A program made the position numbers and the translations under genes. Positions 1 through 64,000 of a DNA stretch of 64,000 bases are shown piece by piece. Origin of the DNA: Candidatus Omnitrophota bacterium (GTDB lineage: Bacteria > Omnitrophota > Gorgyraeia > B26-G9); contig JAHITY010000114.1 of assembly GCA_018817165.1 (NCBI GenBank), forward strand, positions 17,721-81,720, read 5' to 3'. Positions within the stretch are counted from its first letter, which is position 1, and each line of letters starts with the position of its first letter. The notes beneath the pieces were generated by a model. The model saw nothing but the letters and a program-made list of their open reading frames with translations. It had not been told where the DNA came from and ran no database searches.

Positions 1-45
1 CAAAATAAAAATCCAAGTTCTTTTCCGGATATTGAACTTAGAACT

Positions 46-2238
46 TTGACAGCTTATACAGACAATACTTATCCGCAGATCCAGAATACTGACAAAAAAA
101 TCAATGGTCGAATTTTTCAAATGCGCAGATTGAAAATTGATAGATTCCAGCCAGGAGTGTATGATTATTTTAACCTGGAGATTAATTTAAGACAAAATCA
201 GCAATCGCAAACCAATGCGGTTCAAGAGTACAAAACAAAGGTACCTTTAAAGTTTATCAAAGAGCAGGTTAGCAATAAGGGGCTGCTTGCGGTAATTAAG
301 AAAATCATTTCATATCTTAATCCCCGAAAACTCAGAGAATATTATTCAGATATAATCGGAGTTATTGATGGAAGCATGGCTTATAAAGGACCGTTTTGCG
401 CGCAAGTAGACCTTACTAATGATTGTAATAATGACTGCATTGGCTGCTGGTGCAATTCACCTTTATTAAAAGATAAGCAGATTAGTGAGCAGGTAAAACA
501 GCAGACATTGCCTTTAGAAGTGGTTAAAAAAACGATAAATCAACTTAAGAGTCTGGGCACAAAGGAGATATATTTTGCCGGAGGCGGAGAGCCGTTTATG
601 CATCCGCATATTATGGAAATTCTGAACCATGTTAAAGCGCTTGGTTTGCGTTGTTATATTAATACAAATTTTACTTTGGTAACTGAAGACATGGTAAAAC
701 AGCTGGTGGATATTGGTGTAGACAATCTAGTTGTCAGTATTTGGGCTGGAACAGCGAAAACATATCATCAAACTCATCCCAATAAATCTGAAGCAATGTT
801 TTATCAGCTAAAAGGAGTGCTTAAATTACTTAATTCGCTTAAGCATAAAAAACCACAGGTAAATGTTTATAATGTGATCTCAAATCTGAATTATAAAGAA
901 CCTGAGCAAATGGTTGATTTTGCTTTAGAATCTGGCTGTGATTCCCTGGAATTTACAGTTATTGATACAATTCCTGATGCGACAGATGCTTTGATGCTCA
1001 GTGATCAACAGAGAAAAGTAGTAATCGAAGCTTGTAATAAAATTAAACAGCGTTTGGAAACAGGGGATTTAAAAAATAAGATTGAGGTTTTACAGTTTGA
1101 GCAGTTTATCCGTCGGGTTGATAATTCTGATGCTAAAATCGCCCAATATGATAATGATATTTTAAACCAAATGCCTTGTTATATGGGCTGGCTGTTTGCC
1201 CGGATTTTGGCTGATGGCAATGTTAATTTTTGTCTAAAAGCGCATCGGATTCCTGTGGGCAATATTTATGCTCATGATTTTCTTCATATCTGGAATAACC
1301 GCAAACAGCAGGAATTTAGAAAGCGTGCAATGTCTGTGCCTAAAAAAGATGTATTTTTCTCCTTTATTGGCAATGACCCGGATGTAAAAGTCGGTTGTTT
1401 TAAAGGTTGTGACGATCTTGCGCGTAATATACATATGCACAAAAAGATCCAATCTTTAACGCGTTTGGAGTATAAATTATTAAGAGTAATTTTATACTGG
1501 ATAAAATTGAAAAATTATTTTAAAGGAAAAAACTTTTCTCAGGCAATAAAAAATAAAATTGTTCAAAGGAAAATACTTGATAAGAAAATCATCAGACAAG
1601 GGAAACTTAAGGCAGTTTATCAGTCTGAGGGCATAAAGCTATATTGGGCTGAGCAGGAGATTACCCAGAGCATTGGCTTGAATACATCAGTGTGTATCTT
1701 TGGGCTATGGTATGACTCGTCTAAAGCAAAGTGGGAAGTGTCTAAACACAATGATCATGAATTAGAACTGAAAAGTACTTGGAATAATATTCCGATTTCT
1801 CAAGTATGGAAAATTAAACTTAATAGCGATTGTTTACTCCAATGGGATATTGCTTTGATAGTTGATTCTAAAATAGAGATAGAGCAGACAAAATCAAGCA
1901 TTATGATTTCACCGCTTTATAAAAAATGGCAAATCAATAAAGAGTCTGGCAAATTCCCCAGTTCAATGAATTGGCAGCAGGCAGAGATCAATAGTACTGA
2001 CGCAAAACAAATTAAAGTTATGTCTGTTAAAACAGGAAACACTGATTTGCCGGAATTATTTTTTGATTTTTCAGAAAACAGTGATCTTGAGTTGAGACCG
2101 CAGATTCAGAACGCGGATAAGCTGATAAATTCTCGGATTATATCAGCACAGAATATAGAAGCAGATAGTGGCAGAATTTTTCTGCCAGGAGATGTGAATA
2201 ATTTTTGTTTAAAACTAAACATAAAAGGTAGTAAATGA
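46..2238 (+). CDS. Large radical SAM/SPASM-domain protein with a ~250-aa Trp-rich C-terminal extension of unknown function. The reading frame is open to the window start, so the 5' end may be truncated.
   Basis: Cx3Cx2C motif CNNDCIGC followed by GGGEPFMHP (SAM-binding); C-terminal Cys-rich SPASM-like region (CYMGW...FCLKAH...VGCFKGCDD); the track start is a TTG; there is no in-frame stop between position 1 and 46; ATGA overlap with the next gene. Confidence 0.7.
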   Translation: MTAYTDNTYPQIQNTDKKINGRIFQMRRLKIDRFQPGVYDYFNLEINLRQNQQSQTNAVQEYKTKVPLKFIKEQVSNKGLLAVIKKIISYLNPRKLREYYSDIIGVIDGSMAYKGPFCAQVDLTNDCNNDCIGCWCNSPLLKDKQISEQVKQQTLPLEVVKKTINQLKSLGTKEIYFAGGGEPFMHPHIMEILNHVKALGLRCYINTNFTLVTEDMVKQLVDIGVDNLVVSIWAGTAKTYHQTHPNKSEAMFYQLKGVLKLLNSLKHKKPQVNVYNVISNLNYKEPEQMVDFALESGCDSLEFTVIDTIPDATDALMLSDQQRKVVIEACNKIKQRLETGDLKNKIEVLQFEQFIRRVDNSDAKIAQYDNDILNQMPCYMGWLFARILADGNVNFCLKAHRIPVGNIYAHDFLHIWNNRKQQEFRKRAMSVPKKDVFFSFIGNDPDVKVGCFKGCDDLARNIHMHKKIQSLTRLEYKLLRVILYWIKLKNYFKGKNFSQAIKNKIVQRKILDKKIIRQGKLKAVYQSEGIKLYWAEQEITQSIGLNTSVCIFGLWYDSSKAKWEVSKHNDHELELKSTWNNIPISQVWKIKLNSDCLLQWDIALIVDSKIEIEQTKSSIMISPLYKKWQINKESGKFPSSMNWQQAEINSTDAKQIKVMSVKTGNTDLPELFFDFSENSDLELRPQIQNADKLINSRIISAQNIEADSGRIFLPGDVNNFCLKLNIKGSK

Positions 2239-3869
2239 GTAAAGTAATTTTAGTTAATTGTCCTCCTTGGGGGGTGGTGATGCCGCCTTTGGGAATTGCT
2301 TATTTGTCAGCATACTTAAAATTAAAAGGTGTTCCGGTAGATATTTTTGATTTAAATCTTGATCTGTATGAGCAGGCTGATTCAGCCCAGCAGTTGTTTT
2401 GGCAATTGGATGAAATAAATCGGATAAAACCCTGTGATATTGCTGAAAATATTTTTAAAGCTTTTGGAAATCGGATTGATGAATTTATTCAGAGTTTATC
2501 TGGATATACGATTATTGGGTTTTCCACAAATAATCTGATCAGTGCTATTTTTGCTGGATTTTTGGCGAAAAAAATCAAAGCCAAATATAAGGATAAAACT
2601 ATAATCCTTGGCGGGCCGGGAATATATCATAGTTGGGATAGAAAGACAGTAGCCAAAGAGAATATAGATTTTTTTATTATTGGTGAAGGCGAAGAGGCTT
2701 TGCTTAAATTTTTAAATGAATTTGAGATCAATCGATCTCCTGATTATTTGTGTTCTAAAGTTCCTGGGCTGCTTTACGCGCAGGAATCGTCAAATGTGGT
2801 TTATCTGCCTTGGCAGCCAGTAAAAGATTTAAACAGTTTAGCTTTTCCTACCTTTGAGGAATTTGATTTAAGTAAATACAATAGTAATAGTAAATATCAT
2901 CCTTTGCCCATGCTGATCAGCCGCGGCTGCATTAATCAATGCAGTTATTGCATTGACTGGTATATTTGTTCTGGTTTTCGCATGCGACGACCAAAGCTGA
3001 TTATTGAGGAAATGAAGTATCTCAAACAAAAATATAATATAAGCCATATTGAGTTTAATGATTTGCTTTGTAACGGCAATTTATATGGTTTGCATAAACT
3101 TTGTCAACAAATGCAGCAGGAAAATTTGAACCTTACTTGGATAAGCTATGCGGCAATAAGAAAAAACATGACTCAGGAACTGCTTAATGATATGAAAAAG
3201 GCAGGATGTAATTCCCTGTGTTATGGTATAGAAAGCGGATCAGATGCGGTTCTTGGCAAAATGAACAAGCATTACAACTCTGCTGATGCTAAGCAAGTAA
3301 TTGAAAAAACATTTAAAGCGGAAATTCAAGTGAGCCTGAATATAATAGTTGGATTTCCCGGAGAAACCGAAGCTGATTTTAAGCAGACAATTGATTTTCT
3401 TAAATCCAATAGTAAATATATTTCTCAAGTAACTAATGTTTCTTCTTTTGTGCTTATGCCTGGTTCTGATGTGGGAATTTATCCACAACGCTTTGGAGTG
3501 AAATTTCTTGATCCGCTCGATCCTGGCAAATGGACTGATGCAAATTGGTTGACTCAGGCAGAACGCAATCAGCGGGTGGGACGGATATGTGACTTGCTCA
3601 AGGAATTAAAGATTAAAAATCTGATTGTAAATTATCAGGATAAAAATGCTAAGGTTTGTAATATTAAAAATGAAATTCCACAGCAAATAACTGATAAGTC
3701 AGATGGAATTATTGATTTATCAGATTTGAAATCAAGAGGGTTCAAAAGAAGAAATAAAATACTTAAATTTGCTGTGCTTGGGATATTGCTTATCGCAAGC
3801 ATTATTATTGATTTTTATTTAAATGTTTTAAAAAAACTGCGGGGCTCAATTATTTTCCCCGGAAACTGA
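2235..3869 (+). CDS. B12-binding domain radical SAM protein (class B) with a C-terminal TM helix.
   Basis: N-terminal Rossmann-like B12-binding pattern (VILVNCPPWG...PPLGIAYLSAYLKLKGVPVDIFD); radical SAM motif SRGCINQCSYC; hydrophobic C-terminal helix. Confidence 0.8.
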   Translation: MSKVILVNCPPWGVVMPPLGIAYLSAYLKLKGVPVDIFDLNLDLYEQADSAQQLFWQLDEINRIKPCDIAENIFKAFGNRIDEFIQSLSGYTIIGFSTNNLISAIFAGFLAKKIKAKYKDKTIILGGPGIYHSWDRKTVAKENIDFFIIGEGEEALLKFLNEFEINRSPDYLCSKVPGLLYAQESSNVVYLPWQPVKDLNSLAFPTFEEFDLSKYNSNSKYHPLPMLISRGCINQCSYCIDWYICSGFRMRRPKLIIEEMKYLKQKYNISHIEFNDLLCNGNLYGLHKLCQQMQQENLNLTWISYAAIRKNMTQELLNDMKKAGCNSLCYGIESGSDAVLGKMNKHYNSADAKQVIEKTFKAEIQVSLNIIVGFPGETEADFKQTIDFLKSNSKYISQVTNVSSFVLMPGSDVGIYPQRFGVKFLDPLDPGKWTDANWLTQAERNQRVGRICDLLKELKIKNLIVNYQDKNAKVCNIKNEIPQQITDKSDGIIDLSDLKSRGFKRRNKILKFAVLGILLIASIIIDFYLNVLKKLRGSIIFPGN

Positions 3870-3891
3870 TTAGAATGCAGTGTATAGCGAA

Positions 3892-4038
3892 TAGTAGGGC
3901 CACGGCGTGACGTGGCCGATACTAATACAGTTATCAAAAATTGTAGGGGCCGGGCTTGCCCCGGCCCGGAATAATGTACAATTATATAAATAGGTGAAAT
4001 TATTAATAAGCGGGCGCAGGCAAGCAGCGCCCCTACTA
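3892..4038. repeat. GC-rich three-hairpin element bounded by the terminal inverted repeats TAGTAGGG...CCCCTACTA. Copy 1 of a family also seen at 52340 and 63312.
   Basis: Hairpins ggccacg-gcgtga-cgtggcc, gggccggg-cttgc-cccggccc and gggcgc-aggcaagca-gcgccc; ends tagtaggg / cccctacta are reverse complements of each other. Confidence 0.6.
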
Positions 4039-4181
4039 TAAAGGGCAGGAATAATTATTTAGGCGGGTTTGAAGCCTGATTTTGATAGGACTGGCAAAAT
4101 CAGAGATTCATCCTCGGAGTCCCGCAGGATGCGGGACGAGAATGAGCCAAAATGATTGATTCCGGACCGCCTTCGATAAAG
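4034..4181 (+). ncRNA. Conserved ~148-bp structured element (copy A). It could be a cis-regulatory leader or small RNA, or a repeat element. A near-identical copy lies at 17740..17886.
   Basis: About 96% identical direct repeat. Internal stem-loops gattttg-N11-caaaatc and ctcggagtcccgca-gga-tgcgggacgag. Both copies lie ~130 bp upstream of a GT1 glycosyltransferase start. Confidence 0.45.
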
Positions 4182-4312
4182 GTTGCATCAGCAGGAAAAT
4201 TTGTGTCAGCGTAAAATTTATCGATCATCTTGAGTATTGAGTAGAGCGTTTAGAGTTTGGAAATAGTAATTAGAAATTAGTAATTTATTTTCTGTTTTAT
4301 AAAGGGATTTTT

Positions 4313-5458
4313 ATGAAGATACTGATGATTCATCCTCATGATCTTTTTTCAAGAAAAGAACCTTGGACAATTAGAATTAAGAAAATTGCCCAAGAGTTTA
4401 AGAAAAAAGGGCATGAAATTAAGATAATTTATTTCCCTTTGGAATATCATACTCATCGGGATGGGTTTTCGATTGATGGTATTGAATATATACCTTTAAG
4501 CCGCAAACTGGGTATGGCCAATTATTATAAAAATATTCGCTATGTTTGTGCACAGGGAAAATGGGCGGATATTATCCATTTTCAGAAGTGCTTTTTTTAT
4601 GCGGCTTTGCCGGCTTTGCTTGCCGGGTTTGTTAATAATAAACCGGTTCATTATGACTGGGATGACTGGGAAATAAAGATATTTTATTACGAGGCTAAAC
4701 AGCCGCGGCTAGTCGGCGGTTTTCTTTGGGCCTTAGAAAGATATATTCCTAACCTTTGCGATACAGTATCGGTTTCCAGTCTGCGCTTAAAGCAGGAGTG
4801 CATTAGCTATGGCTTGGATCCTAATAAGATCGCCATGGCTCCGGTTGGTGCAGATTTGAACTTATTTCATCCGGATATTTCGCCAATTCGAATTAGGGAA
4901 AAATATAATCTGCAGGGGCCAATCATTAGCTATTTGGGACAATTGCATGGCGGGCAATATGCCGAACAGTTTATTCGCGCGGCAAAGATAATCACAAATC
5001 AATTAAAAGGAATAACTTTTTTTATTATCGGTGGCGGTTATCGCTTAGATGAATTAAAAACCTTAGCACGGGATATGGATTTGGATAAGCAGATTATATT
5101 TACTGGAGCGATCAGTCATCAGGAAACTCCTTTATATTTAGCGGCAACTGATATCGCAGTGGCTTGTTTTGAAAATAATCAGATTACTCAATGTAAAAGT
5201 CCGCTTAAAATCGCCGAGTATTTGGCCAGTGGTAAGCCGATTGTTGCCAGCGATGTAGGAGAAGTCAAGCGAATGCTCGGCGGGGCGGGAATTCTCACTT
5301 TGCCTGGAGATTCCGAAGCTTTAGCCCAAGGAATAAAAAAACTTCTAGATGATGAGCCTTTGCGTAAAAGATTAGCAATAAAAGCCCGTCAAAGAGCAGA
5401 GGATTTATATAATTGGCAAACAACCGCAGATAATTTATTAAGGATTTATGCTGTTTAA
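4313..5458 (+). CDS. Glycosyltransferase family 1 (GT4-like, GT-B fold).
   Basis: C-terminal GT1 signature region (IAEYLASGKPIVASDVGEV...); size ~380 aa. Confidence 0.75.
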   Translation: MKILMIHPHDLFSRKEPWTIRIKKIAQEFKKKGHEIKIIYFPLEYHTHRDGFSIDGIEYIPLSRKLGMANYYKNIRYVCAQGKWADIIHFQKCFFYAALPALLAGFVNNKPVHYDWDDWEIKIFYYEAKQPRLVGGFLWALERYIPNLCDTVSVSSLRLKQECISYGLDPNKIAMAPVGADLNLFHPDISPIRIREKYNLQGPIISYLGQLHGGQYAEQFIRAAKIITNQLKGITFFIIGGGYRLDELKTLARDMDLDKQIIFTGAISHQETPLYLAATDIAVACFENNQITQCKSPLKIAEYLASGKPIVASDVGEVKRMLGGAGILTLPGDSEALAQGIKKLLDDEPLRKRLAIKARQRAEDLYNWQTTADNLLRIYAV

Positions 5459-5484
5459 CAGTAAAGAAATCAGGATGATTTAAT

Positions 5485-6435
5485 ATGGGAAAAATTTTTC
5501 AGTTGTCGATCATAATTCCGGTTTTCAATGAACAAGGCAATCTTAAGATTTTAAATCAGCAGATTAATCAAGTTATGAATAATCTTGAAGTTACTTATGA
5601 AGTAATTTTTATTGATGATGGCAGCACTGATAATAGTGTGCGGGAACTTGAGGAAATCGCAAAAGATGATGCGCATGTGCGCATAATAACTTTGCTGAGA
5701 AATTATGGACAAACCCAGGCTATTGCTGCTGGAGTGGATCATTCTTTGGCTGAACTGATTATAACCATGGATGCTGATTTGCAGAATGATCCTAAAGATA
5801 TTCCCAAATTGCTCGATAAAATCAAACAGGGATATGACGTCGTAAGTGGCTGGCGGATTAAGCGCAAAGATAATTTCTGGCAGAAAAAACTGCCTTCATT
5901 TCTGGCTAATTTTATCATTGCTAGATTAACCAAAGTTAAATTACATGATTTGGGATGCACATTAAAAGCATATAGAATTAGTGTTTTAAAAGACATTGAA
6001 TTTCAGGGAGAAATCCATCGGTTTTTACCTTTATGCGCTGCTATTCAGGGAGCGAAAATCGCAGAAGTTCCGGTTATACACCATAAAAGAAAACATGGAC
6101 ATTCAAAATACGGGTTTTCCCGTTTTTTTAAAGTTATACTTGATATGCTTACAATATTATTTACCTGGAAATTTATGATTAAGCCGATTCAGCTATTTGG
6201 CGGCATCGGAATTGCTTCTGTATTACTCTCAGTAATGATCGGATTATTTATTGTTTTGCGTAAAGTCTTATGGGCAGGTCAATGGGTCAGTCCGCTTATA
6301 TTTATATTTGCGATTCTTTTTGTAGTCGGTGTGCAGTTTATTTTAATTGGCATTTTGGCCGAGATTATTATCAGACTTTATTATGGTATGAGGGATCAGA
6401 CACGCTATAAGATTAGAAAAAAAAACAAGGAATAA
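5485..6435 (+). CDS. GT2 polyprenol-phosphate sugar synthase (GtrB/ArnC/Dpm1-like) with two C-terminal TM helices.
   Basis: LSIIIPVFNEQ...IFIDDGSTD GT2 motifs, DAD motif (TMDADLQND), C-terminal hydrophobic helices typical of GtrB-type enzymes. Confidence 0.75.
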   Translation: MGKIFQLSIIIPVFNEQGNLKILNQQINQVMNNLEVTYEVIFIDDGSTDNSVRELEEIAKDDAHVRIITLLRNYGQTQAIAAGVDHSLAELIITMDADLQNDPKDIPKLLDKIKQGYDVVSGWRIKRKDNFWQKKLPSFLANFIIARLTKVKLHDLGCTLKAYRISVLKDIEFQGEIHRFLPLCAAIQGAKIAEVPVIHHKRKHGHSKYGFSRFFKVILDMLTILFTWKFMIKPIQLFGGIGIASVLLSVMIGLFIVLRKVLWAGQWVSPLIFIFAILFVVGVQFILIGILAEIIIRLYYGMRDQTRYKIRKKNKE

Positions 6436-6440
6436 TTTAA

Positions 6441-8132
6441 ATGTATATATTGGGTGTGTGTGATAGTCAAGATGCGGGAGCCGTGATTATCAACAGTGAA
6501 TCAAATCAAATAACTGCAGTCAATGAAGAACGTTTGAGCCGGATAAAATTGCAGGGAGGTTTTCCTTATTTATCTATTATAGAAGTCTTGCGTTTGAAAA
6601 AAATAAAGCAGGAGCAGATTGATTTAGTAGCTATTGCTTCTGATATGACGCCTTGTTTTATCCTTAGATTATTTTCCAAATCCCATGCTCAGCTTAGAGA
6701 TAATAATAAACAATTCAGTTTTTTATTGTCAGTATATATTTTATATCAGGTTTTAGCCGAAAAACTTATTCTACCTAAGAAAATAGAGTCATTTCTAAGC
6801 CGTATGGTTTTAGGCTATAAATTGAGCAAGCTAGGGATTAATGCTAAAGTAATCACCGTTGATCATCACATTGCGCATGCTTATGCAGCATATGGTATTT
6901 GCGGATTTGATAATGCTTTAATCATTACTATTGATGGTTTGGGTGATGGAGTGTCTTTTAGTGTTAATATAGGTAAGGAGGGGATTATTAAGCCGGTTTT
7001 TAGACAAAGTGCCTTAAATGATATAACACTTTATTATTCCCGATTGACGGAGTTCCTTGGATTTAAGCCGATTCAAGATGAGGGCAAGGTTATGGGTTTA
7101 GCAGCTTATTGCGGGAAATATTCCGCTTTGGATCAAGCAGCAAAGCTTTTGCGAGTAAGCAATGGAAGATTTAAACTAAAAAATCCTTTTGTAAGAAATA
7201 AAAAGATATTTAAGCAGCTAAAAACAATAAGTAAGCAGGAAGTTGCGGCATCTTTTCAAAAACATGCCGAAGATTGTATTGAGCAGATTATTGCTTATTG
7301 GGTTAAGAAAACAAATATCTCAAAAGTAGTGCTTGGCGGCGGGTTCTTTGCCAATATAAAGGTTAATCAGAAAATAGCTAATATTAAGCAAGTTGATAAA
7401 ATATATGTTTGTCCTCATATGGGAGACGGCGGATTAGCCTTGGGTGCTGCATTTTTTGCAAAAAAACAAAAACCATTTAAAGCAAAAGATGTATTTTTCG
7501 GGTCTGAATACACAAATAAGCAGATAAGTGAAGTGCTTGAATCGCAGAAAATTGAATATCAAATAAGTAATTCAATACACAATGAAATTGCTGAATTATT
7601 AAGCAGAGGGAAGATTATTGCCAGATTTAACAAAGCTATGGAATTTGGACCGAGAGCTCTTGGTAATCGTTCGATTATTGCTGCTGCAGTAGATAATAGT
7701 ATTCAGAATTCTTTAAATATTAAACTGGGTAGAGATGATTTTATGCCTTTTGGCCCGAGTATTCTCAGTGAATATAAAGCTAAATGTTGTGAGCAGACTG
7801 ATAAAGCAGCCTATGCAGGGGAATTTATGAATATTAGTTTTAAAGCTACTGATTATTTTAAAAAAAAATGTCCCGGGGCTGTGCATAAAGATGGGACAAC
7901 ACGGCCTCAATTTGTTTCAATGAATTCTAATAATGATTTTTATAATATTCTAAATGAATATAGAAAAATAACAAATATCCCAGCATTATTAAATACTAGT
8001 TTTAATATACACGAAGAGCCTATTGTTTGTAGCCCTAAAGATGCGATAAGAAGTTTTCAGAAAAGCAGAATAGATTACTTGGCAATAGGGGATTTTTTAA
8101 TAAAGAGGAGGGATGATGAAGAAAAACAATAA
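6441..8132 (+). CDS. NodU/CmcH-family carbamoyltransferase.
   Basis: N-terminal ILGV...DAGAVII...NEERLSRIK and VDHHIAHAYAAYGICGFD motifs matching the TobZ/NodU carbamoyltransferase family; ~560 aa. Confidence 0.75.
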   Translation: MYILGVCDSQDAGAVIINSESNQITAVNEERLSRIKLQGGFPYLSIIEVLRLKKIKQEQIDLVAIASDMTPCFILRLFSKSHAQLRDNNKQFSFLLSVYILYQVLAEKLILPKKIESFLSRMVLGYKLSKLGINAKVITVDHHIAHAYAAYGICGFDNALIITIDGLGDGVSFSVNIGKEGIIKPVFRQSALNDITLYYSRLTEFLGFKPIQDEGKVMGLAAYCGKYSALDQAAKLLRVSNGRFKLKNPFVRNKKIFKQLKTISKQEVAASFQKHAEDCIEQIIAYWVKKTNISKVVLGGGFFANIKVNQKIANIKQVDKIYVCPHMGDGGLALGAAFFAKKQKPFKAKDVFFGSEYTNKQISEVLESQKIEYQISNSIHNEIAELLSRGKIIARFNKAMEFGPRALGNRSIIAAAVDNSIQNSLNIKLGRDDFMPFGPSILSEYKAKCCEQTDKAAYAGEFMNISFKATDYFKKKCPGAVHKDGTTRPQFVSMNSNNDFYNILNEYRKITNIPALLNTSFNIHEEPIVCSPKDAIRSFQKSRIDYLAIGDFLIKRRDDEEKQ

Positions 8133-8889
8133 ACTTTTAAGAATTATCCAATGGTTTTTTGAAGAGGATGTAAGTGAAGAATCGGTTAGCAATGATGATA
8201 CTATTGAAATAGGATTGATTCAGATAGTCTTAATTATCCTGATAACTGCAATATTTTCAGTCTGGATATTTTTTGAGCCGATAAAGGGATTCTTCAATCG
8301 TCCTCAGCTTTCAACCAGTGAATATATTGAAAAGCATATTGAGAAGAATTATTTTATTATTAAAAATCCGCTGAAAAATAGCGATTTTAGCCAAGGACTA
8401 GAACACTGGGCAAGCTCTGACTGCGGCTTGCTTTTTCCTGATTCAAAAAGCGTTGCTAGTATTGATAAGCATGATTATCATTCTGCTCCTAGCAGTCTAA
8501 AAATAAAATGTATTTCTCCGGCAAACCGATATCATTACTCAAAAAATGAGAAAAATAAGGTATTAGATAATCCTTATAGCTTTAAGCAAACAGAATGCTG
8601 GATGGGGATTCTGCCGGGAAGAGAGATAAATGCTAGTATTTGGTATAAAGGAGATATTGTAAAATTTACAATAAATTATATTAATAAATCAGGGGAATGG
8701 AATAATTTAGACAGTGTTTTTGGCTCAGTTACAAACCAATGGTCACAGCTTAAGATAAATAAAAAAGTTCCTTTAGATGCAAGAGCAATAATGATTGAAA
8801 TCACTGTAAATAAGGCTGAGAACAGCCCCTTACCGGTAGTGTGGATAGATGACATTAACTTAAAAACTGCCAATTTTGAAGAAAAATAA
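8113..8889 (+). CDS. N-terminally membrane-anchored protein with a CBM4/9-like (carbohydrate-binding-module-like) domain. Paralog of 22363..23139.
   Basis: Single N-terminal TM helix; NSDFSQGLEHW start pattern resembling CBM_4_9 domains; clear paralogy with 22363..23139 (HSAP.SL+I+...WYKG...DFTI...). Confidence 0.4.
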   Translation: MMKKNNKLLRIIQWFFEEDVSEESVSNDDTIEIGLIQIVLIILITAIFSVWIFFEPIKGFFNRPQLSTSEYIEKHIEKNYFIIKNPLKNSDFSQGLEHWASSDCGLLFPDSKSVASIDKHDYHSAPSSLKIKCISPANRYHYSKNEKNKVLDNPYSFKQTECWMGILPGREINASIWYKGDIVKFTINYINKSGEWNNLDSVFGSVTNQWSQLKINKKVPLDARAIMIEITVNKAENSPLPVVWIDDINLKTANFEEK

Positions 8890-10517
8890 TGAATTTAAAA
8901 AAAATAAAATATATATCTTTAGGTTTATTTGCTTGTTTAGTTATTTTTCATATTGCAAACAATCTCTTTTTTTTAGCAAGAAATCCTTTGCCTGAGGGAA
9001 AGGATAGTTATGCTCATATAACCGCGTTTTCTAATTTTAAACAGATTATAGAAAACATTCAAAATAATCCTTTTTTTAGAAGTGAAAAAAGTTTGGTTTA
9101 CAATCTTGTATTTGTAGTTATTGATTACCCGCCATTGTTTTACATGAGTGCTTATTTGATAAATCTTCTATTAGGAAGCTTTCTGCTCAATGCTGTTTTA
9201 TTGACCAATACTTTTTATATGATTATTTTACTGCTCAGTGTTTATTTTATTGCCAATAGAATAAACCCAATAGCTGCTATTATTAGTGCTTTTGTATGTA
9301 GTATGTATCCTATTGTGTTTATAGCGTCTCGTCATTTCAGCCTTGAACTTGCTATTGCATCGATTGCGGCTTTAAGTGTTTTATTATTAATTAAAACAGA
9401 TTGTTTTTTAGATAGAAAAAACTCATTTTATTTAGGGGTTTGTTTAGGGTTAGGAATGCTTATAAAGCAGACATTTATAATTTATGTAGGCGGACCTTTA
9501 ATTTTCTATGTTTGGACAAGCTTAATTGCCGAACAACCAGTTTCGGCTAAGAATAAGAAAAAAGTTAATATAACTCTTTGTTTGCTGATAGGGGTTCTTA
9601 TTAGTTTAATATTTTACTATAATAAGGCAGTTTATTTTAATATTTTAAACAGAGCTGGGTTTATTGGTGCAGTAAATAGTGCTAATTTATTTTCTTTAGA
9701 GCATATTACGTATTATTTTCGTATATTGCCTCAGACTATTGGTTATTTTTTCTTATTGGTTCTGGTTGGTTGTTTATTTTATTTAAGAAATATAAAAGCT
9801 GAAATTAGAACAGTTTTAGGTTTATGGTTATTAGTTCCGCTTGTTTTTTTCACATTCGTGAAACTTAAATATGGTGAATATACAATTGCTTATTTACCGG
9901 CATTGAGTTTAATCAGCGGAATAGTAATATCACAGATAAGTAAAAAGACTATCCGTGTTTTAGTAATTGCTAGTATGATCTTGATAGGGGGCCTTAATTA
10001 TTATTTACTTTCTTTTAATATTGTTAGCAATTTTTATTCGACGTATTATTTACCTGTTCCTGATGTTGAATTAGCTTATTCAGAAACTACAATTAAAACA
10101 CCAGATAAACTTTTAGAAGATATTGCCTTTAGTAATTCAAAAATTGGAATTTTTTATGATACAGATCCTAATACTTTAATTTTTCCATCATATTTCATTA
10201 GGTCTGTGGGTATTAATCCTAAAAAAAACGCACAAATAGTTGAGTTTTATTTTTCTCCGGACATATTTTTTCATGTTTTGGATGACTTTGATATAATGTT
10301 TTTTATTACGCACTCCGAAGAATCATGGATAACAGAACAAAGCTTTAATCAGTTAATCTGTGAAATAAATGATAAACAAATGAATCTATTGCAAATTAAA
10401 CAGGCTGATATAATAAGGCTTATTAATTTTGTTGGTAAGTTTGCAAAACCCGATATGATAATTTTTGACAAGCCAAATAAGCAGGAAAAAATATATATTT
10501 ACAAAAGGAATAAATAA
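8889..10517 (+). CDS. Multi-pass membrane protein, GT-C superfamily glycosyltransferase-like (ArnT/PMT-like).
   Basis: At least 10 predicted hydrophobic helices in the N-terminal two thirds and a soluble C-terminal domain; start codon overlaps the stop of 8113..8889. Confidence 0.5.
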   Translation: MNLKKIKYISLGLFACLVIFHIANNLFFLARNPLPEGKDSYAHITAFSNFKQIIENIQNNPFFRSEKSLVYNLVFVVIDYPPLFYMSAYLINLLLGSFLLNAVLLTNTFYMIILLLSVYFIANRINPIAAIISAFVCSMYPIVFIASRHFSLELAIASIAALSVLLLIKTDCFLDRKNSFYLGVCLGLGMLIKQTFIIYVGGPLIFYVWTSLIAEQPVSAKNKKKVNITLCLLIGVLISLIFYYNKAVYFNILNRAGFIGAVNSANLFSLEHITYYFRILPQTIGYFFLLVLVGCLFYLRNIKAEIRTVLGLWLLVPLVFFTFVKLKYGEYTIAYLPALSLISGIVISQISKKTIRVLVIASMILIGGLNYYLLSFNIVSNFYSTYYLPVPDVELAYSETTIKTPDKLLEDIAFSNSKIGIFYDTDPNTLIFPSYFIRSVGINPKKNAQIVEFYFSPDIFFHVLDDFDIMFFITHSEESWITEQSFNQLICEINDKQMNLLQIKQADIIRLINFVGKFAKPDMIIFDKPNKQEKIYIYKRNK

Positions 10518-11579
10518 ATGCTGCGCAGTATGTGTTCACAATTAAATAATTTAATTTCTTTTCGTAAACTTTTTTCCTTTAGACAAGTTATGTCTGGGGT
10601 GAGATATTTTCCGGCTACAGTAAATTTTTTGATAACTAATAAGTGTAATCTAAATTGTAGTATTTGCTCTGCTCATGGAATGCTTGATAATAGCCAGCAG
10701 CTCTCGGCTAAGGAGATTGTGGGATTTATTAAAAAAATTTCCAGATATAAACCAGCTATTTTTTTTGGGGGAGGAGAGCCTTTTATTCGGAAAGATATTT
10801 TTGAAATTCTTGCTGCAACTAAAAAAAATGGTTTAAAGTACGGCATTGTTACAAATGGAACAATGCTTGATGAGCATAATATAAAAAGATTATTTGATTT
10901 TGCGCCTGAAATAATAATTTTCTCAGTACATGGCGATGAGATAAGTCATGATGCTAAAACAGGGAAAAAGGGGGCATTTGTAGCTTTATATAAAGCAATT
11001 AAACTTGCAGTTAAACATAAAAAGAAAACAGATATACTGCTTAATGCAGTTATAACTCAAGATAATTATTTAGATCTGGAAAAAATAGTAGTGCTGGGAA
11101 AAGAATTGGGTGTAAATAGGGTAAGGTTTGAGAATCTTATTTTTCTTTCTGAGCTGGAATATGCGCAACATTTAGCAGGGTGTGTAGGTGTTTTAAAAGA
11201 AAAACAAGCTGAAATGACTACTTATATTAAAGATATCAATTGTCCAAAAATTGGTCCTGATATGCAAAAAGAGGTTTTACGTTTAAAACAAAAGTATGGT
11301 AGTTTTGTGATATTTAAGCCTTATATGACTGATCATGAACGATCAAGATGGTTTGAACAGGGGTTTAAGTTTAATCGAAAGTGTATGTTTGTTAGGCATT
11401 CAGTATTTATAAGACCAAATGGAGATATTATTCCTTGTCAGTTTTTTTCTAATTATAAATTAGGCAATATTAAAACAGATGATCTTTCTCGTGTTTGGCA
11501 GGAGGAGAAGCGCAAAAAATTCACTAAAATCTTAAACAAGGAAATTTTACCTGGATGCATGAGGTGTTGTAAATTATGA
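10518..11579 (+). CDS. Radical SAM/SPASM-domain protein.
   Basis: TNKCNLNCSICSAHG (Cx3Cx2C), GGGEPFIRKD, C-terminal Cys-rich SPASM/twitch region (CPKIG...CMFVRH...IPCQFF...LPGCMRCC). Confidence 0.75.
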   Translation: MLRSMCSQLNNLISFRKLFSFRQVMSGVRYFPATVNFLITNKCNLNCSICSAHGMLDNSQQLSAKEIVGFIKKISRYKPAIFFGGGEPFIRKDIFEILAATKKNGLKYGIVTNGTMLDEHNIKRLFDFAPEIIIFSVHGDEISHDAKTGKKGAFVALYKAIKLAVKHKKKTDILLNAVITQDNYLDLEKIVVLGKELGVNRVRFENLIFLSELEYAQHLAGCVGVLKEKQAEMTTYIKDINCPKIGPDMQKEVLRLKQKYGSFVIFKPYMTDHERSRWFEQGFKFNRKCMFVRHSVFIRPNGDIIPCQFFSNYKLGNIKTDDLSRVWQEEKRKKFTKILNKEILPGCMRCCKL

Positions 11580-12133
11580 GAATTATTTTAGACAAATGTT
11601 ATGATATTATAAAGAAGTTTGCATTAAAAAATATTAAACTAAAAGATGATTCATACGTTTTAGATATAGGATGCGGTTTAAAGGGTAATTTCTGGGGATT
11701 TAAGCCAAAAGCTTATTTTGGTTTGGATAATAATCCTAAAATCACAGAAAAAAACACTAAAAATAATAATGGAAATTATAAATTATATGATGTTTGTCAA
11801 GGTTTGCCGTTTGCCAATAAGTCATTTGATTATGTTATTTCTGTAAGTTTTTTTCATCATCTTAGCGATGAGCAGGCAAAGCAGCTTATTATTCAGATCA
11901 AAAGGACATTAAAAGCAAATGGCAGAGCGATTATGGTTGATGGAGTTTTTCCACAATCAAAATCGAATATTATTGGATACTTATTAAGATTTTTTGATAG
12001 GGGCAGGTATGTGCGTAAGGCTAGTGACTTTGAGGCATTGTTTGTAGATGAATTTAATATTGAAGAAAAATATGGTTTTACTGAGAAAATTTTTGCTTAT
12101 ACTGCTTTACTGCTGAGGCCTAAAAATGATTAA
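11576..12133 (+). CDS. Class I SAM-dependent methyltransferase (small).
   Basis: Motif I VLDIGCGLKGNF and acidic motif II region GLDNNPK; 185 aa; ATGA overlap with the upstream gene. Confidence 0.55.
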   Translation: MRIILDKCYDIIKKFALKNIKLKDDSYVLDIGCGLKGNFWGFKPKAYFGLDNNPKITEKNTKNNNGNYKLYDVCQGLPFANKSFDYVISVSFFHHLSDEQAKQLIIQIKRTLKANGRAIMVDGVFPQSKSNIIGYLLRFFDRGRYVRKASDFEALFVDEFNIEEKYGFTEKIFAYTALLLRPKND

Positions 12134-13532
12134 ATATAATTCAAAATATCTTAACCAGAATCAAATAATCAAATTTATTTTTTATGCTATATTATTTTTA
12201 GGCACTTTTATTCGCTTATTTGTTCTTCTTAATTCAGACAATTTTCATGGTATTGCTGCGGGAAAAGTTGTTTGTGCTCAGAGTTTAATTAAACATCCTA
12301 ATTATCTTGAATCCTGGATTATTCCGGCGCATGGCCCCATACATCTTTATCTTATTGCTTTTGTTTGTAAACTGTTTAATGACCCTATTTTTGCTCCGCG
12401 ATTAATTAGTTTGTTTGCCGGAGTGGGTTTTATTGTGGTTTACTATAATTTTATTAAAAATGCTTTTGATCAGAAAATTGCATTGCTCAGCAGCTTTATG
12501 ATTGCATTTTTTCCTTTGCATATTGTTCATAGTGTACTCTCAACAGCTGAGGCTAGTTTTTTATTCTTGCTCTGCTGTGGACTTTTTTTTATGGAACAGT
12601 ATTTAACTAATCAAAAAGATAGATATCTAATTTATTCCGCTATATTCATTAGTATGGCTAGTATGTGTAGGTTTGAAGGAGGGCTTTTTATATTATTTGT
12701 AAGTTTATTCCTGATTAAACAGTATAAAAAAATATTTATGTTTATTGGTATTGCCTCAATATTACCTTTATTGTGGATGTTTTTTAATTATCAATATTCC
12801 GGAAGTTTTTTGCTCTTTCTTTCGGCGAGTGATTCGATTGTGCACACTGAATTTGAATACCTTCGCAGTTTAGGAGAGAATATTACATTTTTTAGAAAAT
12901 TATTTTATTGGCCAAGTCAATTATTAGCTTATTTCGGATGGCCCATATTTTTAATCGGTTTGTTTGGTTTGATGAAAATTGGATATAAAAAGAATAAAAG
13001 AATATTGTTTCTATTTTTAATGATAATTATTTTTTTTATGTTTAAAACACTGAAGGAGGAATTAGCCATGCAGCCGCGTTACGGGCTTAGTTTAGCGATT
13101 CTTTTTATTCCTTTTTTTTCTTTGGCTTTTGTGGAGATATTAAGAAAAGTAAATTCCAAAAGAAGAGCAGTGGTTTTATTAATTTTGATAATTTATGTTT
13201 TGCTAAGAGGAACTTATTTGACCGCTGTATGTATTCCGAAGACTCCGGATTGGCTGGTTTATACCGGGGCGTTCTTGCATGATAATCTTGAAGGTGATAA
13301 TGCTGTTTATATTGATTCCGAAGAGGATAATTATAAAGATCCTTTAAAATTAGAAATAAATACAGATATTGATAGGTTTATTGGTAAAAACCATTTTTTT
13401 CGGCATCTGGAATTGATGGACCCTTTGGGGCGAAAACGTTTGAAATATGTAGTTTTAATATCTAAAAGAAAAATGCAAAATCTAAAACAAGTGTTTAAGG
13501 CAGGGGACTGTAAAGTATATGAAGTTGAATAA
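12126..13532 (+). CDS. GT-C family membrane glycosyltransferase-like protein (ArnT/PMT-like). Tandem paralog of 13519..15036.
   Basis: Polytopic membrane protein; conserved blocks shared with 13519 (PAHGPIHLYLIA / PVHPPGHILFVI; ASMCRFEGG / ASMCRYEGL; MQPRYGLSL / LQPRYGITL). Confidence 0.55.
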   Translation: MIKYNSKYLNQNQIIKFIFYAILFLGTFIRLFVLLNSDNFHGIAAGKVVCAQSLIKHPNYLESWIIPAHGPIHLYLIAFVCKLFNDPIFAPRLISLFAGVGFIVVYYNFIKNAFDQKIALLSSFMIAFFPLHIVHSVLSTAEASFLFLLCCGLFFMEQYLTNQKDRYLIYSAIFISMASMCRFEGGLFILFVSLFLIKQYKKIFMFIGIASILPLLWMFFNYQYSGSFLLFLSASDSIVHTEFEYLRSLGENITFFRKLFYWPSQLLAYFGWPIFLIGLFGLMKIGYKKNKRILFLFLMIIIFFMFKTLKEELAMQPRYGLSLAILFIPFFSLAFVEILRKVNSKRRAVVLLILIIYVLLRGTYLTAVCIPKTPDWLVYTGAFLHDNLEGDNAVYIDSEEDNYKDPLKLEINTDIDRFIGKNHFFRHLELMDPLGRKRLKYVVLISKRKMQNLKQVFKAGDCKVYEVE

Positions 13533-15036
13533 TAATTCAGATCAGACATTAAATTCAATATTATCTAAGCATAAGGAATATTTATTAGTCGGATTAATTT
13601 TATTATTGGCTTTTATTATTCGTATGGGGATTTTGCTTCATACTGTTGATTTCCATGGGATATCAAATGGGAGGATACTGGAAGCGCAAATGATTTTAAA
13701 TGACCCTTTAAATCTTAAATTATGGGTGCCAGTACATCCGCCGGGTCATATCCTGTTTGTCATAATCGGGATAAAACTATTTGGGTCTTTTTTTGCCATT
13801 TCTAGAATTATCAGTCTTGGCTTTGGAATGATGACAATATTAATTTCTTATTTATATTTAAAACAAGTGTTTAATAAGCAAATCGCACTTTTTTCTATTT
13901 TAGCTATTAGCTTATATTCAGCGCATATTGTATATAGTATTATCGGGACATCAGAGACAATGTTCCATTTCTTTTTATTCCTTAGTCTTTATCTTTATGA
14001 ACAGTTCAAACGGAAAAGTAATTTATCTTTATTGTATCTGTTTGGTCTGAGTGTTGGGTTTGCCAGTATGTGTCGTTACGAGGGATTGCTGCTTATTCCA
14101 TTTTATCTTTTTTTTCTGAGAAAGAGCAAGATAAATATAATGGGCTTTATATCTTTTGCTTTATTATTTCCGTTGGCCTGGATGTTAGTAAATTATTTAG
14201 CTTTTGGTAGTCCTATCGAATTCTTAGCAAGTAATAACTTTATAGTGCCTCAGCAGATTAATTGGATCAGAGACAATGGATTTAATATAGATTTTATTTA
14301 TAAGTTTTTATTTTGGCCAAAGGCGATGATTTCCACATTAGGAATAGCTGTTTTTGTTTTTGGTTGGCTAGGACTTATTTATGCTCAATTAAATCGCCAG
14401 GCCAATGTCTTGGGAGGTTTGTTTATAGTATTATTTGCAATTTTCGTGATTAATACTTTGAGAGAAATGCTTTATTTGCAACCGCGTTATGGGATAACCT
14501 TAGGGCTTATGCTGATACCGTTTAGTGTATATTGTTTTATGAAAGTAATTGAGAAAATCGATTCGAGAATTCCCCGATGGACTGTATTAATTCTATTGTG
14601 GACAATGATTATCCCTATTGGAAGTCAAGTTTTAGGAAGTTCATTGTTTGCTCCGGAATTCGCTAAAAATACAGCTTTTTATTTGAAAGAAAATCGAAAT
14701 TTGGGATCAAATATTATGATCGACCATTGTGGAGATGAAAAGTTTAGAGAACCGATAAAGGTTTTAAGTAGAATTGATCCGATCTATTTTAGCTTAATGC
14801 CTGTAATGATAGATGAGAATAATGATTATGTAATTGATCAAGAAAAGTTTTTTAAAATGATTGAAAACAATAATATAGAAACATTAGTGTATTCACCTTA
14901 TGGTGATTTAGCTGGTATTTTAAAACTAAATATTGAAAATATTCCACAGCAAAGACGGAATTTTTTATTTACACTTAAACATAAAAATGCACCGTATTAT
15001 ATTTATGATATTAAGAAAGTTAAAAATGATAAATAA
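13519..15036 (+). CDS. GT-C family membrane glycosyltransferase-like protein. Tandem paralog of 12126..13532.
   Basis: See 12126..13532; 14-nt overlap with the upstream gene. Confidence 0.55.
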   Translation: MKLNNNSDQTLNSILSKHKEYLLVGLILLLAFIIRMGILLHTVDFHGISNGRILEAQMILNDPLNLKLWVPVHPPGHILFVIIGIKLFGSFFAISRIISLGFGMMTILISYLYLKQVFNKQIALFSILAISLYSAHIVYSIIGTSETMFHFFLFLSLYLYEQFKRKSNLSLLYLFGLSVGFASMCRYEGLLLIPFYLFFLRKSKINIMGFISFALLFPLAWMLVNYLAFGSPIEFLASNNFIVPQQINWIRDNGFNIDFIYKFLFWPKAMISTLGIAVFVFGWLGLIYAQLNRQANVLGGLFIVLFAIFVINTLREMLYLQPRYGITLGLMLIPFSVYCFMKVIEKIDSRIPRWTVLILLWTMIIPIGSQVLGSSLFAPEFAKNTAFYLKENRNLGSNIMIDHCGDEKFREPIKVLSRIDPIYFSLMPVMIDENNDYVIDQEKFFKMIENNNIETLVYSPYGDLAGILKLNIENIPQQRRNFLFTLKHKNAPYYIYDIKKVKNDK

Positions 15037-16276
15037 AATCTGCAGGGGAACGATTAATTTTACAAGCCCAATGATGATAAATTTCCTGGGGAATTTGGCT
15101 ATAAGCCGTAAGGCAGGTAATGGTCTAATTTTGGATTTTCAAAATCAGTTTGCCGACTATATTAATATTGATCATGCTATTGCTGTTTCTTGTGCAAAGA
15201 CAGCATTGAGTTTGGCATTGCAGGCTTTAGGAGCTAAAGCTGATGATCAGATTATTGTGCCTAGTTATACAGTGACAGAGGTAATTGATGTTATTATAGC
15301 TCAAGGGCTTAAGCCTGTTTTTATTGATATAAGTTTGTGCGATGGTAATATGATTCCTGAATTAATTGAACAAGAAATTACTAAAAGCACAAAATTTATT
15401 TTAATGACACATATGCATGGCAATCCATGTGATATAGATTCTATAATTATGCTGGCTGATAAGCATGGTATTGCGGTGATTGAAGATGCTGCTCAGGCAT
15501 GCGGGGCAGAGTATAAAGATAAAAAAATAGGCTGCTTTGGTAAGATTGCTTATTTTAGCTTTAATATGTTTAAAAATATTAATACATTAGGCGGATCAAT
15601 GCTGGTTACTAATGATTTAAAACTTGCTGATGAAATAAAAAAAATAAGCAGTCACTTTAAGCCAATTTCTAAAATAGAACTGATGAAAAGATTTTTTAAG
15701 GCAATGATCCTTGCTTCTGTTACAAAACCGCCTATATTTCCTTTATTGGTTTATCCTGTTTTAAAATTAATGGGAGTACAGAAGCATAAAAGTATAGATA
15801 AAAAGCTCAAAGTTAAATTATTGAGCAGAAGTAAATTAAAAAAAATTGATAGATTGTTTTCACCAGCACAAGCAGGATTAGGTTTATTACAGCTTAAAAA
15901 ATTGGATAAATTAAATCAGGATAAAATTAATAATGCATTGGTTTTAAATGAAAAGTTATCAACAGTCAAAGATATTGTAATCTGTAAATCTCAAACAGGG
16001 ATTAAGTGTATTTATTTAAACTATGTAATTATGGTTAAAAACCGCCAAGGTCTGATTGATTTCTTATTTGATAAGGGAATAGATATAAGCCCCGGATTTG
16101 TGCAGGCATGCGCTTATATTAGAGAATTTGAACCATTTGCCGCTGATTGTCCGAATAGTTTGGCTCTTGAGCAGGGTAATCTATATTTGCCTATATATCA
16201 TCCACTAAACAGTAAACATATGATTAAAATCGCAGCATTAATCGGGAAATATTATGAGCCGAAAACTAGAACTTAA
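15026..16276 (+). CDS. DegT/DnrJ/EryC1/StrS-family PLP-dependent sugar aminotransferase. Start moved to the ATG at 15026.
   Basis: DHAIAVSCAKTALSLAL..DDQIIVPSYTV...GIAVIEDAAQACGAEY...FSFNMFKNINTLGGSMLVTN (Lys-containing PLP region). The ATG at 15026 overlaps the upstream stop (ATGATAA arrangement), and the 14933 start in the track would overlap the upstream gene by ~100 nt. Confidence 0.75.
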   Translation: MINKICRGTINFTSPMMINFLGNLAISRKAGNGLILDFQNQFADYINIDHAIAVSCAKTALSLALQALGAKADDQIIVPSYTVTEVIDVIIAQGLKPVFIDISLCDGNMIPELIEQEITKSTKFILMTHMHGNPCDIDSIIMLADKHGIAVIEDAAQACGAEYKDKKIGCFGKIAYFSFNMFKNINTLGGSMLVTNDLKLADEIKKISSHFKPISKIELMKRFFKAMILASVTKPPIFPLLVYPVLKLMGVQKHKSIDKKLKVKLLSRSKLKKIDRLFSPAQAGLGLLQLKKLDKLNQDKINNALVLNEKLSTVKDIVICKSQTGIKCIYLNYVIMVKNRQGLIDFLFDKGIDISPGFVQACAYIREFEPFAADCPNSLALEQGNLYLPIYHPLNSKHMIKIAALIGKYYEPKTRT

Positions 16277-17678
16277 TCCTATTTACAGTATTTTATTAAA
16301 GAATCATTTAATTGTCGCAATATGTTTATTTATTGATGCTTTTTTAATAAGGTTTGCCTTTTTAATAAGTTCAGATAATATCTTTGGGCAGGCACCGATG
16401 CTGAATATTATGACTTCTTTGCATGTTTTAACTGATCAGGCTTTGCTTAATAATGTATATTATCAGCAGTTGCCATTTTTCTTGTATAGTATCGCTGGGG
16501 CAGTGAAATTAGGCTCTGAACAGATTCTAAGCCCCAGATTTTTAGTTGCCCTTATTTCTAGTCTTTCATTGATTCCTTATTATTATTTAGTAAAAAAAGT
16601 ATTTAATAGTAAAATTGCATTGTTTTCCGGATTGCTTTTATATAGTTATTATATGCATATTATTGTAAGCATTATTAGTATGCCTGATGCCATATGTATT
16701 GGTTTTTTATTTTTTTGTTTATGGATGTTATTTATTGATAAATATCTTATATCGGCAATATTCTGTCTGATTGCCTGCGGTTATAGTTATCTAGGATGGA
16801 TACTAGTTCCAGTTTTATTTTCATCTATTTTTTTAAAGAAACATAAAACTCTAAAACAAAATCTTTTTAATGGGATTTTATTTTTGAGCATAGCTTGTTT
16901 ATTGCCATTGATATGGACTCAGGTAATTGAGAACAATTATGGGCAAGCCTGGTTATGGTATAAGAATTTTCATAATCCTGATAGTGTGTATACTTTTTTA
17001 TTTCTAGCAGGAAGAAGTATGCAGGGAATATTAAGCGATTTATTTTTAAAGCCAGGATCAATAATATTTTGTCTTAGCTTTATTGGAGTGATTTTTGCTC
17101 CAAATAAAAAAGAGCGATATCCCTATATTTTTTGCATAACTGCAACAATATTAATCCTCAGTGTGCATGTTTTTCGCAAAGAGATATTGATTGTAGACCA
17201 GGGAATCTTATTTATTTGGGCATTGCTTATTCCTTATTTAATTTTTGGTTTATTCTTTGTTTTAAGAAAGTTAAGATTAAACCATAAAGTATACGGATTG
17301 ATTATAGTAAGTATTATATGTAGTGTTTCATTAGTAACTGGATTTTTTCAAAGACCAAAGATTCCTCAATCAGTCACGGAAGTAAGCTGGTGGCTTCAGG
17401 AAAATGCAGATGCTAATTCTTTGATTTATCTCCAAAAACAAGATAAAGGTTATCATAGCGCGATTGTTATGCAAAGCAAATTGCCGCAGAAAAATTTTAG
17501 TTTTTTGGAAGATAATAATTTGCAGAATATTGCGCATATGGATAAAAAACAGTATCTTATACTCCCGGTATCAGAGGTGGAATATATGGATTTAGAGCAA
17601 TGGGAGAGTAAAGATAAGCTTAAAGAATATTTAATATTTATGAAAAATAAAGAAGGCAGCAGGACACAAAGACACTAG
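16254..17678 (+). CDS. Polytopic membrane protein, probable GT-C-like glycosyltransferase.
   Basis: More than 10 hydrophobic helices, loosely similar in architecture to the 12126/13519 proteins; last gene of the operon. Confidence 0.4.
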   Translation: MSRKLELNPIYSILLKNHLIVAICLFIDAFLIRFAFLISSDNIFGQAPMLNIMTSLHVLTDQALLNNVYYQQLPFFLYSIAGAVKLGSEQILSPRFLVALISSLSLIPYYYLVKKVFNSKIALFSGLLLYSYYMHIIVSIISMPDAICIGFLFFCLWMLFIDKYLISAIFCLIACGYSYLGWILVPVLFSSIFLKKHKTLKQNLFNGILFLSIACLLPLIWTQVIENNYGQAWLWYKNFHNPDSVYTFLFLAGRSMQGILSDLFLKPGSIIFCLSFIGVIFAPNKKERYPYIFCITATILILSVHVFRKEILIVDQGILFIWALLIPYLIFGLFFVLRKLRLNHKVYGLIIVSIICSVSLVTGFFQRPKIPQSVTEVSWWLQENADANSLIYLQKQDKGYHSAIVMQSKLPQKNFSFLEDNNLQNIAHMDKKQYLILPVSEVEYMDLEQWESKDKLKEYLIFMKNKEGSRTQRH

Positions 17679-17739
17679 GGCTCAAGGATGAAAAGACGAA
17701 AAAGTAGCGGACACAAGGTTGCAAGCTAAAAGCGATAAA

Positions 17740-17886
17740 CTATAAAGGGCAGGAATAATTATTTAGGCGGGTTTGAAGCCTGATTTTGGTAGGACTGGCA
17801 AAATCAGAGATTCATCCTCGGAGTCCCGCACGATGCGGGACGAGAATGAGCCAAAATGATTGATTCCTGACAGCCTTCGATAAAGT
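17740..17886 (+). ncRNA. Copy B of the conserved ~148-bp structured element (see 4034..4181).
   Basis: Near-identical to 4034..4181; located 129 bp upstream of the GT1 gene at 18015. Confidence 0.45.
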
Positions 17887-18014
17887 GGTTATCAAAACTA
17901 AAACAGTTTGTAAAATTAATAAAGTTGAAAGTTTATAAAGTTTACAGGAATTAGGAATTAGAAAAAGGTAGAAACTAAACGCTAATCGCTATACGCTAAA
18001 AGCTGAACTATAAT

Positions 18015-19106
18015 ATGAAAATAATATTTATTACTCGAGAAAGTAAAGAAATGCCAGCAGTGAGAGTTCGCTGTTACGGGTTTGCCCGGTATCTAAATAA
18101 AGCAGGGATTGAAACAGAGATATTTTCTTTTGCGGATAATTTAGGGGCAAAAAGCGGTAAAGAAGAAGGGCAAATGTCTAGACTAGATAAACTTTTATAT
18201 AACTTAAAGGCGTTTAAATATCTTAAATCAAAAGATACTGTTTTAGTTTTACAGCGTTGTAATTATCACTCGCTTGCGCCGTTATTACTAAACTTGCTAT
18301 TTAAAAGAAAGCTTATTTTGGATTTAGATGATTGGGAAGCAAGGGAAAATATAGAATATCATTTTAATAAAATTCCTAAATCCATAGCATATGTGGCAAT
18401 GAGTTTTATTGCCAGGAGGAGTTGTTTGTGTATTGGCGCAAGCAAATTTTTAGTAAATTTTTTATCCCGGTATAATAAGAATTCAATTTATCTGCCCACA
18501 GGAGTGGATACAGAGATATTTAAGCCCAAAAAGCTGATGATTGAAAAAACTGACCTTGTTTTGTCCTGGATTGGGACTATCCATCGCCGGGATAATGTGG
18601 AAAATCTATGTTTTTTAATTGATTGTTTTATGATTCTAAGCCAGAAAAACTCGGGGATTAAATTGGAAATTATCGGTGCGGGGATTTATGATCAGGAAGT
18701 AAAACAATACATTGCCCAAGTAAACAGCAATTTGATTAAAATCAATGGGTGGATAGCGCCAGAACAAATTCCTGGATATCTTGATAATATAGATATTGGG
18801 GTTATGCCTTTGACTCAAAATACTAAATTCAACCTAGCGAAAAGTCCTACGCGGATGTTTGAGTATATGTCCATGGAAAAACCTTTTATTGCCAGTTGTT
18901 TGGGAGAGGCGCAAAGGGTTATTATCGATGGCCAAAATGGAATGTTGGCAATAACCCAGGATGATTTTGTTGAAAAATTGCAAATTCTGATCAAAGATAA
19001 GAAACTTAGACAGACTATGGGTAAAAAAGCGAGAAAAACAGTATTGGAAAAATACTCTTTGGAAAAAATCTCAAATGATTTGTTAACCTCAGTTAGGGGA
19101 ATATGA
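18015..19106 (+). CDS. Glycosyltransferase family 1.
   Basis: C-terminal GT1 region (FEYMSMEKPFIASCLGEAQRVIIDGQNGML); ~360 aa. Confidence 0.7.
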   Translation: MKIIFITRESKEMPAVRVRCYGFARYLNKAGIETEIFSFADNLGAKSGKEEGQMSRLDKLLYNLKAFKYLKSKDTVLVLQRCNYHSLAPLLLNLLFKRKLILDLDDWEARENIEYHFNKIPKSIAYVAMSFIARRSCLCIGASKFLVNFLSRYNKNSIYLPTGVDTEIFKPKKLMIEKTDLVLSWIGTIHRRDNVENLCFLIDCFMILSQKNSGIKLEIIGAGIYDQEVKQYIAQVNSNLIKINGWIAPEQIPGYLDNIDIGVMPLTQNTKFNLAKSPTRMFEYMSMEKPFIASCLGEAQRVIIDGQNGMLAITQDDFVEKLQILIKDKKLRQTMGKKARKTVLEKYSLEKISNDLLTSVRGI

Positions 19107-20569
19107 AAGTAGTTATTGCTAATTCAATTGGAATTGATAAAAACGGACATTATATAATTCATTCACCAAGCCGATGGTCTGAAGGCGTTAAAGAGAAATC
19201 GCACTGGTTTGCTTATTATCCTTGGGAACTTGCCTATCTGTCTAGTTTACTCAAAAGAGAAACTAATCATGAAGTAAAGCTTATTGATGGATGTTTGATG
19301 AAGCTTAATAAAAAAGATTACTCTGCGTTGATCAAAAATCTAAATCCGGATATTTTGATAATCGAAAGCGCTACGCGAATGATTGATGAAAATTTAGAGT
19401 TGGCTCTAGAGATTAAAAAATCATGCTTAAGTCGAGTTATTTTTGTTGGGCAGCATGCAAGTGCTTTTCCCCAGCAGCTTATTGACCAGGGGGTGGATAA
19501 TGTCTGTATTGGTGAATATGAGTTCACGGTTCTTGAATTGATTCAGAACTCTGATCAAGCACAGATATTAGGGCTTTATCCTAATAAGCGAAGAGACTTA
19601 CTTGAGATAAATTCCTTGCCTTGGCCAGAAGATGATGATGTCAGTCGGATAGATTATGCATGCCCCGGAGAACCCAGTTCTGAATTTAAGGAAATTCAAA
19701 TGTACGCGTCTCGCGGTTGTCCGGGTTCATGTAATTTCTGTGTAGCCAGGCATGTTTATTATAATTGTTCGAATTGGCGTAAGCGTAATATTGATGATAT
19801 TGTTAAAGAGATCGCCTATCTGAAAGAAAAATATCCGCAAATGGAGGGAGTTTTCTTTGATGAAGAAGTGCACAATGGCAATCGGGAATTTATTTTAGAA
19901 TTAAGCAAGGGGATTATAGCCGCCGGGCTGAATAATTTGCATTATGAGGCAATGTGTGATGTGCGCTTCTTAGATGAACAAGTGCTGCGGGCAATGAAAA
20001 ATGCCGGATATTATAAAATAAGAATTGGGATCGAGACGGCAAGTGAAAAAGTTATGCAGGCGATAAATAAGCCAATGGATTTAAACCATATTCAGAATAT
20101 ATTATTAACCGCTAAGAAGATCTGCTTAACCACATACGGAACATTTACTTTTGGCGCTTTTGGCTCGGATTATTCTGAAGATATTAAAACCATTAGGTTT
20201 ATGGAAACATTGATAAAACAGGATCTTTTAGATGGATTACAGCTTTCTATTTGTACTCCTCAGCCGGGAACCCCTTTTTATCAAACAGCCAAAGAGAATA
20301 ATTTATTGCGTGCGCAATCTGATTTTTCTGATTATGATGGGGGTAATTTTGCCATGGTAAGCTATCCAAACTACAATCATAAGCAAATAGAAAATATTAA
20401 ACAGCAAGCTTTGCTTGTCCGTGATCATTTATATCTGATGAAGAAAATTAGAGAACATAATCTTTTAAAATGGACACTAGCAATTCTCAGGCGTTACGGA
20501 TTGTGGGGATTTATTAGAAAAGCCTTTAGAAGATTTTTATTGGAAATAAAATTTTTAAACTTAAAATGA
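19103..20569 (+). CDS. B12-binding domain radical SAM protein.
   Basis: N-terminal B12-binding-like region (YPWELAYLSSLLKRETNHEVKLIDG); SRGCPGSCNFC radical SAM motif; ATGA overlap with the upstream GT1 gene. Confidence 0.8.
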   Translation: MKVVIANSIGIDKNGHYIIHSPSRWSEGVKEKSHWFAYYPWELAYLSSLLKRETNHEVKLIDGCLMKLNKKDYSALIKNLNPDILIIESATRMIDENLELALEIKKSCLSRVIFVGQHASAFPQQLIDQGVDNVCIGEYEFTVLELIQNSDQAQILGLYPNKRRDLLEINSLPWPEDDDVSRIDYACPGEPSSEFKEIQMYASRGCPGSCNFCVARHVYYNCSNWRKRNIDDIVKEIAYLKEKYPQMEGVFFDEEVHNGNREFILELSKGIIAAGLNNLHYEAMCDVRFLDEQVLRAMKNAGYYKIRIGIETASEKVMQAINKPMDLNHIQNILLTAKKICLTTYGTFTFGAFGSDYSEDIKTIRFMETLIKQDLLDGLQLSICTPQPGTPFYQTAKENNLLRAQSDFSDYDGGNFAMVSYPNYNHKQIENIKQQALLVRDHLYLMKKIREHNLLKWTLAILRRYGLWGFIRKAFRRFLLEIKFLNLK

Positions 20570-20761
20570 CACAAAAGCAGCGGATAGCGTATAGCGATTA
20601 GCGGTTAGGGAAAGTGTGATATCCTGAAATAGGTTGACAGAAAACAGAAGGATGAGAGACGATCGCTGCGCTAGGACGATAGAGAAAAAACGGAAACATT
20701 TTTTAATAGCTAATGAAGTAATATTGTACAGTTATTTCTTGTTGTGATTTAGGGATTATTT

Positions 20762-22273
20762 ATGAATTTTTTAAAAAAACATTACATATTTATCAGTTTA
20801 ATCGGGATTTTTCTATTATATATAATTACAGATATTATTATTCTGAATGTTAAAGGAGATTTTCTTCTTTATCAGGAAGCTATAAAAATGGGTGTTTGTT
20901 CTCATTTTTATGAAATATTATCTCAAAGACAATTTTCCCCTTCACCTTACATATATCCGCCTATTTATTTCCTTGTATCGAGTTTTTTATGTGTTATTGC
21001 TGGGCGGTTTAGCTATATAACTTGTGTTTACGCGAATTTTATATATTTAGCCATTTTTTTGAGTTCCTTTTTTCTTTTGGCGAGAAAAATTATAAAAAAT
21101 AATAGTGTGGCATTGCTGGCTGTGTATATATTGTTTATTTTTAATTACGATATCTCGATTTATTCAAGATATTATTCGATGGAGTTTGCCGTAGGAGCAT
21201 TTGTTTGCTTGAGTTTATACTTTTTAATATGCACGGATAATTTTACTAACTTCAAGCGCAGTTTTTTATTTGGGCTTGCTTTTGGGCTAAGCATGTTGAT
21301 TAAGTGGACAGCGTTTATTTATATTTTACCGCCTCTATTGGTTTATATTTGGAATGCACTGGCGGCAGCTCGATCTTCTAAATCAGGATTTAAAACTGTA
21401 TTAATCAATATTGTTGTTTCCTTTTGTATATTCTTAGCTTTGTTTTTATATTGGGTATTGACTTCCCTTGACTTGAATAGGATGTATAACCTTTATTGTA
21501 TTGCAATTACAAAGGAAGCTCAAATATCGGGATTATCTACATATATTGCAGTTTCTTTTACTGCTCTTATGGAATACATTCTTTTTACTAAATTCTTTTT
21601 GCAGGGCAGGTACTTAATTGATTTTTTAAAGGGCAGATTTAGATTTAAAAAATTTCTAATATTTTGGTTATTAGGTCCAATACTTATTTTGTCTTTTGCT
21701 GCTGGAATAACTCGCTCGCGTTATATGATCCCAGTCTTACCGGCACTAGCTTTAATGAGTGCATTGGCTTTTAATAATATCAAGGAGCAAAGGGCGAAGA
21801 GAAATGCTCTTTATTATTTTTTGATTGGAGGCGCATTAATGTTCACGCTAACTTCTTTTTGGGGGAACTATGCTGACGCTGAATATAATCAAAAAGTTCA
21901 TTCAATAAAAGATATGCTTAAAACTATGGAAGATAAGGTGGTAGCCAAAGAAAAAATCCATGTTCTTTACCTGTATACCGATTCTTCACCTAACTTTGAT
22001 TATTTGGTAAAATTGTTCAAGTATTTTTTGGCGCATAATAATTTTAGTAATAGCGAACTTACGATTTCACCTGATGAATTTCTCAGTATAAATATTGATA
22101 GAGCAATAGCGCAGTCAGAATATATACTAATTGTTGATAAAGATCCGCGGGAATTGTTAAAAAAAATCAGCCAATATAATTTAACTTTAGTCTCCAGCAT
22201 AAAGTTAAAAAATGATAATATTGTGGCGATTTTACTGGAGAATCCTTTAGTCGGAGGCGCTAAGATAGACTAA
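20762..22273 (+). CDS. GT-C family polytopic membrane glycosyltransferase-like protein.
   Basis: Many hydrophobic helices over the first ~360 aa, then a soluble C-terminal domain; same gene-neighbourhood logic as 8889..10517 (next to a CBM-like anchor protein). Confidence 0.5.
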   Translation: MNFLKKHYIFISLIGIFLLYIITDIIILNVKGDFLLYQEAIKMGVCSHFYEILSQRQFSPSPYIYPPIYFLVSSFLCVIAGRFSYITCVYANFIYLAIFLSSFFLLARKIIKNNSVALLAVYILFIFNYDISIYSRYYSMEFAVGAFVCLSLYFLICTDNFTNFKRSFLFGLAFGLSMLIKWTAFIYILPPLLVYIWNALAAARSSKSGFKTVLINIVVSFCIFLALFLYWVLTSLDLNRMYNLYCIAITKEAQISGLSTYIAVSFTALMEYILFTKFFLQGRYLIDFLKGRFRFKKFLIFWLLGPILILSFAAGITRSRYMIPVLPALALMSALAFNNIKEQRAKRNALYYFLIGGALMFTLTSFWGNYADAEYNQKVHSIKDMLKTMEDKVVAKEKIHVLYLYTDSSPNFDYLVKLFKYFLAHNNFSNSELTISPDEFLSINIDRAIAQSEYILIVDKDPRELLKKISQYNLTLVSSIKLKNDNIVAILLENPLVGGAKID

Positions 22274-22362
22274 AAATCAATTAACTGCTTTTAGCATAAT
22301 TAGGAATAGTCAGACTTTATAAGCGCAGGCTTAAGCTTAGAATAAAAATTTAGGGGTAGGGA

Positions 22363-23139
22363 ATGAAAAAGATTAGTGCTAAAAAAATCCTAAAGCTGTT
22401 TTTTGAGGAAGAAAAACCTCAGGATAGTAAAGAAACCAGTAATGAAACAAATGAAGTGAAAATTTTGCACTGGCTATTGATTATCGCGATTAGTATATTT
22501 ACTTTGTTTTGGATTATTTATTGTTTTTTTGCTGTTTTTTTAAAATCACCGATATATAATAGCCAAAGTGGTATTAACTCTAAAATCGAGAGAGTTGATT
22601 GGTCAAAGGGTAATGTTTTAAAAAATGGCGATTTTTCTGAAAAATTAAGACATTGGGTTACTTCCGATGGCGGGCAGACATTTAAAGATTCAAAAAGTAA
22701 AGTAAGTCTAGAGGAAGATGATGTTCATTCAGCCCCATATAGTCTGAGGATTAGATCACTCTATCCGACTAATCGATTGCATTATACTAAAAATATGGAG
22801 CAGTATATTATTGGTAATCCTTATGATTTTAAAGAAACCGAACATTGGCTCGGGGTCGAGCCTAGTTCAAAAATCGAGGCATCTTGTTGGTATAAAGGTA
22901 GCGTGATTGACTTTACAATCATTGGTTTGGCTCAAAAAGGCGAATGGATAAATCTGGCAAAAATATCCGGAGAGAGAACTCGGATATGGAAACAATTAAA
23001 AATAGACATAGATATACCGGAAAAAGTAAGAGCTATTTCTGTATTGTTTGTAATTAACCGCGCGCAGGGAAGTCCTTTGCCGGATGTTTTAATCGATGAT
23101 GTAGCGGTATCGATTGTATCTTCGAAAGAGTACATTTAA
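22363..23139 (+). CDS. Membrane-anchored CBM4/9-like domain protein. Paralog of 8113..8889.
   Basis: N-terminal TM helix, NGDFSEKLRHW motif, and conserved blocks shared with 8113..8889. Confidence 0.4.
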   Translation: MKKISAKKILKLFFEEEKPQDSKETSNETNEVKILHWLLIIAISIFTLFWIIYCFFAVFLKSPIYNSQSGINSKIERVDWSKGNVLKNGDFSEKLRHWVTSDGGQTFKDSKSKVSLEEDDVHSAPYSLRIRSLYPTNRLHYTKNMEQYIIGNPYDFKETEHWLGVEPSSKIEASCWYKGSVIDFTIIGLAQKGEWINLAKISGERTRIWKQLKIDIDIPEKVRAISVLFVINRAQGSPLPDVLIDDVAVSIVSSKEYI

Positions 23140-23205
23140 GATTTATTAACAATCAAATAACCTAAATAAATTGTAAATTTCAAGGAAAGATAAAGAGAGG
23201 AACTA

Positions 23206-24708
23206 ATGAAACTGGCTTTAGTTTTTAATCCTTTTAAATATAAGGTGCATGAAGAGAATGTGCGTATTGGTCAGAAATATTTCGGTTTATTTCCTCCTTT
23301 GAGCTTGGCTTGGGTAGCGGCAATAGCTGAGCAAGCAGGACATGAAGTGATTATCATTGATGCCAGGACATTGCAGTTGTCACAGCAAGAGACTCTGCGC
23401 TTATTGCAAATATTTAAACCCGATATTATGGGTTTTATGATGACTACGTATATGTTTCCTGATACCTTAGAATGGATAAAATTCCTTAAAAAACAGATAA
23501 ATGTGCCTGTAATGGTAGGCGGTTATAATTTGCGGGTTTATCCTGAAGAATCAATTTCTCATCTGGAAATTGATTTTGGGATTATTGAACATGCTTACTA
23601 TACAGTGCCTGCACTGTTAAAAGAAATACAGAACAAAACCAATAATTTTGCCAATGTTCCCGGGCTGGTTTACAAAAAAGACGGGAAAATAATTAAAACT
23701 GATCATCCGCAAGCTATTGATTTTGATTTGTTTCCCAAACCGGCAAGACATTTATTGCCAAATGAGTTGTATGCTGAGTTCCCCACTGAAAGGCGGAATT
23801 TTAGCGTAATGGTTACCTCTTTGGGCTGTCCATTTAAATGTAACTTTTGTGAAGCTGGAAAGAGCCCGTTTAATCCTCGTTCGGCAGAAAATGTTGTTCA
23901 GGAGATAGAGGAGTGTTATGATAAATATGGGATAAAGGAAATAGATATTTTCGACTATGAGTTTACCGGCAATCGAAAACGAGTGCTCGATATCTGCGCT
24001 TTATTAAAACAAAAAAATATTGATATTATCTGGGCCTGTCGTTCCCGGATCGATACGGTTGACCCTGAACTTCTGGCGATTATGTATAAAACAGGTTGCC
24101 GGAGAATATATTTCGGCATAGAGTCTGGTTCACAGGAAATTTTAGATATTGTCAATAAGAAGCAGACACTGGCTCAAGTTGTGGAGACAATCAGCTGGTG
24201 CAAGAAAATCGGAATAAAAACTTTAGGGTTTTTTTTGATCGGCGCGCCGAATGATACGGAAGAGACAATTAAAGAAACAGTTAAATTCGCTAAGAGTTTG
24301 GATCTGGACTATGTGCAGTTTTCTAAGTGTCTGGCAAAACCGCTGACCTCTCTTTGGCAAGAGCTTGTGGCTAAGACCAAAAAGGATTATTGGAAAGATT
24401 GGATATTGGGCAAAGAAGTTGACCGTCAGCTAGAGCGGCCTTGGACGAGTTTAACCAATGAACAGATTGATAAATTAGCTAAACAGGCTTACTTGTCGTA
24501 TTATGTTAGACCGAAATTCCTAATAAAGGCTTTACTTGAATTAAAGTCTTTTAAAGAATTTAAACGTAAGCTGTTCGCTCTGTTTGAAATGATATTTACC
24601 CAGGAAGATCGATCAAAAGACGATAAAAAATTCTATGCTTTTAATGAAAATAGCCGAAATGATATTGCTAAAGCGCGAAAAAAACTGGAAGATTCTTTGA
24701 CTAGCTAG
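23206..24708 (+). CDS. B12-binding domain radical SAM protein.
   Basis: FPPLSLAWVAAIAEQAGHEVIIID (B12-binding-like); TSLGCPFKCNFC. Confidence 0.8.
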   Translation: MKLALVFNPFKYKVHEENVRIGQKYFGLFPPLSLAWVAAIAEQAGHEVIIIDARTLQLSQQETLRLLQIFKPDIMGFMMTTYMFPDTLEWIKFLKKQINVPVMVGGYNLRVYPEESISHLEIDFGIIEHAYYTVPALLKEIQNKTNNFANVPGLVYKKDGKIIKTDHPQAIDFDLFPKPARHLLPNELYAEFPTERRNFSVMVTSLGCPFKCNFCEAGKSPFNPRSAENVVQEIEECYDKYGIKEIDIFDYEFTGNRKRVLDICALLKQKNIDIIWACRSRIDTVDPELLAIMYKTGCRRIYFGIESGSQEILDIVNKKQTLAQVVETISWCKKIGIKTLGFFLIGAPNDTEETIKETVKFAKSLDLDYVQFSKCLAKPLTSLWQELVAKTKKDYWKDWILGKEVDRQLERPWTSLTNEQIDKLAKQAYLSYYVRPKFLIKALLELKSFKEFKRKLFALFEMIFTQEDRSKDDKKFYAFNENSRNDIAKARKKLEDSLTS

Positions 24709-24746
24709 GAGAGAGAGAGGCTTTAGCCCTTAACCAGAAATAAAAT

Positions 24747-25742
24747 ATGAGATTAAAAGAAAAAATATATATTGGATTAATGATTGCCAAGGCAAAACTG
24801 CTGAAACAGAGTATCCCGGTTATTGTCGGGTGGGCACTGACCTATCAATGCAATAAGCAATGTAAATATTGTCTTTTGCCAATCAAGAAAACTGTTGAAC
24901 TCAATACTGCAGAAGTGAAGTTATTAATTGATAATTTCAAAAGACTCGGCACGAAAATGCTGATTTTTACTGGCGGAGAACCGTTTTTACGGAAAGATAT
25001 AATTGAAATAATTAATTATGCTAAACAAAAAAGAATGATTGTTTATGTAAATTCAAACGGATCTAGAATTAGAGATTTTATCGGACAATTAGGTTTAGTC
25101 GACTGCTTGAATATTAGTTTGGAAGGCAATAAACAGACGCATAATGCGATCCGCGGGACAGGTAGTTTTGAGCAGGTAATGGAAAGCGCTGAACTTGCTA
25201 AGCAACATAAAATAAAGTTAAGATTTACAACTACGCTCAATAAGCTTAATCTTGAAAATATAGATTATATCTTAGATTCGGGTGCAAATCTGCAAGCTAA
25301 AGTTAAATTTCAAATACTTACTGATTATTGTCTGGGATCAGTTGAAAAGAATCCGCTTTTGCCGGAAAATCATAAATTAATTAAAGTTATAAAACAACTT
25401 TGCGAATACAAAAAAAAGGGTAAGTATAAAAATATAATCGCCAATCCATTGCCGGCTTTAAAATATTTTCGTTCCTTACCAAAATTACCTCTGATGGCTT
25501 GTGCTTCTGGGAAAATTACTTTTCGAGTTACTCCTGATGGTTTTTTAATTACTTGCGGAGAATCCGGAATAGCGGCAAATCATTTTAGGATTGCCCTGAA
25601 AAATAAAACTTATGAGCAAGTAAAACAAATTTTAGAAAAAATAAAATTTTCGAAACAAAGATGTAGTTGTGGCTGCGCAGACAGAGTCGAAGCATCAATG
25701 CTGTGGAATTTAAACCCTGGGGCTGTTTTGAATAGGCTATAA
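24747..25742 (+). CDS. Radical SAM/SPASM-domain protein (~330 aa). Paralog of 28347..29351 and 46114..47106.
   Basis: LTYQCNKQCKYC, FTGGEPFLRKD, C-terminal CASGKITFRVTPDG...CGES...CSCGC. Confidence 0.75.
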   Translation: MRLKEKIYIGLMIAKAKLLKQSIPVIVGWALTYQCNKQCKYCLLPIKKTVELNTAEVKLLIDNFKRLGTKMLIFTGGEPFLRKDIIEIINYAKQKRMIVYVNSNGSRIRDFIGQLGLVDCLNISLEGNKQTHNAIRGTGSFEQVMESAELAKQHKIKLRFTTTLNKLNLENIDYILDSGANLQAKVKFQILTDYCLGSVEKNPLLPENHKLIKVIKQLCEYKKKGKYKNIIANPLPALKYFRSLPKLPLMACASGKITFRVTPDGFLITCGESGIAANHFRIALKNKTYEQVKQILEKIKFSKQRCSCGCADRVEASMLWNLNPGAVLNRL

Positions 25743-25772
25743 TTTAATTAATACCTAATTTAAGGATAATCA

Positions 25773-26669
25773 ATGCGTTTAAGCGTAATTATCGTTACCT
25801 GGAATTCCCAAAGATTTATTAATGATTGTCTGGAATCAGTATTTTCGCAGCAAATAGATGATATGGAGATAATTGTTATTGATAATGGATCATCAGACAA
25901 TACATTACAAATATTAGAAGGTTTTACTAATCGGATAATTTTGATTAAGAATCAAACCAATACTGGATTTTGCTTGGCGAATAATCAAGCGATTCTAAAA
26001 GCGCAAGGAAAGTATATTTTTACCTTAAATAGCGATGTAATTTTGGGAAAAGGATATTTGAAAAGTTTAATTGGTTGCCTTGAAACTAATAAGCAGATTG
26101 GTATGGTTCAGGGCAAGTTGCTACGATTTGATCGAAAGACAATAGATGGGCTTGGCTTGCGCTTATCTTTGCTGATGCGTTTGTATAATATTCAAGAAAA
26201 TAAGGCTGATAGTAATAAATTTGATAAGCCAAGAGAGATCTTTGGGCCCTGTGCCGCGGCTGCTGTTTATAAAAAAGAACTACTTGCTCAAATTCGTTAT
26301 CAGGATGAGTTTTTTGATGAAAAGTTTTTCTTTTTAGTCGAAGATTTTGATTTAGCCTGGCGAGCGCGGATTCGCGGATGGAAGGCAATGTATGTGCCGG
26401 ATGCGATTGCCTATCATTACCGGGAGAGTTCAGCCTATATTAATAAATTCAAACAATATCTTTCTTTTCGCAATCGATACTTTATGCTGATTAAAAACGC
26501 TGATTGGCGGCATGTTTTTATGCTGATAAGTGGTTTATTTATTTACGAATTACCCCGATTTATATACATGTTGCTATTTAATAAAAATACGATTAAGGCT
26601 CTTAAAGAAATACATGATTATTTGCCGGAACTAAGAAAAAAACGCTATAAACCAGACGGATTTTCATGA
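25773..26669 (+). CDS. GT2 family glycosyltransferase (WbbL/rhamnosyltransferase-like).
   Basis: LSVIIVTWNS...IIVIDNGSSDNT, ED(F)DL(A)WR motif; paralogous to 49675..50655. Confidence 0.7.
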   Translation: MRLSVIIVTWNSQRFINDCLESVFSQQIDDMEIIVIDNGSSDNTLQILEGFTNRIILIKNQTNTGFCLANNQAILKAQGKYIFTLNSDVILGKGYLKSLIGCLETNKQIGMVQGKLLRFDRKTIDGLGLRLSLLMRLYNIQENKADSNKFDKPREIFGPCAAAAVYKKELLAQIRYQDEFFDEKFFFLVEDFDLAWRARIRGWKAMYVPDAIAYHYRESSAYINKFKQYLSFRNRYFMLIKNADWRHVFMLISGLFIYELPRFIYMLLFNKNTIKALKEIHDYLPELRKKRYKPDGFS

Positions 26670-27775
26670 AAAAAATTACCCGCAGAGAGTTTATTAAAAA
26701 TAGCATAAGCTGGGGCGCAGTAGTGGCGGCGCAGTCTCTTTTTCCTGAATATATTTATGCTAAAGAAAAAATAATTACTCCAAGCATCGTCGGTGTAATT
26801 AAGGATAATGATATTAGAAAAGCAACGGAACAAGCTTTGGCGATAATTGGCGGAATTGGAAAAGTTGTTAAGCCAGGGCAAATGGTTTTTATTAAACCAA
26901 ATTATATTGCCGGAGGCTTGATGGGTCATGATCCGGTTACCGCTGGTGAAATTCCGCATCCGGAAGTTGTTGCTTCCGTTGCCCGCGAGTGTGTTAATGC
27001 CGGCGCGAAACATGTGATTATTGGGGAATGGTTTGAGCGGCCGCTTAATATTATCTGGCAGGGTAAAAAGAATGTTGAAGGTGCTCAAGTAAAAAAGTTA
27101 ATTGAGCGTATCAATAAAAAATACGGAGATAAGGTTTCTCTGGTTAATTTGCGCGAATATACAAAATCATTTATTTATGTTCCATCTCAAAGCAAGCTTG
27201 ATTGGCTGGCAATCCCGGATATTGTTAAAAAAGCGGATGTGGTTATATCCATAGCAGTGCTTAAGACTCATCATTGGCCGATGGCAGTTACCTTTGGAAT
27301 GAAAAATTTTATGGGAATCATGCCTTCTGTTATCTATGGAGAGCCGAGAGCTAAATTGCATGATGCCGGAATAAATCAGGTGATTGTCGATATTAATAAA
27401 GGAATAAAGCCGGCCCTGACGGTTATTAGCGGTGCTTATGGAATGGAAGGTGAAGGAGTGGTTAGATCATTTGGCGGTAAATCAGTGGATTTAATCCAAA
27501 GAATCAATGGTTGCCTGGTTATTGCTGGGTATGATCCAGTAGCTACTGATGCGACAGCAACTCGTTTAATAACCAAAGGTTGGATGCCTCAGCCCAAAGA
27601 TAATGATTTGGGTGTTCCTTGGTATATAAAACACTTACGCCTTGCTCATCAGCAGGGACTTGGGCAATTGAGACAGTCCCGGATAGAACTCCGCGGAGAG
27701 AAACTAAGCGATCTGGCAATGTCATGGCAAATGCCGATGAATAATGCATATCCGGAGTTGCCAAACTATGTTTAA
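26666..27775 (+). CDS. Tat-signal exported protein, DUF362-like domain.
   Basis: N-terminal twin-arginine motif TRREFIK followed by a hydrophobic stretch and AxA-like site; the rest resembles DUF362-type proteins (uncertain). Confidence 0.4.
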   Translation: MKKITRREFIKNSISWGAVVAAQSLFPEYIYAKEKIITPSIVGVIKDNDIRKATEQALAIIGGIGKVVKPGQMVFIKPNYIAGGLMGHDPVTAGEIPHPEVVASVARECVNAGAKHVIIGEWFERPLNIIWQGKKNVEGAQVKKLIERINKKYGDKVSLVNLREYTKSFIYVPSQSKLDWLAIPDIVKKADVVISIAVLKTHHWPMAVTFGMKNFMGIMPSVIYGEPRAKLHDAGINQVIVDINKGIKPALTVISGAYGMEGEGVVRSFGGKSVDLIQRINGCLVIAGYDPVATDATATRLITKGWMPQPKDNDLGVPWYIKHLRLAHQQGLGQLRQSRIELRGEKLSDLAMSWQMPMNNAYPELPNYV

Positions 27776-28331
27776 AAGAATTTTTAAAATTATAATAATT
27801 TGCGGCTTTGTTTTGGTACTTTTCAGCGGTAAAGCGTTAAAGGCAGAACAGGACTCTTATAATTTTCCGGTTGAAAATTGTAGCGGAAACTGGGACAAAC
27901 AGACAATAGAAGGAAAAAAAGTAATATCTACAAACGTTTCAGGCAAGATTGCGCAAATAGATCTAATAGTGCCTGAAGATGGGTATTATCAATTATATAT
28001 CAGTCTTTACCATTGCTGGCAAGAGTTTACTCCCTTTGTTTTTTTTAAAGCCAAGGATATCAAGGGAAAGCGATTTGAGGCAAATGTTTTTTCTGAGCCA
28101 AGGTGGTATCTTGATCCAGGCCAGGGACGTTGGGAATATCGCTGTATTAGTGGCAATCCTTATTGGCAGCTATCCAAGGGAATATTAAGTGTTAAATTTT
28201 GGATTGGTTCTCGTTTGTCTTGCTGGGAAGATGATAATCAAACTTCGGTTGAATCGTTTATTGCAATAGATTGTTTTATTTTGAAAAAAATTAACCAAGA
28301 AACAATGTCTCAAGATCATGTAACTCAATGA
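27768..28331 (+). CDS. Secreted hypothetical protein (signal peptide). Start moved to the ATG at 27768.
   Basis: MFKRIFKIIIICGFVLVLFSGKALKA signal-like N-terminus; 8-nt overlap with the upstream gene; Trp/Cys-containing mature domain with no recognisable family. Confidence 0.4.
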   Translation: MFKRIFKIIIICGFVLVLFSGKALKAEQDSYNFPVENCSGNWDKQTIEGKKVISTNVSGKIAQIDLIVPEDGYYQLYISLYHCWQEFTPFVFFKAKDIKGKRFEANVFSEPRWYLDPGQGRWEYRCISGNPYWQLSKGILSVKFWIGSRLSCWEDDNQTSVESFIAIDCFILKKINQETMSQDHVTQ

Positions 28332-28346
28332 AGAAGGATATGAATA

Positions 28347-29351
28347 ATGCTGAATCCTATTGTGAAAAGTACCCAAAAGGCAGACATTTTCTTTAATATT
28401 TTAGGTGCTAGAATTTTTAATAATTTCAGGCCAATTTTTGTAAATTGGCCATTAACTTATAAATGCAACTACAGATGTCCTTATTGTAAAATTTACGAAA
28501 ATCAAAGGTCCGAGCTTTCCTGTGATGATATAAAGTTGAGAATAGCTAAATTAGTAAAGTTGGGACTAAAGTGGATTATTTTTACGGGAGGAGAGCCTTT
28601 TCTTAGAAATGATTTGCCTGAGATAATTGCTGCCGCTAAAAAACATAATTTGTTTGTTTGTGTTAATTCTAACGGATCTTTTTCTCCGGAGATGCTTGGA
28701 AAATGTGGCAATATAGATCTGTTGAACCTAAGCCTGGATGGATTGGAAGAAATTCACGATAAGATACGCGGAAGAGGTGCTTTTAATCATATGCTGTCTG
28801 CTCTTGAGTCCGCGAAATTATTAAAAATCAAGGTGAAAATCACAACAACTATTCATAGAATTAATATGAATAAAATAGAAAGCATTTTGTCTTTCTGTAT
28901 AAAAAACAATATTATGCTTTCTTTTCAAATGCTTAACAGGAATTGTCTGGGGAGCAAGGAGGTAAATAATCTTTCTCTGTCAAATGCTGAATATAAACAG
29001 GCAATCAAAAATATTATTCTACTTAAAAAGTCTAAGAAATATTCTAAAGCTATATCACATTCACTAAGCTCTTTAAAATTTTTAGCCCAACGCGCTGATT
29101 TAAGTAAATTGCAATGTGCTTCTGGAAAAATTGCTTTTAGAGTTACTCCTGAGGGCAAGATGTATGCTTGTAATCATCACTCCTTTTTAAATGATAAAGA
29201 AAGTAATGGAGTAATTGATCTAAAAGAAGATTTAAAATCCATTAGACTTAAAATTAAACAATTAAGCAAATTGGATTTATCGAATTGTCATTGCTCCTGC
29301 ATGAATAGAATAAGACTTAATTTGTTATGGAATTATGGATTTGGATTTTAA
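28347..29351 (+). CDS. Radical SAM/SPASM-domain protein. Paralog of 24747 and 46114.
   Basis: LTYKCNYRCPYC, FTGGEPFLRND, CASGKIAFRVTPEG...CNHH...CHCSC. Confidence 0.75.
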   Translation: MLNPIVKSTQKADIFFNILGARIFNNFRPIFVNWPLTYKCNYRCPYCKIYENQRSELSCDDIKLRIAKLVKLGLKWIIFTGGEPFLRNDLPEIIAAAKKHNLFVCVNSNGSFSPEMLGKCGNIDLLNLSLDGLEEIHDKIRGRGAFNHMLSALESAKLLKIKVKITTTIHRINMNKIESILSFCIKNNIMLSFQMLNRNCLGSKEVNNLSLSNAEYKQAIKNIILLKKSKKYSKAISHSLSSLKFLAQRADLSKLQCASGKIAFRVTPEGKMYACNHHSFLNDKESNGVIDLKEDLKSIRLKIKQLSKLDLSNCHCSCMNRIRLNLLWNYGFGF

Positions 29352-29398
29352 AAGGATATTATAATAAAGTAAGAATAAAAGGTAGAATATAAAGAATA

Positions 29399-30922
29399 AT
29401 GCGAAAAACTAAAATAAAGCTGGCTATAATAGTTTTAATTGGATTCATGCTCCGTGTTTATAAGCTTGCTGATTTAAGCCTATGGATCAATGAAGCGAAA
29501 GTTGTTTGTTTTGCAAAAAAAGACTTGTTGTCTGTTTTTCAATTCACAGATTTTTATAGGCCAGTTTATCTTCTGTTATCAAGGATTTGGCTGAATGTTT
29601 TTGGGATGGATGAATTCTTCGTTCGGTTGCTTCCAGCTGTGTTAGGCTCTCTTTCAATTATTTTAATGTATAGAATTGGAAGGATGCTATGGGACAGAAA
29701 AACCGGATTAGTAGCTGCTTATATTTTATGCTTATCTGTTTTTCATGTTTATTTTTCTCGTCAAGGAAAAGGTGTTTCTTCTCTTTTGGTTTTTTTGTGT
29801 TTAATATCCTTCCTGTTAATGCTAAAAATACATACTAAAAAAAAGACAAAGTATTATTTCTATATTTTCTTTACTAATATTTTAATTTTATGCTCTCACC
29901 CCGTGGGGATTTTTTATGTTTTTACAGAAAAAATTTGCCATCTATTTTTAAATAATAGAAAGGTAGATATTAAATGGAATATTCTATTAATTGCTATAGG
30001 ATGTGTTTTGTTTCCCTGGTTTTATTATGTGGGATTATTTACTCCTGATAAATTTAGTGTTAATTTTCTTCCTGTTTCATTGCTTGATATAGCTAAATTT
30101 TTTGAGGTTTTTAGTTGCGGCGGACGACAGTTAGTACATGGTGGGGAAGGGTATAAACTGTCTTATGCGAGAATGATTATGCCATGGGTGCTTACATCTA
30201 TTTACTTTTCTATTTTTGTTTCAGAGCTGTTTTGTAATAAAAATAAGATAAAGAATGTATTGTTGGTATGGTTGCTGTTGCCTTTAATCTTAATTTTAAC
30301 ATATTCTTATTTTATTCAGCCGATTTATTGGCCGAGATATGTAATCTATTCATTGCCGGCGTTTTATTTGCTTTTGGCTCATTTTATAGCGGGCTTTCGT
30401 AAAGGTTGTGTCATTATTTTAGTTGCGGTTTCCTTTCTATCGATCGGTTCATTAAATAATATTTACAATCCTCAATTTAAAGAAGGTTTTAAAGAGGCAA
30501 CTTATTTTCTAAAAGATAAGTTGAAAAATAATGATATTGTTGTTTTTGCTCCGGCTGAAATGATGGCGGGTATTTTTTATTATCTAAAAAATGACGACTT
30601 GGATATTATGGGTAGAATAGATGATGATAAAGGAATGTTGTTTGATAAAAAATGGGAAACTGATTTTATATTTGAAAATAATAGATTTATTTGTTTGCAG
30701 TTTGATGATATTGCGCGATTTTCAGAGGATTTTAGTTTTGAAAAATATAATTTTGCCGGGGCCCCAGCTGATGGTATCTGGGTTTTTTATGCTCCTGATT
30801 GGGCATTGAATGAAAATTCTAAATGGTTGATTGAGCACTTAGAAGAAAATTATGAGCCTATTTTTAATGAGTTTTTTAAACGTCAAAATTTGTTTTTAAA
30901 ATATTACAGAGTTAATAAATAA
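29399..30922 (+). CDS. ArnT/PMT-like GT-C glycosyltransferase (GT39/GT83-like). A polyprenyl-phosphate-sugar donor is expected.
   Basis: N-terminal region LSLWINE...FYRPVYLLL...FG.DEFFVRLLPAVLGSLSIILMYRIGRMLWDRKTGLVAAYILCLSVFHVYFS matches the characteristic ArnT/PMT N-terminal loop and helix pattern; polytopic. Confidence 0.65.
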   Translation: MRKTKIKLAIIVLIGFMLRVYKLADLSLWINEAKVVCFAKKDLLSVFQFTDFYRPVYLLLSRIWLNVFGMDEFFVRLLPAVLGSLSIILMYRIGRMLWDRKTGLVAAYILCLSVFHVYFSRQGKGVSSLLVFLCLISFLLMLKIHTKKKTKYYFYIFFTNILILCSHPVGIFYVFTEKICHLFLNNRKVDIKWNILLIAIGCVLFPWFYYVGLFTPDKFSVNFLPVSLLDIAKFFEVFSCGGRQLVHGGEGYKLSYARMIMPWVLTSIYFSIFVSELFCNKNKIKNVLLVWLLLPLILILTYSYFIQPIYWPRYVIYSLPAFYLLLAHFIAGFRKGCVIILVAVSFLSIGSLNNIYNPQFKEGFKEATYFLKDKLKNNDIVVFAPAEMMAGIFYYLKNDDLDIMGRIDDDKGMLFDKKWETDFIFENNRFICLQFDDIARFSEDFSFEKYNFAGAPADGIWVFYAPDWALNENSKWLIEHLEENYEPIFNEFFKRQNLFLKYYRVNK

Positions 30923-30939
30923 TATTTAAGGAAAAAGTC

Positions 30940-32829
30940 ATGTGTGGAATTTGTGGTAAATTTTTTTATTCAACGGATAAGCGGGTCAACGAAAAAACTA
31001 TTTATGATATTTGTCAAAGTTTGTATAGAAGAGGCCCTGATGATGAAATCATTAAGGTTTATCGAAATGTTGGATTAGGGATGCGGCGACTTTCGATTGT
31101 AGATGGAGAAAGACAATTATGCTTGAGAAATGAAGATGCTACTATTTTTCTTGTATTTAATGGGGAAATATATAATTCTAAGGATTTTATAAATACCTTG
31201 ATTAGTAAGGGACATAAATTTAATTTTAATAATGATGTTGAGTGTATAATCCATTTATATGAAGAATTTGGGCTTGATTTTATTAGTAAACTAAATGGAA
31301 TGTTTTCTTTAGCTTTATTTGATAGTAGCTTGAATAGACTTATACTTGTTAGGGATAGAATTGGGATTAAACCATTGTATTATAGCGAGATTAATGGGGG
31401 GATTGTGTTTTCTTCGACTCTAAAGTCGTTATTATTAAATAACGAAATATCTAAGGAGTTAGATATTAGAGCATGCAATCATTATTTTTCGTATAATTAT
31501 TTTCCGCTTGAATATACTCCGATTTCTTCAATAAGAAAGCTTTTACCTGGACATTTTTTGGTTTGTGATAATAATGGCTTAAAGATTGAAAAGTTTTGGG
31601 AATTTAGGTATAAAAATAAAGACAGTAAAAAGAAAACTTTGGATGATTATAGCAATGAATTTAAAGTATTATTTAATGAAGTTATGGCAACACAGATTAA
31701 TGCTGATCATTCACCAGGAATATTTTTAAGCGGAGGCCTGGACTCATCGACAATAGCATATTTTCTTTCTAAACAAGGTAAAAATATTAAATCATTTAGT
31801 CTTGGGTTTGCGGAAGAATCTTTTGATGAACGAGAGTATTCAAGGAATATTGCTAATAGGTTTCAGTTTGATTATTATGAGATGGTCGTTAATGAAAATT
31901 TAAATAAACTGGTTGATGATTTTTCAGAAAGTTTGGATATTCCTGTGGGGGAACCTTCGTTTATTAATATGCTTTCTATTTCAGCTTTTTCTGCAAAGCA
32001 TGTAAAGACTGTTTTTTCTGGTGATGGTGCTGATGAATTGTTTGGAGGATATAGCCAGTATTTTGCTGATTCGATGATGCATAATTTTAACTTAGTCCCT
32101 AGTTTTTTAAAAAAAATGATTGTTGATCGTATAATCAATAATTCATCGTTATCTTATTCCTGGATGAATAGAAAGTCTAAGTTTGAGGCCGTCTTAAATG
32201 CTCTTGAAAGAAAGGAAACTATTCCGCACTATATTTTTAGAGAAAATTTCAGTATTGATGATAAATCAGATTTATATTCTAATGTTTTTTACAGCCAAAT
32301 GAAACAAAAAAATCATCTTAATGATCCGTATCTGGTTTTCAAAAAAAAGTATTCGGAGGCAAATACAAATAATTATCTGGAACAAGCCATGTATTTTGAT
32401 ACTACGATTTGTTTACCGGATGGTATGTTGCAAAGGGTCGATATGGCTAGTATGTATCATTCATTAGAAGTGAGAGTTCCGTTTTTGGATAATCGGATTA
32501 TTAATTTTGCTCAATCACTGCCACTTAGTTTAAAGATACGTAATTTGAAGGGCAAGTGTATATTAAAAAACGTGATGTCAGATTCTCTCTCGAAGCACAT
32601 GATTAATCGACGTAAGCATGGTTTTAGTGTGCCAATTGGAAAGTGGTTGAAGGATGAACTGGCAATATTCGCTAAAGATATTGTTAATTCGAAAAATTTA
32701 AGGGGATATGATCTTTTAAATAAGCAATATGTAGTTAATCTTTTGGATGTTCATTTGAAAGGGAAAGTAGATAATGGCAGGAAATTATGGAATATATTAG
32801 TATTTCTATTGTGGTTAGATAATATATAA
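30940..32829 (+). CDS. Asparagine synthase (glutamine-hydrolysing)-family amidotransferase.
   Basis: N-terminal MCGICG nucleophile; PP-loop SGGLDSS; ~630 aa. In glycan clusters, WbpS-like homologs amidate uronic acids. Confidence 0.8.
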   Translation: MCGICGKFFYSTDKRVNEKTIYDICQSLYRRGPDDEIIKVYRNVGLGMRRLSIVDGERQLCLRNEDATIFLVFNGEIYNSKDFINTLISKGHKFNFNNDVECIIHLYEEFGLDFISKLNGMFSLALFDSSLNRLILVRDRIGIKPLYYSEINGGIVFSSTLKSLLLNNEISKELDIRACNHYFSYNYFPLEYTPISSIRKLLPGHFLVCDNNGLKIEKFWEFRYKNKDSKKKTLDDYSNEFKVLFNEVMATQINADHSPGIFLSGGLDSSTIAYFLSKQGKNIKSFSLGFAEESFDEREYSRNIANRFQFDYYEMVVNENLNKLVDDFSESLDIPVGEPSFINMLSISAFSAKHVKTVFSGDGADELFGGYSQYFADSMMHNFNLVPSFLKKMIVDRIINNSSLSYSWMNRKSKFEAVLNALERKETIPHYIFRENFSIDDKSDLYSNVFYSQMKQKNHLNDPYLVFKKKYSEANTNNYLEQAMYFDTTICLPDGMLQRVDMASMYHSLEVRVPFLDNRIINFAQSLPLSLKIRNLKGKCILKNVMSDSLSKHMINRRKHGFSVPIGKWLKDELAIFAKDIVNSKNLRGYDLLNKQYVVNLLDVHLKGKVDNGRKLWNILVFLLWLDNI

Positions 32830-32852
32830 AGCAATTAATCGAAAAATTTATT

Positions 32853-33848
32853 TTAATTCAGTAATTTATTTTTTAGAAGGAAGTAGTTTATTTTTTTAGC
32901 TGCAATTTGATGCGCTATTTCATTAGGATGATGGTCCGTTGGGTTAACCCATAATTGCCGGTCTTTATATGAACGATATAAGGGGGAAAGATCAATAAAG
33001 GCGATATTCTCTTTTTCGCAAAATTGTTTAAGCTTGCTATGAATTGTTTGAAATGGATAATTGTCTAGTTTGTAGAGTAGAGGAAATAAAACAATCATTA
33101 ATCTGCTATTCTTTGCTTCGATTTTTTTATTTAAACTTTTTAGTTTTTCAAAGTTCTTTTTCTCATTTTCGCCCTCAAAGGAATTTATATAAGTAGAAAT
33201 AGTATTTTTAGTTAATTGCTGCTCTTCCTGGAAATTTAAAAAAGCGTTAATTATTGAGGAATATTTTCTAATCTTCCAGTATTTGTATCCGCCATTATTG
33301 AAATCGATCAGGTTATTGCCATGAATTTGGTCTTGGTCGTCCGCCATAAAGTCGTTAAGAGTGAATCCATAAATAACAAGATTAAATGAATTTTTTGATG
33401 ATTCTATATCATATGTTTTTACAATATCGTTTAGATTATCGCCTCTTTTGGCACAGTTTTTTATGTCAGCATCAATATTATTATCTTGTAAAAGCTGTTT
33501 TAATATTTCTAAATAAATGTCTTTATATTTTACTCCTTGCCCATACATAAAAGAATCTCCCAGCCCGAGGATAGCTTTGGTGGTGGAATTCTTACTTGAT
33601 ATATTTTTTTTAGGAGAGATACGATATCCTTCTGGCGAATTATTATAATTTAAGCCATAAATTATAGAATTATTGATAGTTTTGATAGGGATATGATAGT
33701 TTCTGGGATTTGTAAAGTATTCGGTGCTGTTATTGTTAAACATATAATAGGGGGTAGAGTAAATATGTAATAATATTTCAGCACAGATTATGCTAATAAT
33801 GCTGGACAATCCTAATAATATTAGTTTTTTCTTGATGGAATTTGACAT
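32853..33848 (-). CDS. Membrane-anchored SGNH/GDSL-family hydrolase (possible sugar O-acyl esterase or acyltransferase).
   Basis: N-terminal TM helix; GLGDSFMYG (GDS block I); C-terminal DHHPNEIAH (DxxH block V). Confidence 0.55.
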   Translation of the reverse strand: MSNSIKKKLILLGLSSIISIICAEILLHIYSTPYYMFNNNSTEYFTNPRNYHIPIKTINNSIIYGLNYNNSPEGYRISPKKNISSKNSTTKAILGLGDSFMYGQGVKYKDIYLEILKQLLQDNNIDADIKNCAKRGDNLNDIVKTYDIESSKNSFNLVIYGFTLNDFMADDQDQIHGNNLIDFNNGGYKYWKIRKYSSIINAFLNFQEEQQLTKNTISTYINSFEGENEKKNFEKLKSLNKKIEAKNSRLMIVLFPLLYKLDNYPFQTIHSKLKQFCEKENIAFIDLSPLYRSYKDRQLWVNPTDHHPNEIAHQIAAKKINYFLLKNKLLN

Positions 33849-34027
33849 AAATTACTTATAAATTAATTGTATTTGTATAAAAAAAACATAAAAATGAAGA
33901 TATTTAAAGCGTTGCTTTGGGTATATAATTGTGTTAAAATTAATTTCAAGTCTTATGTTTTTAATATTATAGGTTCGATTGAGAATATTGTAAAGTAATT
34001 AATTTAGGAAGTACTAACAAGAATATT

Positions 34028-35395
34028 TTGAAAGAAACCAAACTTTATCTTATAGATCCTTTTGGGTCATCTAATAAATTTCTTCCGCATCGTCATTTTT
34101 TAAGAGATTGGAGTGGTTCTTATAACACTGCTGATATAGTGTTCCCACCCTTAGATCTGATGTATTTGTCCTCATATCTCAAAAAAAATGGCTATCAAAC
34201 TGAAATAATTGAGGCAAGCAACAAACATCTTTCCCCAAATAAGGTTGTCGAGATTTTAATTAAAGCGCAGCCGAATTTTGTTTTGATCCCCAGTACTTAT
34301 TTCAGTATTGAAGATGATAAGGCCTTGGCTAAAATCATTAAAAAAAACGTAGCGAAGGCTAAAATTATATTTTCCGGCCCATTGGTTACCTATGATCCCG
34401 CAGTGGTTTTAGATGAAGATATTGCTGATTTTGTTGCTTTGGGAGAATTAGAATCAGCCGTGATTAATATCGTAGAACAGAGAAATTATGATAATGTTGC
34501 TTTTAAAAAAGACGGCGAAATAATAAGAGGGGATCGTGTTCTGATCGATATTGATACGCTTCCTATCCCTGATAGAGAATCAATAGATAATGATTCATAC
34601 CGATATGCTGTATTTAATAAGCGAAATCCTGTAACAGCAATGACTATAAGCAGAGGGTGTCCGCACAGTAAATGCTTATTTTGTCCATCAGGACTGTTTA
34701 CTTTAGGTGAAATAAGGTATCGGCCAAAACAAGAAATCTTTAAAGAATTAGAAGAGTTGAAAGATAAATATAATATTGGGGAAATATTTTTTAGGGATCA
34801 AGCCTTTACAGCTAATAGAGATCTTGTGGTTGAAATTTGTAACTATATGTTAAAAAATGGTTTTGATATTTTATGGAGAGCGACCACTCGAGTTGATTTA
34901 GTTGATAAAGAATTGCTGTTATTGATGAAAAAGGCTGGCTGTTATCAAATATCTTTTGGATTTGAGACAAATTTGCAGGAAGTTTTGGATGCTAATAAAA
35001 AGGGAATTACTGTGGAACAGTCAAAATCCGCCGCAAAATGGGCTAAAGAAGCAGGGATGGAAATCCTAGGACTTTTTATGACCGGAATGGATAAAGATAA
35101 TGTGAATAATTCCAGAAATCTTTATGAGTTTATGTTGGAGCTAGATGTGGATTATGTGAGTGTTAATAATTGCTTGCTTTTTCCCGGGGCAAGCCTTTAT
35201 AAAGAACATAGTGAAAAATCAAAAATCATTCCTTATCAAGAAGTCAAAAGTAAAGCCGGATTTTCTCCGGAAGTAAGATTTTATATGAGACCGAGCTATT
35301 TATTCAGACAGCTAAAAAAAATCAGAACAATCTCAGATATGAGGTTCATGCTTAAAGCAGGTTTTAATATCTTAATGTCAGGTTTTAGAAAATAG
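34028..35395 (+). CDS. B12-binding domain radical SAM protein. The start codon is uncertain (TTG in the track).
   Basis: B12-binding-like N-terminus (VFPPLDLMYLSSYLKKNGYQTEIIEA); Cys cluster SRGCPHSKCLFC (Cx4Cx2C spacing, atypical). Confidence 0.7.
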   Translation: MKETKLYLIDPFGSSNKFLPHRHFLRDWSGSYNTADIVFPPLDLMYLSSYLKKNGYQTEIIEASNKHLSPNKVVEILIKAQPNFVLIPSTYFSIEDDKALAKIIKKNVAKAKIIFSGPLVTYDPAVVLDEDIADFVALGELESAVINIVEQRNYDNVAFKKDGEIIRGDRVLIDIDTLPIPDRESIDNDSYRYAVFNKRNPVTAMTISRGCPHSKCLFCPSGLFTLGEIRYRPKQEIFKELEELKDKYNIGEIFFRDQAFTANRDLVVEICNYMLKNGFDILWRATTRVDLVDKELLLLMKKAGCYQISFGFETNLQEVLDANKKGITVEQSKSAAKWAKEAGMEILGLFMTGMDKDNVNNSRNLYEFMLELDVDYVSVNNCLLFPGASLYKEHSEKSKIIPYQEVKSKAGFSPEVRFYMRPSYLFRQLKKIRTISDMRFMLKAGFNILMSGFRK

Positions 35396-35449
35396 ATATT
35401 AAAAAAGTTTTATGGATCGCTTGTATGCTAAAAATGGGAGTAGAATAAG

Positions 35450-37048
35450 TTGAAAAAATTAGAACAAATCGATTGTCTGCTGATACATACCCCCAAACTC
35501 AATAATTTCTATAGTTTATATGGAAATTTTATGTTTGTCATGTATATAAGCTATGGATTATTTTCTCTATCTTCTTTTTTAAACAAAAATGGTATTAGTT
35601 CCAGGATACTTCATTTAGGGGTAGAGTATATAAAAGAAGGAAAAATAGATTTAAATAAATATATTCCCAAGAATAAACATATAATTGTTGGTTTGTCCCT
35701 GCATTGGAATCACCAGTCTTATGACGTGATTGAAGTAGCCCGAAAAATAAAATCAATAAATAAAAATGTTTATATTGTTTTGGGAGGTATGACTGCGAGT
35801 ATTTTTGATGTTGAGATATTAGAAGAATTTCCTTTTGTTGATGGAATTATTCGCGGTGACGGGGAAGTGCCATTACTTAAGCTTTTTGACTTTAAAAATC
35901 AATCGGATAAAAACCTAGTGCCGAATTTGACATGGCGCAAAGATAATGAAATTATCAGGAATTCATTGGATTATGTCTCGACAAGTGATGACTTAAATAA
36001 ATATGATTTTGCGGCAATAGATAATTTGATTGATTATGATGTGTATAGAGACCGGATTTTACACATTTTCCATTGCAAAGATATTCCTTTTTTTATGGCA
36101 AAAAATCTTATTGGAAAAGACTATATGTTTTTTCCTCTGCTGGTAGTCAAGGGTTGTACTGCTGAATGCTCTTATTGCGGGGGGAGCTACTCTTCTCAAT
36201 TAAAAATCAGCGGAAGGAAACATATAATTTATCAATCCCCGGAAAAAGTTTTAGAGGCTATAAAGAAGCTGAAAACTTTTGGATTTAATGGAGTTTATAT
36301 AATTTTTGATCCTGTATACGGGCAGCATGATTATTTTTATGAACTTTTTGCCTTTATTTCCAAAAACAAACTTAAAATAGCCTGCGGGTTTACATTGCAT
36401 AGTTTGCCGGAAAATGAATTTTTAAAATTATTTAAAGATACTTTTTGTTCAGAAAAGGGATCTTTTCTAGAAATAACAATAGAGTCTCATGATGAAATCG
36501 TACGGAAGAAAAATAAAAGTTTTTTTTATAGCAATGATGAGTTCTTTGACTTTTTAAGTAGATGCGATAGCTATAATATTCCTTTAAAAGTCTTTTTAAG
36601 CATTGGCATGCCCTTTCAAAATCATAACGAAGAATATTCTAAAGCAAATAATGCGTTTGAAAGAAAAATTAAAAGCTTTAAAAATGCTATAAAAGTCAGC
36701 TATTCTGTTGTTGATATAGATCCGTATTCTCCTGCTTATCTGAATCCGGAAAAGTTTAATCTGGAATTGAAAAAAAATAAATTCACGGATTATTATGCCC
36801 ATCACAAAATATCACATAAGCGCAATTTTCCGGCTGCTGGGTTTTCAGATATAACGCAGATAGTTTTAGGGGATGGGTTTTGTTTTAATGAAGAAAAACT
36901 TATTGATATAAAATGTGAATATTCTTGTCAATTAAATATTTTGTTAAGAAGGATGCATATTAGGCTGCCTTCATTTATTTATAAGAAGATTTGTAAAATT
37001 ATTAGTTTTTTTTGGAGATTTTCTAAGAAAATAGAGGTAAAAATTTGA
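35450..37048 (+). CDS. B12-binding domain radical SAM protein (TTG start).
   Basis: VVKGCTAECSYCGG motif; N-terminal B12-binding-like fold pattern; TTG preceded by GGGAG-like Shine-Dalgarno. Confidence 0.75.
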   Translation: MKKLEQIDCLLIHTPKLNNFYSLYGNFMFVMYISYGLFSLSSFLNKNGISSRILHLGVEYIKEGKIDLNKYIPKNKHIIVGLSLHWNHQSYDVIEVARKIKSINKNVYIVLGGMTASIFDVEILEEFPFVDGIIRGDGEVPLLKLFDFKNQSDKNLVPNLTWRKDNEIIRNSLDYVSTSDDLNKYDFAAIDNLIDYDVYRDRILHIFHCKDIPFFMAKNLIGKDYMFFPLLVVKGCTAECSYCGGSYSSQLKISGRKHIIYQSPEKVLEAIKKLKTFGFNGVYIIFDPVYGQHDYFYELFAFISKNKLKIACGFTLHSLPENEFLKLFKDTFCSEKGSFLEITIESHDEIVRKKNKSFFYSNDEFFDFLSRCDSYNIPLKVFLSIGMPFQNHNEEYSKANNAFERKIKSFKNAIKVSYSVVDIDPYSPAYLNPEKFNLELKKNKFTDYYAHHKISHKRNFPAAGFSDITQIVLGDGFCFNEEKLIDIKCEYSCQLNILLRRMHIRLPSFIYKKICKIISFFWRFSKKIEVKI

Positions 37049-38469
37049 AGGTATTGCTTATTAATCCTGGAATGGACTTAAATAAATTTGGTGGCTTTAA
37101 AAGGTTTATGCAGCCTATGCCTCCGATTGGTTTGGCTTATCTTGCAGGAGTTTTAAAAGAGAATCAGATAGAATTTAAGGTTATTGATGATTTTGCTGAG
37201 AATAGTGGAATCAAAGGTATATGCGAAGCTGTTAAAAACTATTCACCCACAGTGGTAGGTATTTCTTGTTTGACTCCTTCAGCTGATTATGTATTAAGTA
37301 TCGCTCAGAGCATAAAAAGTATCAATAAACAAATAAAAGTTTTAGCGGGGAATCTGCATGCATCTATTTTTGCCGAAGAATTTCTTAAGACCGGCTATGT
37401 GGATATTGTCTTTCACGGAGAATCAGAATATTCTTTTCTTTCAGTAGTAAAATCTATCAGTAATAATGGTGATTTAAGCCAAATCAAGGCTATTTCCTTT
37501 AGAGACAATGATAAAATTAATCATAATTTTGAAAATAAGTTTTTGACTGATTTGGATGCTTTGCCTTATCCTGACTGGGAAAGTTTTCCGATTGATAAGT
37601 ATGGGTTTTTGCCATTTATGGATATTAATAAACCTGCGCTTAGTGTGTTGGCTTCAAGAGGATGTCCGTTTAGCTGTTCATATTGTTCTTTGGTGTATAA
37701 TAATGTTCCATTTAGGAGTAGAGATCATGAAAGGGTAGTTGATGAAATCGAGTTTTTGATAAACAGATATAATGTCAAACAAATTGGATTTGTTGATCCC
37801 ATTTTCCCTTGTAATAAAGAGTATGGGGTAAAATTTTGTCAGAGTATGATAAAAAGAAAGTTGAACAAAAAAATAGTTTGGATCAGCGAGACGCGTATTG
37901 ATTGTGTTGATATGGAGCTTTTAGAATTAATGAGGGAATCTGGCTGCCGTAGATTATTGTTTGGAATCGAAACAGCTAATTTAGATGTAATGGGACAAAT
38001 AAATAAGAATATTCCGCTTGAAAAAATAAGAAAAAATATTTCTTTGGTTAGAAAGGCAGGAATACAAAGCACAGGGCTTTTTATGATTGGGTTTCCGTCT
38101 GAAACAAAAAAAGATATTATGAATACTATAGATTTTGCCAATAAATTAGAACTTGATTTCGCGAAATTTGCGATAACCACGCCTTTCCCCGGGAGCAGAT
38201 TGTTTGTGGATTTTTTCAAAAATAATAAACTCAGGAAAGATTGGGAAAATTATATCACTTATAATCCAGATCCAAGTAAATTAGTTTCAGTGAATGAGAA
38301 ATTAACGGCTCAGGAGTTGATTGATTTGCAAAGAATAGCGCATAGGAAATTTTATTTTAGGATTAAAATGATATTTTGGCATCTTTTTGTGATTAGGACA
38401 GTTAAGTTAAAGGATATGTTTTTTGGTATTGGAAGCTTGTTTTTTCACGGAAAATTTAATAAAAAATAG
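37045..38469 (+). CDS. B12-binding domain radical SAM protein (TTG start).
   Basis: LKVLLINPG...PPIGLAYLAGVLKENQIEFKVIDD; ASRGCPFSCSYC; AGAGG Shine-Dalgarno 8 nt upstream of the TTG; 4-nt overlap with the upstream gene. Confidence 0.8.
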   Translation: MKVLLINPGMDLNKFGGFKRFMQPMPPIGLAYLAGVLKENQIEFKVIDDFAENSGIKGICEAVKNYSPTVVGISCLTPSADYVLSIAQSIKSINKQIKVLAGNLHASIFAEEFLKTGYVDIVFHGESEYSFLSVVKSISNNGDLSQIKAISFRDNDKINHNFENKFLTDLDALPYPDWESFPIDKYGFLPFMDINKPALSVLASRGCPFSCSYCSLVYNNVPFRSRDHERVVDEIEFLINRYNVKQIGFVDPIFPCNKEYGVKFCQSMIKRKLNKKIVWISETRIDCVDMELLELMRESGCRRLLFGIETANLDVMGQINKNIPLEKIRKNISLVRKAGIQSTGLFMIGFPSETKKDIMNTIDFANKLELDFAKFAITTPFPGSRLFVDFFKNNKLRKDWENYITYNPDPSKLVSVNEKLTAQELIDLQRIAHRKFYFRIKMIFWHLFVIRTVKLKDMFFGIGSLFFHGKFNKK

Positions 38470-38477
38470 GTTTATTA

Positions 38478-39514
38478 TGAATAAAAAAGTATTGATTGCC
38501 GGAGGTGCGGGATTTTTAGGTTGCAGAGTGAGTGAGTATTTACTGCAAAATGGATTTGATATAAAAATCATAGATAATACACAGGAGAACGTGTCCATTC
38601 CTGATAGTGTTGAGTTTGTTCGGGGGGATATTAGAGATTATGATTTTTTACAGCAGGAGCTTTTGGGTATAGATTATGTTATTAATGCTATAGGCATACA
38701 ACCGTTTTCTGATTCAAAAGATATCTATTCTGTTAATGTTGAAGGGACGAGAAGTCTGCTTAAAGCATCAAAAGAGCATAGCGTGAAGCGGTTCGTGCAT
38801 ATTTCTTCATCGGCGGTTTATGGGATTCCTGAATTTTCACTTTTGAGTGAAGAGTATCCTTTTAAAGGGAAGGGGGCTCACTGTGAAAGTAAAATATTAG
38901 CTGAACAGAATTGTGAAAGCTTTCGTAAACAAGGGATGGTTGTAACTATTTTTCGGGCACCGCCGCTTATTGGACCAGGAAGGTTGGGAATATTCAGTGT
39001 TTTTTTTAATTGGGTAGAAGAAAAGCGCGCTATACCTTTGATAGGAAGGGGAAATAATAAGATACAATTTTTGGGTGTTGATGATTTATGTGATGCGATA
39101 CTCAAAGCTTTGATGTCTTCGGAAGAGAAGGTCAATGATACTTTTAATATTGGAGCAGAAGATTTTAACTCAATAAAGGATGATTTAACTGCTTTTATTA
39201 AAGGTGAAAATTCTTATGCTAAAATAATAAGTTTTCCTTCGGGCTTCATTAAGTTTATATTGATTGTATTTGAGAAATTAAAAATATCTCCTTTTTATAA
39301 GGGGGTTTATGAAATATTTGATAAAGATATTTCCTTGTCTGTTAAGAAAATCAATAAGCAATTATCCTGGAGAGCAAAACAAAGTAATGTCGATGCCTTG
39401 AGAAGCGGATATAAATGGTATTTAAAGAATAAAGACTTACCAGAATATTTAAAGAATACAAATAGAGGCTATATGAGACAGGGGATTTTAGGAATCGTCA
39501 GAAGATTATTTTAA
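38478..39514 (+). CDS. NAD(P)-dependent epimerase/dehydratase (SDR family). Start moved to the ATG at 38478.
   Basis: VLIAGGAGFLG Rossmann motif near the N-terminus; extended-SDR length (~345 aa). Confidence 0.65.
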
Positions 39515-40957
39515 TAATTTTCTTATATATATTTTTAAAAGAAGAAAAATTATTCTAAATTGCTGTATTATTATTGAATAAGTGAACTTGGATTTAAGCA
39601 TTTTTAAAATATATGCTGGTCTTAGGTAAAATGCATGCATTGTTTTTTTTGACCAGCTGGTTAATTCTTCGTATGATAAATCAGTTTCTTGTGGTTTCCA
39701 CATGTGTGCAGGTATATCTTTACCTAAATAAGATTCTAGCCAAAGATCTCTTCCGGTATTTAGTTTTATATTCTCAGCCATATATGTTTCAGGTAAAGCA
39801 AGTACTACATTGAATTGAGCGAAATGCAAAGGTATTTCCTTGGCGAAATTAATAGTGTCTTCAATAGTCTTAGAAGTTTCTCCCTTGTTCCCAATCATGA
39901 AAAATCCAAGAGTAAGAAGTCCTTTTTTTTCAGTCAGGGTGACAGCTGTTCTTATTTGCTCTAATGTTATTTTTCGGTTTAAATTATTGAGGATTGTTTG
40001 ATTTCCTGATTCAATGCCATAGTGTATGCTAATACACCCTGCTTCGACGAGCTTGTCAATTATCTCTTCATCAACTAAATCAACGCGTGTGCGGATGACC
40101 CATTTTACTTTAAGACGTTTTTTTATGATAAGATTACATAAATCTATGGTTTTTTTTCTATCGATAGTAAATGTCGAATCAAGGAATGCAATTTCTTTGA
40201 TCTTATATTTATTTTGACACTCTTCCATCTCGAGTACTATTTTTTCATTGCTGCTTGATTGATATTTAATTGTTTTATCAATACAATATGTGCAAGAATA
40301 TGGACAACCAATGCTTGCAGTCATGGTTGTGAATTTATCATGTAATGTTAATGCACTATTATAAATATTATTGTCAATAAGTTCTCTTGCTGGCATCGGT
40401 AATAGGTTAAAGTCAAATTGATTCTCATCTTCGGTTTTTACTGTTTTCCCGTCGGAGGTCCTGTATATTATTCCTTTTATATTGTTTGTGGCTTGATTTC
40501 TGGCTATTTTATCAATTAATTCAGTGCTGGCTGTAAATCCTTTTCCGGTTAAAGCATAATCAATATGTTTATTGAGAATTGTTTGTTCAGGGTAAAGCCG
40601 CGGGAAATGACCGCGAGCTATTAGCTTGCAGTTAAGATTATCCTTAAGTATTTTGAGTGATTTAAACTCATTTTGAGGGTTAAATATGTTTATAGTAGAA
40701 AATAGTATGTCAGGCTGAAATTTCTTGCATAGTTTTAGTATTTTTTCGACTGTTAACCCTGCTAATTCACCATCAAGAAGCAAAATATCATGGCCCTGTT
40801 TTTTAAACAAGCTGGCCTGGTAAAGAAGACCGAGCGGGGGGTAACGCACAAACCATTCACAATAAAGGTGTGCCCCCAAGTATCCTCCAGGACTAGTGAT
40901 CCGTGAGGCACTTGATTGATTATATGCTATTGGCAATCTTAGTAAAATAATTCTCAT
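39506..40957 (-). CDS. B12-binding domain radical SAM protein (minus strand).
   Basis: YPPLGLLYQASLFKKQGHDILLLDGE; ASIGCPYSCTYC; 3' end overlaps the convergent gene by 9 nt. Confidence 0.8.
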   Translation of the reverse strand: MRIILLRLPIAYNQSSASRITSPGGYLGAHLYCEWFVRYPPLGLLYQASLFKKQGHDILLLDGELAGLTVEKILKLCKKFQPDILFSTINIFNPQNEFKSLKILKDNLNCKLIARGHFPRLYPEQTILNKHIDYALTGKGFTASTELIDKIARNQATNNIKGIIYRTSDGKTVKTEDENQFDFNLLPMPARELIDNNIYNSALTLHDKFTTMTASIGCPYSCTYCIDKTIKYQSSSNEKIVLEMEECQNKYKIKEIAFLDSTFTIDRKKTIDLCNLIIKKRLKVKWVIRTRVDLVDEEIIDKLVEAGCISIHYGIESGNQTILNNLNRKITLEQIRTAVTLTEKKGLLTLGFFMIGNKGETSKTIEDTINFAKEIPLHFAQFNVVLALPETYMAENIKLNTGRDLWLESYLGKDIPAHMWKPQETDLSYEELTSWSKKTMHAFYLRPAYILKMLKSKFTYSIIIQQFRIIFLLLKIYIRKLLK

Positions 40958-41250
40958 AGTTTAATAGGATACAAAATTCTATTTTAAAATACAAGCTTTT
41001 ATAAAATATATGTTACATTATCTAAAATAATAGACATCTAATAATCCGAGAAATATCTATGTTATACACAAGCATTGTGGTATACTTTTTTGAGAATAGC
41101 CTGAAAGTATTAAAGGTATGGCCAATTTAAGAGAAAATACACGCTCTTCCGCATATATTTTTCATAGAATAAGCTCCTTTCTTTATGAGCCTATTCTAAC
41201 TTAAATCATCCTTTTTGTTAATGGGAGTAGTATAAATTTGAATGTAAATA

Positions 41251-42090
41251 ATGTTTAAAAATAAACAAATATTTATTATTATTTCATTAGTTTTTTTAAT
41301 TTTCAGCGTAAATAGTTTTGCTGCAGAAGTTGAAAAATATGATTGTTTTACTCTTCTGCCTTGGGCTGTTGGACAATTTGTTGAGTATCAAATTATAGGT
41401 ATTGAAAATGGGGGAGTAGAAGATCGATATAAAGTCAGTGTGATCGGGGAAGAAACAGTTGATAATGAAACATTTTTTTGGATCAGATTTGAGATTATAA
41501 AAAATAGACAGCTTCAAATTGCTTTTAAAGCATTGGTATTACCATTAAGTGAAACAGAATTCGCAAGAAACCCAGAAATTTATCTTTCGCAATGGCTGAT
41601 GTGGCTTTTGAGTCATTCTAAACAGTTGATTTTGGAATTGCCAAATAATCAGTTATTTAAAGTTGACAGTAAAGAGTTCTTTAAAAAAGCTGATGAGTTT
41701 TTGGGTGATTCCTTCTTTAATGAAATTTCGTATGAGAAAAGCGAAGTGGATTATTCCAAGTTAACCTATGATGATTCCAAGGTGAATATCTGTGTGTTAG
41801 CGGGAGTATTTGATTGTTTTCGTTTTCTAGTTAGAACTACGCCTCAGGATAGTTTTGATGATGAAGGGATAGATTTATGGCGATCTGAAAAGGTTCCTTT
41901 TTTAGGCATAGTAAAAATGGAATTTTCTATTGTTGGTTATAAAGAAAAGAATCGAATGCGGGAGATTAAGCGCGCTGCTAGTAATGATTGGTTAGCTAAA
42001 ATCTACAATCATTTTTTTAGTCAGCGGATTCCGTATCGAGAACGGAAAGATATTCATATAATGGAATTGGTTGATTTCAAGTCTAATTAG
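41251..42090 (+). CDS. Secreted hypothetical protein.
   Basis: Signal-peptide-like N-terminus MFKNKQIFIIISLVFLIFSVNSFAAE; no recognisable domain. Confidence 0.4.
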   Translation: MFKNKQIFIIISLVFLIFSVNSFAAEVEKYDCFTLLPWAVGQFVEYQIIGIENGGVEDRYKVSVIGEETVDNETFFWIRFEIIKNRQLQIAFKALVLPLSETEFARNPEIYLSQWLMWLLSHSKQLILELPNNQLFKVDSKEFFKKADEFLGDSFFNEISYEKSEVDYSKLTYDDSKVNICVLAGVFDCFRFLVRTTPQDSFDDEGIDLWRSEKVPFLGIVKMEFSIVGYKEKNRMREIKRAASNDWLAKIYNHFFSQRIPYRERKDIHIMELVDFKSN

Positions 42091-42094
42091 GTAT

Positions 42095-43921
42095 ATGTTC
42101 ATGATTAAAAAACAGCATTGTGCGAATAGTATTTCAATATTCCTGTTATTAGTTGCTCTTATTACAATTTACAACCTCCCTTTATTGCTCAATTTGGATA
42201 AAGCCTTTTTTCCCGTTCAGAAAAACTATATTAATACTACTTATTTTACATATTTTTTTGCTTATTTCTATCACTATTCTATTACACTGTCACATCATTT
42301 TCCTTTTTGGTGTTCTTTTTACGAGGGGGGGTCCCCTTGGATTAGTCATCCTGCAGACATAAGTTTAAATCCGTTTTCTTTGGTATTGTTGGTATTTGGA
42401 GTTATTAAAGGCTTAAATTTAGCAAGCTATCTTTTTTCTGTTATAGGCGCGGGGTCAATGTATGTTTTAATGAGGAAGGTCTTTAGGTTACCGAAATTTG
42501 GAGCAGTTTACTCTGCTATTGTGTTTTCGATGAGCGGATTTTTTGCATATATGCAAGCTAATGGTTATCTTTATGCTAGAGATACATTGCTGTTGCCATT
42601 ATTAATGATATCTTTTTTGAAGTCTAGGAATGACAAAAGGTTTATTTTTGTTTCTGCTTATTTTTTAGCATTTCTATTTATGCAATCTTGTTTGTATTTT
42701 CCAGTAATAGTTTTATTTCTTTTTTTTATTGTAATGTCTGACTCTTTTATGATTAATAAAAAAACTATATGTTTTGATAAAAAATATTTCATTGTTTTTG
42801 GGGTAACGATAACTCTGGCTCTTTTATATTCTATGCCAAAACTTTTACCGCTATTAAATGACTTAAATATTCAAACTGTGGCTGAAAAATTTGATTATAC
42901 CATGAGGATAAGCCAGGCTAATACATTCCCTTTATTATTGAAACATATTTTGAAGCCGGTAGATTCTAGTGCCGGAACAATGTTTATGGGGGTTTTGCCC
43001 TTGTTTTTATGTACGGTTTCAATAGTAATACTATTTAGCCGATTAAAAAAGTGGATTTTTGTGTTAGCTGTTTTTATTTGGCTTTCTTTGGGGCCTAACG
43101 CTATTATTGACTTACATTATATATTTTGGCATCTGCCAATTTTTAAGTCAATTAGGGAAATATCAAAATATTATGCTTTAATTTTAGTTTTTCTTATAAG
43201 TTTAATCAGCGGACACTTTTTTATCATTTTAAAAAATAATGCATCTTCAAAAAAATATCATATTATTTCTCTAGTAATAATTGTTCTCACATATCTAAAT
43301 TTGTGTTGGGCAAATGCGGGGTATTTTAATGTTTATAAACAAAAAATCACGGATAAATTCTCCCTTAAGAATGTTACTTATGTTAAGGCTATGAATATGC
43401 ATCTTGCCGATGATAGTTCTATACTGCCATTAAGATTAGCATTATTTTTTAAGGGGTACGGCATTGTTGGGGCTAAAGTGTGGGATCCGTATTTAGATTT
43501 CTCTTCAAATATAATCCCGGAATATTTTGTTTTAACACAGTATGCTTTTTTATCTCCCAGTACTAAGGCTATTTTTATTAAAAACCCTGGATATAAAGGT
43601 GAAGTATGGTTTTTAGATGATGCGAATATCGTAAAAGCATATTCAAATTATCAATCAAAGATTGAGGTTCAAGTTGTTGTTAATAAACCGGGGGGAATGT
43701 TTATTAATCAAAGTTATTCGCATAGGTGGAGTGTAAATGAGGGGGAGATTTTCAATAGAGATAATAGACTTTTTATAGTCCTTGATCGGGTGGGACAATA
43801 TAAAATAGTGTTAAGGTATATTCCTATATATTTTTATGCGGGATTGTTTATTTGTTTTGTCTCAGTTTTTGGTTCTATATTTATTTTTTTTAAGATATCT
43901 AAACGAAAAGTTAGCGCGTAA
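42095..43921 (+). CDS. Polytopic membrane protein, YfhO/GT-C-like (putative glycosyltransferase or glycan polymerase). Start moved to the ATG at 42095.
   Basis: More than 12 hydrophobic helices; N-terminal pattern FPFWCSFYEGGSPWISHP resembling the YfhO-family loop; C-terminal soluble domain and a final TM helix. Confidence 0.4.
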   Translation: MFMIKKQHCANSISIFLLLVALITIYNLPLLLNLDKAFFPVQKNYINTTYFTYFFAYFYHYSITLSHHFPFWCSFYEGGSPWISHPADISLNPFSLVLLVFGVIKGLNLASYLFSVIGAGSMYVLMRKVFRLPKFGAVYSAIVFSMSGFFAYMQANGYLYARDTLLLPLLMISFLKSRNDKRFIFVSAYFLAFLFMQSCLYFPVIVLFLFFIVMSDSFMINKKTICFDKKYFIVFGVTITLALLYSMPKLLPLLNDLNIQTVAEKFDYTMRISQANTFPLLLKHILKPVDSSAGTMFMGVLPLFLCTVSIVILFSRLKKWIFVLAVFIWLSLGPNAIIDLHYIFWHLPIFKSIREISKYYALILVFLISLISGHFFIILKNNASSKKYHIISLVIIVLTYLNLCWANAGYFNVYKQKITDKFSLKNVTYVKAMNMHLADDSSILPLRLALFFKGYGIVGAKVWDPYLDFSSNIIPEYFVLTQYAFLSPSTKAIFIKNPGYKGEVWFLDDANIVKAYSNYQSKIEVQVVVNKPGGMFINQSYSHRWSVNEGEIFNRDNRLFIVLDRVGQYKIVLRYIPIYFYAGLFICFVSVFGSIFIFFKISKRKVSA

Positions 43922-44236
43922 ATTGTTAGTTTTTGTAAAATCTTATTAAATTTAAAAAAATGAAAGCAGTCGGTTTAAGTTTGGTGTAAAGAAAAATCCT
44001 GAGTAAATGTGAAATAATTGGGATGAGCATAGTATAAAAAAGAATAAGGGTATAGGGGGAAATATACTATTGACAACTTATATTTTTTTGCTGTAGATTT
44101 CTAAAGAATAGGATTGTGGCTGTCCATCCGGTTAAATGAATGTATAATGGTCTTAAAGAAATAGACAACTTTTTAATTATGAACGAATTATGGGAGTAAA
44201 AATTTTTTTCTTGAAGTAATAAAGTTAAGGTAAATT

Positions 44237-45508
44237 ATGAAAATAATGCTAATCCAGCCAGATAGAAGGCGGCATAGATCTTTTTTGGAGCAACCTCTTG
44301 CCATAGCGATTTTAGCTGCATTAACCCCTAAAGATATTGAAGTGGAATTTTATGATGAGGGTTTGGAAAAAATTCCTTATTATAGGAAAACAGATTTAGT
44401 TGCTATAACGGTAAATATTTTTACTGCTAAAAAAGCTTACGAAATTTCCCGCGAATTTAAAAAGTATAATGTGCCGGTGGTTTTAGGAGGGATTCATCCG
44501 TCATTGGTTCCAGAAGAAGCAATTCAGTATTGTGATTCTGTGGCTATTGGAGAAGCTGAGGAAATATGGTTAAAGATAATTGGCGATCTTAAAATTAATA
44601 AGTTGAAAAGGTTCTATGTCAGTTCAGGCCGTGCAGAATTAGATGGGATTTTACCTATGAGAGATATTTTTAAAGGTAAAAAGTATTTACCATATCATTT
44701 GGTGGAATTTGGAAGAGGATGCCGGCATAGTTGTAGTTTTTGTGCAGTAAGTTCTTTTTATAAAAGCACCTATACTCATAGGTCGATAAAAGATTTAATT
44801 CGTGAGATTAAAGGACTTGAGCGGGGAAAATTATTCTGTTTTGTAGATGATAATATAGCTATGGATTCGGAAGTTACCAAGAATATGCTTAGGGAACTTT
44901 GTAAACTGAACGTAAAATGGATGGGGCAGGCTAGTACGAAAATTATTTACGATAAGGAGCTGCTAGATTTAATGGCGAAAAGTGGTTGTCTTTGGTTGCA
45001 TATTGGGTTTGAAGCGATAGATAATCAAACACTTAAGAGGTACAATAAACATCATAATTTAGGGGTAGATTATGGTGAATTAGTGAACCAACTTAGGGAA
45101 AGAGGCATTTCTGTGCACGGAACATTTATTTTTGATTGGAAACATTCTGATCAATTGATTTTTTCTAGAACACTTGAGTTCGCTTTGAAATATAAACTTT
45201 TTTATGCAGGGTTTAATTTGTATTCTCCTATTCCTGGGACTCCATTGTATAAGGAATTGTTATTGAATGGAGAGATTTGTTCGGAGCCGTGGTGGTTGAT
45301 TGGTAATCGTGAATTCGTAAATAAAATGGTGGGGATGGAAAGAATTAAACAAGAATGTACTAATATTTCTATGAAGTTTTACAAGGTGACATCAATACTT
45401 AGAAGAGTTGAGTTTAAAGCTAATTTTCGGAGTTGTTTTAAGGCTCTATTTTTTCTCTTTATAAATTTTATAAAGAAAATTGGTTGTGCCAAAAAGAAAA
45501 ATATTTAA
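44237..45508 (+). CDS. B12-binding domain radical SAM protein.
   Basis: MKIMLIQPD...LAIAILAALTP...VEFYDE; FGRGCRHSCSFC. Confidence 0.75.
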   Translation: MKIMLIQPDRRRHRSFLEQPLAIAILAALTPKDIEVEFYDEGLEKIPYYRKTDLVAITVNIFTAKKAYEISREFKKYNVPVVLGGIHPSLVPEEAIQYCDSVAIGEAEEIWLKIIGDLKINKLKRFYVSSGRAELDGILPMRDIFKGKKYLPYHLVEFGRGCRHSCSFCAVSSFYKSTYTHRSIKDLIREIKGLERGKLFCFVDDNIAMDSEVTKNMLRELCKLNVKWMGQASTKIIYDKELLDLMAKSGCLWLHIGFEAIDNQTLKRYNKHHNLGVDYGELVNQLRERGISVHGTFIFDWKHSDQLIFSRTLEFALKYKLFYAGFNLYSPIPGTPLYKELLLNGEICSEPWWLIGNREFVNKMVGMERIKQECTNISMKFYKVTSILRRVEFKANFRSCFKALFFLFINFIKKIGCAKKKNI

Positions 45509-45799
45509 TTATAATTACCAGAGAATACAGAGGAATAATATGAATAGACTATTGGTAAAATTCCTCGCAGTATTGAATATTTTAATGTCTTTAGGCTTCG
45601 GGGTTTAGGCTTTGCTTTGCGTGGTACTGGTCTCCAATTTATCATAATTATATAAATTTATTTTGCTTATAAATCAGCACTAATTATTGTGATTTTCAAT
45701 ATATAAAGTTTAAAAATATAGTTATTTGGAAATATATTGGCAAATACATAACAAAAGGAGCACTGCAAAAAGAAGCTATTCTCATGCTATGGTTGCGGA

Positions 45800-46057
45800 A
45801 AAGCGTATGAAATCGGCTAGTATGCATTGCAGGAATTAAGCAAGTGAAATCAGATGGACTGGTAAAAGAGATAATTATTGTATATGATAATTCTGAAGAT
45901 AATCTAAAATCTATCTTTCGGGATATTAATTCTTTGGATATAATAAAACTATATCATTTTTATAATTAAGGAAATGCTTCGGTTATTAAAACTAGTTTAG
46001 AGAAATCTCCCTGTGATATTGTCTTGATTCAAGATGGGGATATTGAACCCAACTAGT
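45800..46057 (+). pseudogene. Truncated, stop-interrupted remnant of a GT2 (Dpm1-like) glycosyltransferase gene homologous to 48983..49678.
   Basis: Nucleotide-level similarity to 49040..49270 (e.g. gatataataaaRctatatcat; attcaagatggggat). The translation VKEIIIVYDNSEDN...DIIKLYHFYN*GNASVIKT...VLIQDGD carries an in-frame stop and ends abruptly. Confidence 0.55.
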
Positions 46058-46113
46058 ATTATGCTTATTAGCTATATGTTTTAGGTTTTTAATATAAAAG
46101 GAAACGATTCATT

Positions 46114-47106
46114 ATGAGGATAAAAGATAAGATTTATTGTGCTTATTCTATTTTAAAATCTAGGATTTTGAATGTTAGAATTCCTTTGGCTGTGCGTTGG
46201 CAATTGACAAATAAATGCACCTTGCGTTGTAAGTATTGCAATATCTATGATAAGGGGGGTAGCGAATTAGGCTTAAGTCAGGTAAAGGATGTTTTATGTC
46301 AGTTGAAAGGTTTGGGAACAAAACGCATATCTTTTAGTGGTGGGGATGTTTTGTTAAGAGACGATTTTTCTGAAATACTAGACTGCTGTATCGATTATGG
46401 TATTTATCCGGAGTTAAATTGTAACGGTGTTTTATTTTACGACAAAGCGCATAAGCTAAAAAAACTGGATTTTGTTAAGTTTAGTTTGGATGGACCGAAG
46501 CAGGTGCATGATTCTTTGAGAGGGGATGGGTCATTTGATAAGGTTATGAAATCTGTTGAGGCTTGCTTGAAAAACAAAATAAAATTTGGATTTGCGATGA
46601 CATTAACAAAATTCAATATTAATGATTTAGATTTCTTGCTGCAGACCGCTAAAAAATATGAGACTATTGTTGCTTTTCAGCCAGTTAAATCAATGCATAA
46701 AGGCATTGAAGGAATTGATGAATTTTTAGGTTCTGAAGAAGTTTTTAGAAAGGCGTTAAAGAAGCTTATCCTAGAAAAAGGAAGAGGATGTGAAAATATA
46801 CGTAATTCGATGAGGGAGTTGAAATATATTTATGATTGGCCGAATTTAAAAGAGATGAAATGCTATGCTGGGCAGATTTTTTGTATAATTGGCCCTGATG
46901 GAGATGTCTATCCTTGTGATCGGGTTGATGGTTTTATGAATAACACCATTTTGCCAAATTGTCAAAAACTGGGGATAGAAGAGGCGATAAGGCAGTTGCC
47001 TGAATTTTATTGTAAAGGGTGCGGGTTTTGCGGGGCATTAGAATTAAATCATTTAATGAATTTTAAATTCGGTGTGCTTAAGTCAATAAAAAGGATAATA
47101 TCTTGA
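46114..47106 (+). CDS. Radical SAM/SPASM-domain protein. Paralog of 24747 and 28347.
   Basis: QLTNKCTLRCKYC; FSGGDVLLRDD; C-terminal CYAGQIFCIIGPDGDVYPCD...CKGCGFCG. Confidence 0.75.
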   Translation: MRIKDKIYCAYSILKSRILNVRIPLAVRWQLTNKCTLRCKYCNIYDKGGSELGLSQVKDVLCQLKGLGTKRISFSGGDVLLRDDFSEILDCCIDYGIYPELNCNGVLFYDKAHKLKKLDFVKFSLDGPKQVHDSLRGDGSFDKVMKSVEACLKNKIKFGFAMTLTKFNINDLDFLLQTAKKYETIVAFQPVKSMHKGIEGIDEFLGSEEVFRKALKKLILEKGRGCENIRNSMRELKYIYDWPNLKEMKCYAGQIFCIIGPDGDVYPCDRVDGFMNNTILPNCQKLGIEEAIRQLPEFYCKGCGFCGALELNHLMNFKFGVLKSIKRIIS

Positions 47107-47390
47107 TTTTGTTAGTTAGCCACCAGGAATGTTTTCCCCAGTAGTCAAGGATTTTTTAAGTTAAAGCTGTTTTTATATATAGTACAATATAAATAGGGAA
47201 GAAATTAATGTTCAAAATAAAAATATTAAATGCTCTATGCTTATTTTGTTTCTTTAGGTTTAGGTTTTCTGGGAACTGGCCGCCAATTACGAGTGTCCAT
47301 AATAAATTTCCTTTCAGATAAAAAGTTGTTTGATATTAATAAATTATGACTGTTTTTCAACTGAATGTCAAGTAGTTTTTGGAGTTAAAT

Positions 47391-48926
47391 ATGCGAAAAA
47401 TGAAAGTTTTACTTGTAAGGTCGCCGAGATATTATTGGCCGTTTATAAATGAATATGATAACTTTTTGCTGCCGCAATCGCTTCCTTGCCTTGCTGCGGC
47501 TCTGCGTGCCAGTGGTATATCGGTAAAAGTTATTGATTGCATGCCGATGAAAATGGGATGGAAAAGTTTAGAAAATCAGATAAAAATTGAAAAACCGGAT
47601 GTTGTTGGTGTCGGTGATAGCGAATCAATGTATTCTAATGAGGCAGTCCGGGTTCTTAAAATCGCCAGGATGCTTAATCCGCAGGTAGTTACGGTTGCCG
47701 GCGGGGCTCATTTTTCTAATTTAGCCCATGAGTCTCTCAAGGAATTTCCGATAGATTTTATTGTCAAAGGGGAAGGCGAGATAACATTTGTTGAATTAGT
47801 TAAGGAAATTTCCAAATTAAATCCAGACTTTAATAGTGTAAATGGGATTCTGTTTCGCCAGGAAGATGTAATTATTGAAACCGCTCCGCGGAAACTAATC
47901 GAAAATTTAGACGATTTACCCTTACCTGCCTATGATTTAATGCCTATGGATCAGTATGGCCGAGCAAAATATCTTTTTTCCCCAGGAGGGATAACAATCC
48001 ATCATAGTCGAGGCTGTATAAGCAATTGTGATTTTTGTGTGTGGTGGGTTCAAATGGCAGAAAAAACAATAGAAAATGGAGAAGTTAAATTAACCCCCCG
48101 TTGGAGAACAAAAAGTGTTGAGAGAACTATCGAAGAAATCGAATTATTATATTATACCTATAAAAAGAAATTTTTTATTTTTGTTGATGATTCTTGGAAC
48201 ATTGATCCTGATTGGAGTAATCGATTTGCCGAAGCAATTTTAGAGAAAAAAATGAAAATTAACTGGTTCGCTTTTTTGCGGGCAGATTGCATAATCAGAG
48301 ATGAGAAACTGGGAGTTATGGAAAAATTAGTTCGTTCAGGATTAAGGCATATCTCTGTTGGTGGAGAAAGAGCCGAAGATGATGAACTGAATGAAATTGG
48401 CAAAAAATGCTATAAGATCGATATGGTAAAAGAAGCCTTGGATATTTTTCGAAAAAAGTATCCGCAGGTTTTTACACAGGTAACTTTTATTGTTGGGGTT
48501 AGGAATGAAACTAAAAAAACGATGATGAATCAGCTGGCTTATGCTAAATCGCTTAAGGTAGATTATCCCGCTTTTCACCCAATCACTCCTGTGCCGGGAA
48601 CAAAGCTTTGGGATCAAGCCAAAGCCGAAGGCTGGTTGGAAATCACAGATTTTTCATATTATGATTGGTCAACACCGGTAATGGCTTCAAAAGATTTATC
48701 TCGGGACCAGATTGATGATTTATTGTATACTATCAATAAATCATATGCTTCATTTTGGTGGTTATTAAAGGGTTTGTGTAGTTTATATCCGCATAAACGG
48801 AATATGTATATTTGGTGGGTTTTAGTTGTTTTTAAAATGTTTTGGGATTCGCTGAAATCTTGGGTAAATCCGTTTAAGTTTAAAGAGTATATTAGAATTG
48901 TTAAACCTAAATGGTATGATGATTGA
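47391..48926 (+). CDS. B12-binding domain radical SAM protein. Start moved to the ATG at 47391.
   Basis: MRKMKVLLVRSP...LPCLAAALRASGISVKVIDC; HSRGCISNCDFC. Confidence 0.8.
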   Translation: MRKMKVLLVRSPRYYWPFINEYDNFLLPQSLPCLAAALRASGISVKVIDCMPMKMGWKSLENQIKIEKPDVVGVGDSESMYSNEAVRVLKIARMLNPQVVTVAGGAHFSNLAHESLKEFPIDFIVKGEGEITFVELVKEISKLNPDFNSVNGILFRQEDVIIETAPRKLIENLDDLPLPAYDLMPMDQYGRAKYLFSPGGITIHHSRGCISNCDFCVWWVQMAEKTIENGEVKLTPRWRTKSVERTIEEIELLYYTYKKKFFIFVDDSWNIDPDWSNRFAEAILEKKMKINWFAFLRADCIIRDEKLGVMEKLVRSGLRHISVGGERAEDDELNEIGKKCYKIDMVKEALDIFRKKYPQVFTQVTFIVGVRNETKKTMMNQLAYAKSLKVDYPAFHPITPVPGTKLWDQAKAEGWLEITDFSYYDWSTPVMASKDLSRDQIDDLLYTINKSYASFWWLLKGLCSLYPHKRNMYIWWVLVVFKMFWDSLKSWVNPFKFKEYIRIVKPKWYDD

Positions 48927-48982
48927 TATTTGAGTAGTATTAGCCTATCTAATTTGGTTTTTAAGGGGAATTTGTTTGAATT

Positions 48983-49678
48983 ATGAAGTTATCAATAATT
49001 ATTCCAGTTTACAATGAACAAGATACGCTTAAGGAATTGTTAGCGAAAATTCAAAGAGTTCAATTGAATGGAGTGCTTAAAGAAATAATCATAGTGGATG
49101 ATAGTTCAAATGATAGGAGTAAATCTATATTTGATAATCTCAAATCTTCAGATATAATAAAGCTATATCATAAGCATAATCAAGGCAAGGCCGCGGCGAT
49201 CAAAACTGGTCTGGTGCGGGCCAGCGGAGATTTAATCCTGATCCAGGATGGGGATCTTGAATATGATCCAAGTGATTATCCGGCTTTGCTCGAGCCGATT
49301 TTGAGCAATCAAGCGGATGTTGTTTATGGTTCGCGATTTTTAACCGGAAAGAACAAAGCATATTTTCCCTATTTAGTCGCAAATAAATTTTTGGTTTGGT
49401 TGACTAATATTTTATATGGAAGCTGTTTAACTGATATGGAAACCTGCTATAAGCTTTTTAGAAAAGAAATACTCGTAAATCTGAAGATTAAAGCCAAAGG
49501 GTTTGAGTTTGAACCTGAAGTGACAGCAAAATTACTTCTGCGGAAAGTTCAAATTATGGAAGTGCCGATTTCTTATGTTCCGCGTTCCAAAAAAATGGGA
49601 AAAAAAATAGGTTTTTTTGACGGTCTTATGTCGATTTATATATTGATTAAATATAAATTGGCAAGGGAGGCAAAATGA
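48983..49678 (+). CDS. GT2 glycosyltransferase, Dpm1/polyprenol-phosphate hexosyltransferase-like (soluble, 231 aa).
   Basis: LSIIIPVYNEQDTLKELL...IIVDDSSNDRS...LIQDGDLEYDP motifs. Confidence 0.7.
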   Translation: MKLSIIIPVYNEQDTLKELLAKIQRVQLNGVLKEIIIVDDSSNDRSKSIFDNLKSSDIIKLYHKHNQGKAAAIKTGLVRASGDLILIQDGDLEYDPSDYPALLEPILSNQADVVYGSRFLTGKNKAYFPYLVANKFLVWLTNILYGSCLTDMETCYKLFRKEILVNLKIKAKGFEFEPEVTAKLLLRKVQIMEVPISYVPRSKKMGKKIGFFDGLMSIYILIKYKLAREAK

Positions 49679-50655
49679 TTCAGAGGGTATGCGCGCTGAT
49701 TACTACTACCGAGAAAAATAAAAAACAATTAGAGAATTTGGTAAGTTCGCTTTGTCATCAGACTGAGCAGATTGAAAAGGTTGTTATTATTTATGATGGC
49801 GCGCATCGGCCGGACAGACAGTCTTTTGAGGATTGTCCGGTTCAGATTAACTGGGTTGATAATAATGAAAACAAATCTCTGACTCTTTTGCAGAATCAGA
49901 CAATTAGTTTTATTGATGAAGATTTTGTTTTACAGTTAAATGATGATGTTATTTTAACTGATAACTTTACCGCGGAATTATTGCAAGCAATGAATCAGGA
50001 TAACTCTATCGGCATGGTTTGCGGTAAATTATTAAGGATGGATAAGTCTACAATCGATACTGCCGGGCAACTCCTAGGTAAAAAACGTACTCCGGTGGAA
50101 CGCGGATATGGAAAGCCTGATGCCGGACAATTTGATCAGGAATGTTTTGTTTTTGGTTCATGCGGCGCAGCTGTATTATTAAGAAAAACTATGTTGGAAG
50201 ATTGCGCTATAGCGGAAAATGAATATTTTGATAATGATTATAATATGTTTTATGAGGATTTCGATCTTTCCTGGAGAGCGGCAAATCTTGGCTGGAAAGC
50301 TTTTTATAATCCGCGGGCATTAGCTTTTCATGAACGCGGCGCAACGGCTAAAGAAAAACGTCCGGTTTTTGAATTTTTGCGGGCGTATAATTTTGCTTGG
50401 CTGAGTGCTAAATTAAAAAGTGATTTAATGAAGAATCGATATATGACAATCATAAAAAATGAGAGTTTTAAGGGGTTTATTTTAAACGCTCCTTTCATTT
50501 TAATTTATGAAGCCAAGCTTTTTCTTTACTGTTTAATTTTTGAACCAAAAGTAATTGTAAATATATTTTTTAGTTTCCCGGTTATAATTAAAGCTTTTAA
50601 AAAAAGAGCAAAGTTAAACAAGAAAATAAAAGCTATGAAAAAGCTAAGTAAATAA
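49675..50655 (+). CDS. GT2 family glycosyltransferase (paralog of 25773..26669).
   Basis: FGSCGAAVLLRK...YNMFYEDFDLSWRAANLGWKAFY parallels the FGPCAAAAVYKK...EDFDLAWRARIRGWKAMY block of 25773. Confidence 0.65.
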   Translation: MIQRVCALITTTEKNKKQLENLVSSLCHQTEQIEKVVIIYDGAHRPDRQSFEDCPVQINWVDNNENKSLTLLQNQTISFIDEDFVLQLNDDVILTDNFTAELLQAMNQDNSIGMVCGKLLRMDKSTIDTAGQLLGKKRTPVERGYGKPDAGQFDQECFVFGSCGAAVLLRKTMLEDCAIAENEYFDNDYNMFYEDFDLSWRAANLGWKAFYNPRALAFHERGATAKEKRPVFEFLRAYNFAWLSAKLKSDLMKNRYMTIIKNESFKGFILNAPFILIYEAKLFLYCLIFEPKVIVNIFFSFPVIIKAFKKRAKLNKKIKAMKKLSK

Positions 50656-50668
50656 TGAAAGCAAATAA

Positions 50669-52342
50669 ATGAGTTACCTGATAATTTTCATGTTAGCGAT
50701 AAGAGCTTTTATCTGTGAGAAAACTTGGCCAACTGCGGGAATTTTTTTTGATATTTGTTTTTGTTTGTGTTTTTTACTCTATATTCTAATTGATCCTAAG
50801 CTGAGAGTAAGCAGGAAATACTTTATTTATCCGCTCATTTACTCTGGCCTTTTGCTCCTGAATACATTTTTTTCAGTAAATTCCTATAATAGTCAAAATG
50901 AAATAGTTAAATTATGGGTATACATGCTCATATTTTATTTTGTTTATTGGCAGAATCAAAAAAACCGCAGACTGCTTATAGGTTCAATATGCGCCATAAG
51001 TCTGTTTATAAGCTTGCGGGCAATTTATCAGTATGCTTTCGGACTAGAATATATTAAGCAGCATTATGCATATGCCCAGATTGTTGAGCAAGGGTTTTAT
51101 GCTTTAGAAATGCTCAAACAAAAAAGAGTTGTTTCCTGGTTTTTGTCCCCAAATCTGCTTGCTGGATATTTGGTGATGATCGCCCCTTTAGCGGGAGCGT
51201 ATGGGTTTGAGAGTTTTAAACAACAAAAAATAAACCAGAGTATATTTTTCACGCTTATTTTTATTTGCTCAGCCGTGGGTTTATATTTTACGGGTTCTTG
51301 GGGTGCTTATCTGGGGTTCGCGATAGCGATGCTATTTATTATATTAAATCCTTTGGGCAATAAAACTGCTTTAATTGAAAGTCGAAAAAAGAATAATAAG
51401 TTGATCCTCGGCGGAGTTTTTTTTCTGCTTATTTTAGCCGCTTTATTCAGCCAAAGAGCCAAATATTTTATTGACCTAGCAAATCCTCAGAACTCTTTGG
51501 TGCAGCGTTTGTATTATTCGCAGGCTGCCGTTAAGATGATAAAGGAAAATCCTTTGACCGGTATTGGCTTGGGTAATTTTGGACTTGTTTATCCTCAATT
51601 CAAGCAAATAAACGCCAATGAAACAATTTACGCGCATAATATTTTTCTGCAATTATGGGCGGAGCTGGGAACGATAATTTTTATTTGTTTTATATTTTTT
51701 GCGATCTATCTATTATCCCGTTTTTTAAAAAAATTAAGACAACAGCGGGAAGTTGGTTTGATCGCGGCCAGCCTTGCTTTTTTGGTTTATAATTTTTTTG
51801 ACTATAGTCTAATGATCACTCAAAGCGGTTATGTTTTTTTTATTGTCATTGCTTGTTTATTTAAACCGCAGGAGGATTCTTACCCAGAAAAAAATAATCG
51901 ATTTACCCCAGATAATTTTTTAAATAAAACAAGTTTTATTGTAATCTGCGGAGTAATGATTATGTTTTTAACTGCGGAGTATTGCTCTCTAAGATCATTA
52001 GATAAAGCTGATCAATTTTTAAAACAAGGGCAAACAGACAAAGCTTTGGTCCTGGCAAACACAGCTTTGAAATTTAGAGTAAATAATGACCAGATATATT
52101 ATTTTATCGCAGTATGTTATCAGCAAAAAGCAGGTAAATTATTTTCTCCTACAGCAGCTGCTTATTATTGCCAAGCAATACGCTTAAATCCAAAATATGC
52201 TTTTTATTATGCCTATCTTGGGGATTATTATTTTTCGCATAAACTTTATCCGCAGGCAAAAAAAGCTTATCAGCAGGCAATAAAACATTATCCGCATAAT
52301 AAAAAATTCAAAGAAATCTATAGCCAGATACAAGGTCAATAG
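50669..52342 (+). CDS. O-antigen ligase/polymerase (Wzy_C/WaaL-like) polytopic membrane protein fused to C-terminal TPR repeats.
   Basis: IYAHNIFLQLWAELGTIIF matches the Wzy_C HN..L....E.G motif within a multi-TM region; C-terminal AYYCQAIRLNPKYAFYYAYLGDYYFSHKLYPQAKKAYQQAIKHYP is TPR-like. Confidence 0.6.
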   Translation: MSYLIIFMLAIRAFICEKTWPTAGIFFDICFCLCFLLYILIDPKLRVSRKYFIYPLIYSGLLLLNTFFSVNSYNSQNEIVKLWVYMLIFYFVYWQNQKNRRLLIGSICAISLFISLRAIYQYAFGLEYIKQHYAYAQIVEQGFYALEMLKQKRVVSWFLSPNLLAGYLVMIAPLAGAYGFESFKQQKINQSIFFTLIFICSAVGLYFTGSWGAYLGFAIAMLFIILNPLGNKTALIESRKKNNKLILGGVFFLLILAALFSQRAKYFIDLANPQNSLVQRLYYSQAAVKMIKENPLTGIGLGNFGLVYPQFKQINANETIYAHNIFLQLWAELGTIIFICFIFFAIYLLSRFLKKLRQQREVGLIAASLAFLVYNFFDYSLMITQSGYVFFIVIACLFKPQEDSYPEKNNRFTPDNFLNKTSFIVICGVMIMFLTAEYCSLRSLDKADQFLKQGQTDKALVLANTALKFRVNNDQIYYFIAVCYQQKAGKLFSPTAAAYYCQAIRLNPKYAFYYAYLGDYYFSHKLYPQAKKAYQQAIKHYPHNKKFKEIYSQIQGQ

Positions 52343-52451
52343 TAGGGGCCGATGGCTGTCGGCCCGTGACAATACCGCGCGAAATTAAAATATAAAATAA
52401 AATTTGTATAATTTTTAAACTATAACGGGCGGCCAGCCAGCCGCCCCTACT
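52340..52451. repeat. Hairpin element with terminal inverted repeats TAGTAGGGG...CCCCTACT (copy 2). Its 3' hairpin plus T-run probably also acts as an intrinsic terminator.
   Basis: 5' hairpin ggccga-tggctg-tcggcc; 3' hairpin gggcggc-cagcca-gccgccc followed by cTACTTTTATTTTCTGCTTTTTTT; the TAG stop of the upstream gene lies inside the TIR. Confidence 0.55.
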
Positions 52452-52468
52452 TTTATTTTCTGCTTTTT
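52420..52468 (+). terminator. Rho-independent terminator candidate downstream of the glycan island.
   Basis: GC-rich 7-bp stem (gggcggc/gccgccc) with a 6-nt loop, followed by a T-rich tract. Confidence 0.5.
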
Positions 52469-52707
52469 TTAATCGCAATACGCAATACTCAATACGCAAT
52501 ACGTTTTTTGCTTTTACCCTTTTCCTAATCGCTAACCGTTATCCGCTGCTTTTTACCCCATACACTATCTTGTAGTCATGCACGACTTAACCCCCTGTAA
52601 ATAGTATAATTAAATATTTTTTAAAAAAGTTATGTTTTTTAGTTGACAGACCGTGAAAAATAAAGTATATTTAGTTATGTGGAGAAAAGTGGGGGGAAGT
52701 GGGGTCT

Positions 52708-53148
52708 ATGTTCTACGGTGAATTTGAACATTCATTAGACAAAAAAAACAGAGTTATTATTCCTGCTAAGTTTCGAGAGGCAGTTAGAAATAGCTTTGGC
52801 GAGAAATTTTTTATTACTCGCGGTCTTGATGGATGTTTGTTTGTTTTTACCGAGGATGAATGGAAACGCCAGGAGCAGAAATTTAAGGCTTTATCATTTA
52901 CCAAAGCTGAAGCAAGAAGATTTAATCGTTTATTCTTTTCCGGAGCTAGTGAAATTACCTGCGATACCCAAGGAAGGGTTTTGATTCCGCAATATCTCAA
53001 AGAATTTGCCCAGATTGACAAGGATGTTTTAATTATTGGTGTTGCTAACAGAATAGAAATCTGGAGCAAACACAGCTGGAAGGAATTTTATGATAACACT
53101 AGAGAGACCTTTGAAGAGACTGCAGAAAAACTCATGGGTCTGGAGTGA
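52708..53148 (+). CDS. mraZ: Transcriptional regulator MraZ.
   Basis: MFYGEFEHSLDKKNRVIIPAKFRE and the second DxxxR-type repeat (CDTQGRVLIPQYL); first gene of the dcw cluster. Confidence 0.9.
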   Translation: MFYGEFEHSLDKKNRVIIPAKFREAVRNSFGEKFFITRGLDGCLFVFTEDEWKRQEQKFKALSFTKAEARRFNRLFFSGASEITCDTQGRVLIPQYLKEFAQIDKDVLIIGVANRIEIWSKHSWKEFYDNTRETFEETAEKLMGLE

Positions 53149-53170
53149 ACATAAACAAGAAGAAAAACAG

Positions 53171-54058
53171 ATGAGCCAACACGTTCCTGTGATGCTTAAT
53201 GAGGTTTTATCGTACTTGAAACTTTCGCCAGGGAAGGTGATCGTAGATTGTACTTTGGGGGAAGCAGGGCACAGTGAAGGCATATTGAGAAAGATAACGC
53301 CTGGCGGTCAGCTGATCGGCATAGATCAGGATGATGATGCCTTAAGTCTTAGCCGTCGGCGTCTTTCTTGTTTTGATGGATCTTTTACTCTTTTAAATAA
53401 AAATTTTCAAGGTATCAAGGATGTAATACAAAACCTTGGGTTAAACGCCATGGATGGCGTCCTTTTTGACCTTGGAGTTTCTAACCTGCAATTTACTGAC
53501 CCGGAACGCGGTTTTAGTTTTCAATTTGATGGACCGCTGAACATGCGCATGGATAAAAAAGCCCAGATAACGGCTTTTGATCTGATAAATAATCTTTCTG
53601 AAGAAGAATTGGCGAATTTGATTTTCAAGTTTGGTGAGGAAAGACTTAGCCGGAGGATCGCGCATCGGATTATCAGTCATCGCAATAAAAAAGTAATTAA
53701 TACAACTCAGGAATTAGCGGAGATCGTGGTGGAAGCGTTTCCGATAAAACAAAGATATAAAAAAATCCATCCCGCGACCAGAACTTTTATGGCTTTAAGA
53801 ATCGCGGTTAATCGTGAATTAGAAGTTCTCCAATCAGCGCTTACTGATGCGATTGATTTACTCAGTCCCGGAGGAAGAATATGTGTAATATCATTTCATT
53901 CTTTAGAGGACAGAATTGTTAAGCATGAATTTAGATCGCAGGCAAAAAATGGAGTTTTAAAAATAATTACCAAAAGACCTTTGGTGGCCTCAGAGCAGGA
54001 ATTAGCGGAAAATCGAAAAAGTCGTAGTGCCAAGTTACGGGTAGCTGAAAAAATTTAG
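53171..54058 (+). CDS. rsmH: 16S rRNA (cytosine1402-N4)-methyltransferase RsmH (MraW).
   Basis: HVPVMLNEVL...DCTLGEAGHS...FDLGVSNLQ...ISFHSLEDRIVK motifs; position after mraZ. Confidence 0.9.
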   Translation: MSQHVPVMLNEVLSYLKLSPGKVIVDCTLGEAGHSEGILRKITPGGQLIGIDQDDDALSLSRRRLSCFDGSFTLLNKNFQGIKDVIQNLGLNAMDGVLFDLGVSNLQFTDPERGFSFQFDGPLNMRMDKKAQITAFDLINNLSEEELANLIFKFGEERLSRRIAHRIISHRNKKVINTTQELAEIVVEAFPIKQRYKKIHPATRTFMALRIAVNRELEVLQSALTDAIDLLSPGGRICVISFHSLEDRIVKHEFRSQAKNGVLKIITKRPLVASEQELAENRKSRSAKLRVAEKI

Positions 54059-54085
54059 TTGTTTTTCCATAAAAGGGATTTGCTA

Positions 54086-54460
54086 ATGAGATTGAAAAAT
54101 ATCATAATATGTTTAGTTATAACTACCTCTATTTGCTTGGCTTATGTTAGACAACAAGTTGAAATAGTTAAATTGAGTTATGTTCTGCGGGATAAAGAAA
54201 AATGTTTAAATCAGCTGGTTGACCATAATAAAACTTTATTATACAATAATATGAGTCTGAAATCACCGCAGTATTTGGCAAGCATGCTTGAACAGAATAA
54301 AATGGTTTTAAGTTTTCCTGAACCAGCGGCCGTGGCAAAAGTCAGGGTAATCCGTAAGGCTCAGCAGCAATTTGCAAAAACACCGGGATTGAGTTGGAAA
54401 ACTAATCTTTTTGATGTTCTTGTTCCTAAAGCACAAGCCGCTTCAGATAAAAGAGAATAG
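54086..54460 (+). CDS. ftsL: Cell division protein FtsL (small bitopic membrane protein).
   Basis: Single TM helix then a predicted coiled-coil region; sits in the conserved position between rsmH and ftsI. The start was moved to the ATG at 54086, which has an AAAGGGA Shine-Dalgarno. Confidence 0.6.
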   Translation: MRLKNIIICLVITTSICLAYVRQQVEIVKLSYVLRDKEKCLNQLVDHNKTLLYNNMSLKSPQYLASMLEQNKMVLSFPEPAAVAKVRVIRKAQQQFAKTPGLSWKTNLFDVLVPKAQAASDKRE

Positions 54461-54524
54461 TTTTTTCTGCTTAATAGTTTAAACTTTAATTTAACATTCA
54501 TCAAAGAAGGATCAATCAACTAAC

Positions 54525-56246
54525 GTGCACAAGCGGCAGGAAAAGCTTCGTTTTGCAGTAGTATTTTTCGCTTATCTTTTTATTCTGCTGATTATTTTTT
54601 TTCGATTGCTTTATATTCAGGTATTGAATTATGATGATTATATTAAGCTTGCTGATTCTCAGCATAATCTCACTTTAAAACTTTCTCCGCAAAGAGGCTC
54701 GATCCTTGACCGCAATTTAAAAACATTTGCTATGAGCTTAAAAGTATCTTCTGTTTATGCCGTTCCTCGGGTAATAAAGAATAAATCAGAAGTTGCCGCG
54801 AAACTTTCCAAAATCTTAGATATCGATTACAATAATCTATTAGAAAAATTAAATCGTGATAAAGCTTTTGTCTGGGTTAAACGCCGAATCGATGATTCTT
54901 TGGCTGAGCGCTTAACACAGGAACCTATTCCCGGGGTTTCGCTGCTTACTGAAAATAAAAGATATTATCCGAATAATGGCTTGGCAGCTCATGTTGTTGG
55001 TTTTGCCGGCATTGATGAACAGGGCTTGTCCGGCGTGGAATTGATTTATGACAAGTATTTAAAAGGGCAGTTCGGAACAAGGTCCATGCTTCGCGATGCG
55101 AAGCAGCGGATGATGCCGGCTTTTGAATTTGAATATATTCCGGAGATAAATGGTTACAATATTGTTTTAACGATTGATCAGGTTATCCAGCATATTGCCG
55201 AACAGGCACTCGACGCGGGGTTTGCCAAAAGTAAAGCAGTCGGCGCATCGGTTATTGTCATGAATCCGGAAAATGGGGAAATTTACGCTTTGGTAAATCG
55301 TCCGGGTTATGATCTGAATGCTTTTGGCAATGCTGATCCTGAGGCCAAGCGTAATCGGGCGGTTAGTGATTATTTTGAGCCAGGCTCGACTTTTAAAATA
55401 ATTACCGCCAGCGCGGCGATAGAAGAAAAAGTTGTGGCTTTGGATGAGGTATTTTTTTGTGAAAACGGCGAGTATAAAATATCCCGCCATATTTTGCATG
55501 ATCATAAACCGCATGGAAATCTCAGTTTTGTGGAAGTTATTGAAAAATCCAGCAATATCGGTACAGTAAAAGTCGCCCAGAAATTAGGCGAAAAATTATT
55601 ATATGAATATATTAAAAGATTTGGTTTTGGCGAAAAAACAAATATTGATTCACCGGGAGAAGTCGCTGGTTTTTTTCGGCCGCTTAAACAATGGTCGAAA
55701 CTTTCTATTTCCGCCTTGCCGATTGGTCATGAAATTGGGGTAACCGTAATTCAGATGGCCCGGGCAATGGCGGTTATTGCTAATGGCGGTTATCAGGTCA
55801 ATCCGCATTTAGTTGATAAAATCATTGATAAGAATAATGAAATTATAAAAGACATTGAGTTTGAACCGCAACCGCGGATTATCAGTGAGCAGACTGCAGC
55901 AACAATGCGCGGTATTTTGAAGGGCGTTGTCGATAATGGCACGGGTAAAAGCGCGCAAGTTAAAGGATACTCCACCGCGGGAAAAACCGGTACTGCTCAA
56001 AAAGTAATCCCCGGAGAGGGATATTCGCATAGTAAATTTATTGCTTCATTTATCGGGTTTGCTCCGGTTGATAAACCAAAAGTAGTGATTGCGGTTGTTT
56101 TTGATGAGCCCAGACCGTTTTATTATGGCGGTACTGTCTGTGCTCCGATATTTAAGAACATTGCGGAAAAAGTATTAAAATATTTAGATGTGCCCATGGA
56201 AGAAGGCTTAGAAAATAGAAGTAGTGTTGTAACTGATAAAGACTAG
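54525..56246 (+). CDS. ftsI: Peptidoglycan D,D-transpeptidase FtsI (class B PBP).
   Basis: N-terminal TM anchor; SxxK (GSTFK), SxN (KSSN) and KTG (KTGTAQK) motifs; GTG start. Confidence 0.9.
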   Translation: MHKRQEKLRFAVVFFAYLFILLIIFFRLLYIQVLNYDDYIKLADSQHNLTLKLSPQRGSILDRNLKTFAMSLKVSSVYAVPRVIKNKSEVAAKLSKILDIDYNNLLEKLNRDKAFVWVKRRIDDSLAERLTQEPIPGVSLLTENKRYYPNNGLAAHVVGFAGIDEQGLSGVELIYDKYLKGQFGTRSMLRDAKQRMMPAFEFEYIPEINGYNIVLTIDQVIQHIAEQALDAGFAKSKAVGASVIVMNPENGEIYALVNRPGYDLNAFGNADPEAKRNRAVSDYFEPGSTFKIITASAAIEEKVVALDEVFFCENGEYKISRHILHDHKPHGNLSFVEVIEKSSNIGTVKVAQKLGEKLLYEYIKRFGFGEKTNIDSPGEVAGFFRPLKQWSKLSISALPIGHEIGVTVIQMARAMAVIANGGYQVNPHLVDKIIDKNNEIIKDIEFEPQPRIISEQTAATMRGILKGVVDNGTGKSAQVKGYSTAGKTGTAQKVIPGEGYSHSKFIASFIGFAPVDKPKVVIAVVFDEPRPFYYGGTVCAPIFKNIAEKVLKYLDVPMEEGLENRSSVVTDKD

Positions 56247-56286
56247 CTGAAAACTGAATACAGAGACCGGAAAAACAGCGGGCAAA

Positions 56287-56407
56287 GGTTTAACGGTAAC
56301 GAAGCCCGTATCGGTAACGTAGAACGGTTAGGGTGAAAATAATAAATTTAAAGACGACAGCCCTTACCGTAAGACGAAACGGGCATCGTAACCCTGACCG
56401 TAACCTT
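56287..56407 (+). repeat. Intergenic ~120-bp repeat D1 (direct repeat partner at 57995..58118).
   Basis: Shared blocks agcgggYaaaggt...cccgtatcggtaaYgt...cgaaacgggcatcgtaacc...taacctt in both copies. Confidence 0.6.
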
Positions 56408-56444
56408 GTGACATTGTGTCATTGTAATATAATGGAGGAGTATT

Positions 56445-57923
56445 GTGCAGGCATTTCAAGCTTTAAAAATACTAGGCAAAGATCCGGCTGATTATCAGTT
56501 TGCTGATTTTAGATTAAGAGGATTAAGTCTTGATTCAAGAACTGTGGCACCGGATTACTGTTTTGTTGCCATAAAAGGGGCTAAGAGTGATGGAACCAGC
56601 TTTATTCAGGCAGCGCTCGATAAAGGCGCGCGGCTTATTGTTCATGAAAAAAACACTAAACCGTTTAATTTCAGCTCAGCGGATTCCGCGATATTTGTCG
56701 AAGTGGACAATTCCAGAATAAGCGCGGGAAAACTGGCTGTGGAATATTTCGGAAACCCCGGGGATAAATTAAATTCAATCGGAATCACCGGGACTAATGG
56801 CAAGACCACAATATCTTATTTAATTGAGCATATTTTAAGAACTAATGGAATTAACTCTGGGATAATCGGGACAATTCAGTATAAAATATCCGATCATATC
56901 GTTCCGGCTGTAAATACAACTCCCGACGCGATGAAGATTCAGCATTTACTGCATCATATGGTTGAGCATAATTTAACGCATAATATTATGGAAGTTTCCT
57001 CGCATGCCCTGGATCAACACAGGGTAGAGGGAATAAAATTTAAAACCGCGATTTTTACTAATCTGACGCATGATCATTTAGATTATCATAAATCAAAAGA
57101 AAAGTATTTTGCGGCCAAAGCAACTTTATTTTCCGGTTTAGCAAACGATTCAACTGCGATTATAAACAGTGATGATCCTTATGCGGAAAAATTAAAGCAG
57201 CTGACAAACGCTAAGGTGCTCAGCTATGCGATTAATCACGAAAATGCGACGCTTAGAGCAAAAAATATAGCTTTAGGTATTGATAAGACAAACTTTGTTC
57301 TGGTTTGGGATAAGGCTGAATATAATATCCAGACAAACTTGATCGGCAGATATAATGTATATAATGTCCTGGCAGCAATTGCCGCGGCCATAATCGAGGG
57401 AATACCAATTGATAAAATAAGAGAATCAGTGAAAACTGTTGAGCAGGTCAGAGGCAGACTTGAGCGGATTAGGCATAATCAGGGGTTTGAGGTATTTATT
57501 GATTATGCGCATACTGATGATGCATTACAAAATGTATTAAGCACATTAGCCGAACTGAAGCCTAATCAGCTGATTACGGTTTTTGGCTGCGGTGGCGATC
57601 GCGATAAAAAAAAGCGTAGTTTAATGGGTAATATCGCAAGTAAGCTTTCTGATTTTGTTATTCTTACTAATGATAATCCCCGCGGCGAAGATCCTCAGGA
57701 GATAATCGAGCAAATTAAAAGCGGATTTGTTGGAGAGTTTAAAGCATATGAAATCATTCCGCAGCGGGATAAAGCAATTCAAAGAGCTTGCGGTTTGGCT
57801 GGGAAAAGAGATTTTGTGCTGATTGCCGGCAAGGGCCATGAAACATATCAGGTGTTTAAGGATAAAACAATTAAGTTTGATGATAAGCAAATTGCTCTGA
57901 AGTTCTTGACAGAAAATGGTTAA
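56445..57923 (+). CDS. murE: UDP-N-acetylmuramoyl-L-alanyl-D-glutamate--2,6-diaminopimelate ligase MurE.
   Basis: GITGTNGKTT P-loop; DNPRGEDP (the DNPR motif indicates meso-DAP specificity); GTG start with GGAGG Shine-Dalgarno. Confidence 0.9.
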   Translation: MQAFQALKILGKDPADYQFADFRLRGLSLDSRTVAPDYCFVAIKGAKSDGTSFIQAALDKGARLIVHEKNTKPFNFSSADSAIFVEVDNSRISAGKLAVEYFGNPGDKLNSIGITGTNGKTTISYLIEHILRTNGINSGIIGTIQYKISDHIVPAVNTTPDAMKIQHLLHHMVEHNLTHNIMEVSSHALDQHRVEGIKFKTAIFTNLTHDHLDYHKSKEKYFAAKATLFSGLANDSTAIINSDDPYAEKLKQLTNAKVLSYAINHENATLRAKNIALGIDKTNFVLVWDKAEYNIQTNLIGRYNVYNVLAAIAAAIIEGIPIDKIRESVKTVEQVRGRLERIRHNQGFEVFIDYAHTDDALQNVLSTLAELKPNQLITVFGCGGDRDKKKRSLMGNIASKLSDFVILTNDNPRGEDPQEIIEQIKSGFVGEFKAYEIIPQRDKAIQRACGLAGKRDFVLIAGKGHETYQVFKDKTIKFDDKQIALKFLTENG

Positions 57924-57994
57924 TAGTTTATGTTTTCAGTATTGCGTCGCGTGTCGTGCGTATTGAGTATAGAAAAAACAGAAGACAGAAAAAG

Positions 57995-58118
57995 AGCGGG
58001 TAAAGGTAAATGGTAATGAACCCCGTATCGGTAATGTTTAACGGTTACGGTTAAAAATTTTAAGCCGATAGACTTTACCCCCAAACGAAACGGGCATCGT
58101 AACCTTAACCATAACCTT
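57995..58118 (+). repeat. Intergenic repeat D2 (direct repeat of D1), itself flanked by ~35-bp imperfect inverted repeats (57935..57970 and 58125..58160).
   Basis: See D1. The flanking motifs agtattgcgtcgcgtgtcgtgcgtattgagtat and caatacgcacgacgtgatactcaatact are partial reverse complements of each other. Confidence 0.55.
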
Positions 58119-58171
58119 TTAGAGTAGCAATACGCACGACGTGATACTCAATACTAAATAGGGATTAATTA

Positions 58172-59563
58172 ATGTTTACAATTCAAGAAATAATCGATAT
58201 TTGCAAAGGGATTCTGATAAACCAGAATGCCGATAATAGTGTGATTGTTCAGGGTGTATCAATTGATTCTCGGACGATAAAAACTAATGATCTGTTTATC
58301 GCGGTTCGCGGGGATAATTTTGATGGACATGATTATCTTGTTTGTGCAATAGAAAAAGGCGCGGCCGCAGTTATTGTTGAAAGTCTCTGGGCTGAAAAAA
58401 ATGAGGATATTTTAAGCAAACTAAACAGTCCGATCATTGCCGTGGAAAACACAATTGCGGCTTTAGCTTATCTGGCCAAGCAGCATCGAAAAAAGTTTTC
58501 TCTTCCAGTTATTGCGGTAACTGGATCGAATGGAAAAACAACGACAAAAGAAATGATTGCCTGTGTCTTAGAGGCGAAATATAAGGTATTAAAAAGTAAA
58601 GCTTCATTTAATAATCATATTGGTGTGCCGCTTACTTTGCTTGAACTTGATTCAAGTCATCAGGTTGCGGTGATTGAAATCGGGATGAATCATAAAGGTG
58701 AAATTAGAGGCCTGGCCGCGATTGCTTGTCCGGATATCGCAGTGATTACTAATGCGGCAAACGCGCATCTTGAGTTTTTTAACAGCATTTCTGATATAAT
58801 AGAGGCAAAATGCGAATTGCTTGAGTCGCTGTCAACCAAGAGCTTCGCGATTATAAATGCGGATTGTAAGCCGTTGTATGCCAGAGCTCATGATTTTTGC
58901 ATTGACCTTAGGGGGTTTGGGATAAAAAGTGTGTGTGCTTATCAAGGATCAAATATTGTTACTCATTCCGATGGAATCGCGTTTACGGTTAATGGAAAAT
59001 ATACTTTCCGGCTGAATGTTTTAGGCGAACATAATGTTTATAATGCCTTAGCGGCAATCGCGATTGCTCAGAATTTTGAGATTGATTACAATCAGATTAG
59101 AGAACAATTGGCGAAATTTAAACCAGTATCCCTGCGCATGCAGATAATCAAGTTTCCGGGCGCGGATATTATTGCCGATTGTTATAATGCCAATCCTGAT
59201 TCTACAATGGCGGCAATAAATACTTTGCGAGCAATCCAATCAAAAGCCAAAAAAATATTTGTTTTTGGCGATATGCTGGAATTAGGTAAATTTAGCAATC
59301 AAGCGCATCAGCAAATTGGAAAACTAGTCGCGGAAAGTTCAATATCTAAACTTATTACTGTTGGCGAAAAGTCTCAATTAGCAGCTGTGGGCGCGACAGA
59401 GCAGGGGATGAATAAACAAGATGTTTATCAGTGCCAGAACGTTGAACAGGCAGCCGCTGTTTTGAAAAAAATAATAAGTCAGGATGATGTTATCTTGCTC
59501 AAAGGATCAAGAGGCATGCATCTTGAAAAAATAATTGATTTTTTAAACAATAAGAAGAAATAA
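58172..59563 (+). CDS. murF: UDP-N-acetylmuramoyl-tripeptide--D-alanyl-D-alanine ligase MurF.
   Basis: VTGSNGKTTTKEM P-loop; Mur ligase architecture; gene order. Confidence 0.9.
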   Translation: MFTIQEIIDICKGILINQNADNSVIVQGVSIDSRTIKTNDLFIAVRGDNFDGHDYLVCAIEKGAAAVIVESLWAEKNEDILSKLNSPIIAVENTIAALAYLAKQHRKKFSLPVIAVTGSNGKTTTKEMIACVLEAKYKVLKSKASFNNHIGVPLTLLELDSSHQVAVIEIGMNHKGEIRGLAAIACPDIAVITNAANAHLEFFNSISDIIEAKCELLESLSTKSFAIINADCKPLYARAHDFCIDLRGFGIKSVCAYQGSNIVTHSDGIAFTVNGKYTFRLNVLGEHNVYNALAAIAIAQNFEIDYNQIREQLAKFKPVSLRMQIIKFPGADIIADCYNANPDSTMAAINTLRAIQSKAKKIFVFGDMLELGKFSNQAHQQIGKLVAESSISKLITVGEKSQLAAVGATEQGMNKQDVYQCQNVEQAAAVLKKIISQDDVILLKGSRGMHLEKIIDFLNNKKK

Positions 59564-59573
59564 GGGATATTTT

Positions 59574-60665
59574 ATGTTTTATCATTTTCTATATGCTTTA
59601 AAAGATGTGTTTTTTGGGTTCAATGTATTTAAGTATATAACATTTCGGATTGTTGCTTGCGCGATCACTGCATTTGTTCTTAGCATTTTTCTTGGCAAAA
59701 CCGTTATTAAAATGCTTAAAAAACTTAATGTCGGGGAATCAGTCCGTAAAACCAAGGACACGGCCTCATTGTATGAACATCATAAGAATAAAGAAGGCAC
59801 TCCGACCATGGGCGGAGTATTGATTATTTCAGTTATTGTTTTATCGGTTTTATTGTGGGCGGATTTATCGAATAAATATATTTGGCTGGCTTTATTGTCA
59901 ACTGTTTGGCTGGCAATAGTTGGATTTATTGACGACTACATAAAGCTTACCAGGAAAAAATCTCGGGGGCTGACTGCAGCTGTAAAGCTCGTCGGACAAA
60001 TGGTTTTGGGAATAATCATTGGAATATTATTGTATTATGATCCCAATGTGGGAGATAGATTAGATGTGCCTTTTTTTAAGAATCTAATTGTTCATCTTGG
60101 CGTTTTTTATGTATTCTTTTCTGCTTTGGTAATAATTGGAACTTCCAATGCGGTAAACCTTACCGATGGTTTAGATGGATTAGCCATTGGATGCGTTTTA
60201 ATAGTTGCTCTTACTTATTGCGGAATGAGTTATGTTACCGGACATTATGTGATCAGCAATTATCTTCAGATTATTTTTATGCCTCATGCCGGAGAATTAG
60301 CTGTGTTTTGCGCGGCGATTTTTGGCGCTGGATTGGGCTTCCTTTGGTTTAATTGTCATCCTGCAACTGTTTTTATGGGGGATACCGGATCTTTGGCTTT
60401 GGGCGGTGCTTTAGGAACAGTAGCAATATTGATCAAAAAAGAATTACTTTTGGTGATTGTCGGGGGTATCTTTGTTGCAGAAGCTTTATCAGTAATTATT
60501 CAGGTTGTATCTTTTAAAACACGTAAAAAAAGAGTTTTTCGGATGGCTCCATTGCATCATCATTATCAGTTAAAAGGCTGGCATGAGGCAAAAATAATAT
60601 TTCGTTTTTTAATTGTGGCGATTATCTTGGCGCTATTTAGTTTATCGACTTTGAAACTGAGGTAA
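59574..60665 (+). CDS. mraY: Phospho-N-acetylmuramoyl-pentapeptide transferase MraY.
   Basis: NAVNLTDGLDGLA and HHHYQL motifs; 10 TM helices. Confidence 0.9.
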   Translation: MFYHFLYALKDVFFGFNVFKYITFRIVACAITAFVLSIFLGKTVIKMLKKLNVGESVRKTKDTASLYEHHKNKEGTPTMGGVLIISVIVLSVLLWADLSNKYIWLALLSTVWLAIVGFIDDYIKLTRKKSRGLTAAVKLVGQMVLGIIIGILLYYDPNVGDRLDVPFFKNLIVHLGVFYVFFSALVIIGTSNAVNLTDGLDGLAIGCVLIVALTYCGMSYVTGHYVISNYLQIIFMPHAGELAVFCAAIFGAGLGFLWFNCHPATVFMGDTGSLALGGALGTVAILIKKELLLVIVGGIFVAEALSVIIQVVSFKTRKKRVFRMAPLHHHYQLKGWHEAKIIFRFLIVAIILALFSLSTLKLR

Positions 60666-60834
60666 ACTTATGGCTGATAGTCAATAGTCAATGGAAGGCA
60701 AAAATTCTCTTTTAGCGGCGCTTTCGAACGTAATTTTGACAGGGATGTCAAAATAGAGAGAACGCGCGGCTGAGACTGCACGATGCAGGCTCAGGCTTAG
60801 CGAAAAGATGTGTTTTTGCCTTGGATAAAGGCAA

Positions 60835-62226
60835 ATGTATACTATGAATAGAAACATTAAAAATAAAAAAATCGTGATTGTCGGCCTTAGCCGCTCGGGA
60901 TATGCCGCGGCTATTTTGGCGCTCAAGCAAAAAGCGATAGTTTATGTCAGTGAAAATTCTGACAATAAAACTTTACGGGAAAAAGCGAAAATTCTGATTA
61001 AAAAAAATGCTTTTGTGGAATTGGGTGGCCATAATTCAGAGTTTTTTAAAGACGCTGATTTTTTTATTACCAGCCCGGGAGTAAAAAATAATGCATTGCC
61101 GATTGTTTGGGCAAAGCAAAATAAAATAAAGATATACAGTGAAATAGAATTTGCTTCCTGGTTTTGTCCTGCTCCGATTATCGCGATAACTGGTAGCAAT
61201 GGCAAAACAACAGTGACTACTTTGCTGGGAAAGGTGCTTAAACAGGCTGGGAAAAAAGTTGTGGTTTGCGGAAATATCGGCAATCCCTTTAGCGGAGAAT
61301 TTCTTAAATTTAAAAAAGCTGATTTCATTGTTTTGGAAGTCAGTTCTTTTCAGCTGGAATATATTCAATGGCTTAAACCTAAGCTGAGCATTATTTTAAA
61401 TATCACTCAAAATCATTTTGATCATCATCACGATATGGCGGATTATGCCCAGGCTAAAGCCAGAATTCTCTTAAATCAGGATAAAACAGATTATACAGTT
61501 TTAAATGCTCAGGATAATCTTTTGCGTAAAATAGCGAAAAAAACAAACGCAAAGGTTTTGTTCTTTTCAAGGAATAAGAAAATCCCTCAGCTTGCGGATC
61601 AAGATATTAATTGTTACCTGGATAAAGAAAAGTTTATTATTCGGATCGGGAAAAATAGTAAATTTGCTTTTGCATTGAATGATCTTAAAATTAAAGGTGA
61701 GCATAATCAAGAAAATGTGATGGCGGTGAGTTTGGCGGCAAAGGCTCTGGGAATAAACAATCAAGCGATTGCTGCTGTCTTGAGTAGATTTAAAGGGCTT
61801 GAGCATCGCTGTGAAAAAGTCGCGTCCATCAAGGGTATTTGTTTTGTTAATGATTCTAAATCAACCACAGTAGACGCGACGGATAAAGCCTTGTCTGTAT
61901 TTTTAGATAAATCAGTAATCCTGATCTGCGGCGGCAGGGATAAAGGCAGCAACTTTTCTGTATTAGAAAAAAAGATCAAACAAAAGGTTTTTTGCGTGAT
62001 TGCGATTGGTGAGGCTAAACCCATATTGATTTCTGCTTTTTCTCCGTATACTCAAGTCATAACCGCTGATTCTTTGAAACAAGCAGTGCAAATCGCTTTT
62101 AAACAAGCAAAATCCGGACAAAGTGTATTGCTTTCACCGATGTGTGCAAGCTTTGATATGTTTGACAATTTTGAGCATCGAGGGCAAGTTTTTAAACAAA
62201 TAGTACAAGGAATGATAAAAAAGTGA
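60835..62226 (+). CDS. murD: UDP-N-acetylmuramoylalanine--D-glutamate ligase MurD.
   Basis: ITGSNGKTTV P-loop; N-terminal Rossmann GLSRSG; gene order. Confidence 0.85.
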   Translation: MYTMNRNIKNKKIVIVGLSRSGYAAAILALKQKAIVYVSENSDNKTLREKAKILIKKNAFVELGGHNSEFFKDADFFITSPGVKNNALPIVWAKQNKIKIYSEIEFASWFCPAPIIAITGSNGKTTVTTLLGKVLKQAGKKVVVCGNIGNPFSGEFLKFKKADFIVLEVSSFQLEYIQWLKPKLSIILNITQNHFDHHHDMADYAQAKARILLNQDKTDYTVLNAQDNLLRKIAKKTNAKVLFFSRNKKIPQLADQDINCYLDKEKFIIRIGKNSKFAFALNDLKIKGEHNQENVMAVSLAAKALGINNQAIAAVLSRFKGLEHRCEKVASIKGICFVNDSKSTTVDATDKALSVFLDKSVILICGGRDKGSNFSVLEKKIKQKVFCVIAIGEAKPILISAFSPYTQVITADSLKQAVQIAFKQAKSGQSVLLSPMCASFDMFDNFEHRGQVFKQIVQGMIKK

Positions 62227-63317
62227 ACTTAAAACAATTAAGAATAAATTTAGCAGCAATAACCCTGATTCTCGTGTGTGTGGGAATTGTGATGATTTAT
62301 AGTGCTAGCGCGATTTATGCCCATGAGAATCTGGGTGATAGTGCCTATTTTCTCAAGCGTCATTTACTCTATGTTTTAATTGGATTCCTTGGTTGTTTGC
62401 TAGTTATGAGTATTGATTACCGCTTTTTTAAAAAAGCCGCAAAACCTTTGATCATAATTTCCTTTGGCTTGCTGCTATTGGTCCTTATTCCTGGTATTGG
62501 GAAAGAGGTGGGAGGTGCGCGCCGCTGGTTTCGTTTTTTTGGCATAAGCTTTCAACCTTCAGAGTTTGCTAAATTTGCGATGATTGTTTACACTGCCGAA
62601 TTTTTAAGCCGCAAGAAATCAATGGTTACTTCTTTTTTTAAGGGTTTTCTTCCTGTTTTCATGGTTCTGGGCGCGATGTGCCTATTAGTCATTGTCCAAC
62701 CTGATTTAGGAACTGTTTTAGCAATGAGCAGCATTTGTTTTATTATGTTTTTTGTTGGCGGCGTACGTTTGGCGCATATAATTTCTTTTGTGCTTTTATC
62801 TTTGCCAGGTTTGTATTTTTTGGTATTTAGTGTGCCGTATCGACGGAGAAGAATTCTTGCTTTTATTGATCCTTGGGCTGATCCGCAAGGCAATGGATTT
62901 CAAATAATTCAATCATTGGTTGCTTTAGGTTCAGGAGGGGTTAATGGCGTGGGCTTAGGTCAAGGTAAGCAAAAACTATTATATTTGCCGGCAGCCTATA
63001 CGGACTTTATTTTTTCAATTATCGGCGAGGAGCTGGGGTTTATTGGCACTGCTTCCATTGTTATTTTATTTGCTTTGTTTTTAATCCAAGCCACAAAAAT
63101 ATGCTTAAAAGCCAGTGATTCATTTGGTCAGTATTTATCTTTTGGCCTTATTTCCTGTCTGGTTATTGAAGCAATTGTTAATATGGGAGTAGTTACCAGT
63201 CTTTTACCAACCAAGGGATTGCCGTTTCCTTTTATCAGCTATGGAGGCACATCCTTGGTTTTTAATATGGTTTATGTTGGCATAATCTTGAATGTCGGCA
63301 GGGTAAGGACTAAGTAG
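62223..63317 (+). CDS. ftsW: SEDS-family peptidoglycan glycosyltransferase FtsW.
   Basis: 10-TM SEDS pattern; GGARRWFRFFGISFQPSEFAKFA; GTG start overlapping the murD stop. Confidence 0.85.
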   Translation: MNLKQLRINLAAITLILVCVGIVMIYSASAIYAHENLGDSAYFLKRHLLYVLIGFLGCLLVMSIDYRFFKKAAKPLIIISFGLLLLVLIPGIGKEVGGARRWFRFFGISFQPSEFAKFAMIVYTAEFLSRKKSMVTSFFKGFLPVFMVLGAMCLLVIVQPDLGTVLAMSSICFIMFFVGGVRLAHIISFVLLSLPGLYFLVFSVPYRRRRILAFIDPWADPQGNGFQIIQSLVALGSGGVNGVGLGQGKQKLLYLPAAYTDFIFSIIGEELGFIGTASIVILFALFLIQATKICLKASDSFGQYLSFGLISCLVIEAIVNMGVVTSLLPTKGLPFPFISYGGTSLVFNMVYVGIILNVGRVRTK

Positions 63318-63451
63318 GGGCGGCTGGCTGGCCGCCCGGTATATTACGTTGAATTGAAATAATGTAATATGAATGATTGGTATGTCAATATATTGATTAA
63401 ATTTTATTTTTATATTATGATTAACGGGCCGATGGCCATCGGCCCCTACTA
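63312..63451. repeat. Hairpin element with terminal inverted repeats (copy 3), in inverted orientation relative to 52340..52451.
   Basis: 5' hairpin gggcggc-tggctg-gccgccc is the reverse complement of the 3' hairpin of copy 2. 3' hairpin gggccga-tggcca-tcggccc then CCCCTACTA. The ftsW TAG stop lies inside the left TIR. Confidence 0.55.
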
Positions 63452-63468
63452 TTGACCAGAAAGGTCTC

Positions 63469-64000
63469 ATGAAGATTTTGATTTGCGCTGCTGGATCTGG
63501 GGGGCATATTTACCCAGCGCTTAGCCTTGCCCAATCATTACAAGCCGCGGATAAAAATATTAAAATACTTTTTTTATCTAATAAAAAAGCCATTAGTAAG
63601 AATATTTTTGAAAAAATAGACTATAAAGTATTTACCGCGGACTTTATTTCTCCTTATACAGCTAAACAAACAAATCCGTTTAAATTCTTCTTGAAGAATT
63701 TGGGTTTTCTGCTAAAATTTAGTACAGAGGCTATAAAAGTATTTTTTTTAATTATCCAGATAAAGCCGGATGTGGTTATTGGTTTTGGCGGGATTATAAG
63801 TATTGCGGCGATTAGCTTTGCTCGATTGATCGGGATTCCCACGCTTATTCATGAACAAAATATAGTTCCTGGAATTGCGAATAAGCTGATAAGCGTTTAT
63901 GCTACAAAAGTAGCGGTTGGTTTTAAACAAAGCAGTAAATATTTTAAACGTGATTCGGTGTTTACCGGTAATCCGATTCGCCAGGATTTTGAAAAAATAG
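63469..64000 (+). CDS. murG: MurG, UDP-GlcNAc:undecaprenyl-PP-MurNAc-pentapeptide GlcNAc transferase (5' part; continues beyond the window).
   Basis: MKILICAAGSGGHIYPALSLAQSL (G-rich loop GGTGGHxxPA-like); no stop before the window end; position after ftsW. Confidence 0.8.
   Translation, partial: MKILICAAGSGGHIYPALSLAQSLQAADKNIKILFLSNKKAISKNIFEKIDYKVFTADFISPYTAKQTNPFKFFLKNLGFLLKFSTEAIKVFFLIIQIKPDVVIGFGGIISIAAISFARLIGIPTLIHEQNIVPGIANKLISVYATKVAVGFKQSSKYFKRDSVFTGNPIRQDFEKI

Follow-up and report, generated by a model that had tools for sequence, protein, structure and literature searches.

A two-enzyme radical SAM fusion protein of Omnitrophota with an undescribed domain that is probably glycan-binding

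Among radical SAM enzymes, action on sugars is known chiefly from the pathways of small-molecule antibiotics. The nearest solved relatives of the protein described here, AprD4 (the apramycin diol-dehydratase, which reportedly works without cobalamin) and BlsE (the cytosylglucuronate decarboxylase), along with DesII and BtrN, which are alike by fold, modify sugars that are small molecules or linked to nucleotides, and none of them has a binding module. Pairs of a B12 radical SAM enzyme and a SPASM radical SAM enzyme are typical of RiPP pathways. In the WzmWzt exporters of Escherichia coli O9a and Aquifex aeolicus, the nucleotide-binding domain is followed by the classical Wzt carbohydrate-binding domain (Pfam Wzt_C), a jelly-roll of ∼150 aa. 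This domain reads the polysaccharide cap and dimerizes via strand exchange (PMC9445017). Another relevant group consists of the galactose-mutarotase-like domains, that is, aldose 1-epimerase, the accessory domains of GH2, GH36 and GH63, OpgG/OpgD, HepC and the YidC P1 domain. Here, we describe a protein from Omnitrophota, a phylum known for the great length of some of its proteins, in which two fused radical SAM enzymes are each followed by a putative polymer-binding domain. In the literature, no description was found of this domain, denoted W below, or of fusions of radical SAM enzymes with carbohydrate-binding modules in these pathways.

The window, that is, the entire stretch of 64,000 nucleotides analysed here, opens within a long gene: frame 1 contains no stop codon between base 1 and the TGA at 2236–2238, and window 1–2238 encodes the C-terminal 745 aa of a 1401-aa protein. 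A previous reading, made from the sequence only, had suggested that the protein is longer and begins upstream, and inspection of the upstream contig bears this out, with the ATG located 1968 nt upstream of the window (L001:5799). The upstream sequence comes from the public contig L001, which is 100% identical to window 1–4158 and was located by way of the downstream gene; an exact-match search of GTDB genomes with the first bases of the window gave no match. From N- to C-terminus, the complete protein consists of a B12-binding (class B) radical SAM unit, a first W domain, a SPASM/twitch radical SAM unit and a second W domain. The features within the window are the following (residues are counted from window base 1 unless stated otherwise).

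1–198, + strand: C-terminal 66 residues of the first W domain, which is present in full in L001
199–411, + strand: junction of the fusion, together with the extension at the N-terminus of the second radical SAM unit, which is helical (helices at model residues 2–30)
412–924, + strand: radical SAM core (Pfam PF04055), with CX3CX2C at aa 142/146/149 (nt 424–447)
1177–1410, + strand: abridged SPASM, or twitch-like, auxiliary Fe-S region (Pfam PF13186), with four conserved Cys
1462–1572, + strand: long basic amphipathic linker helix (aa 488–524) with a low-confidence hinge, a predicted tether of the W domain to the enzyme (AF2)
1576–2232, + strand: W-domain copy 2 (aa 526–744), a predicted all-beta galactose-mutarotase-like supersandwich (profile, AF2, Foldseek)
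2235–3869, + strand: downstream B12-binding radical SAM gene of 544 aa, whose start codon and the stop codon of the fusion overlap as ATGA

In this ORF, two units, each made of an enzyme followed by a W domain, are naturally fused. The same uninterrupted architecture of 1401–1411 aa is found in three other Omnitrophota MAGs that are distinct at the species level (60–79% identity), and in P0001 and P0122. The three MAGs (L004, L005 and L007) keep the synteny of five genes along with the fusion, and the downstream B12-binding radical SAM gene adjoins the fusion in all of them. It could be argued that the long open frame is an artefact of assembly or sequencing, namely, a lost stop codon or, as the previous reading had also considered, a frameshift that joins two genes: the junction in this exact strain is covered by one independent assembly only (L001), and in L006, a more distant relative, the two halves are separate adjacent genes. 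The recurrence of the unbroken ORF in different species, however, makes this extremely improbable, and frameshift and misassembly were rejected given the conservation of the fusion across the MAGs. The two units were probably once adjacent genes that became joined. The junction segment (...ISYLNPRKLREYYSDIIGVIDGSMAYKGP) matches the N-termini of stand-alone homologs of ∼430–460 aa (P0056 and P0038) in the alignment, and a genome of Aminicenantes contains a B12 and SPASM gene pair without W domains. Concatenation of radical SAM units is also seen in other fusions of about 1150–1300 aa from the same phylum (P0003, P0008 and P0046), the SPASM-type cores of which are 44–50% identical to that of the window protein. 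Two of these, P0003 and P0008, consist of three SPASM-type cores and have no W domain, and P0046 has the order W-B12-SPASM; unlike in the triple SPASM fusions, each enzyme of the window protein is followed by a W domain, and the two enzymes are of different types, one B12 and one SPASM.

Both catalytic halves are readily recognizable. In the second half, Pfam Radical_SAM covers aa 138–308 (E = 7.9e-18; 65.6 bits against a cut-off of 29.5) and SPASM covers aa 393–441 (E = 5.8e-9; 36.5 bits against a cut-off of 21.5, matching only positions 1–53 of the 67 in the profile), so the original assignment as a radical SAM/SPASM protein stands. The cysteines of the CX3CX2C motif, which in this superfamily ligate the [4Fe-4S] cluster that binds SAM and lie in a partial TIM barrel, are kept in 89% of 200 homologous domains, and the AF2 model of the core (pLDDT >90) is closest to the structures of SuiB, SkfB and BlsE. 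After the core, only four Cys are conserved (aa 393, 411, 466 and 470; C-x17-C ... C-x3-C; 83–90% conservation), and the seven-Cys SPASM motif (CX9-15GX4C ... CX2CX5CX3C ... C), which holds two auxiliary [4Fe-4S] clusters, is not found in this half. By sequence, the four Cys fit a single auxiliary cluster, as in twitch domains, and this twitch-like region with 4 Cys is shared with the sugar radical SAM enzymes; NF033640 (twitch radical SAM) is matched at E = 3e-18, below its cut-off. The upstream half, outside the window, contains PF02310 at aa 40–144 (41.2 bits against a cut-off of 32.1) followed by CX3CX2C at aa 216–223, which is the class B architecture, a B12-binding Rossmann domain and then a radical SAM core, with cobalamin use being putative. 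Among solved structures, the B12 half is closest in sequence to AprD4 (E = 1.5e-20) and the SPASM half to BlsE (E = 4e-6, TMt 0.72), with all NCBIfam scores of the catalytic halves far below the family cut-offs. The catalytic domain does not settle the substrate class because the structural neighbours of the SPASM core include the peptide-modifying enzymes SuiB, SkfB, PqqE and anSME as well as sugar enzymes.

The sequence-only reading had noticed a motif of ∼45 aa repeated at both termini. The repeat is real: the N-terminal segment (aa 10–64) and the C-terminal tail (aa ∼695–742) are 38% identical over 58 columns (pairwise BLASTP, E = 2e-9), and a profile of the W domain aligns aa 6–66 with its positions 157–219 (E = 4e-11) and aa 526–744 with positions 3–219 (E = 1.2e-80), so that, by the pairwise and profile E-values, the similarity is far above chance. 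The length and the placement do not hold, given that the motif is the C-terminal part of a ∼215-aa domain and its terminal position an effect of the window edge: copy 1 lies mid-protein (aa 505–723 of 1401), with its first 150 residues upstream of the window, and copy 2 takes up aa 1180–1401. In the same vein, the proposed fusion to an upstream paralog with the same tail is correct with respect to a fused unit with that tail but not with respect to a paralog of the SPASM enzyme, the unit being the B12-binding class B enzyme. The C-terminal domain is indeed Trp-rich, with 8 Trp in 222 aa (3.6%, compared with 2.36% in the whole protein).

As judged from the sequences, the W domain is an undescribed family that, among the members carrying a source name, is represented in Omnitrophota only, so far. 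The family is sizeable (483 cluster representatives at 50% identity, with 2–5 copies per protein) and is missed by current annotation. It was recovered only by an exhaustive HMMER search; searches of a word-indexed protein set found only 1 protein with the single W domain as query and 6 with its alignment. As the previous reading had it, the extension belongs to no recognized family, with no matches in Pfam (E≤10), NCBIfam (E≤0.1) or a PDB profile search (E≤10). A SrpI-like match to the W domain (E = 0.23) was dismissed as being at chance level. In a comparison of 416 instances, conservation is confined to T, G, S, Q, P and aromatic residues (W, Y, F), several of the Trp are near-invariant, and none of the His, Glu or Asp reaches 70%. 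In window numbering, the conserved positions are T555, G559, W570, S573, W578, Q601, W603, Y640, W643, G650, F652 and P684. The five copies in the fusion gene and the gene upstream are 26–29% identical (E = 1e-14 to 1e-30).

The AF2 model of the W domain (pLDDT 93.3, pTM 0.87) points to a galactose-mutarotase-like β-supersandwich. A Foldseek search, which had been proposed as a check of the extension, gave 58 matches at E≤1e-3, the best being 3nre, a putative aldose 1-epimerase (E = 7.4e-8), and the highest TMq, 0.68, belonging to 9awt; the further matches include FpGalNase, the supersandwich domains of GH36, GH2, GH63, OpgG and HepC, and the YidC P1 domain. The similarity to the galactose-mutarotase-like domains is thus one of fold (E down to 7e-8, TMq 0.55–0.68), with only 6–12% sequence identity and no family-level sequence match. 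Known supersandwich domains are partnered with glycoside hydrolases and lyases, whereas the W domain is presumably cytoplasmic and is joined to radical enzymes with Fe-S clusters and to an ABC ATPase. The fold is also found in proteins that do not act on sugars, YidC P1 and the minor capsid protein of PBCV-1, an observation that counts against glycan binding.

The top structural match raises the possibility that the W domain itself is catalytic, either mutarotase- or epimerase-like or glycan-processing, in which case the protein would be tri- or tetra-functional. The conserved catalytic His and Glu of aldose 1-epimerase have no counterpart, however, as judged from residue conservation; the lack of any conserved His, Glu or Asp, the arrays of 2–5 diverged copies, which are typical of binding modules and not of enzymes, and the lack of a sequence-level match to any epimerase family leave this reading with only a slim chance, and the mutarotase version was rejected on residue conservation. 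The earlier proposal of a substrate-binding or docking module is, in contrast, compatible with the modelled fold and with the other proteins that carry the domain.

The census of these proteins is dominated by Wzt-like polysaccharide-export ABC ATPases with 2–5 tandem W copies (n = 70), followed by radical SAM enzymes with W (n∼45; the domain follows both radical SAM classes), GT-C transferases with W (n = 11) and a single protein, P0129, in which ABC, five W copies and a radical SAM domain are on one polypeptide. The ABC domain of the ABC-W proteins is closest to that of Aquifex Wzt (E∼1e-69), then to TarH/TagH and RfbE, and the ABC-W gene in glycan clusters is located directly 3' of a Wzm-like ABC-2 permease gene and directly 5' of radical SAM and glycosyltransferase genes. 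Beside Wzm permeases, the W domain comes directly C-terminal to the Wzt-type nucleotide-binding domain (P0128, L012, L013 and L014), that is, in the place of the classical carbohydrate-binding domain, whereas the W domains of the window protein follow radical SAM domains. The phmmer match of P0128 to Aquifex Wzt ends at residue 252 of 404, short of the carbohydrate-binding domain, Wzt_C has no Pfam match in the W domain or in the ABC-W proteins, and the 50 Foldseek matches listed include no carbohydrate-binding domain of Wzt. The two domains differ in other respects as well, the W domain being a ∼215-aa supersandwich rather than a jelly-roll, occurring in tandem and joining radical SAM enzymes and GT-C transferases, fusions that have not been described for the classical domain. 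For the GT-C-W proteins, a crude hydropathy and positive-inside count gives 8–10 TM helices, and these predictions are unstable.

Given that the W domain is also attached to polysaccharide-export ATPases and glycosyltransferases, it likely holds a cell-surface sugar polymer for modification, and the fusion to the Wzt ATPase makes the exported polymer the likely substrate. The same distribution over the transporter, transferases and tailoring enzymes of one pathway, often in tandem, would also suit a protein–protein docking or scaffolding module, the copies of which bind each other or a common partner and organize glycan assembly at the membrane while making no contact with the sugar. P0129, which already unites ABC, W and radical SAM domains, the strand-exchange dimerization of the classical Wzt domains (PMC9445017) and the non-sugar roles of the fold are in line with this alternative. 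Nevertheless, most proteins of this fold bind carbohydrates, the position after the nucleotide-binding domain in Wzt classically belongs to a carbohydrate reader, and the low identity between copies within one protein suits diversified ligand sites better than one conserved interface, so we regard docking as fairly unlikely.

The surroundings of the fusion gene are those of a glycan island of ∼50 kb, with GT1, GT2, GT4, DegT, epimerase, carbamoyltransferase, AsnB and Wzy_C protein genes and five GT-C genes of the PMT_2 type. Taken at ∼57 kb, the island includes 17 or more radical SAM genes. The entire window gave no match in an Rfam scan. The link to an exporter is drawn from the relatives because neither the 64-kb window nor the 7.7 kb preceding it encodes a Wzm/Wzt transporter. 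The combination of B12 and SPASM radical SAM enzymes could indicate that the cluster makes a RiPP or a modified lipid, with the W domain being a peptide- or lipid-recognition element. SuiB, SkfB and PqqE are among the closest structural neighbours, TIGR03975, a subfamily of RiPP C-methyltransferases, is the best NCBIfam match of the neighbouring gene but scores far below the cut-off, as do all NCBIfam matches, and there are weak matches to the lipid radical SAM enzymes Tes and a ladderane-associated B12 protein. However, the extensions contain no RRE/PqqD or other Pfam domain at E≤10 and have a β-supersandwich instead of a winged helix, the surrounding genes are overwhelmingly glycan-related, and in the relatives, W-domain genes adjoin Wzm/Wzt exporters and an initiating glycosyltransferase. 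A RiPP or lipid product is therefore improbable.

The explanation that we favour as a whole, with moderate confidence, is that of a cytoplasmic, bifunctional 1401-aa protein, the W domains of which are non-catalytic glycan-binding modules; we infer that the W domain most likely holds the radical SAM tailoring enzymes on a lipid-linked polysaccharide. Each W domain would be attached by a flexible helix and would offer sugar residues to the active site of the neighbouring radical SAM unit, where radical tailoring could include C-methylation by the B12 unit and oxidation, epimerization, decarboxylation or dehydration by the SPASM/twitch unit. In the relatives, 2–5 W domains after the export ATPase would take over the place of the classical domain, such that the tailoring enzymes and the exporter read the same polymer. 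More tentatively, and with considerable doubt, the W domain could be an Omnitrophota-own cytoplasmic glycan reader that replaces the Wzt carbohydrate-binding domain and is common to the exporter, the GT-C transferases and many radical SAM enzymes.

If this tentative reading is correct, radical chemistry (C-methylation, epimerization, deoxygenation and others) would take place on a polymer-level, lipid-linked polysaccharide and not on nucleotide-sugar precursors, a mode undescribed so far, and a polysaccharide that is tailored by radicals with guidance from a fused glycan-binding module would represent a new principle; the island with its numerous radical SAM genes would then yield a heavily radical-modified surface glycan. 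The W domain also explains several overlong Omnitrophota proteins labelled ‘radical SAM', ‘ABC transporter ATP-binding' or ‘GT39'. Being small and confidently predicted, the isolated domain could lend itself to expression for glycan-array or structural work. The conserved Trp residues may serve core packing rather than form a sugar platform.

In the AF2 model of the enzyme with its W domain (overall pTM 0.67), the linker is a helix at model residues 395–431, with pLDDT <50 at residues 418–433. Two segments were assessed as transmembrane anchors, a hydrophobic one at aa 475–493 of the full protein (KD 1.83) and the basic helix that precedes W copy 2; both are Arg/Lys-rich and more likely amphipathic.

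On the + strand, frame 1 is open from base 1 of the window to the TGA at 2236-2238, with the Pfam Radical_SAM core at amino acids 138-308 and the SPASM match at amino acids 393-441. As proposed from the sequence alone, the N-terminal stretch and the C-terminal tail of this ORF are related: they are 38% identical over 58 columns (E=2e-9), and the profile of the domain that we denote W matches both, with positions 157-219 aligned to amino acids 6-66 (E=4e-11) and positions 3-219 to amino acids 526-744 (E=1.2e-80). The shared unit is, however, not a motif of about 45 amino acids but the tail of a domain of about 215 amino acids, the first copy of which is cut off by the window edge. The first bases of the window are absent from the GTDB species representatives; the JGI contig 3300014656|Ga0180007_10002503 (locus L001) was reached via the complete protein encoded downstream (window 2235-3869), and bases 7767-11924 of this locus are 100% identical to window 1-4158. 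There, the gene starts with an ATG at L001:5799, 1968 nt upstream of the window and preceded by a purine-rich stretch, which bears out the suggestion of a longer protein beginning upstream. The product consists of 1401 amino acids and is organized as follows.

Domain organization of the 1401-aa protein (+ strand of the window; amino acid positions)
40-144, B12-binding domain
216-223, CX3CX2C of the class-B radical SAM core
from the class-B core to W copy 1, hydrophobic/basic linker
505-723, W domain copy 1
~756-1140, SPASM-type radical SAM unit
from the SPASM unit to W copy 2, long helix
1180-1401, W domain copy 2

The gene immediately upstream (L001:2219-5770, 1183 aa) encodes another radical SAM/SPASM unit, with three further W copies ahead of it. 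The five W copies of the two proteins show 26-29% identity to copy 2 (E=1e-14 to 1e-30) and have invariant Trp, Tyr, Gly and Pro positions in common. A hydrophobic, Arg/Lys-rich helix precedes each of the two W domains of the 1401-aa protein (L001:5799-7300, amino acids 473-497 of the full protein; window 1438-1572), with the hydropathy maximum (KD19 1.83) at amino acids 475-493. Equivalent helices are present in the homologous protein P0001. Such helices could lie in the plane of the membrane and anchor the enzyme to its surface.

An assembly artefact as the source of the long open frame is essentially excluded because both the architecture and the gene order recur. Three Omnitrophota MAGs in GTDB (loci L004, L007 and L005, with 79%, 78% and 60% identity, respectively) share an order of five genes: two consecutive radical SAM genes, a gene for three W domains followed by SPASM (1188-1211 aa), the B12rSAM-W-SPASM-W gene (1401-1411 aa) and a B12 radical SAM gene (544-571 aa); two additional proteins, P0001 and P0122, have the B12rSAM-W-SPASM-W architecture. 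In a more distant MAG (L006, 50% identity), separate, overlapping genes encode B12rSAM-W (721 aa) and the SPASM enzyme (462 aa), and an Aminicenantes genome has genes for both types of enzyme side by side without W domains. The segment past the junction (window amino acids ~70-130) resembles the N-termini of stand-alone homologs of ~430-460 aa, and therefore, the protein is a fusion of two complete, formerly adjacent genes. Thus, of the earlier proposal that an upstream unit with the same tail was fused or frameshifted into this gene, the fusion stands but the frameshift does not. Another form of radical SAM gene fusion within Omnitrophota is represented by P0003, P0008 and about 10 further homologs (about 1280-1300 aa), which carry three SPASM-type units per chain without W domains.

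The catalytic parts belong to large superfamilies, of which they are ordinary members. The SPASM unit contains CX3CX2C at window amino acids 142/146/149 and only four further conserved cysteines (393, 411, 466 and 470), and is therefore an abridged, twitch-like SPASM that, judging from these residues, probably binds one auxiliary cluster. All NCBIfam matches fall far under the cut-offs (the best, TIGR04317, scores 116 bits vs a cut-off of 380). The solved structures nearest by sequence are two sugar-modifying enzymes, BlsE (E=4e-6) for the SPASM unit and AprD4 (E=1.5e-20) for the B12 unit. The model of window amino acids 94-745 (pLDDT 85, pTM 0.67) includes a long helix (488-524) and a low-confidence hinge ahead of the W domain, suggestive of a flexible tether. 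Its structural neighbors, SuiB, SkfB, BlsE (TMt 0.72), DesII, PqqE, anSME, viperin, MoaA and BtrN, do not, at the level of this model, tell a peptide from a sugar substrate. That the pathway acts on a peptide or lipid is one of the less likely readings.

The W domains form a genuine, hitherto undescribed family. In line with the sequence-only reading, which recognised no family in the Trp-rich extension, there is no Pfam match at E<=10, no NCBIfam match and no PDB sequence match by profile. In 1.84 billion cluster representatives, scanned exhaustively with HMMER, the profile detected 483 proteins at E<=1e-3, of which 332 reach E<=1e-10, and most have 2-5 matched stretches; all members with a named source come from Candidatus Omnitrophota, and annotations are limited to ‘radical SAM protein', ‘ABC transporter ATP-binding protein', ‘glycosyltransferase family 39 protein' and ‘hypothetical'. 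The AlphaFold2 model (24-sequence alignment; pLDDT 93.3, pTM 0.87) is all-beta, with 58 Foldseek matches in PDB at E<=1e-3, led by a putative aldose 1-epimerase (3nre, E=7.4e-8, TMq 0.65), Flavonifractor GalNase (TMq 0.67-0.68), the YidC P1 domain, a PBCV-1 minor capsid protein and the supersandwich domains of GH36, GH2, GH63, OpgG/OpgD and heparinase HepC. The predicted fold is thus a known one, the galactose-mutarotase-like beta-supersandwich, whereas the carbohydrate-binding domain of classical Wzt is a jelly-roll. The residues conserved over 416 instances of the domain are T, G, W, S, W, Q, W, Y, W, G, F and P; His, Glu and Asp are not among them, which speaks against catalysis of the mutarotase type and is in keeping with a role in binding or structure. 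A catalytic W domain is accordingly less likely.

Among 175 W-containing proteins, a sample that the first search skewed in part toward radical SAM, 70 combine an ABC nucleotide-binding domain with 2-5 W domains, 11 combine GT-C (PMT_2) with 1-4, and about 45 contain B12 and/or SPASM radical SAM domains. In one (P0129, 1856 aa; RKY36779.1, Omnitrophota MAG DRP78), a single chain combines a Wzt-like ABC ATPase, five W domains and radical SAM/SPASM, a Rosetta-stone connection of the exporter with the tailoring enzyme. The ABC domain of the ABC-W proteins is most similar to Aquifex aeolicus Wzt (8dku, 7k2t, 6amx; E~1e-69), followed by TarH/TagH and mycobacterial RfbE and, in NCBIfam, by teichoic-acid and galactan exporter families. 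An ABC-2 (Wzm-like) permease gene directly precedes the ABC-W genes, and directly after them come genes for B12 and SPASM radical SAM enzymes and for glycosyltransferases, among them an initiating transferase of the WecA/MraY type; no Wzm/Wzt transporter is encoded in the 64-kb window or the 7.7 kb upstream. In classical Wzt, the carbohydrate-binding domain follows the nucleotide-binding domain and reads the capped O-antigen terminus (PMC9445017).

The protein architecture and its recurrence among genomes, the W family and its fold, and the hosts and gene neighbors of that family are shown. From these, we infer that the W domain would bind the glycan of the pathway and so hold every radical SAM unit on a lipid-linked polymer at the cytoplasmic face of the membrane, and that the exporter would read the same polymer via the same module. 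The main rival is a docking or scaffolding module. New here are the family itself with its restriction, so far, to Omnitrophota, the tandem W arrays in place of the Wzt carbohydrate-binding domain and the fusion of W to radical SAM enzymes.

The gene lies in a glycan island (window 1-52342) that encodes GT4, GT2 and GT1 transferases, five PMT_2-type GT-C proteins, a DegT aminotransferase, NAD epimerase, carbamoyltransferase, AsnB, methyltransferase, DUF362 and GDSL esterase, and ends with a Wzy_C (O-antigen ligase/polymerase-like) protein with C-terminal TPR repeats (50669-52342); the dcw cluster (mraW, ftsI, murE, murF, mraY, murD; 53090-63317) follows immediately. Window 1-48926 contains 14 radical SAM genes, of which at least 8 encode B12-binding domains, and the 7.7 kb upstream another 3. 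The density is unusual, with no fewer than 18 radical SAM domains, interleaved with glycosyltransferases, over ~57 kb (window 1-48926 and L001:1-7766). Two proteins of 503 and 616 aa (20762-22273 and 42071-43921), each predicted to contain about nine TM helices and lacking a Pfam match, are candidates for the polymerase, flippase or a novel GT-C of the pathway, and four more ORFs (195-279 aa; 8113-8889, 22363-23139, 27744-28331, 41251-42090) have no Pfam family. The mechanically called DegT-type ORF (14933-16276) overlaps the preceding PMT_2 gene (13519-15036) by about 100 nt, and its true start is probably downstream of the TTG at 14933.

Past the 544-aa radical SAM gene, the intergenic region 3870-4312 is a mosaic of short GC-rich hairpin repeats (rest of the genome, 30-38% GC) that match no Rfam family and may be REP/MITE-like elements or terminators. 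Near-identical copies (96-97%) occupy other intergenic stretches of the island (17739-17885, L001:887-1000, L001:2064-2174). The Logan contig L002 diverges from the window exactly within this mosaic, after base 3923, so that the repeats may mark sites of recombination or of breaks in assembly.

Follow-up and report, generated by a model that had tools for sequence, protein, structure and literature searches.

The locus examined here, a glycan island of more than 52 kb in an uncultured Candidatus Omnitrophota bacterium located directly 5' of the dcw (mraZ-ftsW) cell-division genes, raises the question of what a large set of radical SAM (rSAM) enzymes does among glycosyltransferases. In the analysed stretch of 64,000 nucleotides (the window), gene content was verified for each ORF with Pfam, and an ORF was called rSAM when PF04055 scored above the gathering score. 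Genes are named after their start positions and features lie on the forward strand unless stated otherwise. rSAM enzymes account for 14 of the 39 island genes and 39% of the island-encoded residues, compared to 0 of the 10 adjoining dcw genes. In our opinion, the island is probably an envelope-glycan biosynthesis supercluster typical of Omnitrophota, in which cytoplasmic rSAM enzymes tailor sugar precursors and GT-C glycosyltransferases add the sugars outside.

Location and organisation of the island

A preliminary description placed the island start at position 46, but the true boundary is located further 5'. The ORF 46-2238 is part of a gene for a 1401-aa B12-rSAM/rSAM-SPASM fusion protein, within which window position 1 falls; the window contains its C-terminal half (1..2238). 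The full gene is present on JGI contig L083, which is identical over 4158 nt and adds at least 7.7 kb of upstream island sequence with three further rSAM genes (1183, 335 and >344 aa). The 3' end is marked by a GC-rich, bidirectional terminator-like hairpin (52427..52446), followed by an mraZ promoter-like site (52643-52671).

The G + C content of the island (0.330) is lower than that of the dcw genes (0.382). An intergenic gap harbours the remnant of a Dpm1-like GT2 gene (approximately 45850..46050), recognised by nucleotide identities of 69% to positions 49068-49261 and 78% to a GT2 gene of the related locus L005. Both features fit a mosaic surface-glycan locus. Two copies of a structured 147-nt intergenic repeat (4035..4181 and 17739..17885) are 97% identical and precede the GT4 genes g4313 and g18015, respectively. 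The first copy yielded fold z-scores of -3.2 (forward strand) and -4.5 (reverse strand); an Rfam search gave no match. Several intergenic or transcription-unit breaks occur inside the island and its flanks are mosaic.

Together with two genes on the opposite strand (g32853 and g39506), these breaks, repeats and the GT2 remnant favour a different reading, which we regard as possible but rather doubtful: several independent envelope-glycan pathways could lie side by side in a hypervariable region adjoining dcw, with the rSAM genes scattered among them. Candidates are an Arn-like decoration of lipid A or LPS, a YfhO/CsbB-type polymer glycosylation, protein O-glycosylation and an O-antigen-like unit. 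The otherwise near-uniform strand and the short or overlapping gene junctions argue against such a patchwork.

Radical SAM enzymes

As claimed before, 14 rSAM enzymes are present, nine of which have a B12-binding domain. PF02310 scored above the gathering score in six of these and slightly below in g2235, g19103 and g39506, which we count as B12-rSAMs because they are full-length paralogs of the other six. The nine are g2235 (2235..3869, 544 aa; PF04055 74 bits, PF02310 30.4 bits, just under the gathering score; top NCBIfam matches rSAM_ocin_1 and PhpK, both far under cut-off), g19103 (19103..20569, 488 aa; HpnJ-like going by its best match), g23206 (23206..24708, 500 aa), g34028 (34028..35395, 455 aa), g35450 (35450..37048, 532 aa; Ta0216-family-like, scoring 201 bits where the cut-off is 500), g37045 (37045..38469, 474 aa), g39506 (39506..40957, reverse strand, 483 aa), g44237 (44237..45508, 423 aa) and g47379 (47379..48926, 511-515 aa). 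The remaining five had been described as rSAM/SPASM proteins. By Pfam, a SPASM domain is clear in g46, which consists of rSAM, SPASM and about 300 aa without an assigned domain, and in g10518 (10518..11579, 353 aa), and marginal in the small rSAM g46114 (46114..47106, 330 aa). None was found by Pfam in g24747 (24747..25742, 331 aa, with a Cys-rich C-terminus) and g28347 (28347..29351, 334 aa), a paralog of g24747 and g46114.

The canonical CxxxCxxC motif is present in 13 of the 14 enzymes, while g34028 has the variant CxxxxCxxC. The paralogs share only 21-40% identity, indicating that the set is not a recent amplification. None of the 14 has a signal peptide. Thirteen are also free of predicted TM segments, the exception being g2235 with a single weak hydrophobic segment at its C-terminus.

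The HMM search, suggested earlier as a check for housekeeping functions, yielded NCBIfam matches far below the curated cut-offs for all 14 enzymes, from which we conclude that none is a housekeeping enzyme. The best-scoring characterised relatives are HpnJ, BchE and AprD4, the last being the top PDB match of g37045 (3.9e-25), whereas the methylases TokK and CysS matched far more weakly. HpnJ catalyses a sugar ring contraction, BchE is a cyclase and AprD4 a sugar diol dehydratase. AprD4 has a B12-binding-type domain yet is not known to use cobalamin; a match to such a domain is therefore no proof that an enzyme depends on the cofactor. The substrate of HpnJ is a glucosamine ring, and neither HpnJ nor BchE is a methylase (PMC9204698). 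Extensive cobalamin-dependent C-methylation, to which the earlier proposal of C-modified sugars points, is thus not supported by these non-methylase relatives.

Could the B12-rSAMs instead act on the polyprenol carrier or on lipids of the membrane, with chemistry of the ladderane, hopanoid or branched/tetraether lipid kind, and be merely co-located with glycan genes, for instance for glycolipid head group synthesis? The top NCBIfam matches include HpnJ, HpnR, a ladderane-type lipid B12-rSAM and Tes, and antiSMASH-type screens called 'ladderane' clusters in Omnitrophota MAGs (PMC9902471). The family of g47379, the B12-rSAM with the strongest conservation, is more than 50% identical across phyla and also occurs outside glycan contexts: its relatives in other phyla adjoin a methyltransferase and a second B12-rSAM without glycan genes, so that g47379 may serve another pathway. 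However, all scores are far under the cut-offs (TIGR04072: 38-111 bits against 360). In line with the preliminary description, Pfam detected in the 64 kb neither fatty-acid or polyketide genes nor any for ether lipids or a squalene-hopene cyclase. Since HpnJ acts on a sugar head group, resemblance to it favours a sugar over a lipid substrate, and we consider lipid modification very improbable.

Peptide maturation is also a typical context for SPASM-type and B12-type rSAM enzymes. The enzymes could mature peptides or a (glyco)protein that is glycosylated by the GT-C enzymes, with the radical chemistry taking place on amino acids. The weak best matches are partly RiPP maturases (rSAM_ocin_1, ApyD, WgkB, StsB, PqqE), and the PMT_2 family takes its name from protein O-mannosyltransferases. 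Nevertheless, the scores of all RiPP families are far under their cut-offs, the intergenic gaps of the island yielded no plausible precursor ORF, and among the Pfam matches in the window there was neither a peptidase nor an ABC exporter nor a protein with a RiPP recognition element, which makes this explanation very improbable.

GT-C glycosyltransferases and exported partners

Seven polytopic GT-C proteins were found, in agreement with the preliminary count; TM prediction gave about 10-13 segments for each. PMT_2 scored above the gathering score in g8889 (8889..10517), g12126 (12126..13532), its paralog g13519 (13519..15036) and g29399 (29399..30922; loop motif W-x-(D/N/T)-E-A). Scores were below it for g16254 (16254..17678; 24.4 bits), a paralog of g12126 and g13519, and for g20762 (20762..22273; 18.7 bits), a paralog of g8889 (BLAST 1e-26). 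The seventh, YfhO-like g42071 (42071..43921; annotated with a start at 42101 on the source contig), belongs to a family in which PF09586 is matched by 4 of 13 members. Its AlphaFold model has exclusively GT-C enzymes as top matches (AftD, PglB, AftA, ALG12, AglB, Pmt4), so that g42071 is, as modelled, a protein with GT-C fold. The extracytoplasmic acidic residue anticipated for such enzymes is kept in the loop after TM1 in all seven.

Exported accessory proteins pair with three of the seven GT-C enzymes. Two of them are the CBM-like, single-pass membrane-anchored proteins noted before, namely g8113 (8113..8889), the partner of g8889, and its paralog g22363 (22363..23139; 40% identity). For the AF2 model of g8113 (pLDDT 91.9), Foldseek gave CBM16/22/4 modules as top matches (E 2.6e-9, TM 0.79), which assigns the protein a CBM fold at the level of the prediction; its family is rare (57 representative clusters). 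The third is an exported 279-aa protein (41251..42090), in relatives always encoded 5' of the YfhO-like GT-C gene.

Other glycosyltransferases and tailoring enzymes

Pfam identified two GT4 and four GT2 enzymes. The GT4-type enzymes g4313 (4313..5458; Glycos_transf_1) and g18015 (18015..19106) were previously listed as GT1. Among the GT2 enzymes, g5485 (5485..6435) has C-terminal TM segments, is ArnC/GtrB/PgfS-like (231 bits for NCBIfam ArnC, whose cut-off is 529) and is, judging from its sequence, of the polyprenol-phosphate-sugar synthase type; g48983 (48983..49678) is Dpm1/AglJ/PpgS-like by Pfam and NCBIfam. Both had been recognised as GtrB-like and Dpm1-like synthases, and gene content and topology support the proposed glycan island with periplasm-facing GT-C enzymes and such synthases. 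The two further GT2 enzymes are g25773 (25773..26669) and g49675 (49675..50655). The latter adjoins the last gene of the island in all related loci; this gene encodes the expected O-antigen-ligase/TPR protein, a membrane protein that combines Wzy_C (O-antigen ligase/polymerase-like) with TPR at its C-terminus (50669..52342), and is always found just 5' of mraZ.

The tailoring enzymes reported earlier were all recovered by Pfam: a NodU/CmcH-type carbamoyltransferase (6441..8132), a class-I SAM methyltransferase (11576..12133), a DegT/ArnB-type sugar aminotransferase (15026..16276), an AsnB-type glutamine amidotransferase (30940..32829), an SGNH/GDSL esterase with a hydrophobic N-terminal segment (32853..33848, reverse strand) and an SDR NAD-dependent sugar epimerase/dehydratase (38423..39514). 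Going by its orthologs, the aminotransferase most likely starts with the ATG at 15026, whereas the ORF listing gives 14933. A DUF362 protein (26666..27775), whose Pfam clan is shared with LarA (PMC11770544), shows the highest conservation of all core genes. Its orthogroup is taxonomically restricted, the named members all belonging to Omnitrophota or PVC. It is always followed by an exported or anchored 195-aa protein (27744..28331). Neither a flippase (Wzx, ABC, GtrA, ArnE/F) nor a priming phosphoglycosyltransferase was found in the window, hence the pathway is incomplete as seen.

Conservation in related genomes

Comparison of gene neighbourhoods showed that the island does not decompose in relatives. 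A block of 13 genes, including three rSAM and four GT-C genes, is collinear in two further genomes (L112 and L113). Opened by g10518, its order is rSAM/SPASM, methyltransferase, GT-C, GT-C, DegT, GT-C, GT4, B12-rSAM, GT2, DUF362, DUF362-following protein, rSAM and GT-C. Together with the gene pairs GT2-Wzy_C and accessory-YfhO, this block makes up the conserved core. The encoded proteins of the block are 28-80% identical, while RsmH identities are 88% (L112) and 65% (L113). Orthologs of g10518 show 69% and 49% identity, respectively, and g19103 is kept at 58-80% in L089, L090, L111, L112 and L113. The cassette GT4-GT2-DUF362-(DUF362-following protein)-GT-C, represented here by g18015, g25773, the DUF362 pair and g29399, was found again in 20 metagenome loci, the longer of which have 1-7 rSAM genes nearby, with more than 20 Omnitrophota loci overall. 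The GT2-Wzy_C/TPR-mraZ junction is common to 12 related loci; ten of these have 1-3 rSAM genes in the upstream sequence at hand, while the other two comprise just 2-3 kb of upstream sequence.

The idea of several adjacent pathways gains from the separate conservation of the GT4-to-GT-C cassette and of the two pairs accessory-YfhO and GT2-Wzy_C, between which gene content differs in every genome compared. It is further in line with a four-gene insertion in the window relative to L112 and L113, starting with g20762, and with hypervariable polysaccharide cassettes described for Omnitrophota genomes in a preprint. As rSAM positions outside the core block differ between genomes, some rSAM enzymes may be passengers. 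On the other hand, the 13-gene block is strictly collinear even at 65% RsmH identity, and the number of clear polyprenol-phosphate-sugar synthases, only two for as many as seven GT-C enzymes, suggests shared donors.

Independent support for a link between rSAM enzymes and sugars is provided by gene fusions in relatives. The closest L112 relative of g23206 (16231-18510; 44% identity) is an uninterrupted 759-aa ORF with a B12-rSAM fused to a GT2 domain. L090 encodes a GFO_IDH_MocA-rSAM fusion (16109-18583; 824 aa) and L091 a protein with one rSAM and two GT2 domains (1048 aa). Fusion to GT2 also speaks against lipid substrates, and partners of the GT2 and sugar-type oxidoreductase kind, not peptide-binding domains, speak against peptide maturation.

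Proposed pathway and comparison with known loci

Under the preferred reading of a single envelope-glycan supercluster, sugar precursors (sugar nucleotides and/or polyprenol-linked sugars) would be made and tailored in the cytoplasm by the SDR epimerase/dehydratase, DegT, AsnB, carbamoyltransferase, SAM methyltransferase and LarA-clan DUF362 enzymes, while unusually many soluble rSAM enzymes would attack unactivated C-H bonds of the sugars. By analogy to AprD4, HpnJ, BtrN and GenK, the candidate reactions include deoxygenation and oxidation as well as epimerisation, ring contraction and C-methylation. GT4 and GT2 enzymes would then assemble lipid-linked intermediates, and the ArnC-like and Dpm1-like GT2 enzymes would charge polyprenyl phosphate with modified monosaccharides. 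[quoted passage not shown]

The conservation of an rSAM-rich core across Omnitrophota points to undescribed sugar chemistry. In its architecture, the island resembles O-antigen and capsule loci, which likewise feature a conserved core ringed by variable, mosaic tailoring cassettes.

Extent and genomic setting

The island of radical SAM (rSAM) and glycosyltransferase genes at window positions 46–52342 contains 39 open reading frames (ORFs) of at least 150 aa in the six-frame listing, all except two of them on the plus strand, and its gene junctions are mostly short or overlapping. Downstream lies the dcw cluster (MraZ, RsmH, FtsL, FtsI, MurE, MurF, MraY, MurD, FtsW). The G + C content of the island is 0.330, compared to 0.382 for the dcw part. 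The window lies within an ENA metagenome contig of 217 kb. Of the 39 genes, 14 code for rSAM enzymes, which make up 39% of the residues encoded; none of the ten genes in the adjacent dcw cluster belongs to this class, and rSAMs are almost absent from the rsmH neighbourhoods of about 60 non-Omnitrophota genomes. The closest relatives based on RsmH are Candidatus Omnitrophota MAGs with identities of 94%, 88% and then 62–74%.

The gene tally of the preliminary description was reproduced by Pfam scans of every ORF, but the 5′ limit given there is merely where the window edge cuts the island. On a JGI contig (L083) that shares 4158 identical nt with the window and reaches upstream of it, ORF 46–2238 turned out to form the C-terminal half of a 1401-aa protein in which a B12-rSAM (an rSAM with the B12-binding domain PF02310) is fused to an rSAM/SPASM protein. 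Upstream of the fusion gene, rSAM genes coding for 1183, 335 and more than 344 aa were found, and the island of this genome thus features at least 17 rSAM genes. The giant 1183-aa protein (L083 2219–5770) has an N-terminal region of about 830 aa without Pfam match, and in the fusion protein (L083 5799–10004) a C-terminus of about 300 aa extends beyond the second rSAM/SPASM domain.

The initial observation is real and stronger than originally described: the island extends further, its conservation spans the phylum, and gene fusions back the link between rSAMs and sugars. We rate it as an envelope-glycan locus whose load of rSAM genes is without precedent.

Radical SAM enzymes

All 14 rSAM ORFs match PF04055 above the gathering score. 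The [4Fe-4S]/SAM motif CxxxCxxC is present in 13 of them, while g34028 (genes are designated by their start coordinate in the window) has CxxxxCxxC; in this B12-rSAM (34028–35395) the variant reads CPHSKCLFC. The nine proposed B12-rSAMs were recovered as nine ORFs matching PF02310, six of them above the gathering score. The three remaining matches (24.7–31.2 bits, gathering score 32.1) are full-length paralogs of the other B12-rSAMs. By domain content, these nine enzymes belong to the cobalamin-dependent (class B) rSAMs, with cobalamin use being predicted. The five supposed rSAM/SPASM proteins fared less uniformly: g46 (36.6 bits) and g10518 (45.7 bits) match the SPASM model PF13186, g46114 is marginal (20.7 bits against 21.5), and g24747 and g28347 lack a match, although their C-termini are Cys-rich.

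The preliminary description had named housekeeping identities as speaking against its reading. MiaB/RimO, HemN/HemW, BchE, MoaA, NirJ/Ahb and PqqE equivalogs were compared using the NCBIfam curated cut-offs, and no island rSAM reaches any of these. The best housekeeping score was obtained for BchE (205 bits, cut-off 481). Scores were far lower for MiaB-type (at most 77 bits, cut-offs 251–355), HemN and MoaA models (at most 86 bits, cut-off 284); the Ta0216 family scored 201 bits (cut-off 500). A housekeeping role was rejected, since every score falls below its curated cut-off.

Two other roles were considered for the rSAMs, and both are disfavoured. A RiPP-like cluster should comprise a precursor gene, a maturase scoring at its family cut-off and either a protease or an exporter; no convincing small precursor ORF was found in the intergenic gaps, maturase-family scores are all below cut-off and Pfam detected no peptidase or ABC genes in the window. 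Lipid modification was judged by TIGR04072, HpnJ, HpnR or HpnP at cut-off together with FAS or SHC genes. TIGR04072 scores do not exceed 111 bits (cut-off 360) and HpnJ scores do not exceed 173 bits (cut-off 578), and the absence of lipid genes noted earlier, including FAS and SHC, holds for the Pfam scan of the window.

Pairwise identities among the rSAM paralogs of 21–40% indicate that they are old and diverged, and recent tandem amplification was rejected on these grounds. None of the 14 rSAMs has a signal peptide and 13 lack predicted TM segments, g2235 having one weak C-terminal hydrophobic segment. The rSAM chemistry must therefore precede export.

The B12-rSAM g47379 (47379–48926) belongs to a family of about 508 aa with 1056 matches at E ≤ 1e-10 and more than 50% identity across Omnitrophota, Deltaproteobacteria, Nitrospirae, Myxococcota and Elusimicrobiota. 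Its orthologs at three loci from other phyla (L086, L087, L088) adjoin a class-I methyltransferase gene outside glycan loci, in two of the three cases beside a second B12-rSAM. The family was rejected as a marker of the island, as these orthologs sit away from glycan genes. It is a widely conserved enzyme that merits separate study. One of these loci, from a Nitrospirae MAG (GCA_016180645.1, L087 15751–21523), combines a B12-rSAM, a 513-aa rSAM, a PMT_2 GT-C and a Polysacc_deac_1/DUF3473 gene, so that the pairing of rSAM and GT-C may extend beyond Omnitrophota.

Glycosyltransferases, exported partners and tailoring enzymes

The seven polytopic glycosyltransferases (GT-C) of the preliminary description correspond to seven polytopic ORFs with approximately 10–13 predicted TM segments each. 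PMT_2 (PF13231) is matched above the gathering score by g8889, g12126, g13519 and g29399, and below it by g16254 (24.4 bits) and g20762 (18.7 bits), both of which are paralogs of other GT-Cs (g20762 of g8889, BLAST 1e-26). The seventh, g42071, has no Pfam match of its own; its homologs are annotated as YfhO, and four of 13 match PF09586. Its AlphaFold model (pLDDT 77) yielded only GT-C enzymes among the top seven Foldseek matches in the PDB, including AftD (1.5e-4), PglB, AftA, ALG12, AglB and Pmt4, with TM-scores of only 0.32–0.47. Judged from this model, the YfhO-like g42071 is predicted to have a GT-C fold. None of the island GT-Cs matches the ArnT model, and PDB sequence searches with g42071, g12126 and the DUF362 protein gave no useful matches.

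An Asp/Glu residue, as expected for the catalytic loop, is present just after TM1 in every GT-C family including orthologs, which is a weak test of low specificity. The residue is D in S-D-N/V-D-F-H-G for the g12126/g13519/g16254 group and six orthologs, E in the loop motif W-x-x-E-A for the g29399 group, D/E in the first extracytoplasmic loop for g8889 and g20762, and the nearly invariant E85 for the g42071 family.

Two CBM-like membrane-anchored proteins had been described, and g8113 and g22363 (40% identical) indeed have one N-terminal TM helix each. Neither has a Pfam CBM match. The model of g8113 (pLDDT 91.9) matches CBM16 (E 2.6e-9, TM(target) 0.79), CBM22 and CBM4 modules in Foldseek, and on this structural basis both proteins are predicted to adopt a beta-sandwich CBM fold and are termed CBM-like. 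This family is rare: a set of 1.84 billion proteins contains 57 representative clusters of it. The CBM-like protein, a 195-aa exported or anchored protein, the 279-aa exported protein g41251 and DUF362 are unannotated families tightly coupled to the GT-Cs and candidate new accessory factors in periplasmic glycosylation.

Both putative polyprenol-phosphate-sugar synthases were found again, g5485 being ArnC/PgfS-like with C-terminal TM segments and g48983 AglJ/Dpm1/PpgS-like. The same is true for the genes of the carbamoyltransferase, methyltransferase, DegT aminotransferase (start corrected, most probably to 15026), AsnB, SGNH esterase and SDR epimerase, and for the O-antigen-ligase/TPR protein (Wzy_C and TPR). 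Two GT4, two more GT2 and DUF362 complete the glycan-related genes.

Conservation in related genomes

Contrary to a decomposition into unrelated operons, the core of the island stays together in related genomes. The junction of GT2 (g49675), Wzy_C/TPR gene and mraZ is kept in 12 related loci, ten of which carry one to three rSAMs in the available upstream sequence; the two without rSAM have just 2–3 kb of such sequence. The window segment 10.5–30.9 kb is collinear with the related loci L112 (RsmH identity 88%) and L113 (65%), with protein identities of 28–80% and the common order rSAM/SPASM, methyltransferase, PMT_2, PMT_2, DegT, GT-C, GT4, B12-rSAM, GT2, DUF362, 195-aa protein, (rSAM), PMT_2. 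Relative to both, the window has a four-gene insertion (GT-C, CBM-like, B12-rSAM, rSAM). Three further relatives (L089, L090, L091) share the block from GT4 to AsnB and the pair of the 279-aa accessory and YfhO-like genes. The cassette of GT4, GT2, DUF362, 195-aa protein and GT-C is kept in 20 metagenome loci found via DUF362, the longer of which have one to seven rSAMs nearby. Named members of the DUF362 orthogroup are all Omnitrophota or PVC, and the identity falls from 52% to 38% beyond it.

In the islands of two of the relatives, two to five paralogous rSAM genes of about 450 aa stand in tandem (L089 14401–19868 onward, L091 13295–16012). Their products carry an N-terminal Zn_ribbon_HMPTM domain, the domain of the rSAM methylase type of the methanopterin pathway; the window has none. 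The short contig L084 (Logan SRR7067536_8) was rejected as a strain-level rearrangement: it is an assembly chimera in which parts of this locus that are not neighbours have been joined at short GC-rich hairpin repeats.

In each genome the core is flanked differently, and the island is interrupted by several intergenic breaks and contains repeated elements along with a GT2 pseudogene remnant. These features would fit a mosaic of several pathways rather than one system, which we consider somewhat unlikely. The remnant, at about 45850–46050 in the gap 45508–46114, is Dpm1-like (69% nucleotide identity to g48983, 78% to the ortholog in the related locus L005) and points to gene decay or recombination within the island.

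Full-text literature searches retrieved no description of rSAM-rich glycan or polysaccharide loci or of this Omnitrophota island, and searches for rSAM with YfhO and for Omnitrophota with rSAM found no description of the system. Hypervariable polysaccharide cassettes in Omnitrophota are noted in a preprint.

Repeats and regulatory elements

An intergenic element of 147 nt occurs at 4035–4181 and 17739–17885 (97% identical), in both cases upstream of a GT4 gene (g4313, g18015), with a partial third copy at L083 956–1000. Its G + C content is above that of the surroundings and it folds significantly better than shuffled sequences (z −3.2 on the plus and −4.5 on the minus strand). No Rfam family matches the element, and it was not detected in the Omnitrophota relatives' loci that were fetched. 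It may represent a cis-regulatory leader, a small RNA or a miniature mobile element. Rfam scans of the whole window, and permissive ones of the gap 3869–4313, gave no credible cobalamin or SAM riboswitch or other RNA family.

Heptad arrays of WWTAGCG (four to five repeats) are located at 17973–18006 (−), 20577–20610 (+) and 52525–52553. The first two comprise six overlapping matches, compared to 0.02 expected, and as an inverted pair bracket exactly the GT4 g18015 and the B12-rSAM g19103; the third, detected by repeat search and blastn, lies between the island end and mraZ. Short similar matches also occur in three related loci (L007, L008, L012). The arrays are candidate protein-binding or recombination sites. 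The gaps 45505–45645 (−) and 47241–47360 (−) have a motif in common, with the minus-strand translation NWRPVPRK(A/P)KPK, which is more likely to be a short repetitive DNA element than a gene. Promoter and terminator scans were uninformative in this AT-rich DNA, except for a strong hairpin at 52427–52446.

Substrates and proposed function

AprD4 is an aminoglycoside sugar diol dehydratase. It is the best relative of g37045 among solved structures (3.9e-25), while the methylases TokK and CysS match more weakly (1e-8 to 1e-10). HpnJ is the best NCBIfam match of g19103, g23206 and g39506 (144–166 bits, cut-off 578); HpnJ contracts the glucosamine ring of the hopanoid head group, and neither HpnJ nor BchE is a methylase (PMC9204698). 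The closest characterised families of the island B12-rSAMs (HpnJ, BchE, AprD4) are thus not methylases, and a mainly C-methylating chemistry is not supported. The interpretation given in the preliminary description is, as a whole, partly supported. Gene fusions in relatives join a B12-rSAM 44% identical to g23206 with a GT2 (continuous 759-aa ORF), GFO_IDH_MocA with an rSAM (824 aa) and an rSAM with two GT2 domains (1048 aa). It is reasonable to infer that sugars are the rSAM substrates.

According to the proposed mechanism, sugar nucleotides and/or polyprenyl-linked sugars would be tailored in the cytoplasm by conventional enzymes and rSAMs, and the ArnC-like and Dpm1-like GT2s would place them on polyprenyl phosphate. 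The lipid-linked sugars would then be flipped across the membrane and moved by the seven GT-Cs, aided by exported accessory proteins, to an acceptor, before the SGNH esterase and the Wzy_C/TPR protein complete the product. A flippase and a priming phosphoglycosyltransferase were not found in the window. We tentatively propose, as a realistic possibility, a phylum-specific Omnitrophota envelope glycan or glycoconjugate, for which the rSAM battery would remodel monosaccharides into several undescribed kinds of sugars that reach the seven GT-Cs on polyprenyl phosphate. Such sugars would be C-alkylated, deoxygenated, ring-contracted or C-C-linked.

If true, this glycan would define a new class of bacterial surface polysaccharide tailored by radical chemistry, and the island would offer a large number of new carbohydrate-active rSAM reactions. 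To our knowledge, most of the rSAM/B12-rSAM superfamily is without known substrate, and the few characterised carbohydrate-modifying members are all from antibiotic pathways. Here, between three and more than a dozen rSAMs are found beside glycosyltransferases in a conserved operon, sometimes fused to them, which provides concrete, testable substrate hypotheses, namely sugar nucleotides or polyprenyl-phosphate sugars. The phylum comprises ultra-small, widespread and mostly uncultured bacteria, some of which may rely on host cells. A phylum-specific, strain-variable and heavily tailored surface glycan, encoded beside the cell-division cluster, could plausibly determine cell-cell contact, resistance to phages or recognition of hosts.

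Comparison with known systems

The Arn system (PmrHFIJKLM) shares with the island a DegT/ArnB-type aminotransferase, transfer by a PMT_2-type GT-C on the periplasmic face and an ArnC-like GT2 that loads undecaprenyl phosphate, ArnC being the best NCBIfam match of g5485 (231 bits, cut-off 529). In two relatives (L089, L090), ArnD-like Polysacc_deac_1 genes adjoin PMT_2 genes. However, the island has seven GT-Cs instead of one and at least 14 rSAMs, compared to none in Arn. No Arn equivalog was found at cut-off in the window, and no ArnA formyltransferase/decarboxylase, deformylase or small ArnE/F flippase. Mycobacterial arabinogalactan/LAM assembly (EmbA/B/C, AftA-D), which uses decaprenyl-phosphate sugars, likewise employs many paralogous extracytoplasmic GT-Cs acting on polyprenyl-phosphate monosaccharides, and the structural search with g42071 placed AftD and AftA among the best matches. 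It differs in phylum and envelope, lacks rSAM tailoring and shows no sequence-level orthology.

In the three-component CsbB/YfhO and GtrB/GtrA/Gtr(type) systems, a polymer that already exists is decorated by a GT-C on the outside of the cell. The combination of a GtrB/CsbB-type GT2 with a YfhO- or PMT_2-type GT-C is alike, whereas a GtrA-type flippase was not found, PF09586 is matched by g42071 homologs only, and g42071 is paired with the conserved exported 279-aa protein. Wzy-dependent O-antigen and capsule loci are similarly variable, low in G + C and mosaic, and combine glycosyltransferases, sugar-tailoring genes and a Wzy_C protein; some Omnitrophota relatives also have WbqC-like genes. 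In contrast, GT-C and rSAM genes dominate the island, and Wzx, Wzz and an initiating phosphoglycosyltransferase are missing from the window, where Pfam matched neither Polysacc_synt/MOP nor Bac_transf, nor an island-internal Glycos_transf_4, but only the Wzy_C protein.

Hopanoid head-group tailoring by HpnI (GT2), HpnK (deacetylase) and the B12-rSAM HpnJ is similar in this set of enzymes, which act on a lipid-linked amino sugar, but the island is devoid of hopanoid genes and its setting is GT-C glycan assembly. Aminoglycoside pathways provide precedents for rSAM deoxygenation, oxidation and C-methylation of amino sugars (AprD4, BtrN, GenK/GenD1) and have DegT aminotransferases and TobZ-type carbamoyltransferases beside rSAMs. 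They are, however, soluble secondary metabolism with one to three rSAMs and neither GT-C nor Wzy_C, whereas the island represents envelope assembly.

Taken together, the island falls outside all compared families, because defining components are missing or scores lie below the cut-offs. By analogy, it would work most like an expanded periplasmic glycosylation of the Arn, Gtr or CsbB-YfhO type, or like the mycobacterial multi-GT-C assembly of arabinan, and appears to borrow its radical sugar tailoring in the style of aminoglycoside and hopanoid pathways.

Follow-up and report, generated by a model that had tools for sequence, protein, structure and literature searches.

A MITE-like intergenic repeat shared by Omnitrophota and Nitrospirota carries a covarying three-way-junction fold

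Introduction

Small non-coding repeats of 100-200 bp are present in multiple intergenic copies in several bacterial groups, such as ERIC/IRU in the enterobacteria, Correia/NEMIS in Neisseria and bcr1 in the Bacillus cereus group. ERIC, Correia and bcr1 are imperfect palindromes that fold as RNA when they are co-transcribed, some have terminal inverted repeats (TIRs) and target duplications, and they affect the processing and stability of mRNAs, for example via RNase III or RNase E. Transposition that leaves inverted repeats and target duplications proceeds without a single-stranded DNA stage, and where target duplications arise, only the ends of the transposon are required. Terminal inverted repeats and target duplications are both absent from IS200/IS605 and REP elements. 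In eukaryotes, small ribozymes often ride on repeats. The structured, MITE-like intergenic repeats of bacteria are the subject of a review (PMC2229807).

Other described RNAs carry GGA in short hairpin loops. The sponge sRNAs CsrB, RsmX, RsmY and RsmZ, in which such loops are usually paired, are encoded in single copy, transcribed from their own promoter up to a terminator, and contain many GGA sites. The CsrA consensus is A(N)GGA / RUACARGGAUGU, and canonical CsrA is not expected to accept CGA instead of GGA. A CsrA site corresponds to GGA in a hairpin loop; sites are usually paired, and the dimer binds one motif with each half (PMC4333381). The TwoAYGGAY motif contains two hairpins with AYGGAY loops, tandem G-A pairs in the stem and a further external stem; its function is not known, and it is predicted to bind a CsrA dimer (PMC4333381; the motif also appears in PMC2864571). 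It occurs in gut samples, Clostridiales and gamma-proteobacteria.

Here we describe a repeat found in a 64-kb stretch of Omnitrophota DNA, which we call the window. Like ERIC, Correia and bcr1, it is small, non-coding, multicopy and intergenic, and it folds. However, those repeats are confined to a genus or family and conserved at their ends, whereas this element has an internal junction common to two phyla between different TIRs, its helices covary extensively, and the stem of one hairpin (P3) is swapped wholesale. It partly resembles TwoAYGGAY (RF01731) in its two hairpins, whose loops mostly carry GGA, many of those in its P2a hairpin being AUGGAU or ACGGAU; yet RF01731 gave no match at E <=10 for the window copy or at E <=1 for 12 diverse members, the junction sequences and the taxa differ, and TwoAYGGAY has not been reported as a mobile repeat. 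The paired GGA loops of most members also recall the CsrB/RsmX/RsmY/RsmZ RNAs, and P3 weakly matches the CsrB repeat. Unlike these, the element has two loops on a junction that a long helix closes, shows no evident promoter or terminator, and is multicopy and mobile.

Results

The repeat pair and a third family member

A repeat search of the window found a direct repeat of 147 nt in only two copies, 97% identical and both on the + strand: copy A at 4035-4181, our reference copy of the type A element, and copy B at 17739-17885, with the anatomy of copy A shifted by +13704. Beyond the 147-nt unit, identity between them drops off at once. Both are intergenic, and GT1 genes start 131 and 129 nt downstream (at 4313 and 18015), which bears out the first-pass annotation, where a ~148-bp duplication was placed ~130 bp upstream of two GT1 genes. 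The two genes are, as it also held, not close paralogs (26% identity over 299 aa), and the spacers that separate their start codons from the repeat are unrelated in sequence. A location of each copy at the 5' end of a long operon, on the other hand, could not be established: the copies lie 13.7 kb apart, with many genes in between, in sense orientation within a single long co-directional array, a large one with glycan and radical-SAM genes. The GC content of copy A is 46%, versus 34% for the window.

The tandem AATTAG motif noticed earlier is indeed present in both spacers but is not statistically unusual, with four matches to AATTAG-N-AATTAG at <=1 mismatch versus 2.2 expected, and four reached in 18 of 100 shuffles. 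The motif is part of a general habit of 7-nt micro-repeats in the intergenic gaps of the window. On the + strand, a promoter scan gave none at copy A and one after copy B, and a terminator scan found none after either copy, the sole + strand terminator-like match sitting inside the element. A TTGCAA-N16-TATAAA box lies upstream of copy B and of some relatives and is absent from copy A and other lineages; it is suggestive, and we do not rely on it.

Our covariance model, R1, matches copy A at 4051-4159 (77.4 bits, E 3.7e-22) and copy B at 17755-17863 (73.3 bits). It also matches, at 60703-60813 (17.3 bits, E 0.006), a divergent third member of the family at 60695-60822 (+ strand), which we call type B. 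This sequence folds at -52.5 kcal/mol (z -5.1) into the same three-way junction as type A and keeps UUUUAGCGG...UAGCGAAAAG, with the P2a loop AGGGAU and the P3 loop ACGAU, and it is without CCUCGGAG and CGAGAAUGA. Its relatives are the aligned locus L022 (R1 match 1083-1193) and positions 3292-3358 of L044 (95.5% identical).

Fold anatomy

Family members share a ~110-nt three-way junction composed of a closing helix P1, a two-tier hairpin P2/P2a and a hairpin P3. The elements follow in the order P1, GG, NUU, P2/P2a (loop A-N-GGA-N), CC-UCG-GAG, P3, CGA-GAAUGA and P1', with GGA in most loops and the junction strands GG...CCUCGGAG...CGAGAAUGA. The two stem-loops originally described for the repeat (gattttg/caaaatc and the bulged ctcggag-tcccgc...gcggga-cgag) are both present and are parts of this junction.

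In the + strand MFE fold of copy A (-51.3 kcal/mol, z -2.4), P1 comprises 16-18 bp between a 5' arm at 4048-4064 (GGAATAATTATTT-A-GGC) and a 3' arm at 4146-4163 (GCC-A-AAATGATT-G-ATTCC), the latter backed by covariation as well. All nine modelled P1 pairs covary (9/9) among 55 non-redundant family members, and the 3' arm of copy A contains a G-U wobble where the other strand would have an A-C mismatch. A GAGC/GAGC box adjoins P1 and could form tandem G-A pairs. The 5' arm leads into the junction GG and an unpaired N-U-U (4065-4069); GG (4065-4066) pairs with CC (4112-4113), G-C being invariant in 55/55 and 54/55 members, and the NUU is unpaired in all members folded.

The two-tier hairpin occupies 4070-4110 in copy A, with an apical loop at 4085-4094 and GGA at 4088-4090. 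It is formed by 55/55 representatives, has GGA in the apical loop of most, and shows double changes in 8/8 modelled pairs of P2. CC-UCG-GAG, the P3 hairpin and CGA follow at 4112-4139, with the stem 4120-4125 paired to 4131-4136 around the loop AGGAU (4126-4130). P3 is a pentaloop hairpin, A-G/C-G-A-U closed by C-G, whose stem takes ~70 different sequences in the family, nearly all perfectly paired (double changes in 5/7 pairs, 96.4% of cells paired), and is replaced wholesale between otherwise near-identical copies. The junction strand GAAUGA between P3 and P1 (4140-4145 in copy A) is identical in Omnitrophota and in three Nitrospirota lineages, which were found with a pattern that left GAAUGA unspecified. 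In L123, the P2a hairpin is inverted relative to L056, a DNA-level event.

The P2a loops include AUGGAU, AGGGAU, AAGGAU and ACGGAU, often AUGGAU or ACGGAU, and the P3 loops include CAGGAUG, the pentaloop itself being AGGAU or ACGAU. Both loops have GGA in most members, ~40 nt apart in the window copy. Loops such as AUGGAU, AGGGAU, AAGGAU and CAGGAUG fit the CsrA hairpin-loop site (PMC4333381) and the CsrA consensus. CGA replaces GGA in an abundant sub-lineage and in P3 of copy B (ACGAU at 17830-17834, versus AGGAU in copy A), which speaks against binding by canonical CsrA.

Covariation and strand

Compensatory covariation, which the first-pass annotation had proposed to look for, is abundant: in the RNAalifold consensus 24 of 30 pairs have double changes, 87.7% of cells are paired versus 58.6% in shuffles, and the covariation score is 0.714 versus 0.183 in shuffles, none of 500 reaching the observed value. 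Controls in which the partners were slid by 1-3 columns scored 0.09-0.19. The fold is thus maintained by compensatory change, with compensated substitutions in the stems next to constant loops and junction strands, although the invariance of CCUCGGAG, loop GA and CGAGAAUGA in the metagenome sample is partly ascertainment, as these were fixed in the search pattern.

In the helices, G-U outnumbers A-C (78 versus 37, p ~2e-4), and therefore a single strand folds. Taken with transposition that lacks a single-stranded DNA stage, this strand bias points to a transcript, and we infer that the folded molecule is RNA.

Comparison with known RNAs

Rfam scans gave chance matches only, at the gathering threshold for the whole window, at E <=10 for 3850-4350 and at E <=1 for 12 diverse members, in line with the earlier failure to match the repeat to known riboswitches. 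The sole bacterial near-match in cmscan was a weak, local one of the CsrB hairpin to P3, and a literature string search for the core sequences returned nothing relevant. The fold is apparently undescribed.

Visual comparison showed no fit of the junction to hammerhead, k-turn, T-loop or attC patterns; in particular, its strands do not match the hammerhead core CUGANGA/GAAA. Known ribozymes (hammerhead, twister, pistol, hatchet, HDV-like) had no Rfam match. An integron attC site was rejected on the absence of R''/R' cores (RYYYAAC / GTTRRRY) at the P1 ends and on the 13.7 kb between the copies. Only short reading frames cross the core, and they are not kept from one lineage to another: the small ORF encoding MRDENEPK in Omnitrophota is replaced by a different, longer frame in Nitrospirota.

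Distribution and gene context

Pattern scans recovered family members in two Omnitrophota and three Nitrospirota MAGs and in at least 118 metagenome contigs. Copy numbers reach at least 13 in one Nitrospirota MAG (MAG082), where 13 near-identical copies have a repeat unit of ~335-400 bp, and two Omnitrophota MAGs have five and three. Several contigs carry two or three copies, with up to three on a 3.7-kb contig, and across the family the unit measures 147-400 bp. The DNA common to the window and the Omnitrophota MAG loci is the element alone, at 87-99% identity. A single match in viral contigs was rejected as chance, lying in GC-rich coding DNA without a hairpin. The P3 hairpin by itself occurs in apparently non-coding DNA of unrelated bacteria (L009, L015, L031, L032).

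Clustering of the 211 neighbouring proteins gave 180 clusters and no family that recurs; a transposase, reverse transcriptase or TnpB/IscB-like gene was looked for beside the element, with no recurrent one found. GT1 accounts for three of them; copies A and B and L022 all lie 100-145 nt upstream of GT1 genes in sense orientation. Relative to both flanking genes, the 72 fully flanked copies are sense in 28 cases, antisense in 22, convergent in 11 and divergent in 11. The element is therefore dispersed and multicopy regardless of gene or orientation. Many additional copies in random contexts, with no positional bias, are what the first-pass annotation had said would speak against a leader, and this is the situation found. 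With orientation close to random, transcription would give the complementary RNA for roughly half of the copies, barring a promoter that belongs to the element, and no such conserved promoter could be shown. In those family members whose flanks were inspected, P1 is not followed by a U-tract, and the element is therefore no free-standing sRNA gene ending in an intrinsic terminator.

Ends and target duplications

Clean ends were found in two sister lineages of that of the window. The TIR GTAACTATCCAGC/GCTGGATAGTTAC delimits the element in L050, L085, L106 and L122, where four independent perfect 8-bp duplications (GTAAAATC, ATTAGTTT, GGGAAAGC, CATGGTTC) directly abut it. In L035 and L076 the TIR is CAGTAGTGTCCGG/CCGGACAGTAGTG, directly abutted by two independent perfect 9-bp duplications (ATAGCGGTA, ATTTATCTT). 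The copies of MAG082 have the TIR ..AAGTGTCCGG/CCGGACAC.., with two 5-bp matches (GGTCA, GATAC) at consistent boundaries as candidate target duplications and no clear ones at the remaining copies. For the Omnitrophota lineage of the window itself, only the long inverted repeat of P1 is clear and the outer ends are ambiguous; copy-specific target duplications were not found there, since several copies have identical flanking motifs (CGATAAA, GGTTGCAAG-like).

Small, non-coding, multicopy and dispersed, and with TIRs and duplications in sister lineages, the element is better described as a MITE than as the leader preferred by the first-pass annotation. It is an unusual MITE in that its interior, and not only its ends, is conserved: the core common to Omnitrophota and Nitrospirota sits between different TIRs and is more conserved than the ends. 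No cognate autonomous element or transposase with the same ends was present among the retrieved loci, where a TIR search yielded only a second MITE with the same TIR and other cargo (L071 9026-9194).

REP-like GTAG palindromes adjoin copy A in the window and the element in L044. In L044, the counterpart of copy A, GGTTGCAAAG stands on both sides of the REP pair plus element.

Discussion

On balance, the repeat is probably a MITE-type non-autonomous mobile element with a strand-specific payload, a ~110-nt three-way junction serving as a protein-binding RNA module. Copies A and B are insertions into intergenic spacers and were not selected as GT1 leaders. Being sense in the array, they would be co-transcribed and would then form a long hairpin-closed junction that shows two similar loops ~40 nt apart. 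The most likely activity would be to engage a dimeric RNA-binding protein of the CsrA/RsmA kind, as its clamp site or as a decoy. Since RNase III cuts long helices such as P1, the element could plausibly also have secondary effects on how flanking cistrons are processed or on their stability. On this reading the element is not a metabolite sensor.

A bolder form of this reading, which we hold only tentatively, is a self-spreading structured-RNA gene, that is, a MITE superfamily active across phyla (at least Omnitrophota and Nitrospirota) whose payload RNA has a function of its own. The RNA might be a two-loop clamp or a decoy that captures a dimeric protein, CsrA-type or element-specific, or it might form the core of a new aptamer or ribozyme. 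In that case many operons would have received a post-transcriptional control site by transposition, and the wholesale swapping of P3 stems would represent a specificity determinant and not drift.

It is rather unlikely that the element is a purely selfish MITE whose fold is a by-product of its palindrome or serves DNA-level steps such as hairpin extrusion in replication or transposition. The TIRs with their 8- or 9-bp duplications, the random context and orientation, the lack of a promoter or terminator tied to the element and the inverted P2a of L123 all agree with this view. Yet the core is common across phyla while the TIRs differ, with an interior more conserved than the ends, and stem changes are compensated around fixed loops and junction strands. 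G-U is also about twice as frequent as A-C, which a double-stranded or cruciform role would not give.

We regard as improbable a new small ribozyme or aptamer riding on the mobile element, with the junction strands GG, CCUCGGAG and CGAGAAUGA as its catalytic or binding core. About 20 junction nucleotides are common across phyla around freely covarying helices, as in hammerhead or purine-riboswitch junctions; against this, no Rfam ribozyme or riboswitch matches, and the type B relative keeps the architecture without CCUCGGAG and CGAGAAUGA.

Movement as folded single-stranded DNA via a hairpin-binding HUH/Y1 enzyme, with P2a and P3 recognised as in a REP/RAYT-like or IS200/IS605 derivative, seems distinctly improbable. 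It would account for two similar hairpins that share a strand and combine conserved loops with variable stems, for the strand-specific pairing bias, for the GTAG palindromes beside the element and for the solitary P3 hairpins of unrelated bacteria. However, six clean duplications abut the TIRs, where none is expected of IS200/IS605 and REP elements, and REPs have a GTAG head that this element lacks.

A cis-regulatory leader, riboswitch or attenuator of the downstream GT1 operons, as first proposed, is very improbable and largely refuted by the gene context: the structured, covarying + strand element is real, its junction resembles an aptamer and three copies (A, B and L022) do precede GT1 genes in sense, but it is not tied to GT1 genes (3/211 neighbours, the rest in many unrelated clusters) or to gene starts, of 72 fully flanked copies, 22 lie antisense to the genes on both sides, near-identical copies with TIRs and duplications recur within a genome, no terminator follows the element (the terminator-like match is inside it), and no Rfam riboswitch matches.

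An annotation as a riboswitch of glycosyltransferase operons, tempting but wrong, is thereby removed. In its place we define an abundant RNA-like motif that covaries strongly, counts more than 100 distinct members and matches nothing in Rfam 15; it rides on a transposable element and is common to distant phyla. Should the fold act as RNA, the family would provide an example from bacteria of a mobile element that distributes a ready-made protein-binding or regulatory RNA module. It could then hint at CsrA-type decoys beyond the gamma-proteobacteria, which earlier work had not settled (PMC4333381).

About 40% of the matches are located at the end of a contig, and the Logan contigs stop within the element. 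With so many contigs ending there, the element breaks assemblies.

Two copies of a structured element

A repeat search of the window found a direct repeat of 147 nt with 97% identity, copy A at 4035-4181 and copy B at 17739-17885, both on the + strand and together the sole long repeat of its kind in the window. In pairwise alignment, the identity begins and ends sharply at the repeat borders. The neighbours of copy A are a B12-binding radical-SAM gene (2235-3869) and a glycosyltransferase family 1 (GT1) gene (4313-5458); copy B is flanked by a PMT_2-type glycosyltransferase gene (16254-17678) and another GT1 gene (18015-19106). The GC content is 46% in the element versus 34% in the window. The first-pass annotation had described a near-identical duplicated element upstream of two GT1 genes that are not close paralogs; this is confirmed, the two GT1 proteins having 26% mutual identity. 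The stem-loops it named also exist, as parts of a larger fold in which, by fold prediction for copy A, a 16-18 bp helix (4048-4064 with 4146-4163) encloses two hairpins. The AATTAG-N-AATTAG motif it reported is indeed present in both spacers, but is not significant, being one instance of the 7-nt micro-repeat arrays that occur in many intergenic gaps of the window.

A conserved three-way junction

Alignment A2 comprises 55 members, the window copy and 54 representatives clustered at 88% identity. Its RNAalifold consensus is a three-way junction of about 110 nt, closed by helix P1 and carrying a two-tier hairpin (P2/P2a) and a further hairpin (P3), in the order P1; G-G paired to C-C; unpaired N-U-U; P2; U-C-G; G-A-G; P3; C-G-A; G-A-A-U-G-A; P1'. 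Covariation among collected homologues, named as a check in the first-pass annotation, is evident in A2, with both sides changed and the pair kept at 24 of the 30 modelled pairs. Standard pairs are formed in 87.7% of cells, as against 58.6% after shuffling and 36.6-49.1% when partners are slid by 1-3 columns; the covariation score is 0.714, as against 0.183 after shuffling (the observed value was reached by 0 of 500 shuffles) and 0.09-0.19 for slid partners. For the tip of the first arm (P2a), which MAFFT misaligned, individual folds were used; these gave a two-tier hairpin at P2/P2a in all 55 sequences. The helices contain 78 G-U pairs versus 37 A-C mismatches, and the folding strand is therefore the strand as written, the + strand of the window.

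In most members the loop at the tip of P2a reads A-N-GGA-N or A-GGA-N, and GGA is sometimes replaced by CGA or UGA. The P3 loop is a C-G-closed pentaloop, mostly AGGAU, and ACGAU in one abundant lineage. At one P3 position, all four Watson-Crick pairs occur inside one close lineage. The whole P3 stem (5-6 positions per arm) is even swapped between elements at least 85% identical elsewhere (97 nt compared), as in loci L107, L144 and L145 versus the window and L010 versus L147; Omnitrophota-type variants are TCCCGC, CATTAC, CCTTAC and TATTAC. Conversely, an identical P3 hairpin is found in four very different P1/P2 backgrounds. Such swapping could be explained by recombination between elements or by selection on particular stems. 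Separately, the P2a hairpin is inverted between the otherwise near-identical L123 and L056 (CACCTGGATGGTG versus CACCATCCAGGTG), so that the L123 loop reads AUCCA, not UGGAU; this is a hairpin flip at the DNA level.

Family size and distribution

Rfam gave no family for the window at gathering scores, nor for the locus with an E cutoff of 10, in agreement with the first-pass annotation, which had matched the element to no riboswitch consensus; we found no match in Rfam 15 and no description in the literature searched. When 185,579 species genomes were scanned with the P3 hairpin pattern GGAGTCCCGC-NN-GATGCGGGAC, true copies appeared in five MAGs: two from Omnitrophota (5 and 3 copies, 87-99% identical to the window copies), one from Nitrospirota with 13 copies, one from Thermodesulfovibrionales and one labelled Nitrospira japonica. 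The copies from Nitrospirota have wholly different outer-helix and first-hairpin sequences, yet pairing is kept, and the strands CCUCGGAG and CGAGAAUGA, which lie outside the scan pattern, are unchanged.

Leaving the P3 stem free (CCTCGGAG-N8-GA-N7-CGAGAATGA), we found the element in at least 118 metagenome contigs. Among the metagenome matches listed, the 17 free or semi-free positions held about 70 different sequences, nearly all forming perfect 6-7 bp hairpins. In this set CCUCGGAG, the loop GA and CGAGAAUGA are invariant because the search pattern imposed them, and independent support for their conservation comes from the genome-scan matches only. A covariance model from A2 scored copy A at 77 bits and copy B at 73 bits, with a weak third match at 60703-60813 (17 bits, E 0.006). 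This divergent third member adopts the same architecture when folded (z -5.1). Its P2a loop is AGGGAU and its P3 loop ACGAU; it retains UUUUAGCGG...UAGCGAAAAG but not CCUCGGAG and CGAGAAUGA, and has close relatives in L022 and L044. The pattern scans therefore underestimate the breadth of the family.

The P3 hairpin GGAGTCCCGC-NN-GATGCGGGAC also occurs alone, outside the junction, in apparently non-coding DNA of four MAGs, from Ignavibacteria, an unclassified organism, Phycisphaerales and Desulfobacteraceae (L009 5068-5089, L015 3546-3567, L031 5961-5982, L032 2827-2848). In L009 it adjoins a CATTGCGAG-type repeat.

Genomic context and mobility

In the 143 pattern matches listed, the flanking ORFs, read relative to the element, were both sense in 28, both antisense in 22, convergent in 11 and divergent in 11. 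In the rest, at least one side had no ORF within 1.5 kb, mostly because a contig end was close, or, in a few cases, the element overlapped an ORF. About 40% of the listed matches lack a flank on one side, as assembly-breaking repeats typically do; two Logan contigs bearing the window's GT1 genes both begin inside the element. The nearest neighbours, 211 proteins in 180 clusters, form no recurrent family and include three GT1 proteins, two from the window and one from L022. Between the window and the Omnitrophota MAG loci, the element is the only common DNA. With the covariance model, several short contigs carry two or three copies on both strands. Elements also group locally: L104 has three within 3.7 kb (188-297(-), 1436-1546(+), 2727-2835(+)), and L152 has two clearly different family members 414 bp apart in the same orientation.

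Metagenome lineage 1 is a unit of 193-195 bp with ends GTAACTATCCAGC...GCTGGATAGTTAC, directly abutted by perfect 8-bp direct repeats that differ at each insertion (L050 5106-5300, GTAAAATC; L085 6806-7000, ATTAGTTT; L106 4511-4703, GGGAAAGC; L122 1301-1495, CATGGTTC). Lineage 2 is a unit of 206-208 bp with ends CAGTAGTGTCCGG...CCGGACAGTAGTG and 9-bp duplications (L035 4780-4985, ATAGCGGTA; L076 4278-4485, ATTTATCTT), and the 13 copies of the Nitrospirota MAG form units of about 335-400 bp with ends ..AAGTGTCCGG/CCGGACAC... A 169-bp element in L071 (9026-9194) has the lineage-1 terminal inverted repeats (TIRs; GTAACTATCCAGC), an unrelated interior with two other hairpins, and no clean target duplication. 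The TIRs and duplications of these lineages are the signature of a MITE that a staggered-cutting transposase mobilises in trans. Among the copies compared from the window's own Omnitrophota lineage, we found no clean ends or duplications; several have flanking motifs in common (CGATAAA and GGTTGCAAG-like), and in L044, the counterpart of copy A, GGTTGCAAAG stands on either side of a composite of REP pair and element. Overall, the element is a dispersed mobile repeat, present in distant phyla, and we class it with structured MITE-like repeats.

Selection on the fold and a possible RNA module

An ordinary MITE keeps its ends conserved while its interior drifts. This family shows the reverse: the three-way junction is common to distant phyla and the ends differ. 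Evolution has kept the payload fold, not the transposon ends. The compensated helix changes and conserved interior imply selection on a single-stranded fold with a defined polarity. Since we know of no single-stranded stage in transposition that leaves inverted repeats and duplications, the simplest reading would be that the fold matters as RNA.

The CsrA consensus is A(N)GGA, or RUACARGGAUGU. The two loops of the element, with examples such as CAGGAUG in P3 and AUGGAU, AGGGAU or AAGGAU in P2a, resemble the CsrA/RsmA dimer site, which presents GGA in a hairpin loop (PMC4333381). They lie about 40 nt apart on neighbouring junction arms, a layout well suited to a dimer. Among described RNAs, the nearest is the TwoAYGGAY motif. 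It was predicted to bind CsrA and combines a pair of GGA-loop hairpins with tandem G-A pairs and an outer stem (PMC4333381); its Rfam model did not match the element. Because of these likenesses, we propose that the element may be a protein-clamp or decoy RNA module. P1, at 16-33 bp, could be an RNase III site, through which the element might affect flanking cistrons. Against a clamp or decoy stand the CGA loops of some lineages, including P3 of copy B, the random orientation of copies, and the lack of a demonstrable promoter for the element and of a U-tract after P1. We hold the RNA-module reading as a whole to be slightly favored, and a specific CsrA-type partner to be possible but doubtful.

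A purely selfish MITE with no RNA function would agree with the genomic context, but leaves the conserved interior and strand bias unexplained, and we consider it unlikely. That the junction might be a new ribozyme or aptamer core seems improbable. Paired hairpins would fit folded single-stranded DNA as the substrate of an HUH/Y1 enzyme, an origin with which the TIRs and duplications do not fit and to which we give little credence. A riboswitch or attenuator specific to GT1 is contradicted by the context data and can be all but set aside; of the first-pass preference for a cis-regulatory leader or operator cassette over a MITE, what stands is a real and strongly structured element, but one that is a dispersed mobile repeat and not a GT1-dedicated leader.

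Other repeats and genes of the window

REP-like palindromes, GC-rich and headed by GTAG/CTAC (such as GTAGGGGCCGGGCTTGCCCCGGCCC and GCGGGCGCAGGCAAGCAGCGCCCCTAC), form inverted pairs at 3880-4036, 52334-52452 and 63312-63457. Three lie immediately upstream of copy A, and in L044 the REP pair occupies the place of CTAAAAGCGATAAAC in other copies, as if inserted into the left flank. The clusters at 52334-52452 and 63312-63457 are mutual inverted repeats, 94-97% complementary (inverted families I1 and I2).

Intergenic gaps also hold short arrays of degenerate 7-8-nt units, which often directly follow a stop codon or directly precede a start codon (4260-4285, 17946-17961, 17975-18008, 20579-20608, 52474-52503, 60677-60692), with units such as CTAAACG x4.9, AGCGGAT x4.3, CGCAATA x4.3, GGCTAAT/GGCTGAT and ACAAGGTT/GCAAGGTC. 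Similar arrays occur in L008, L012, L021, L044 and L107; they seem to characterise these Omnitrophota-like genomes in general, and often surround the element. CTAAACG-type heptamers also make up inverted repeat I4 (17975-18005 and 20578-20608, 31 nt, 87% complementary), which exactly brackets a two-gene unit of GT1 (18015-19106) and B12-binding radical-SAM (19103-20569).

A second, unrelated intergenic repeat family of about 120 nt (56285-56407 and 58002-58118, 80% identical; direct families D4 and D6, inverted family I7) is rich in CGGTAAC/CGTAAC units and fills the gaps 56247-56444 and 57924-58171, near a 31-nt inverted repeat (57935-57965 with 58128-58158). Finally, positions 1-39500 hold an unusually large co-directional cluster with, by Pfam, radical-SAM (SPASM, B12-binding), PMT_2-type glycosyltransferase, GT1, GT2, carbamoyltransferase, methyltransferase and DegT aminotransferase genes; paralogous radical-SAM genes have DNA segments in common (10758, 24960, 28575; D2, D3).
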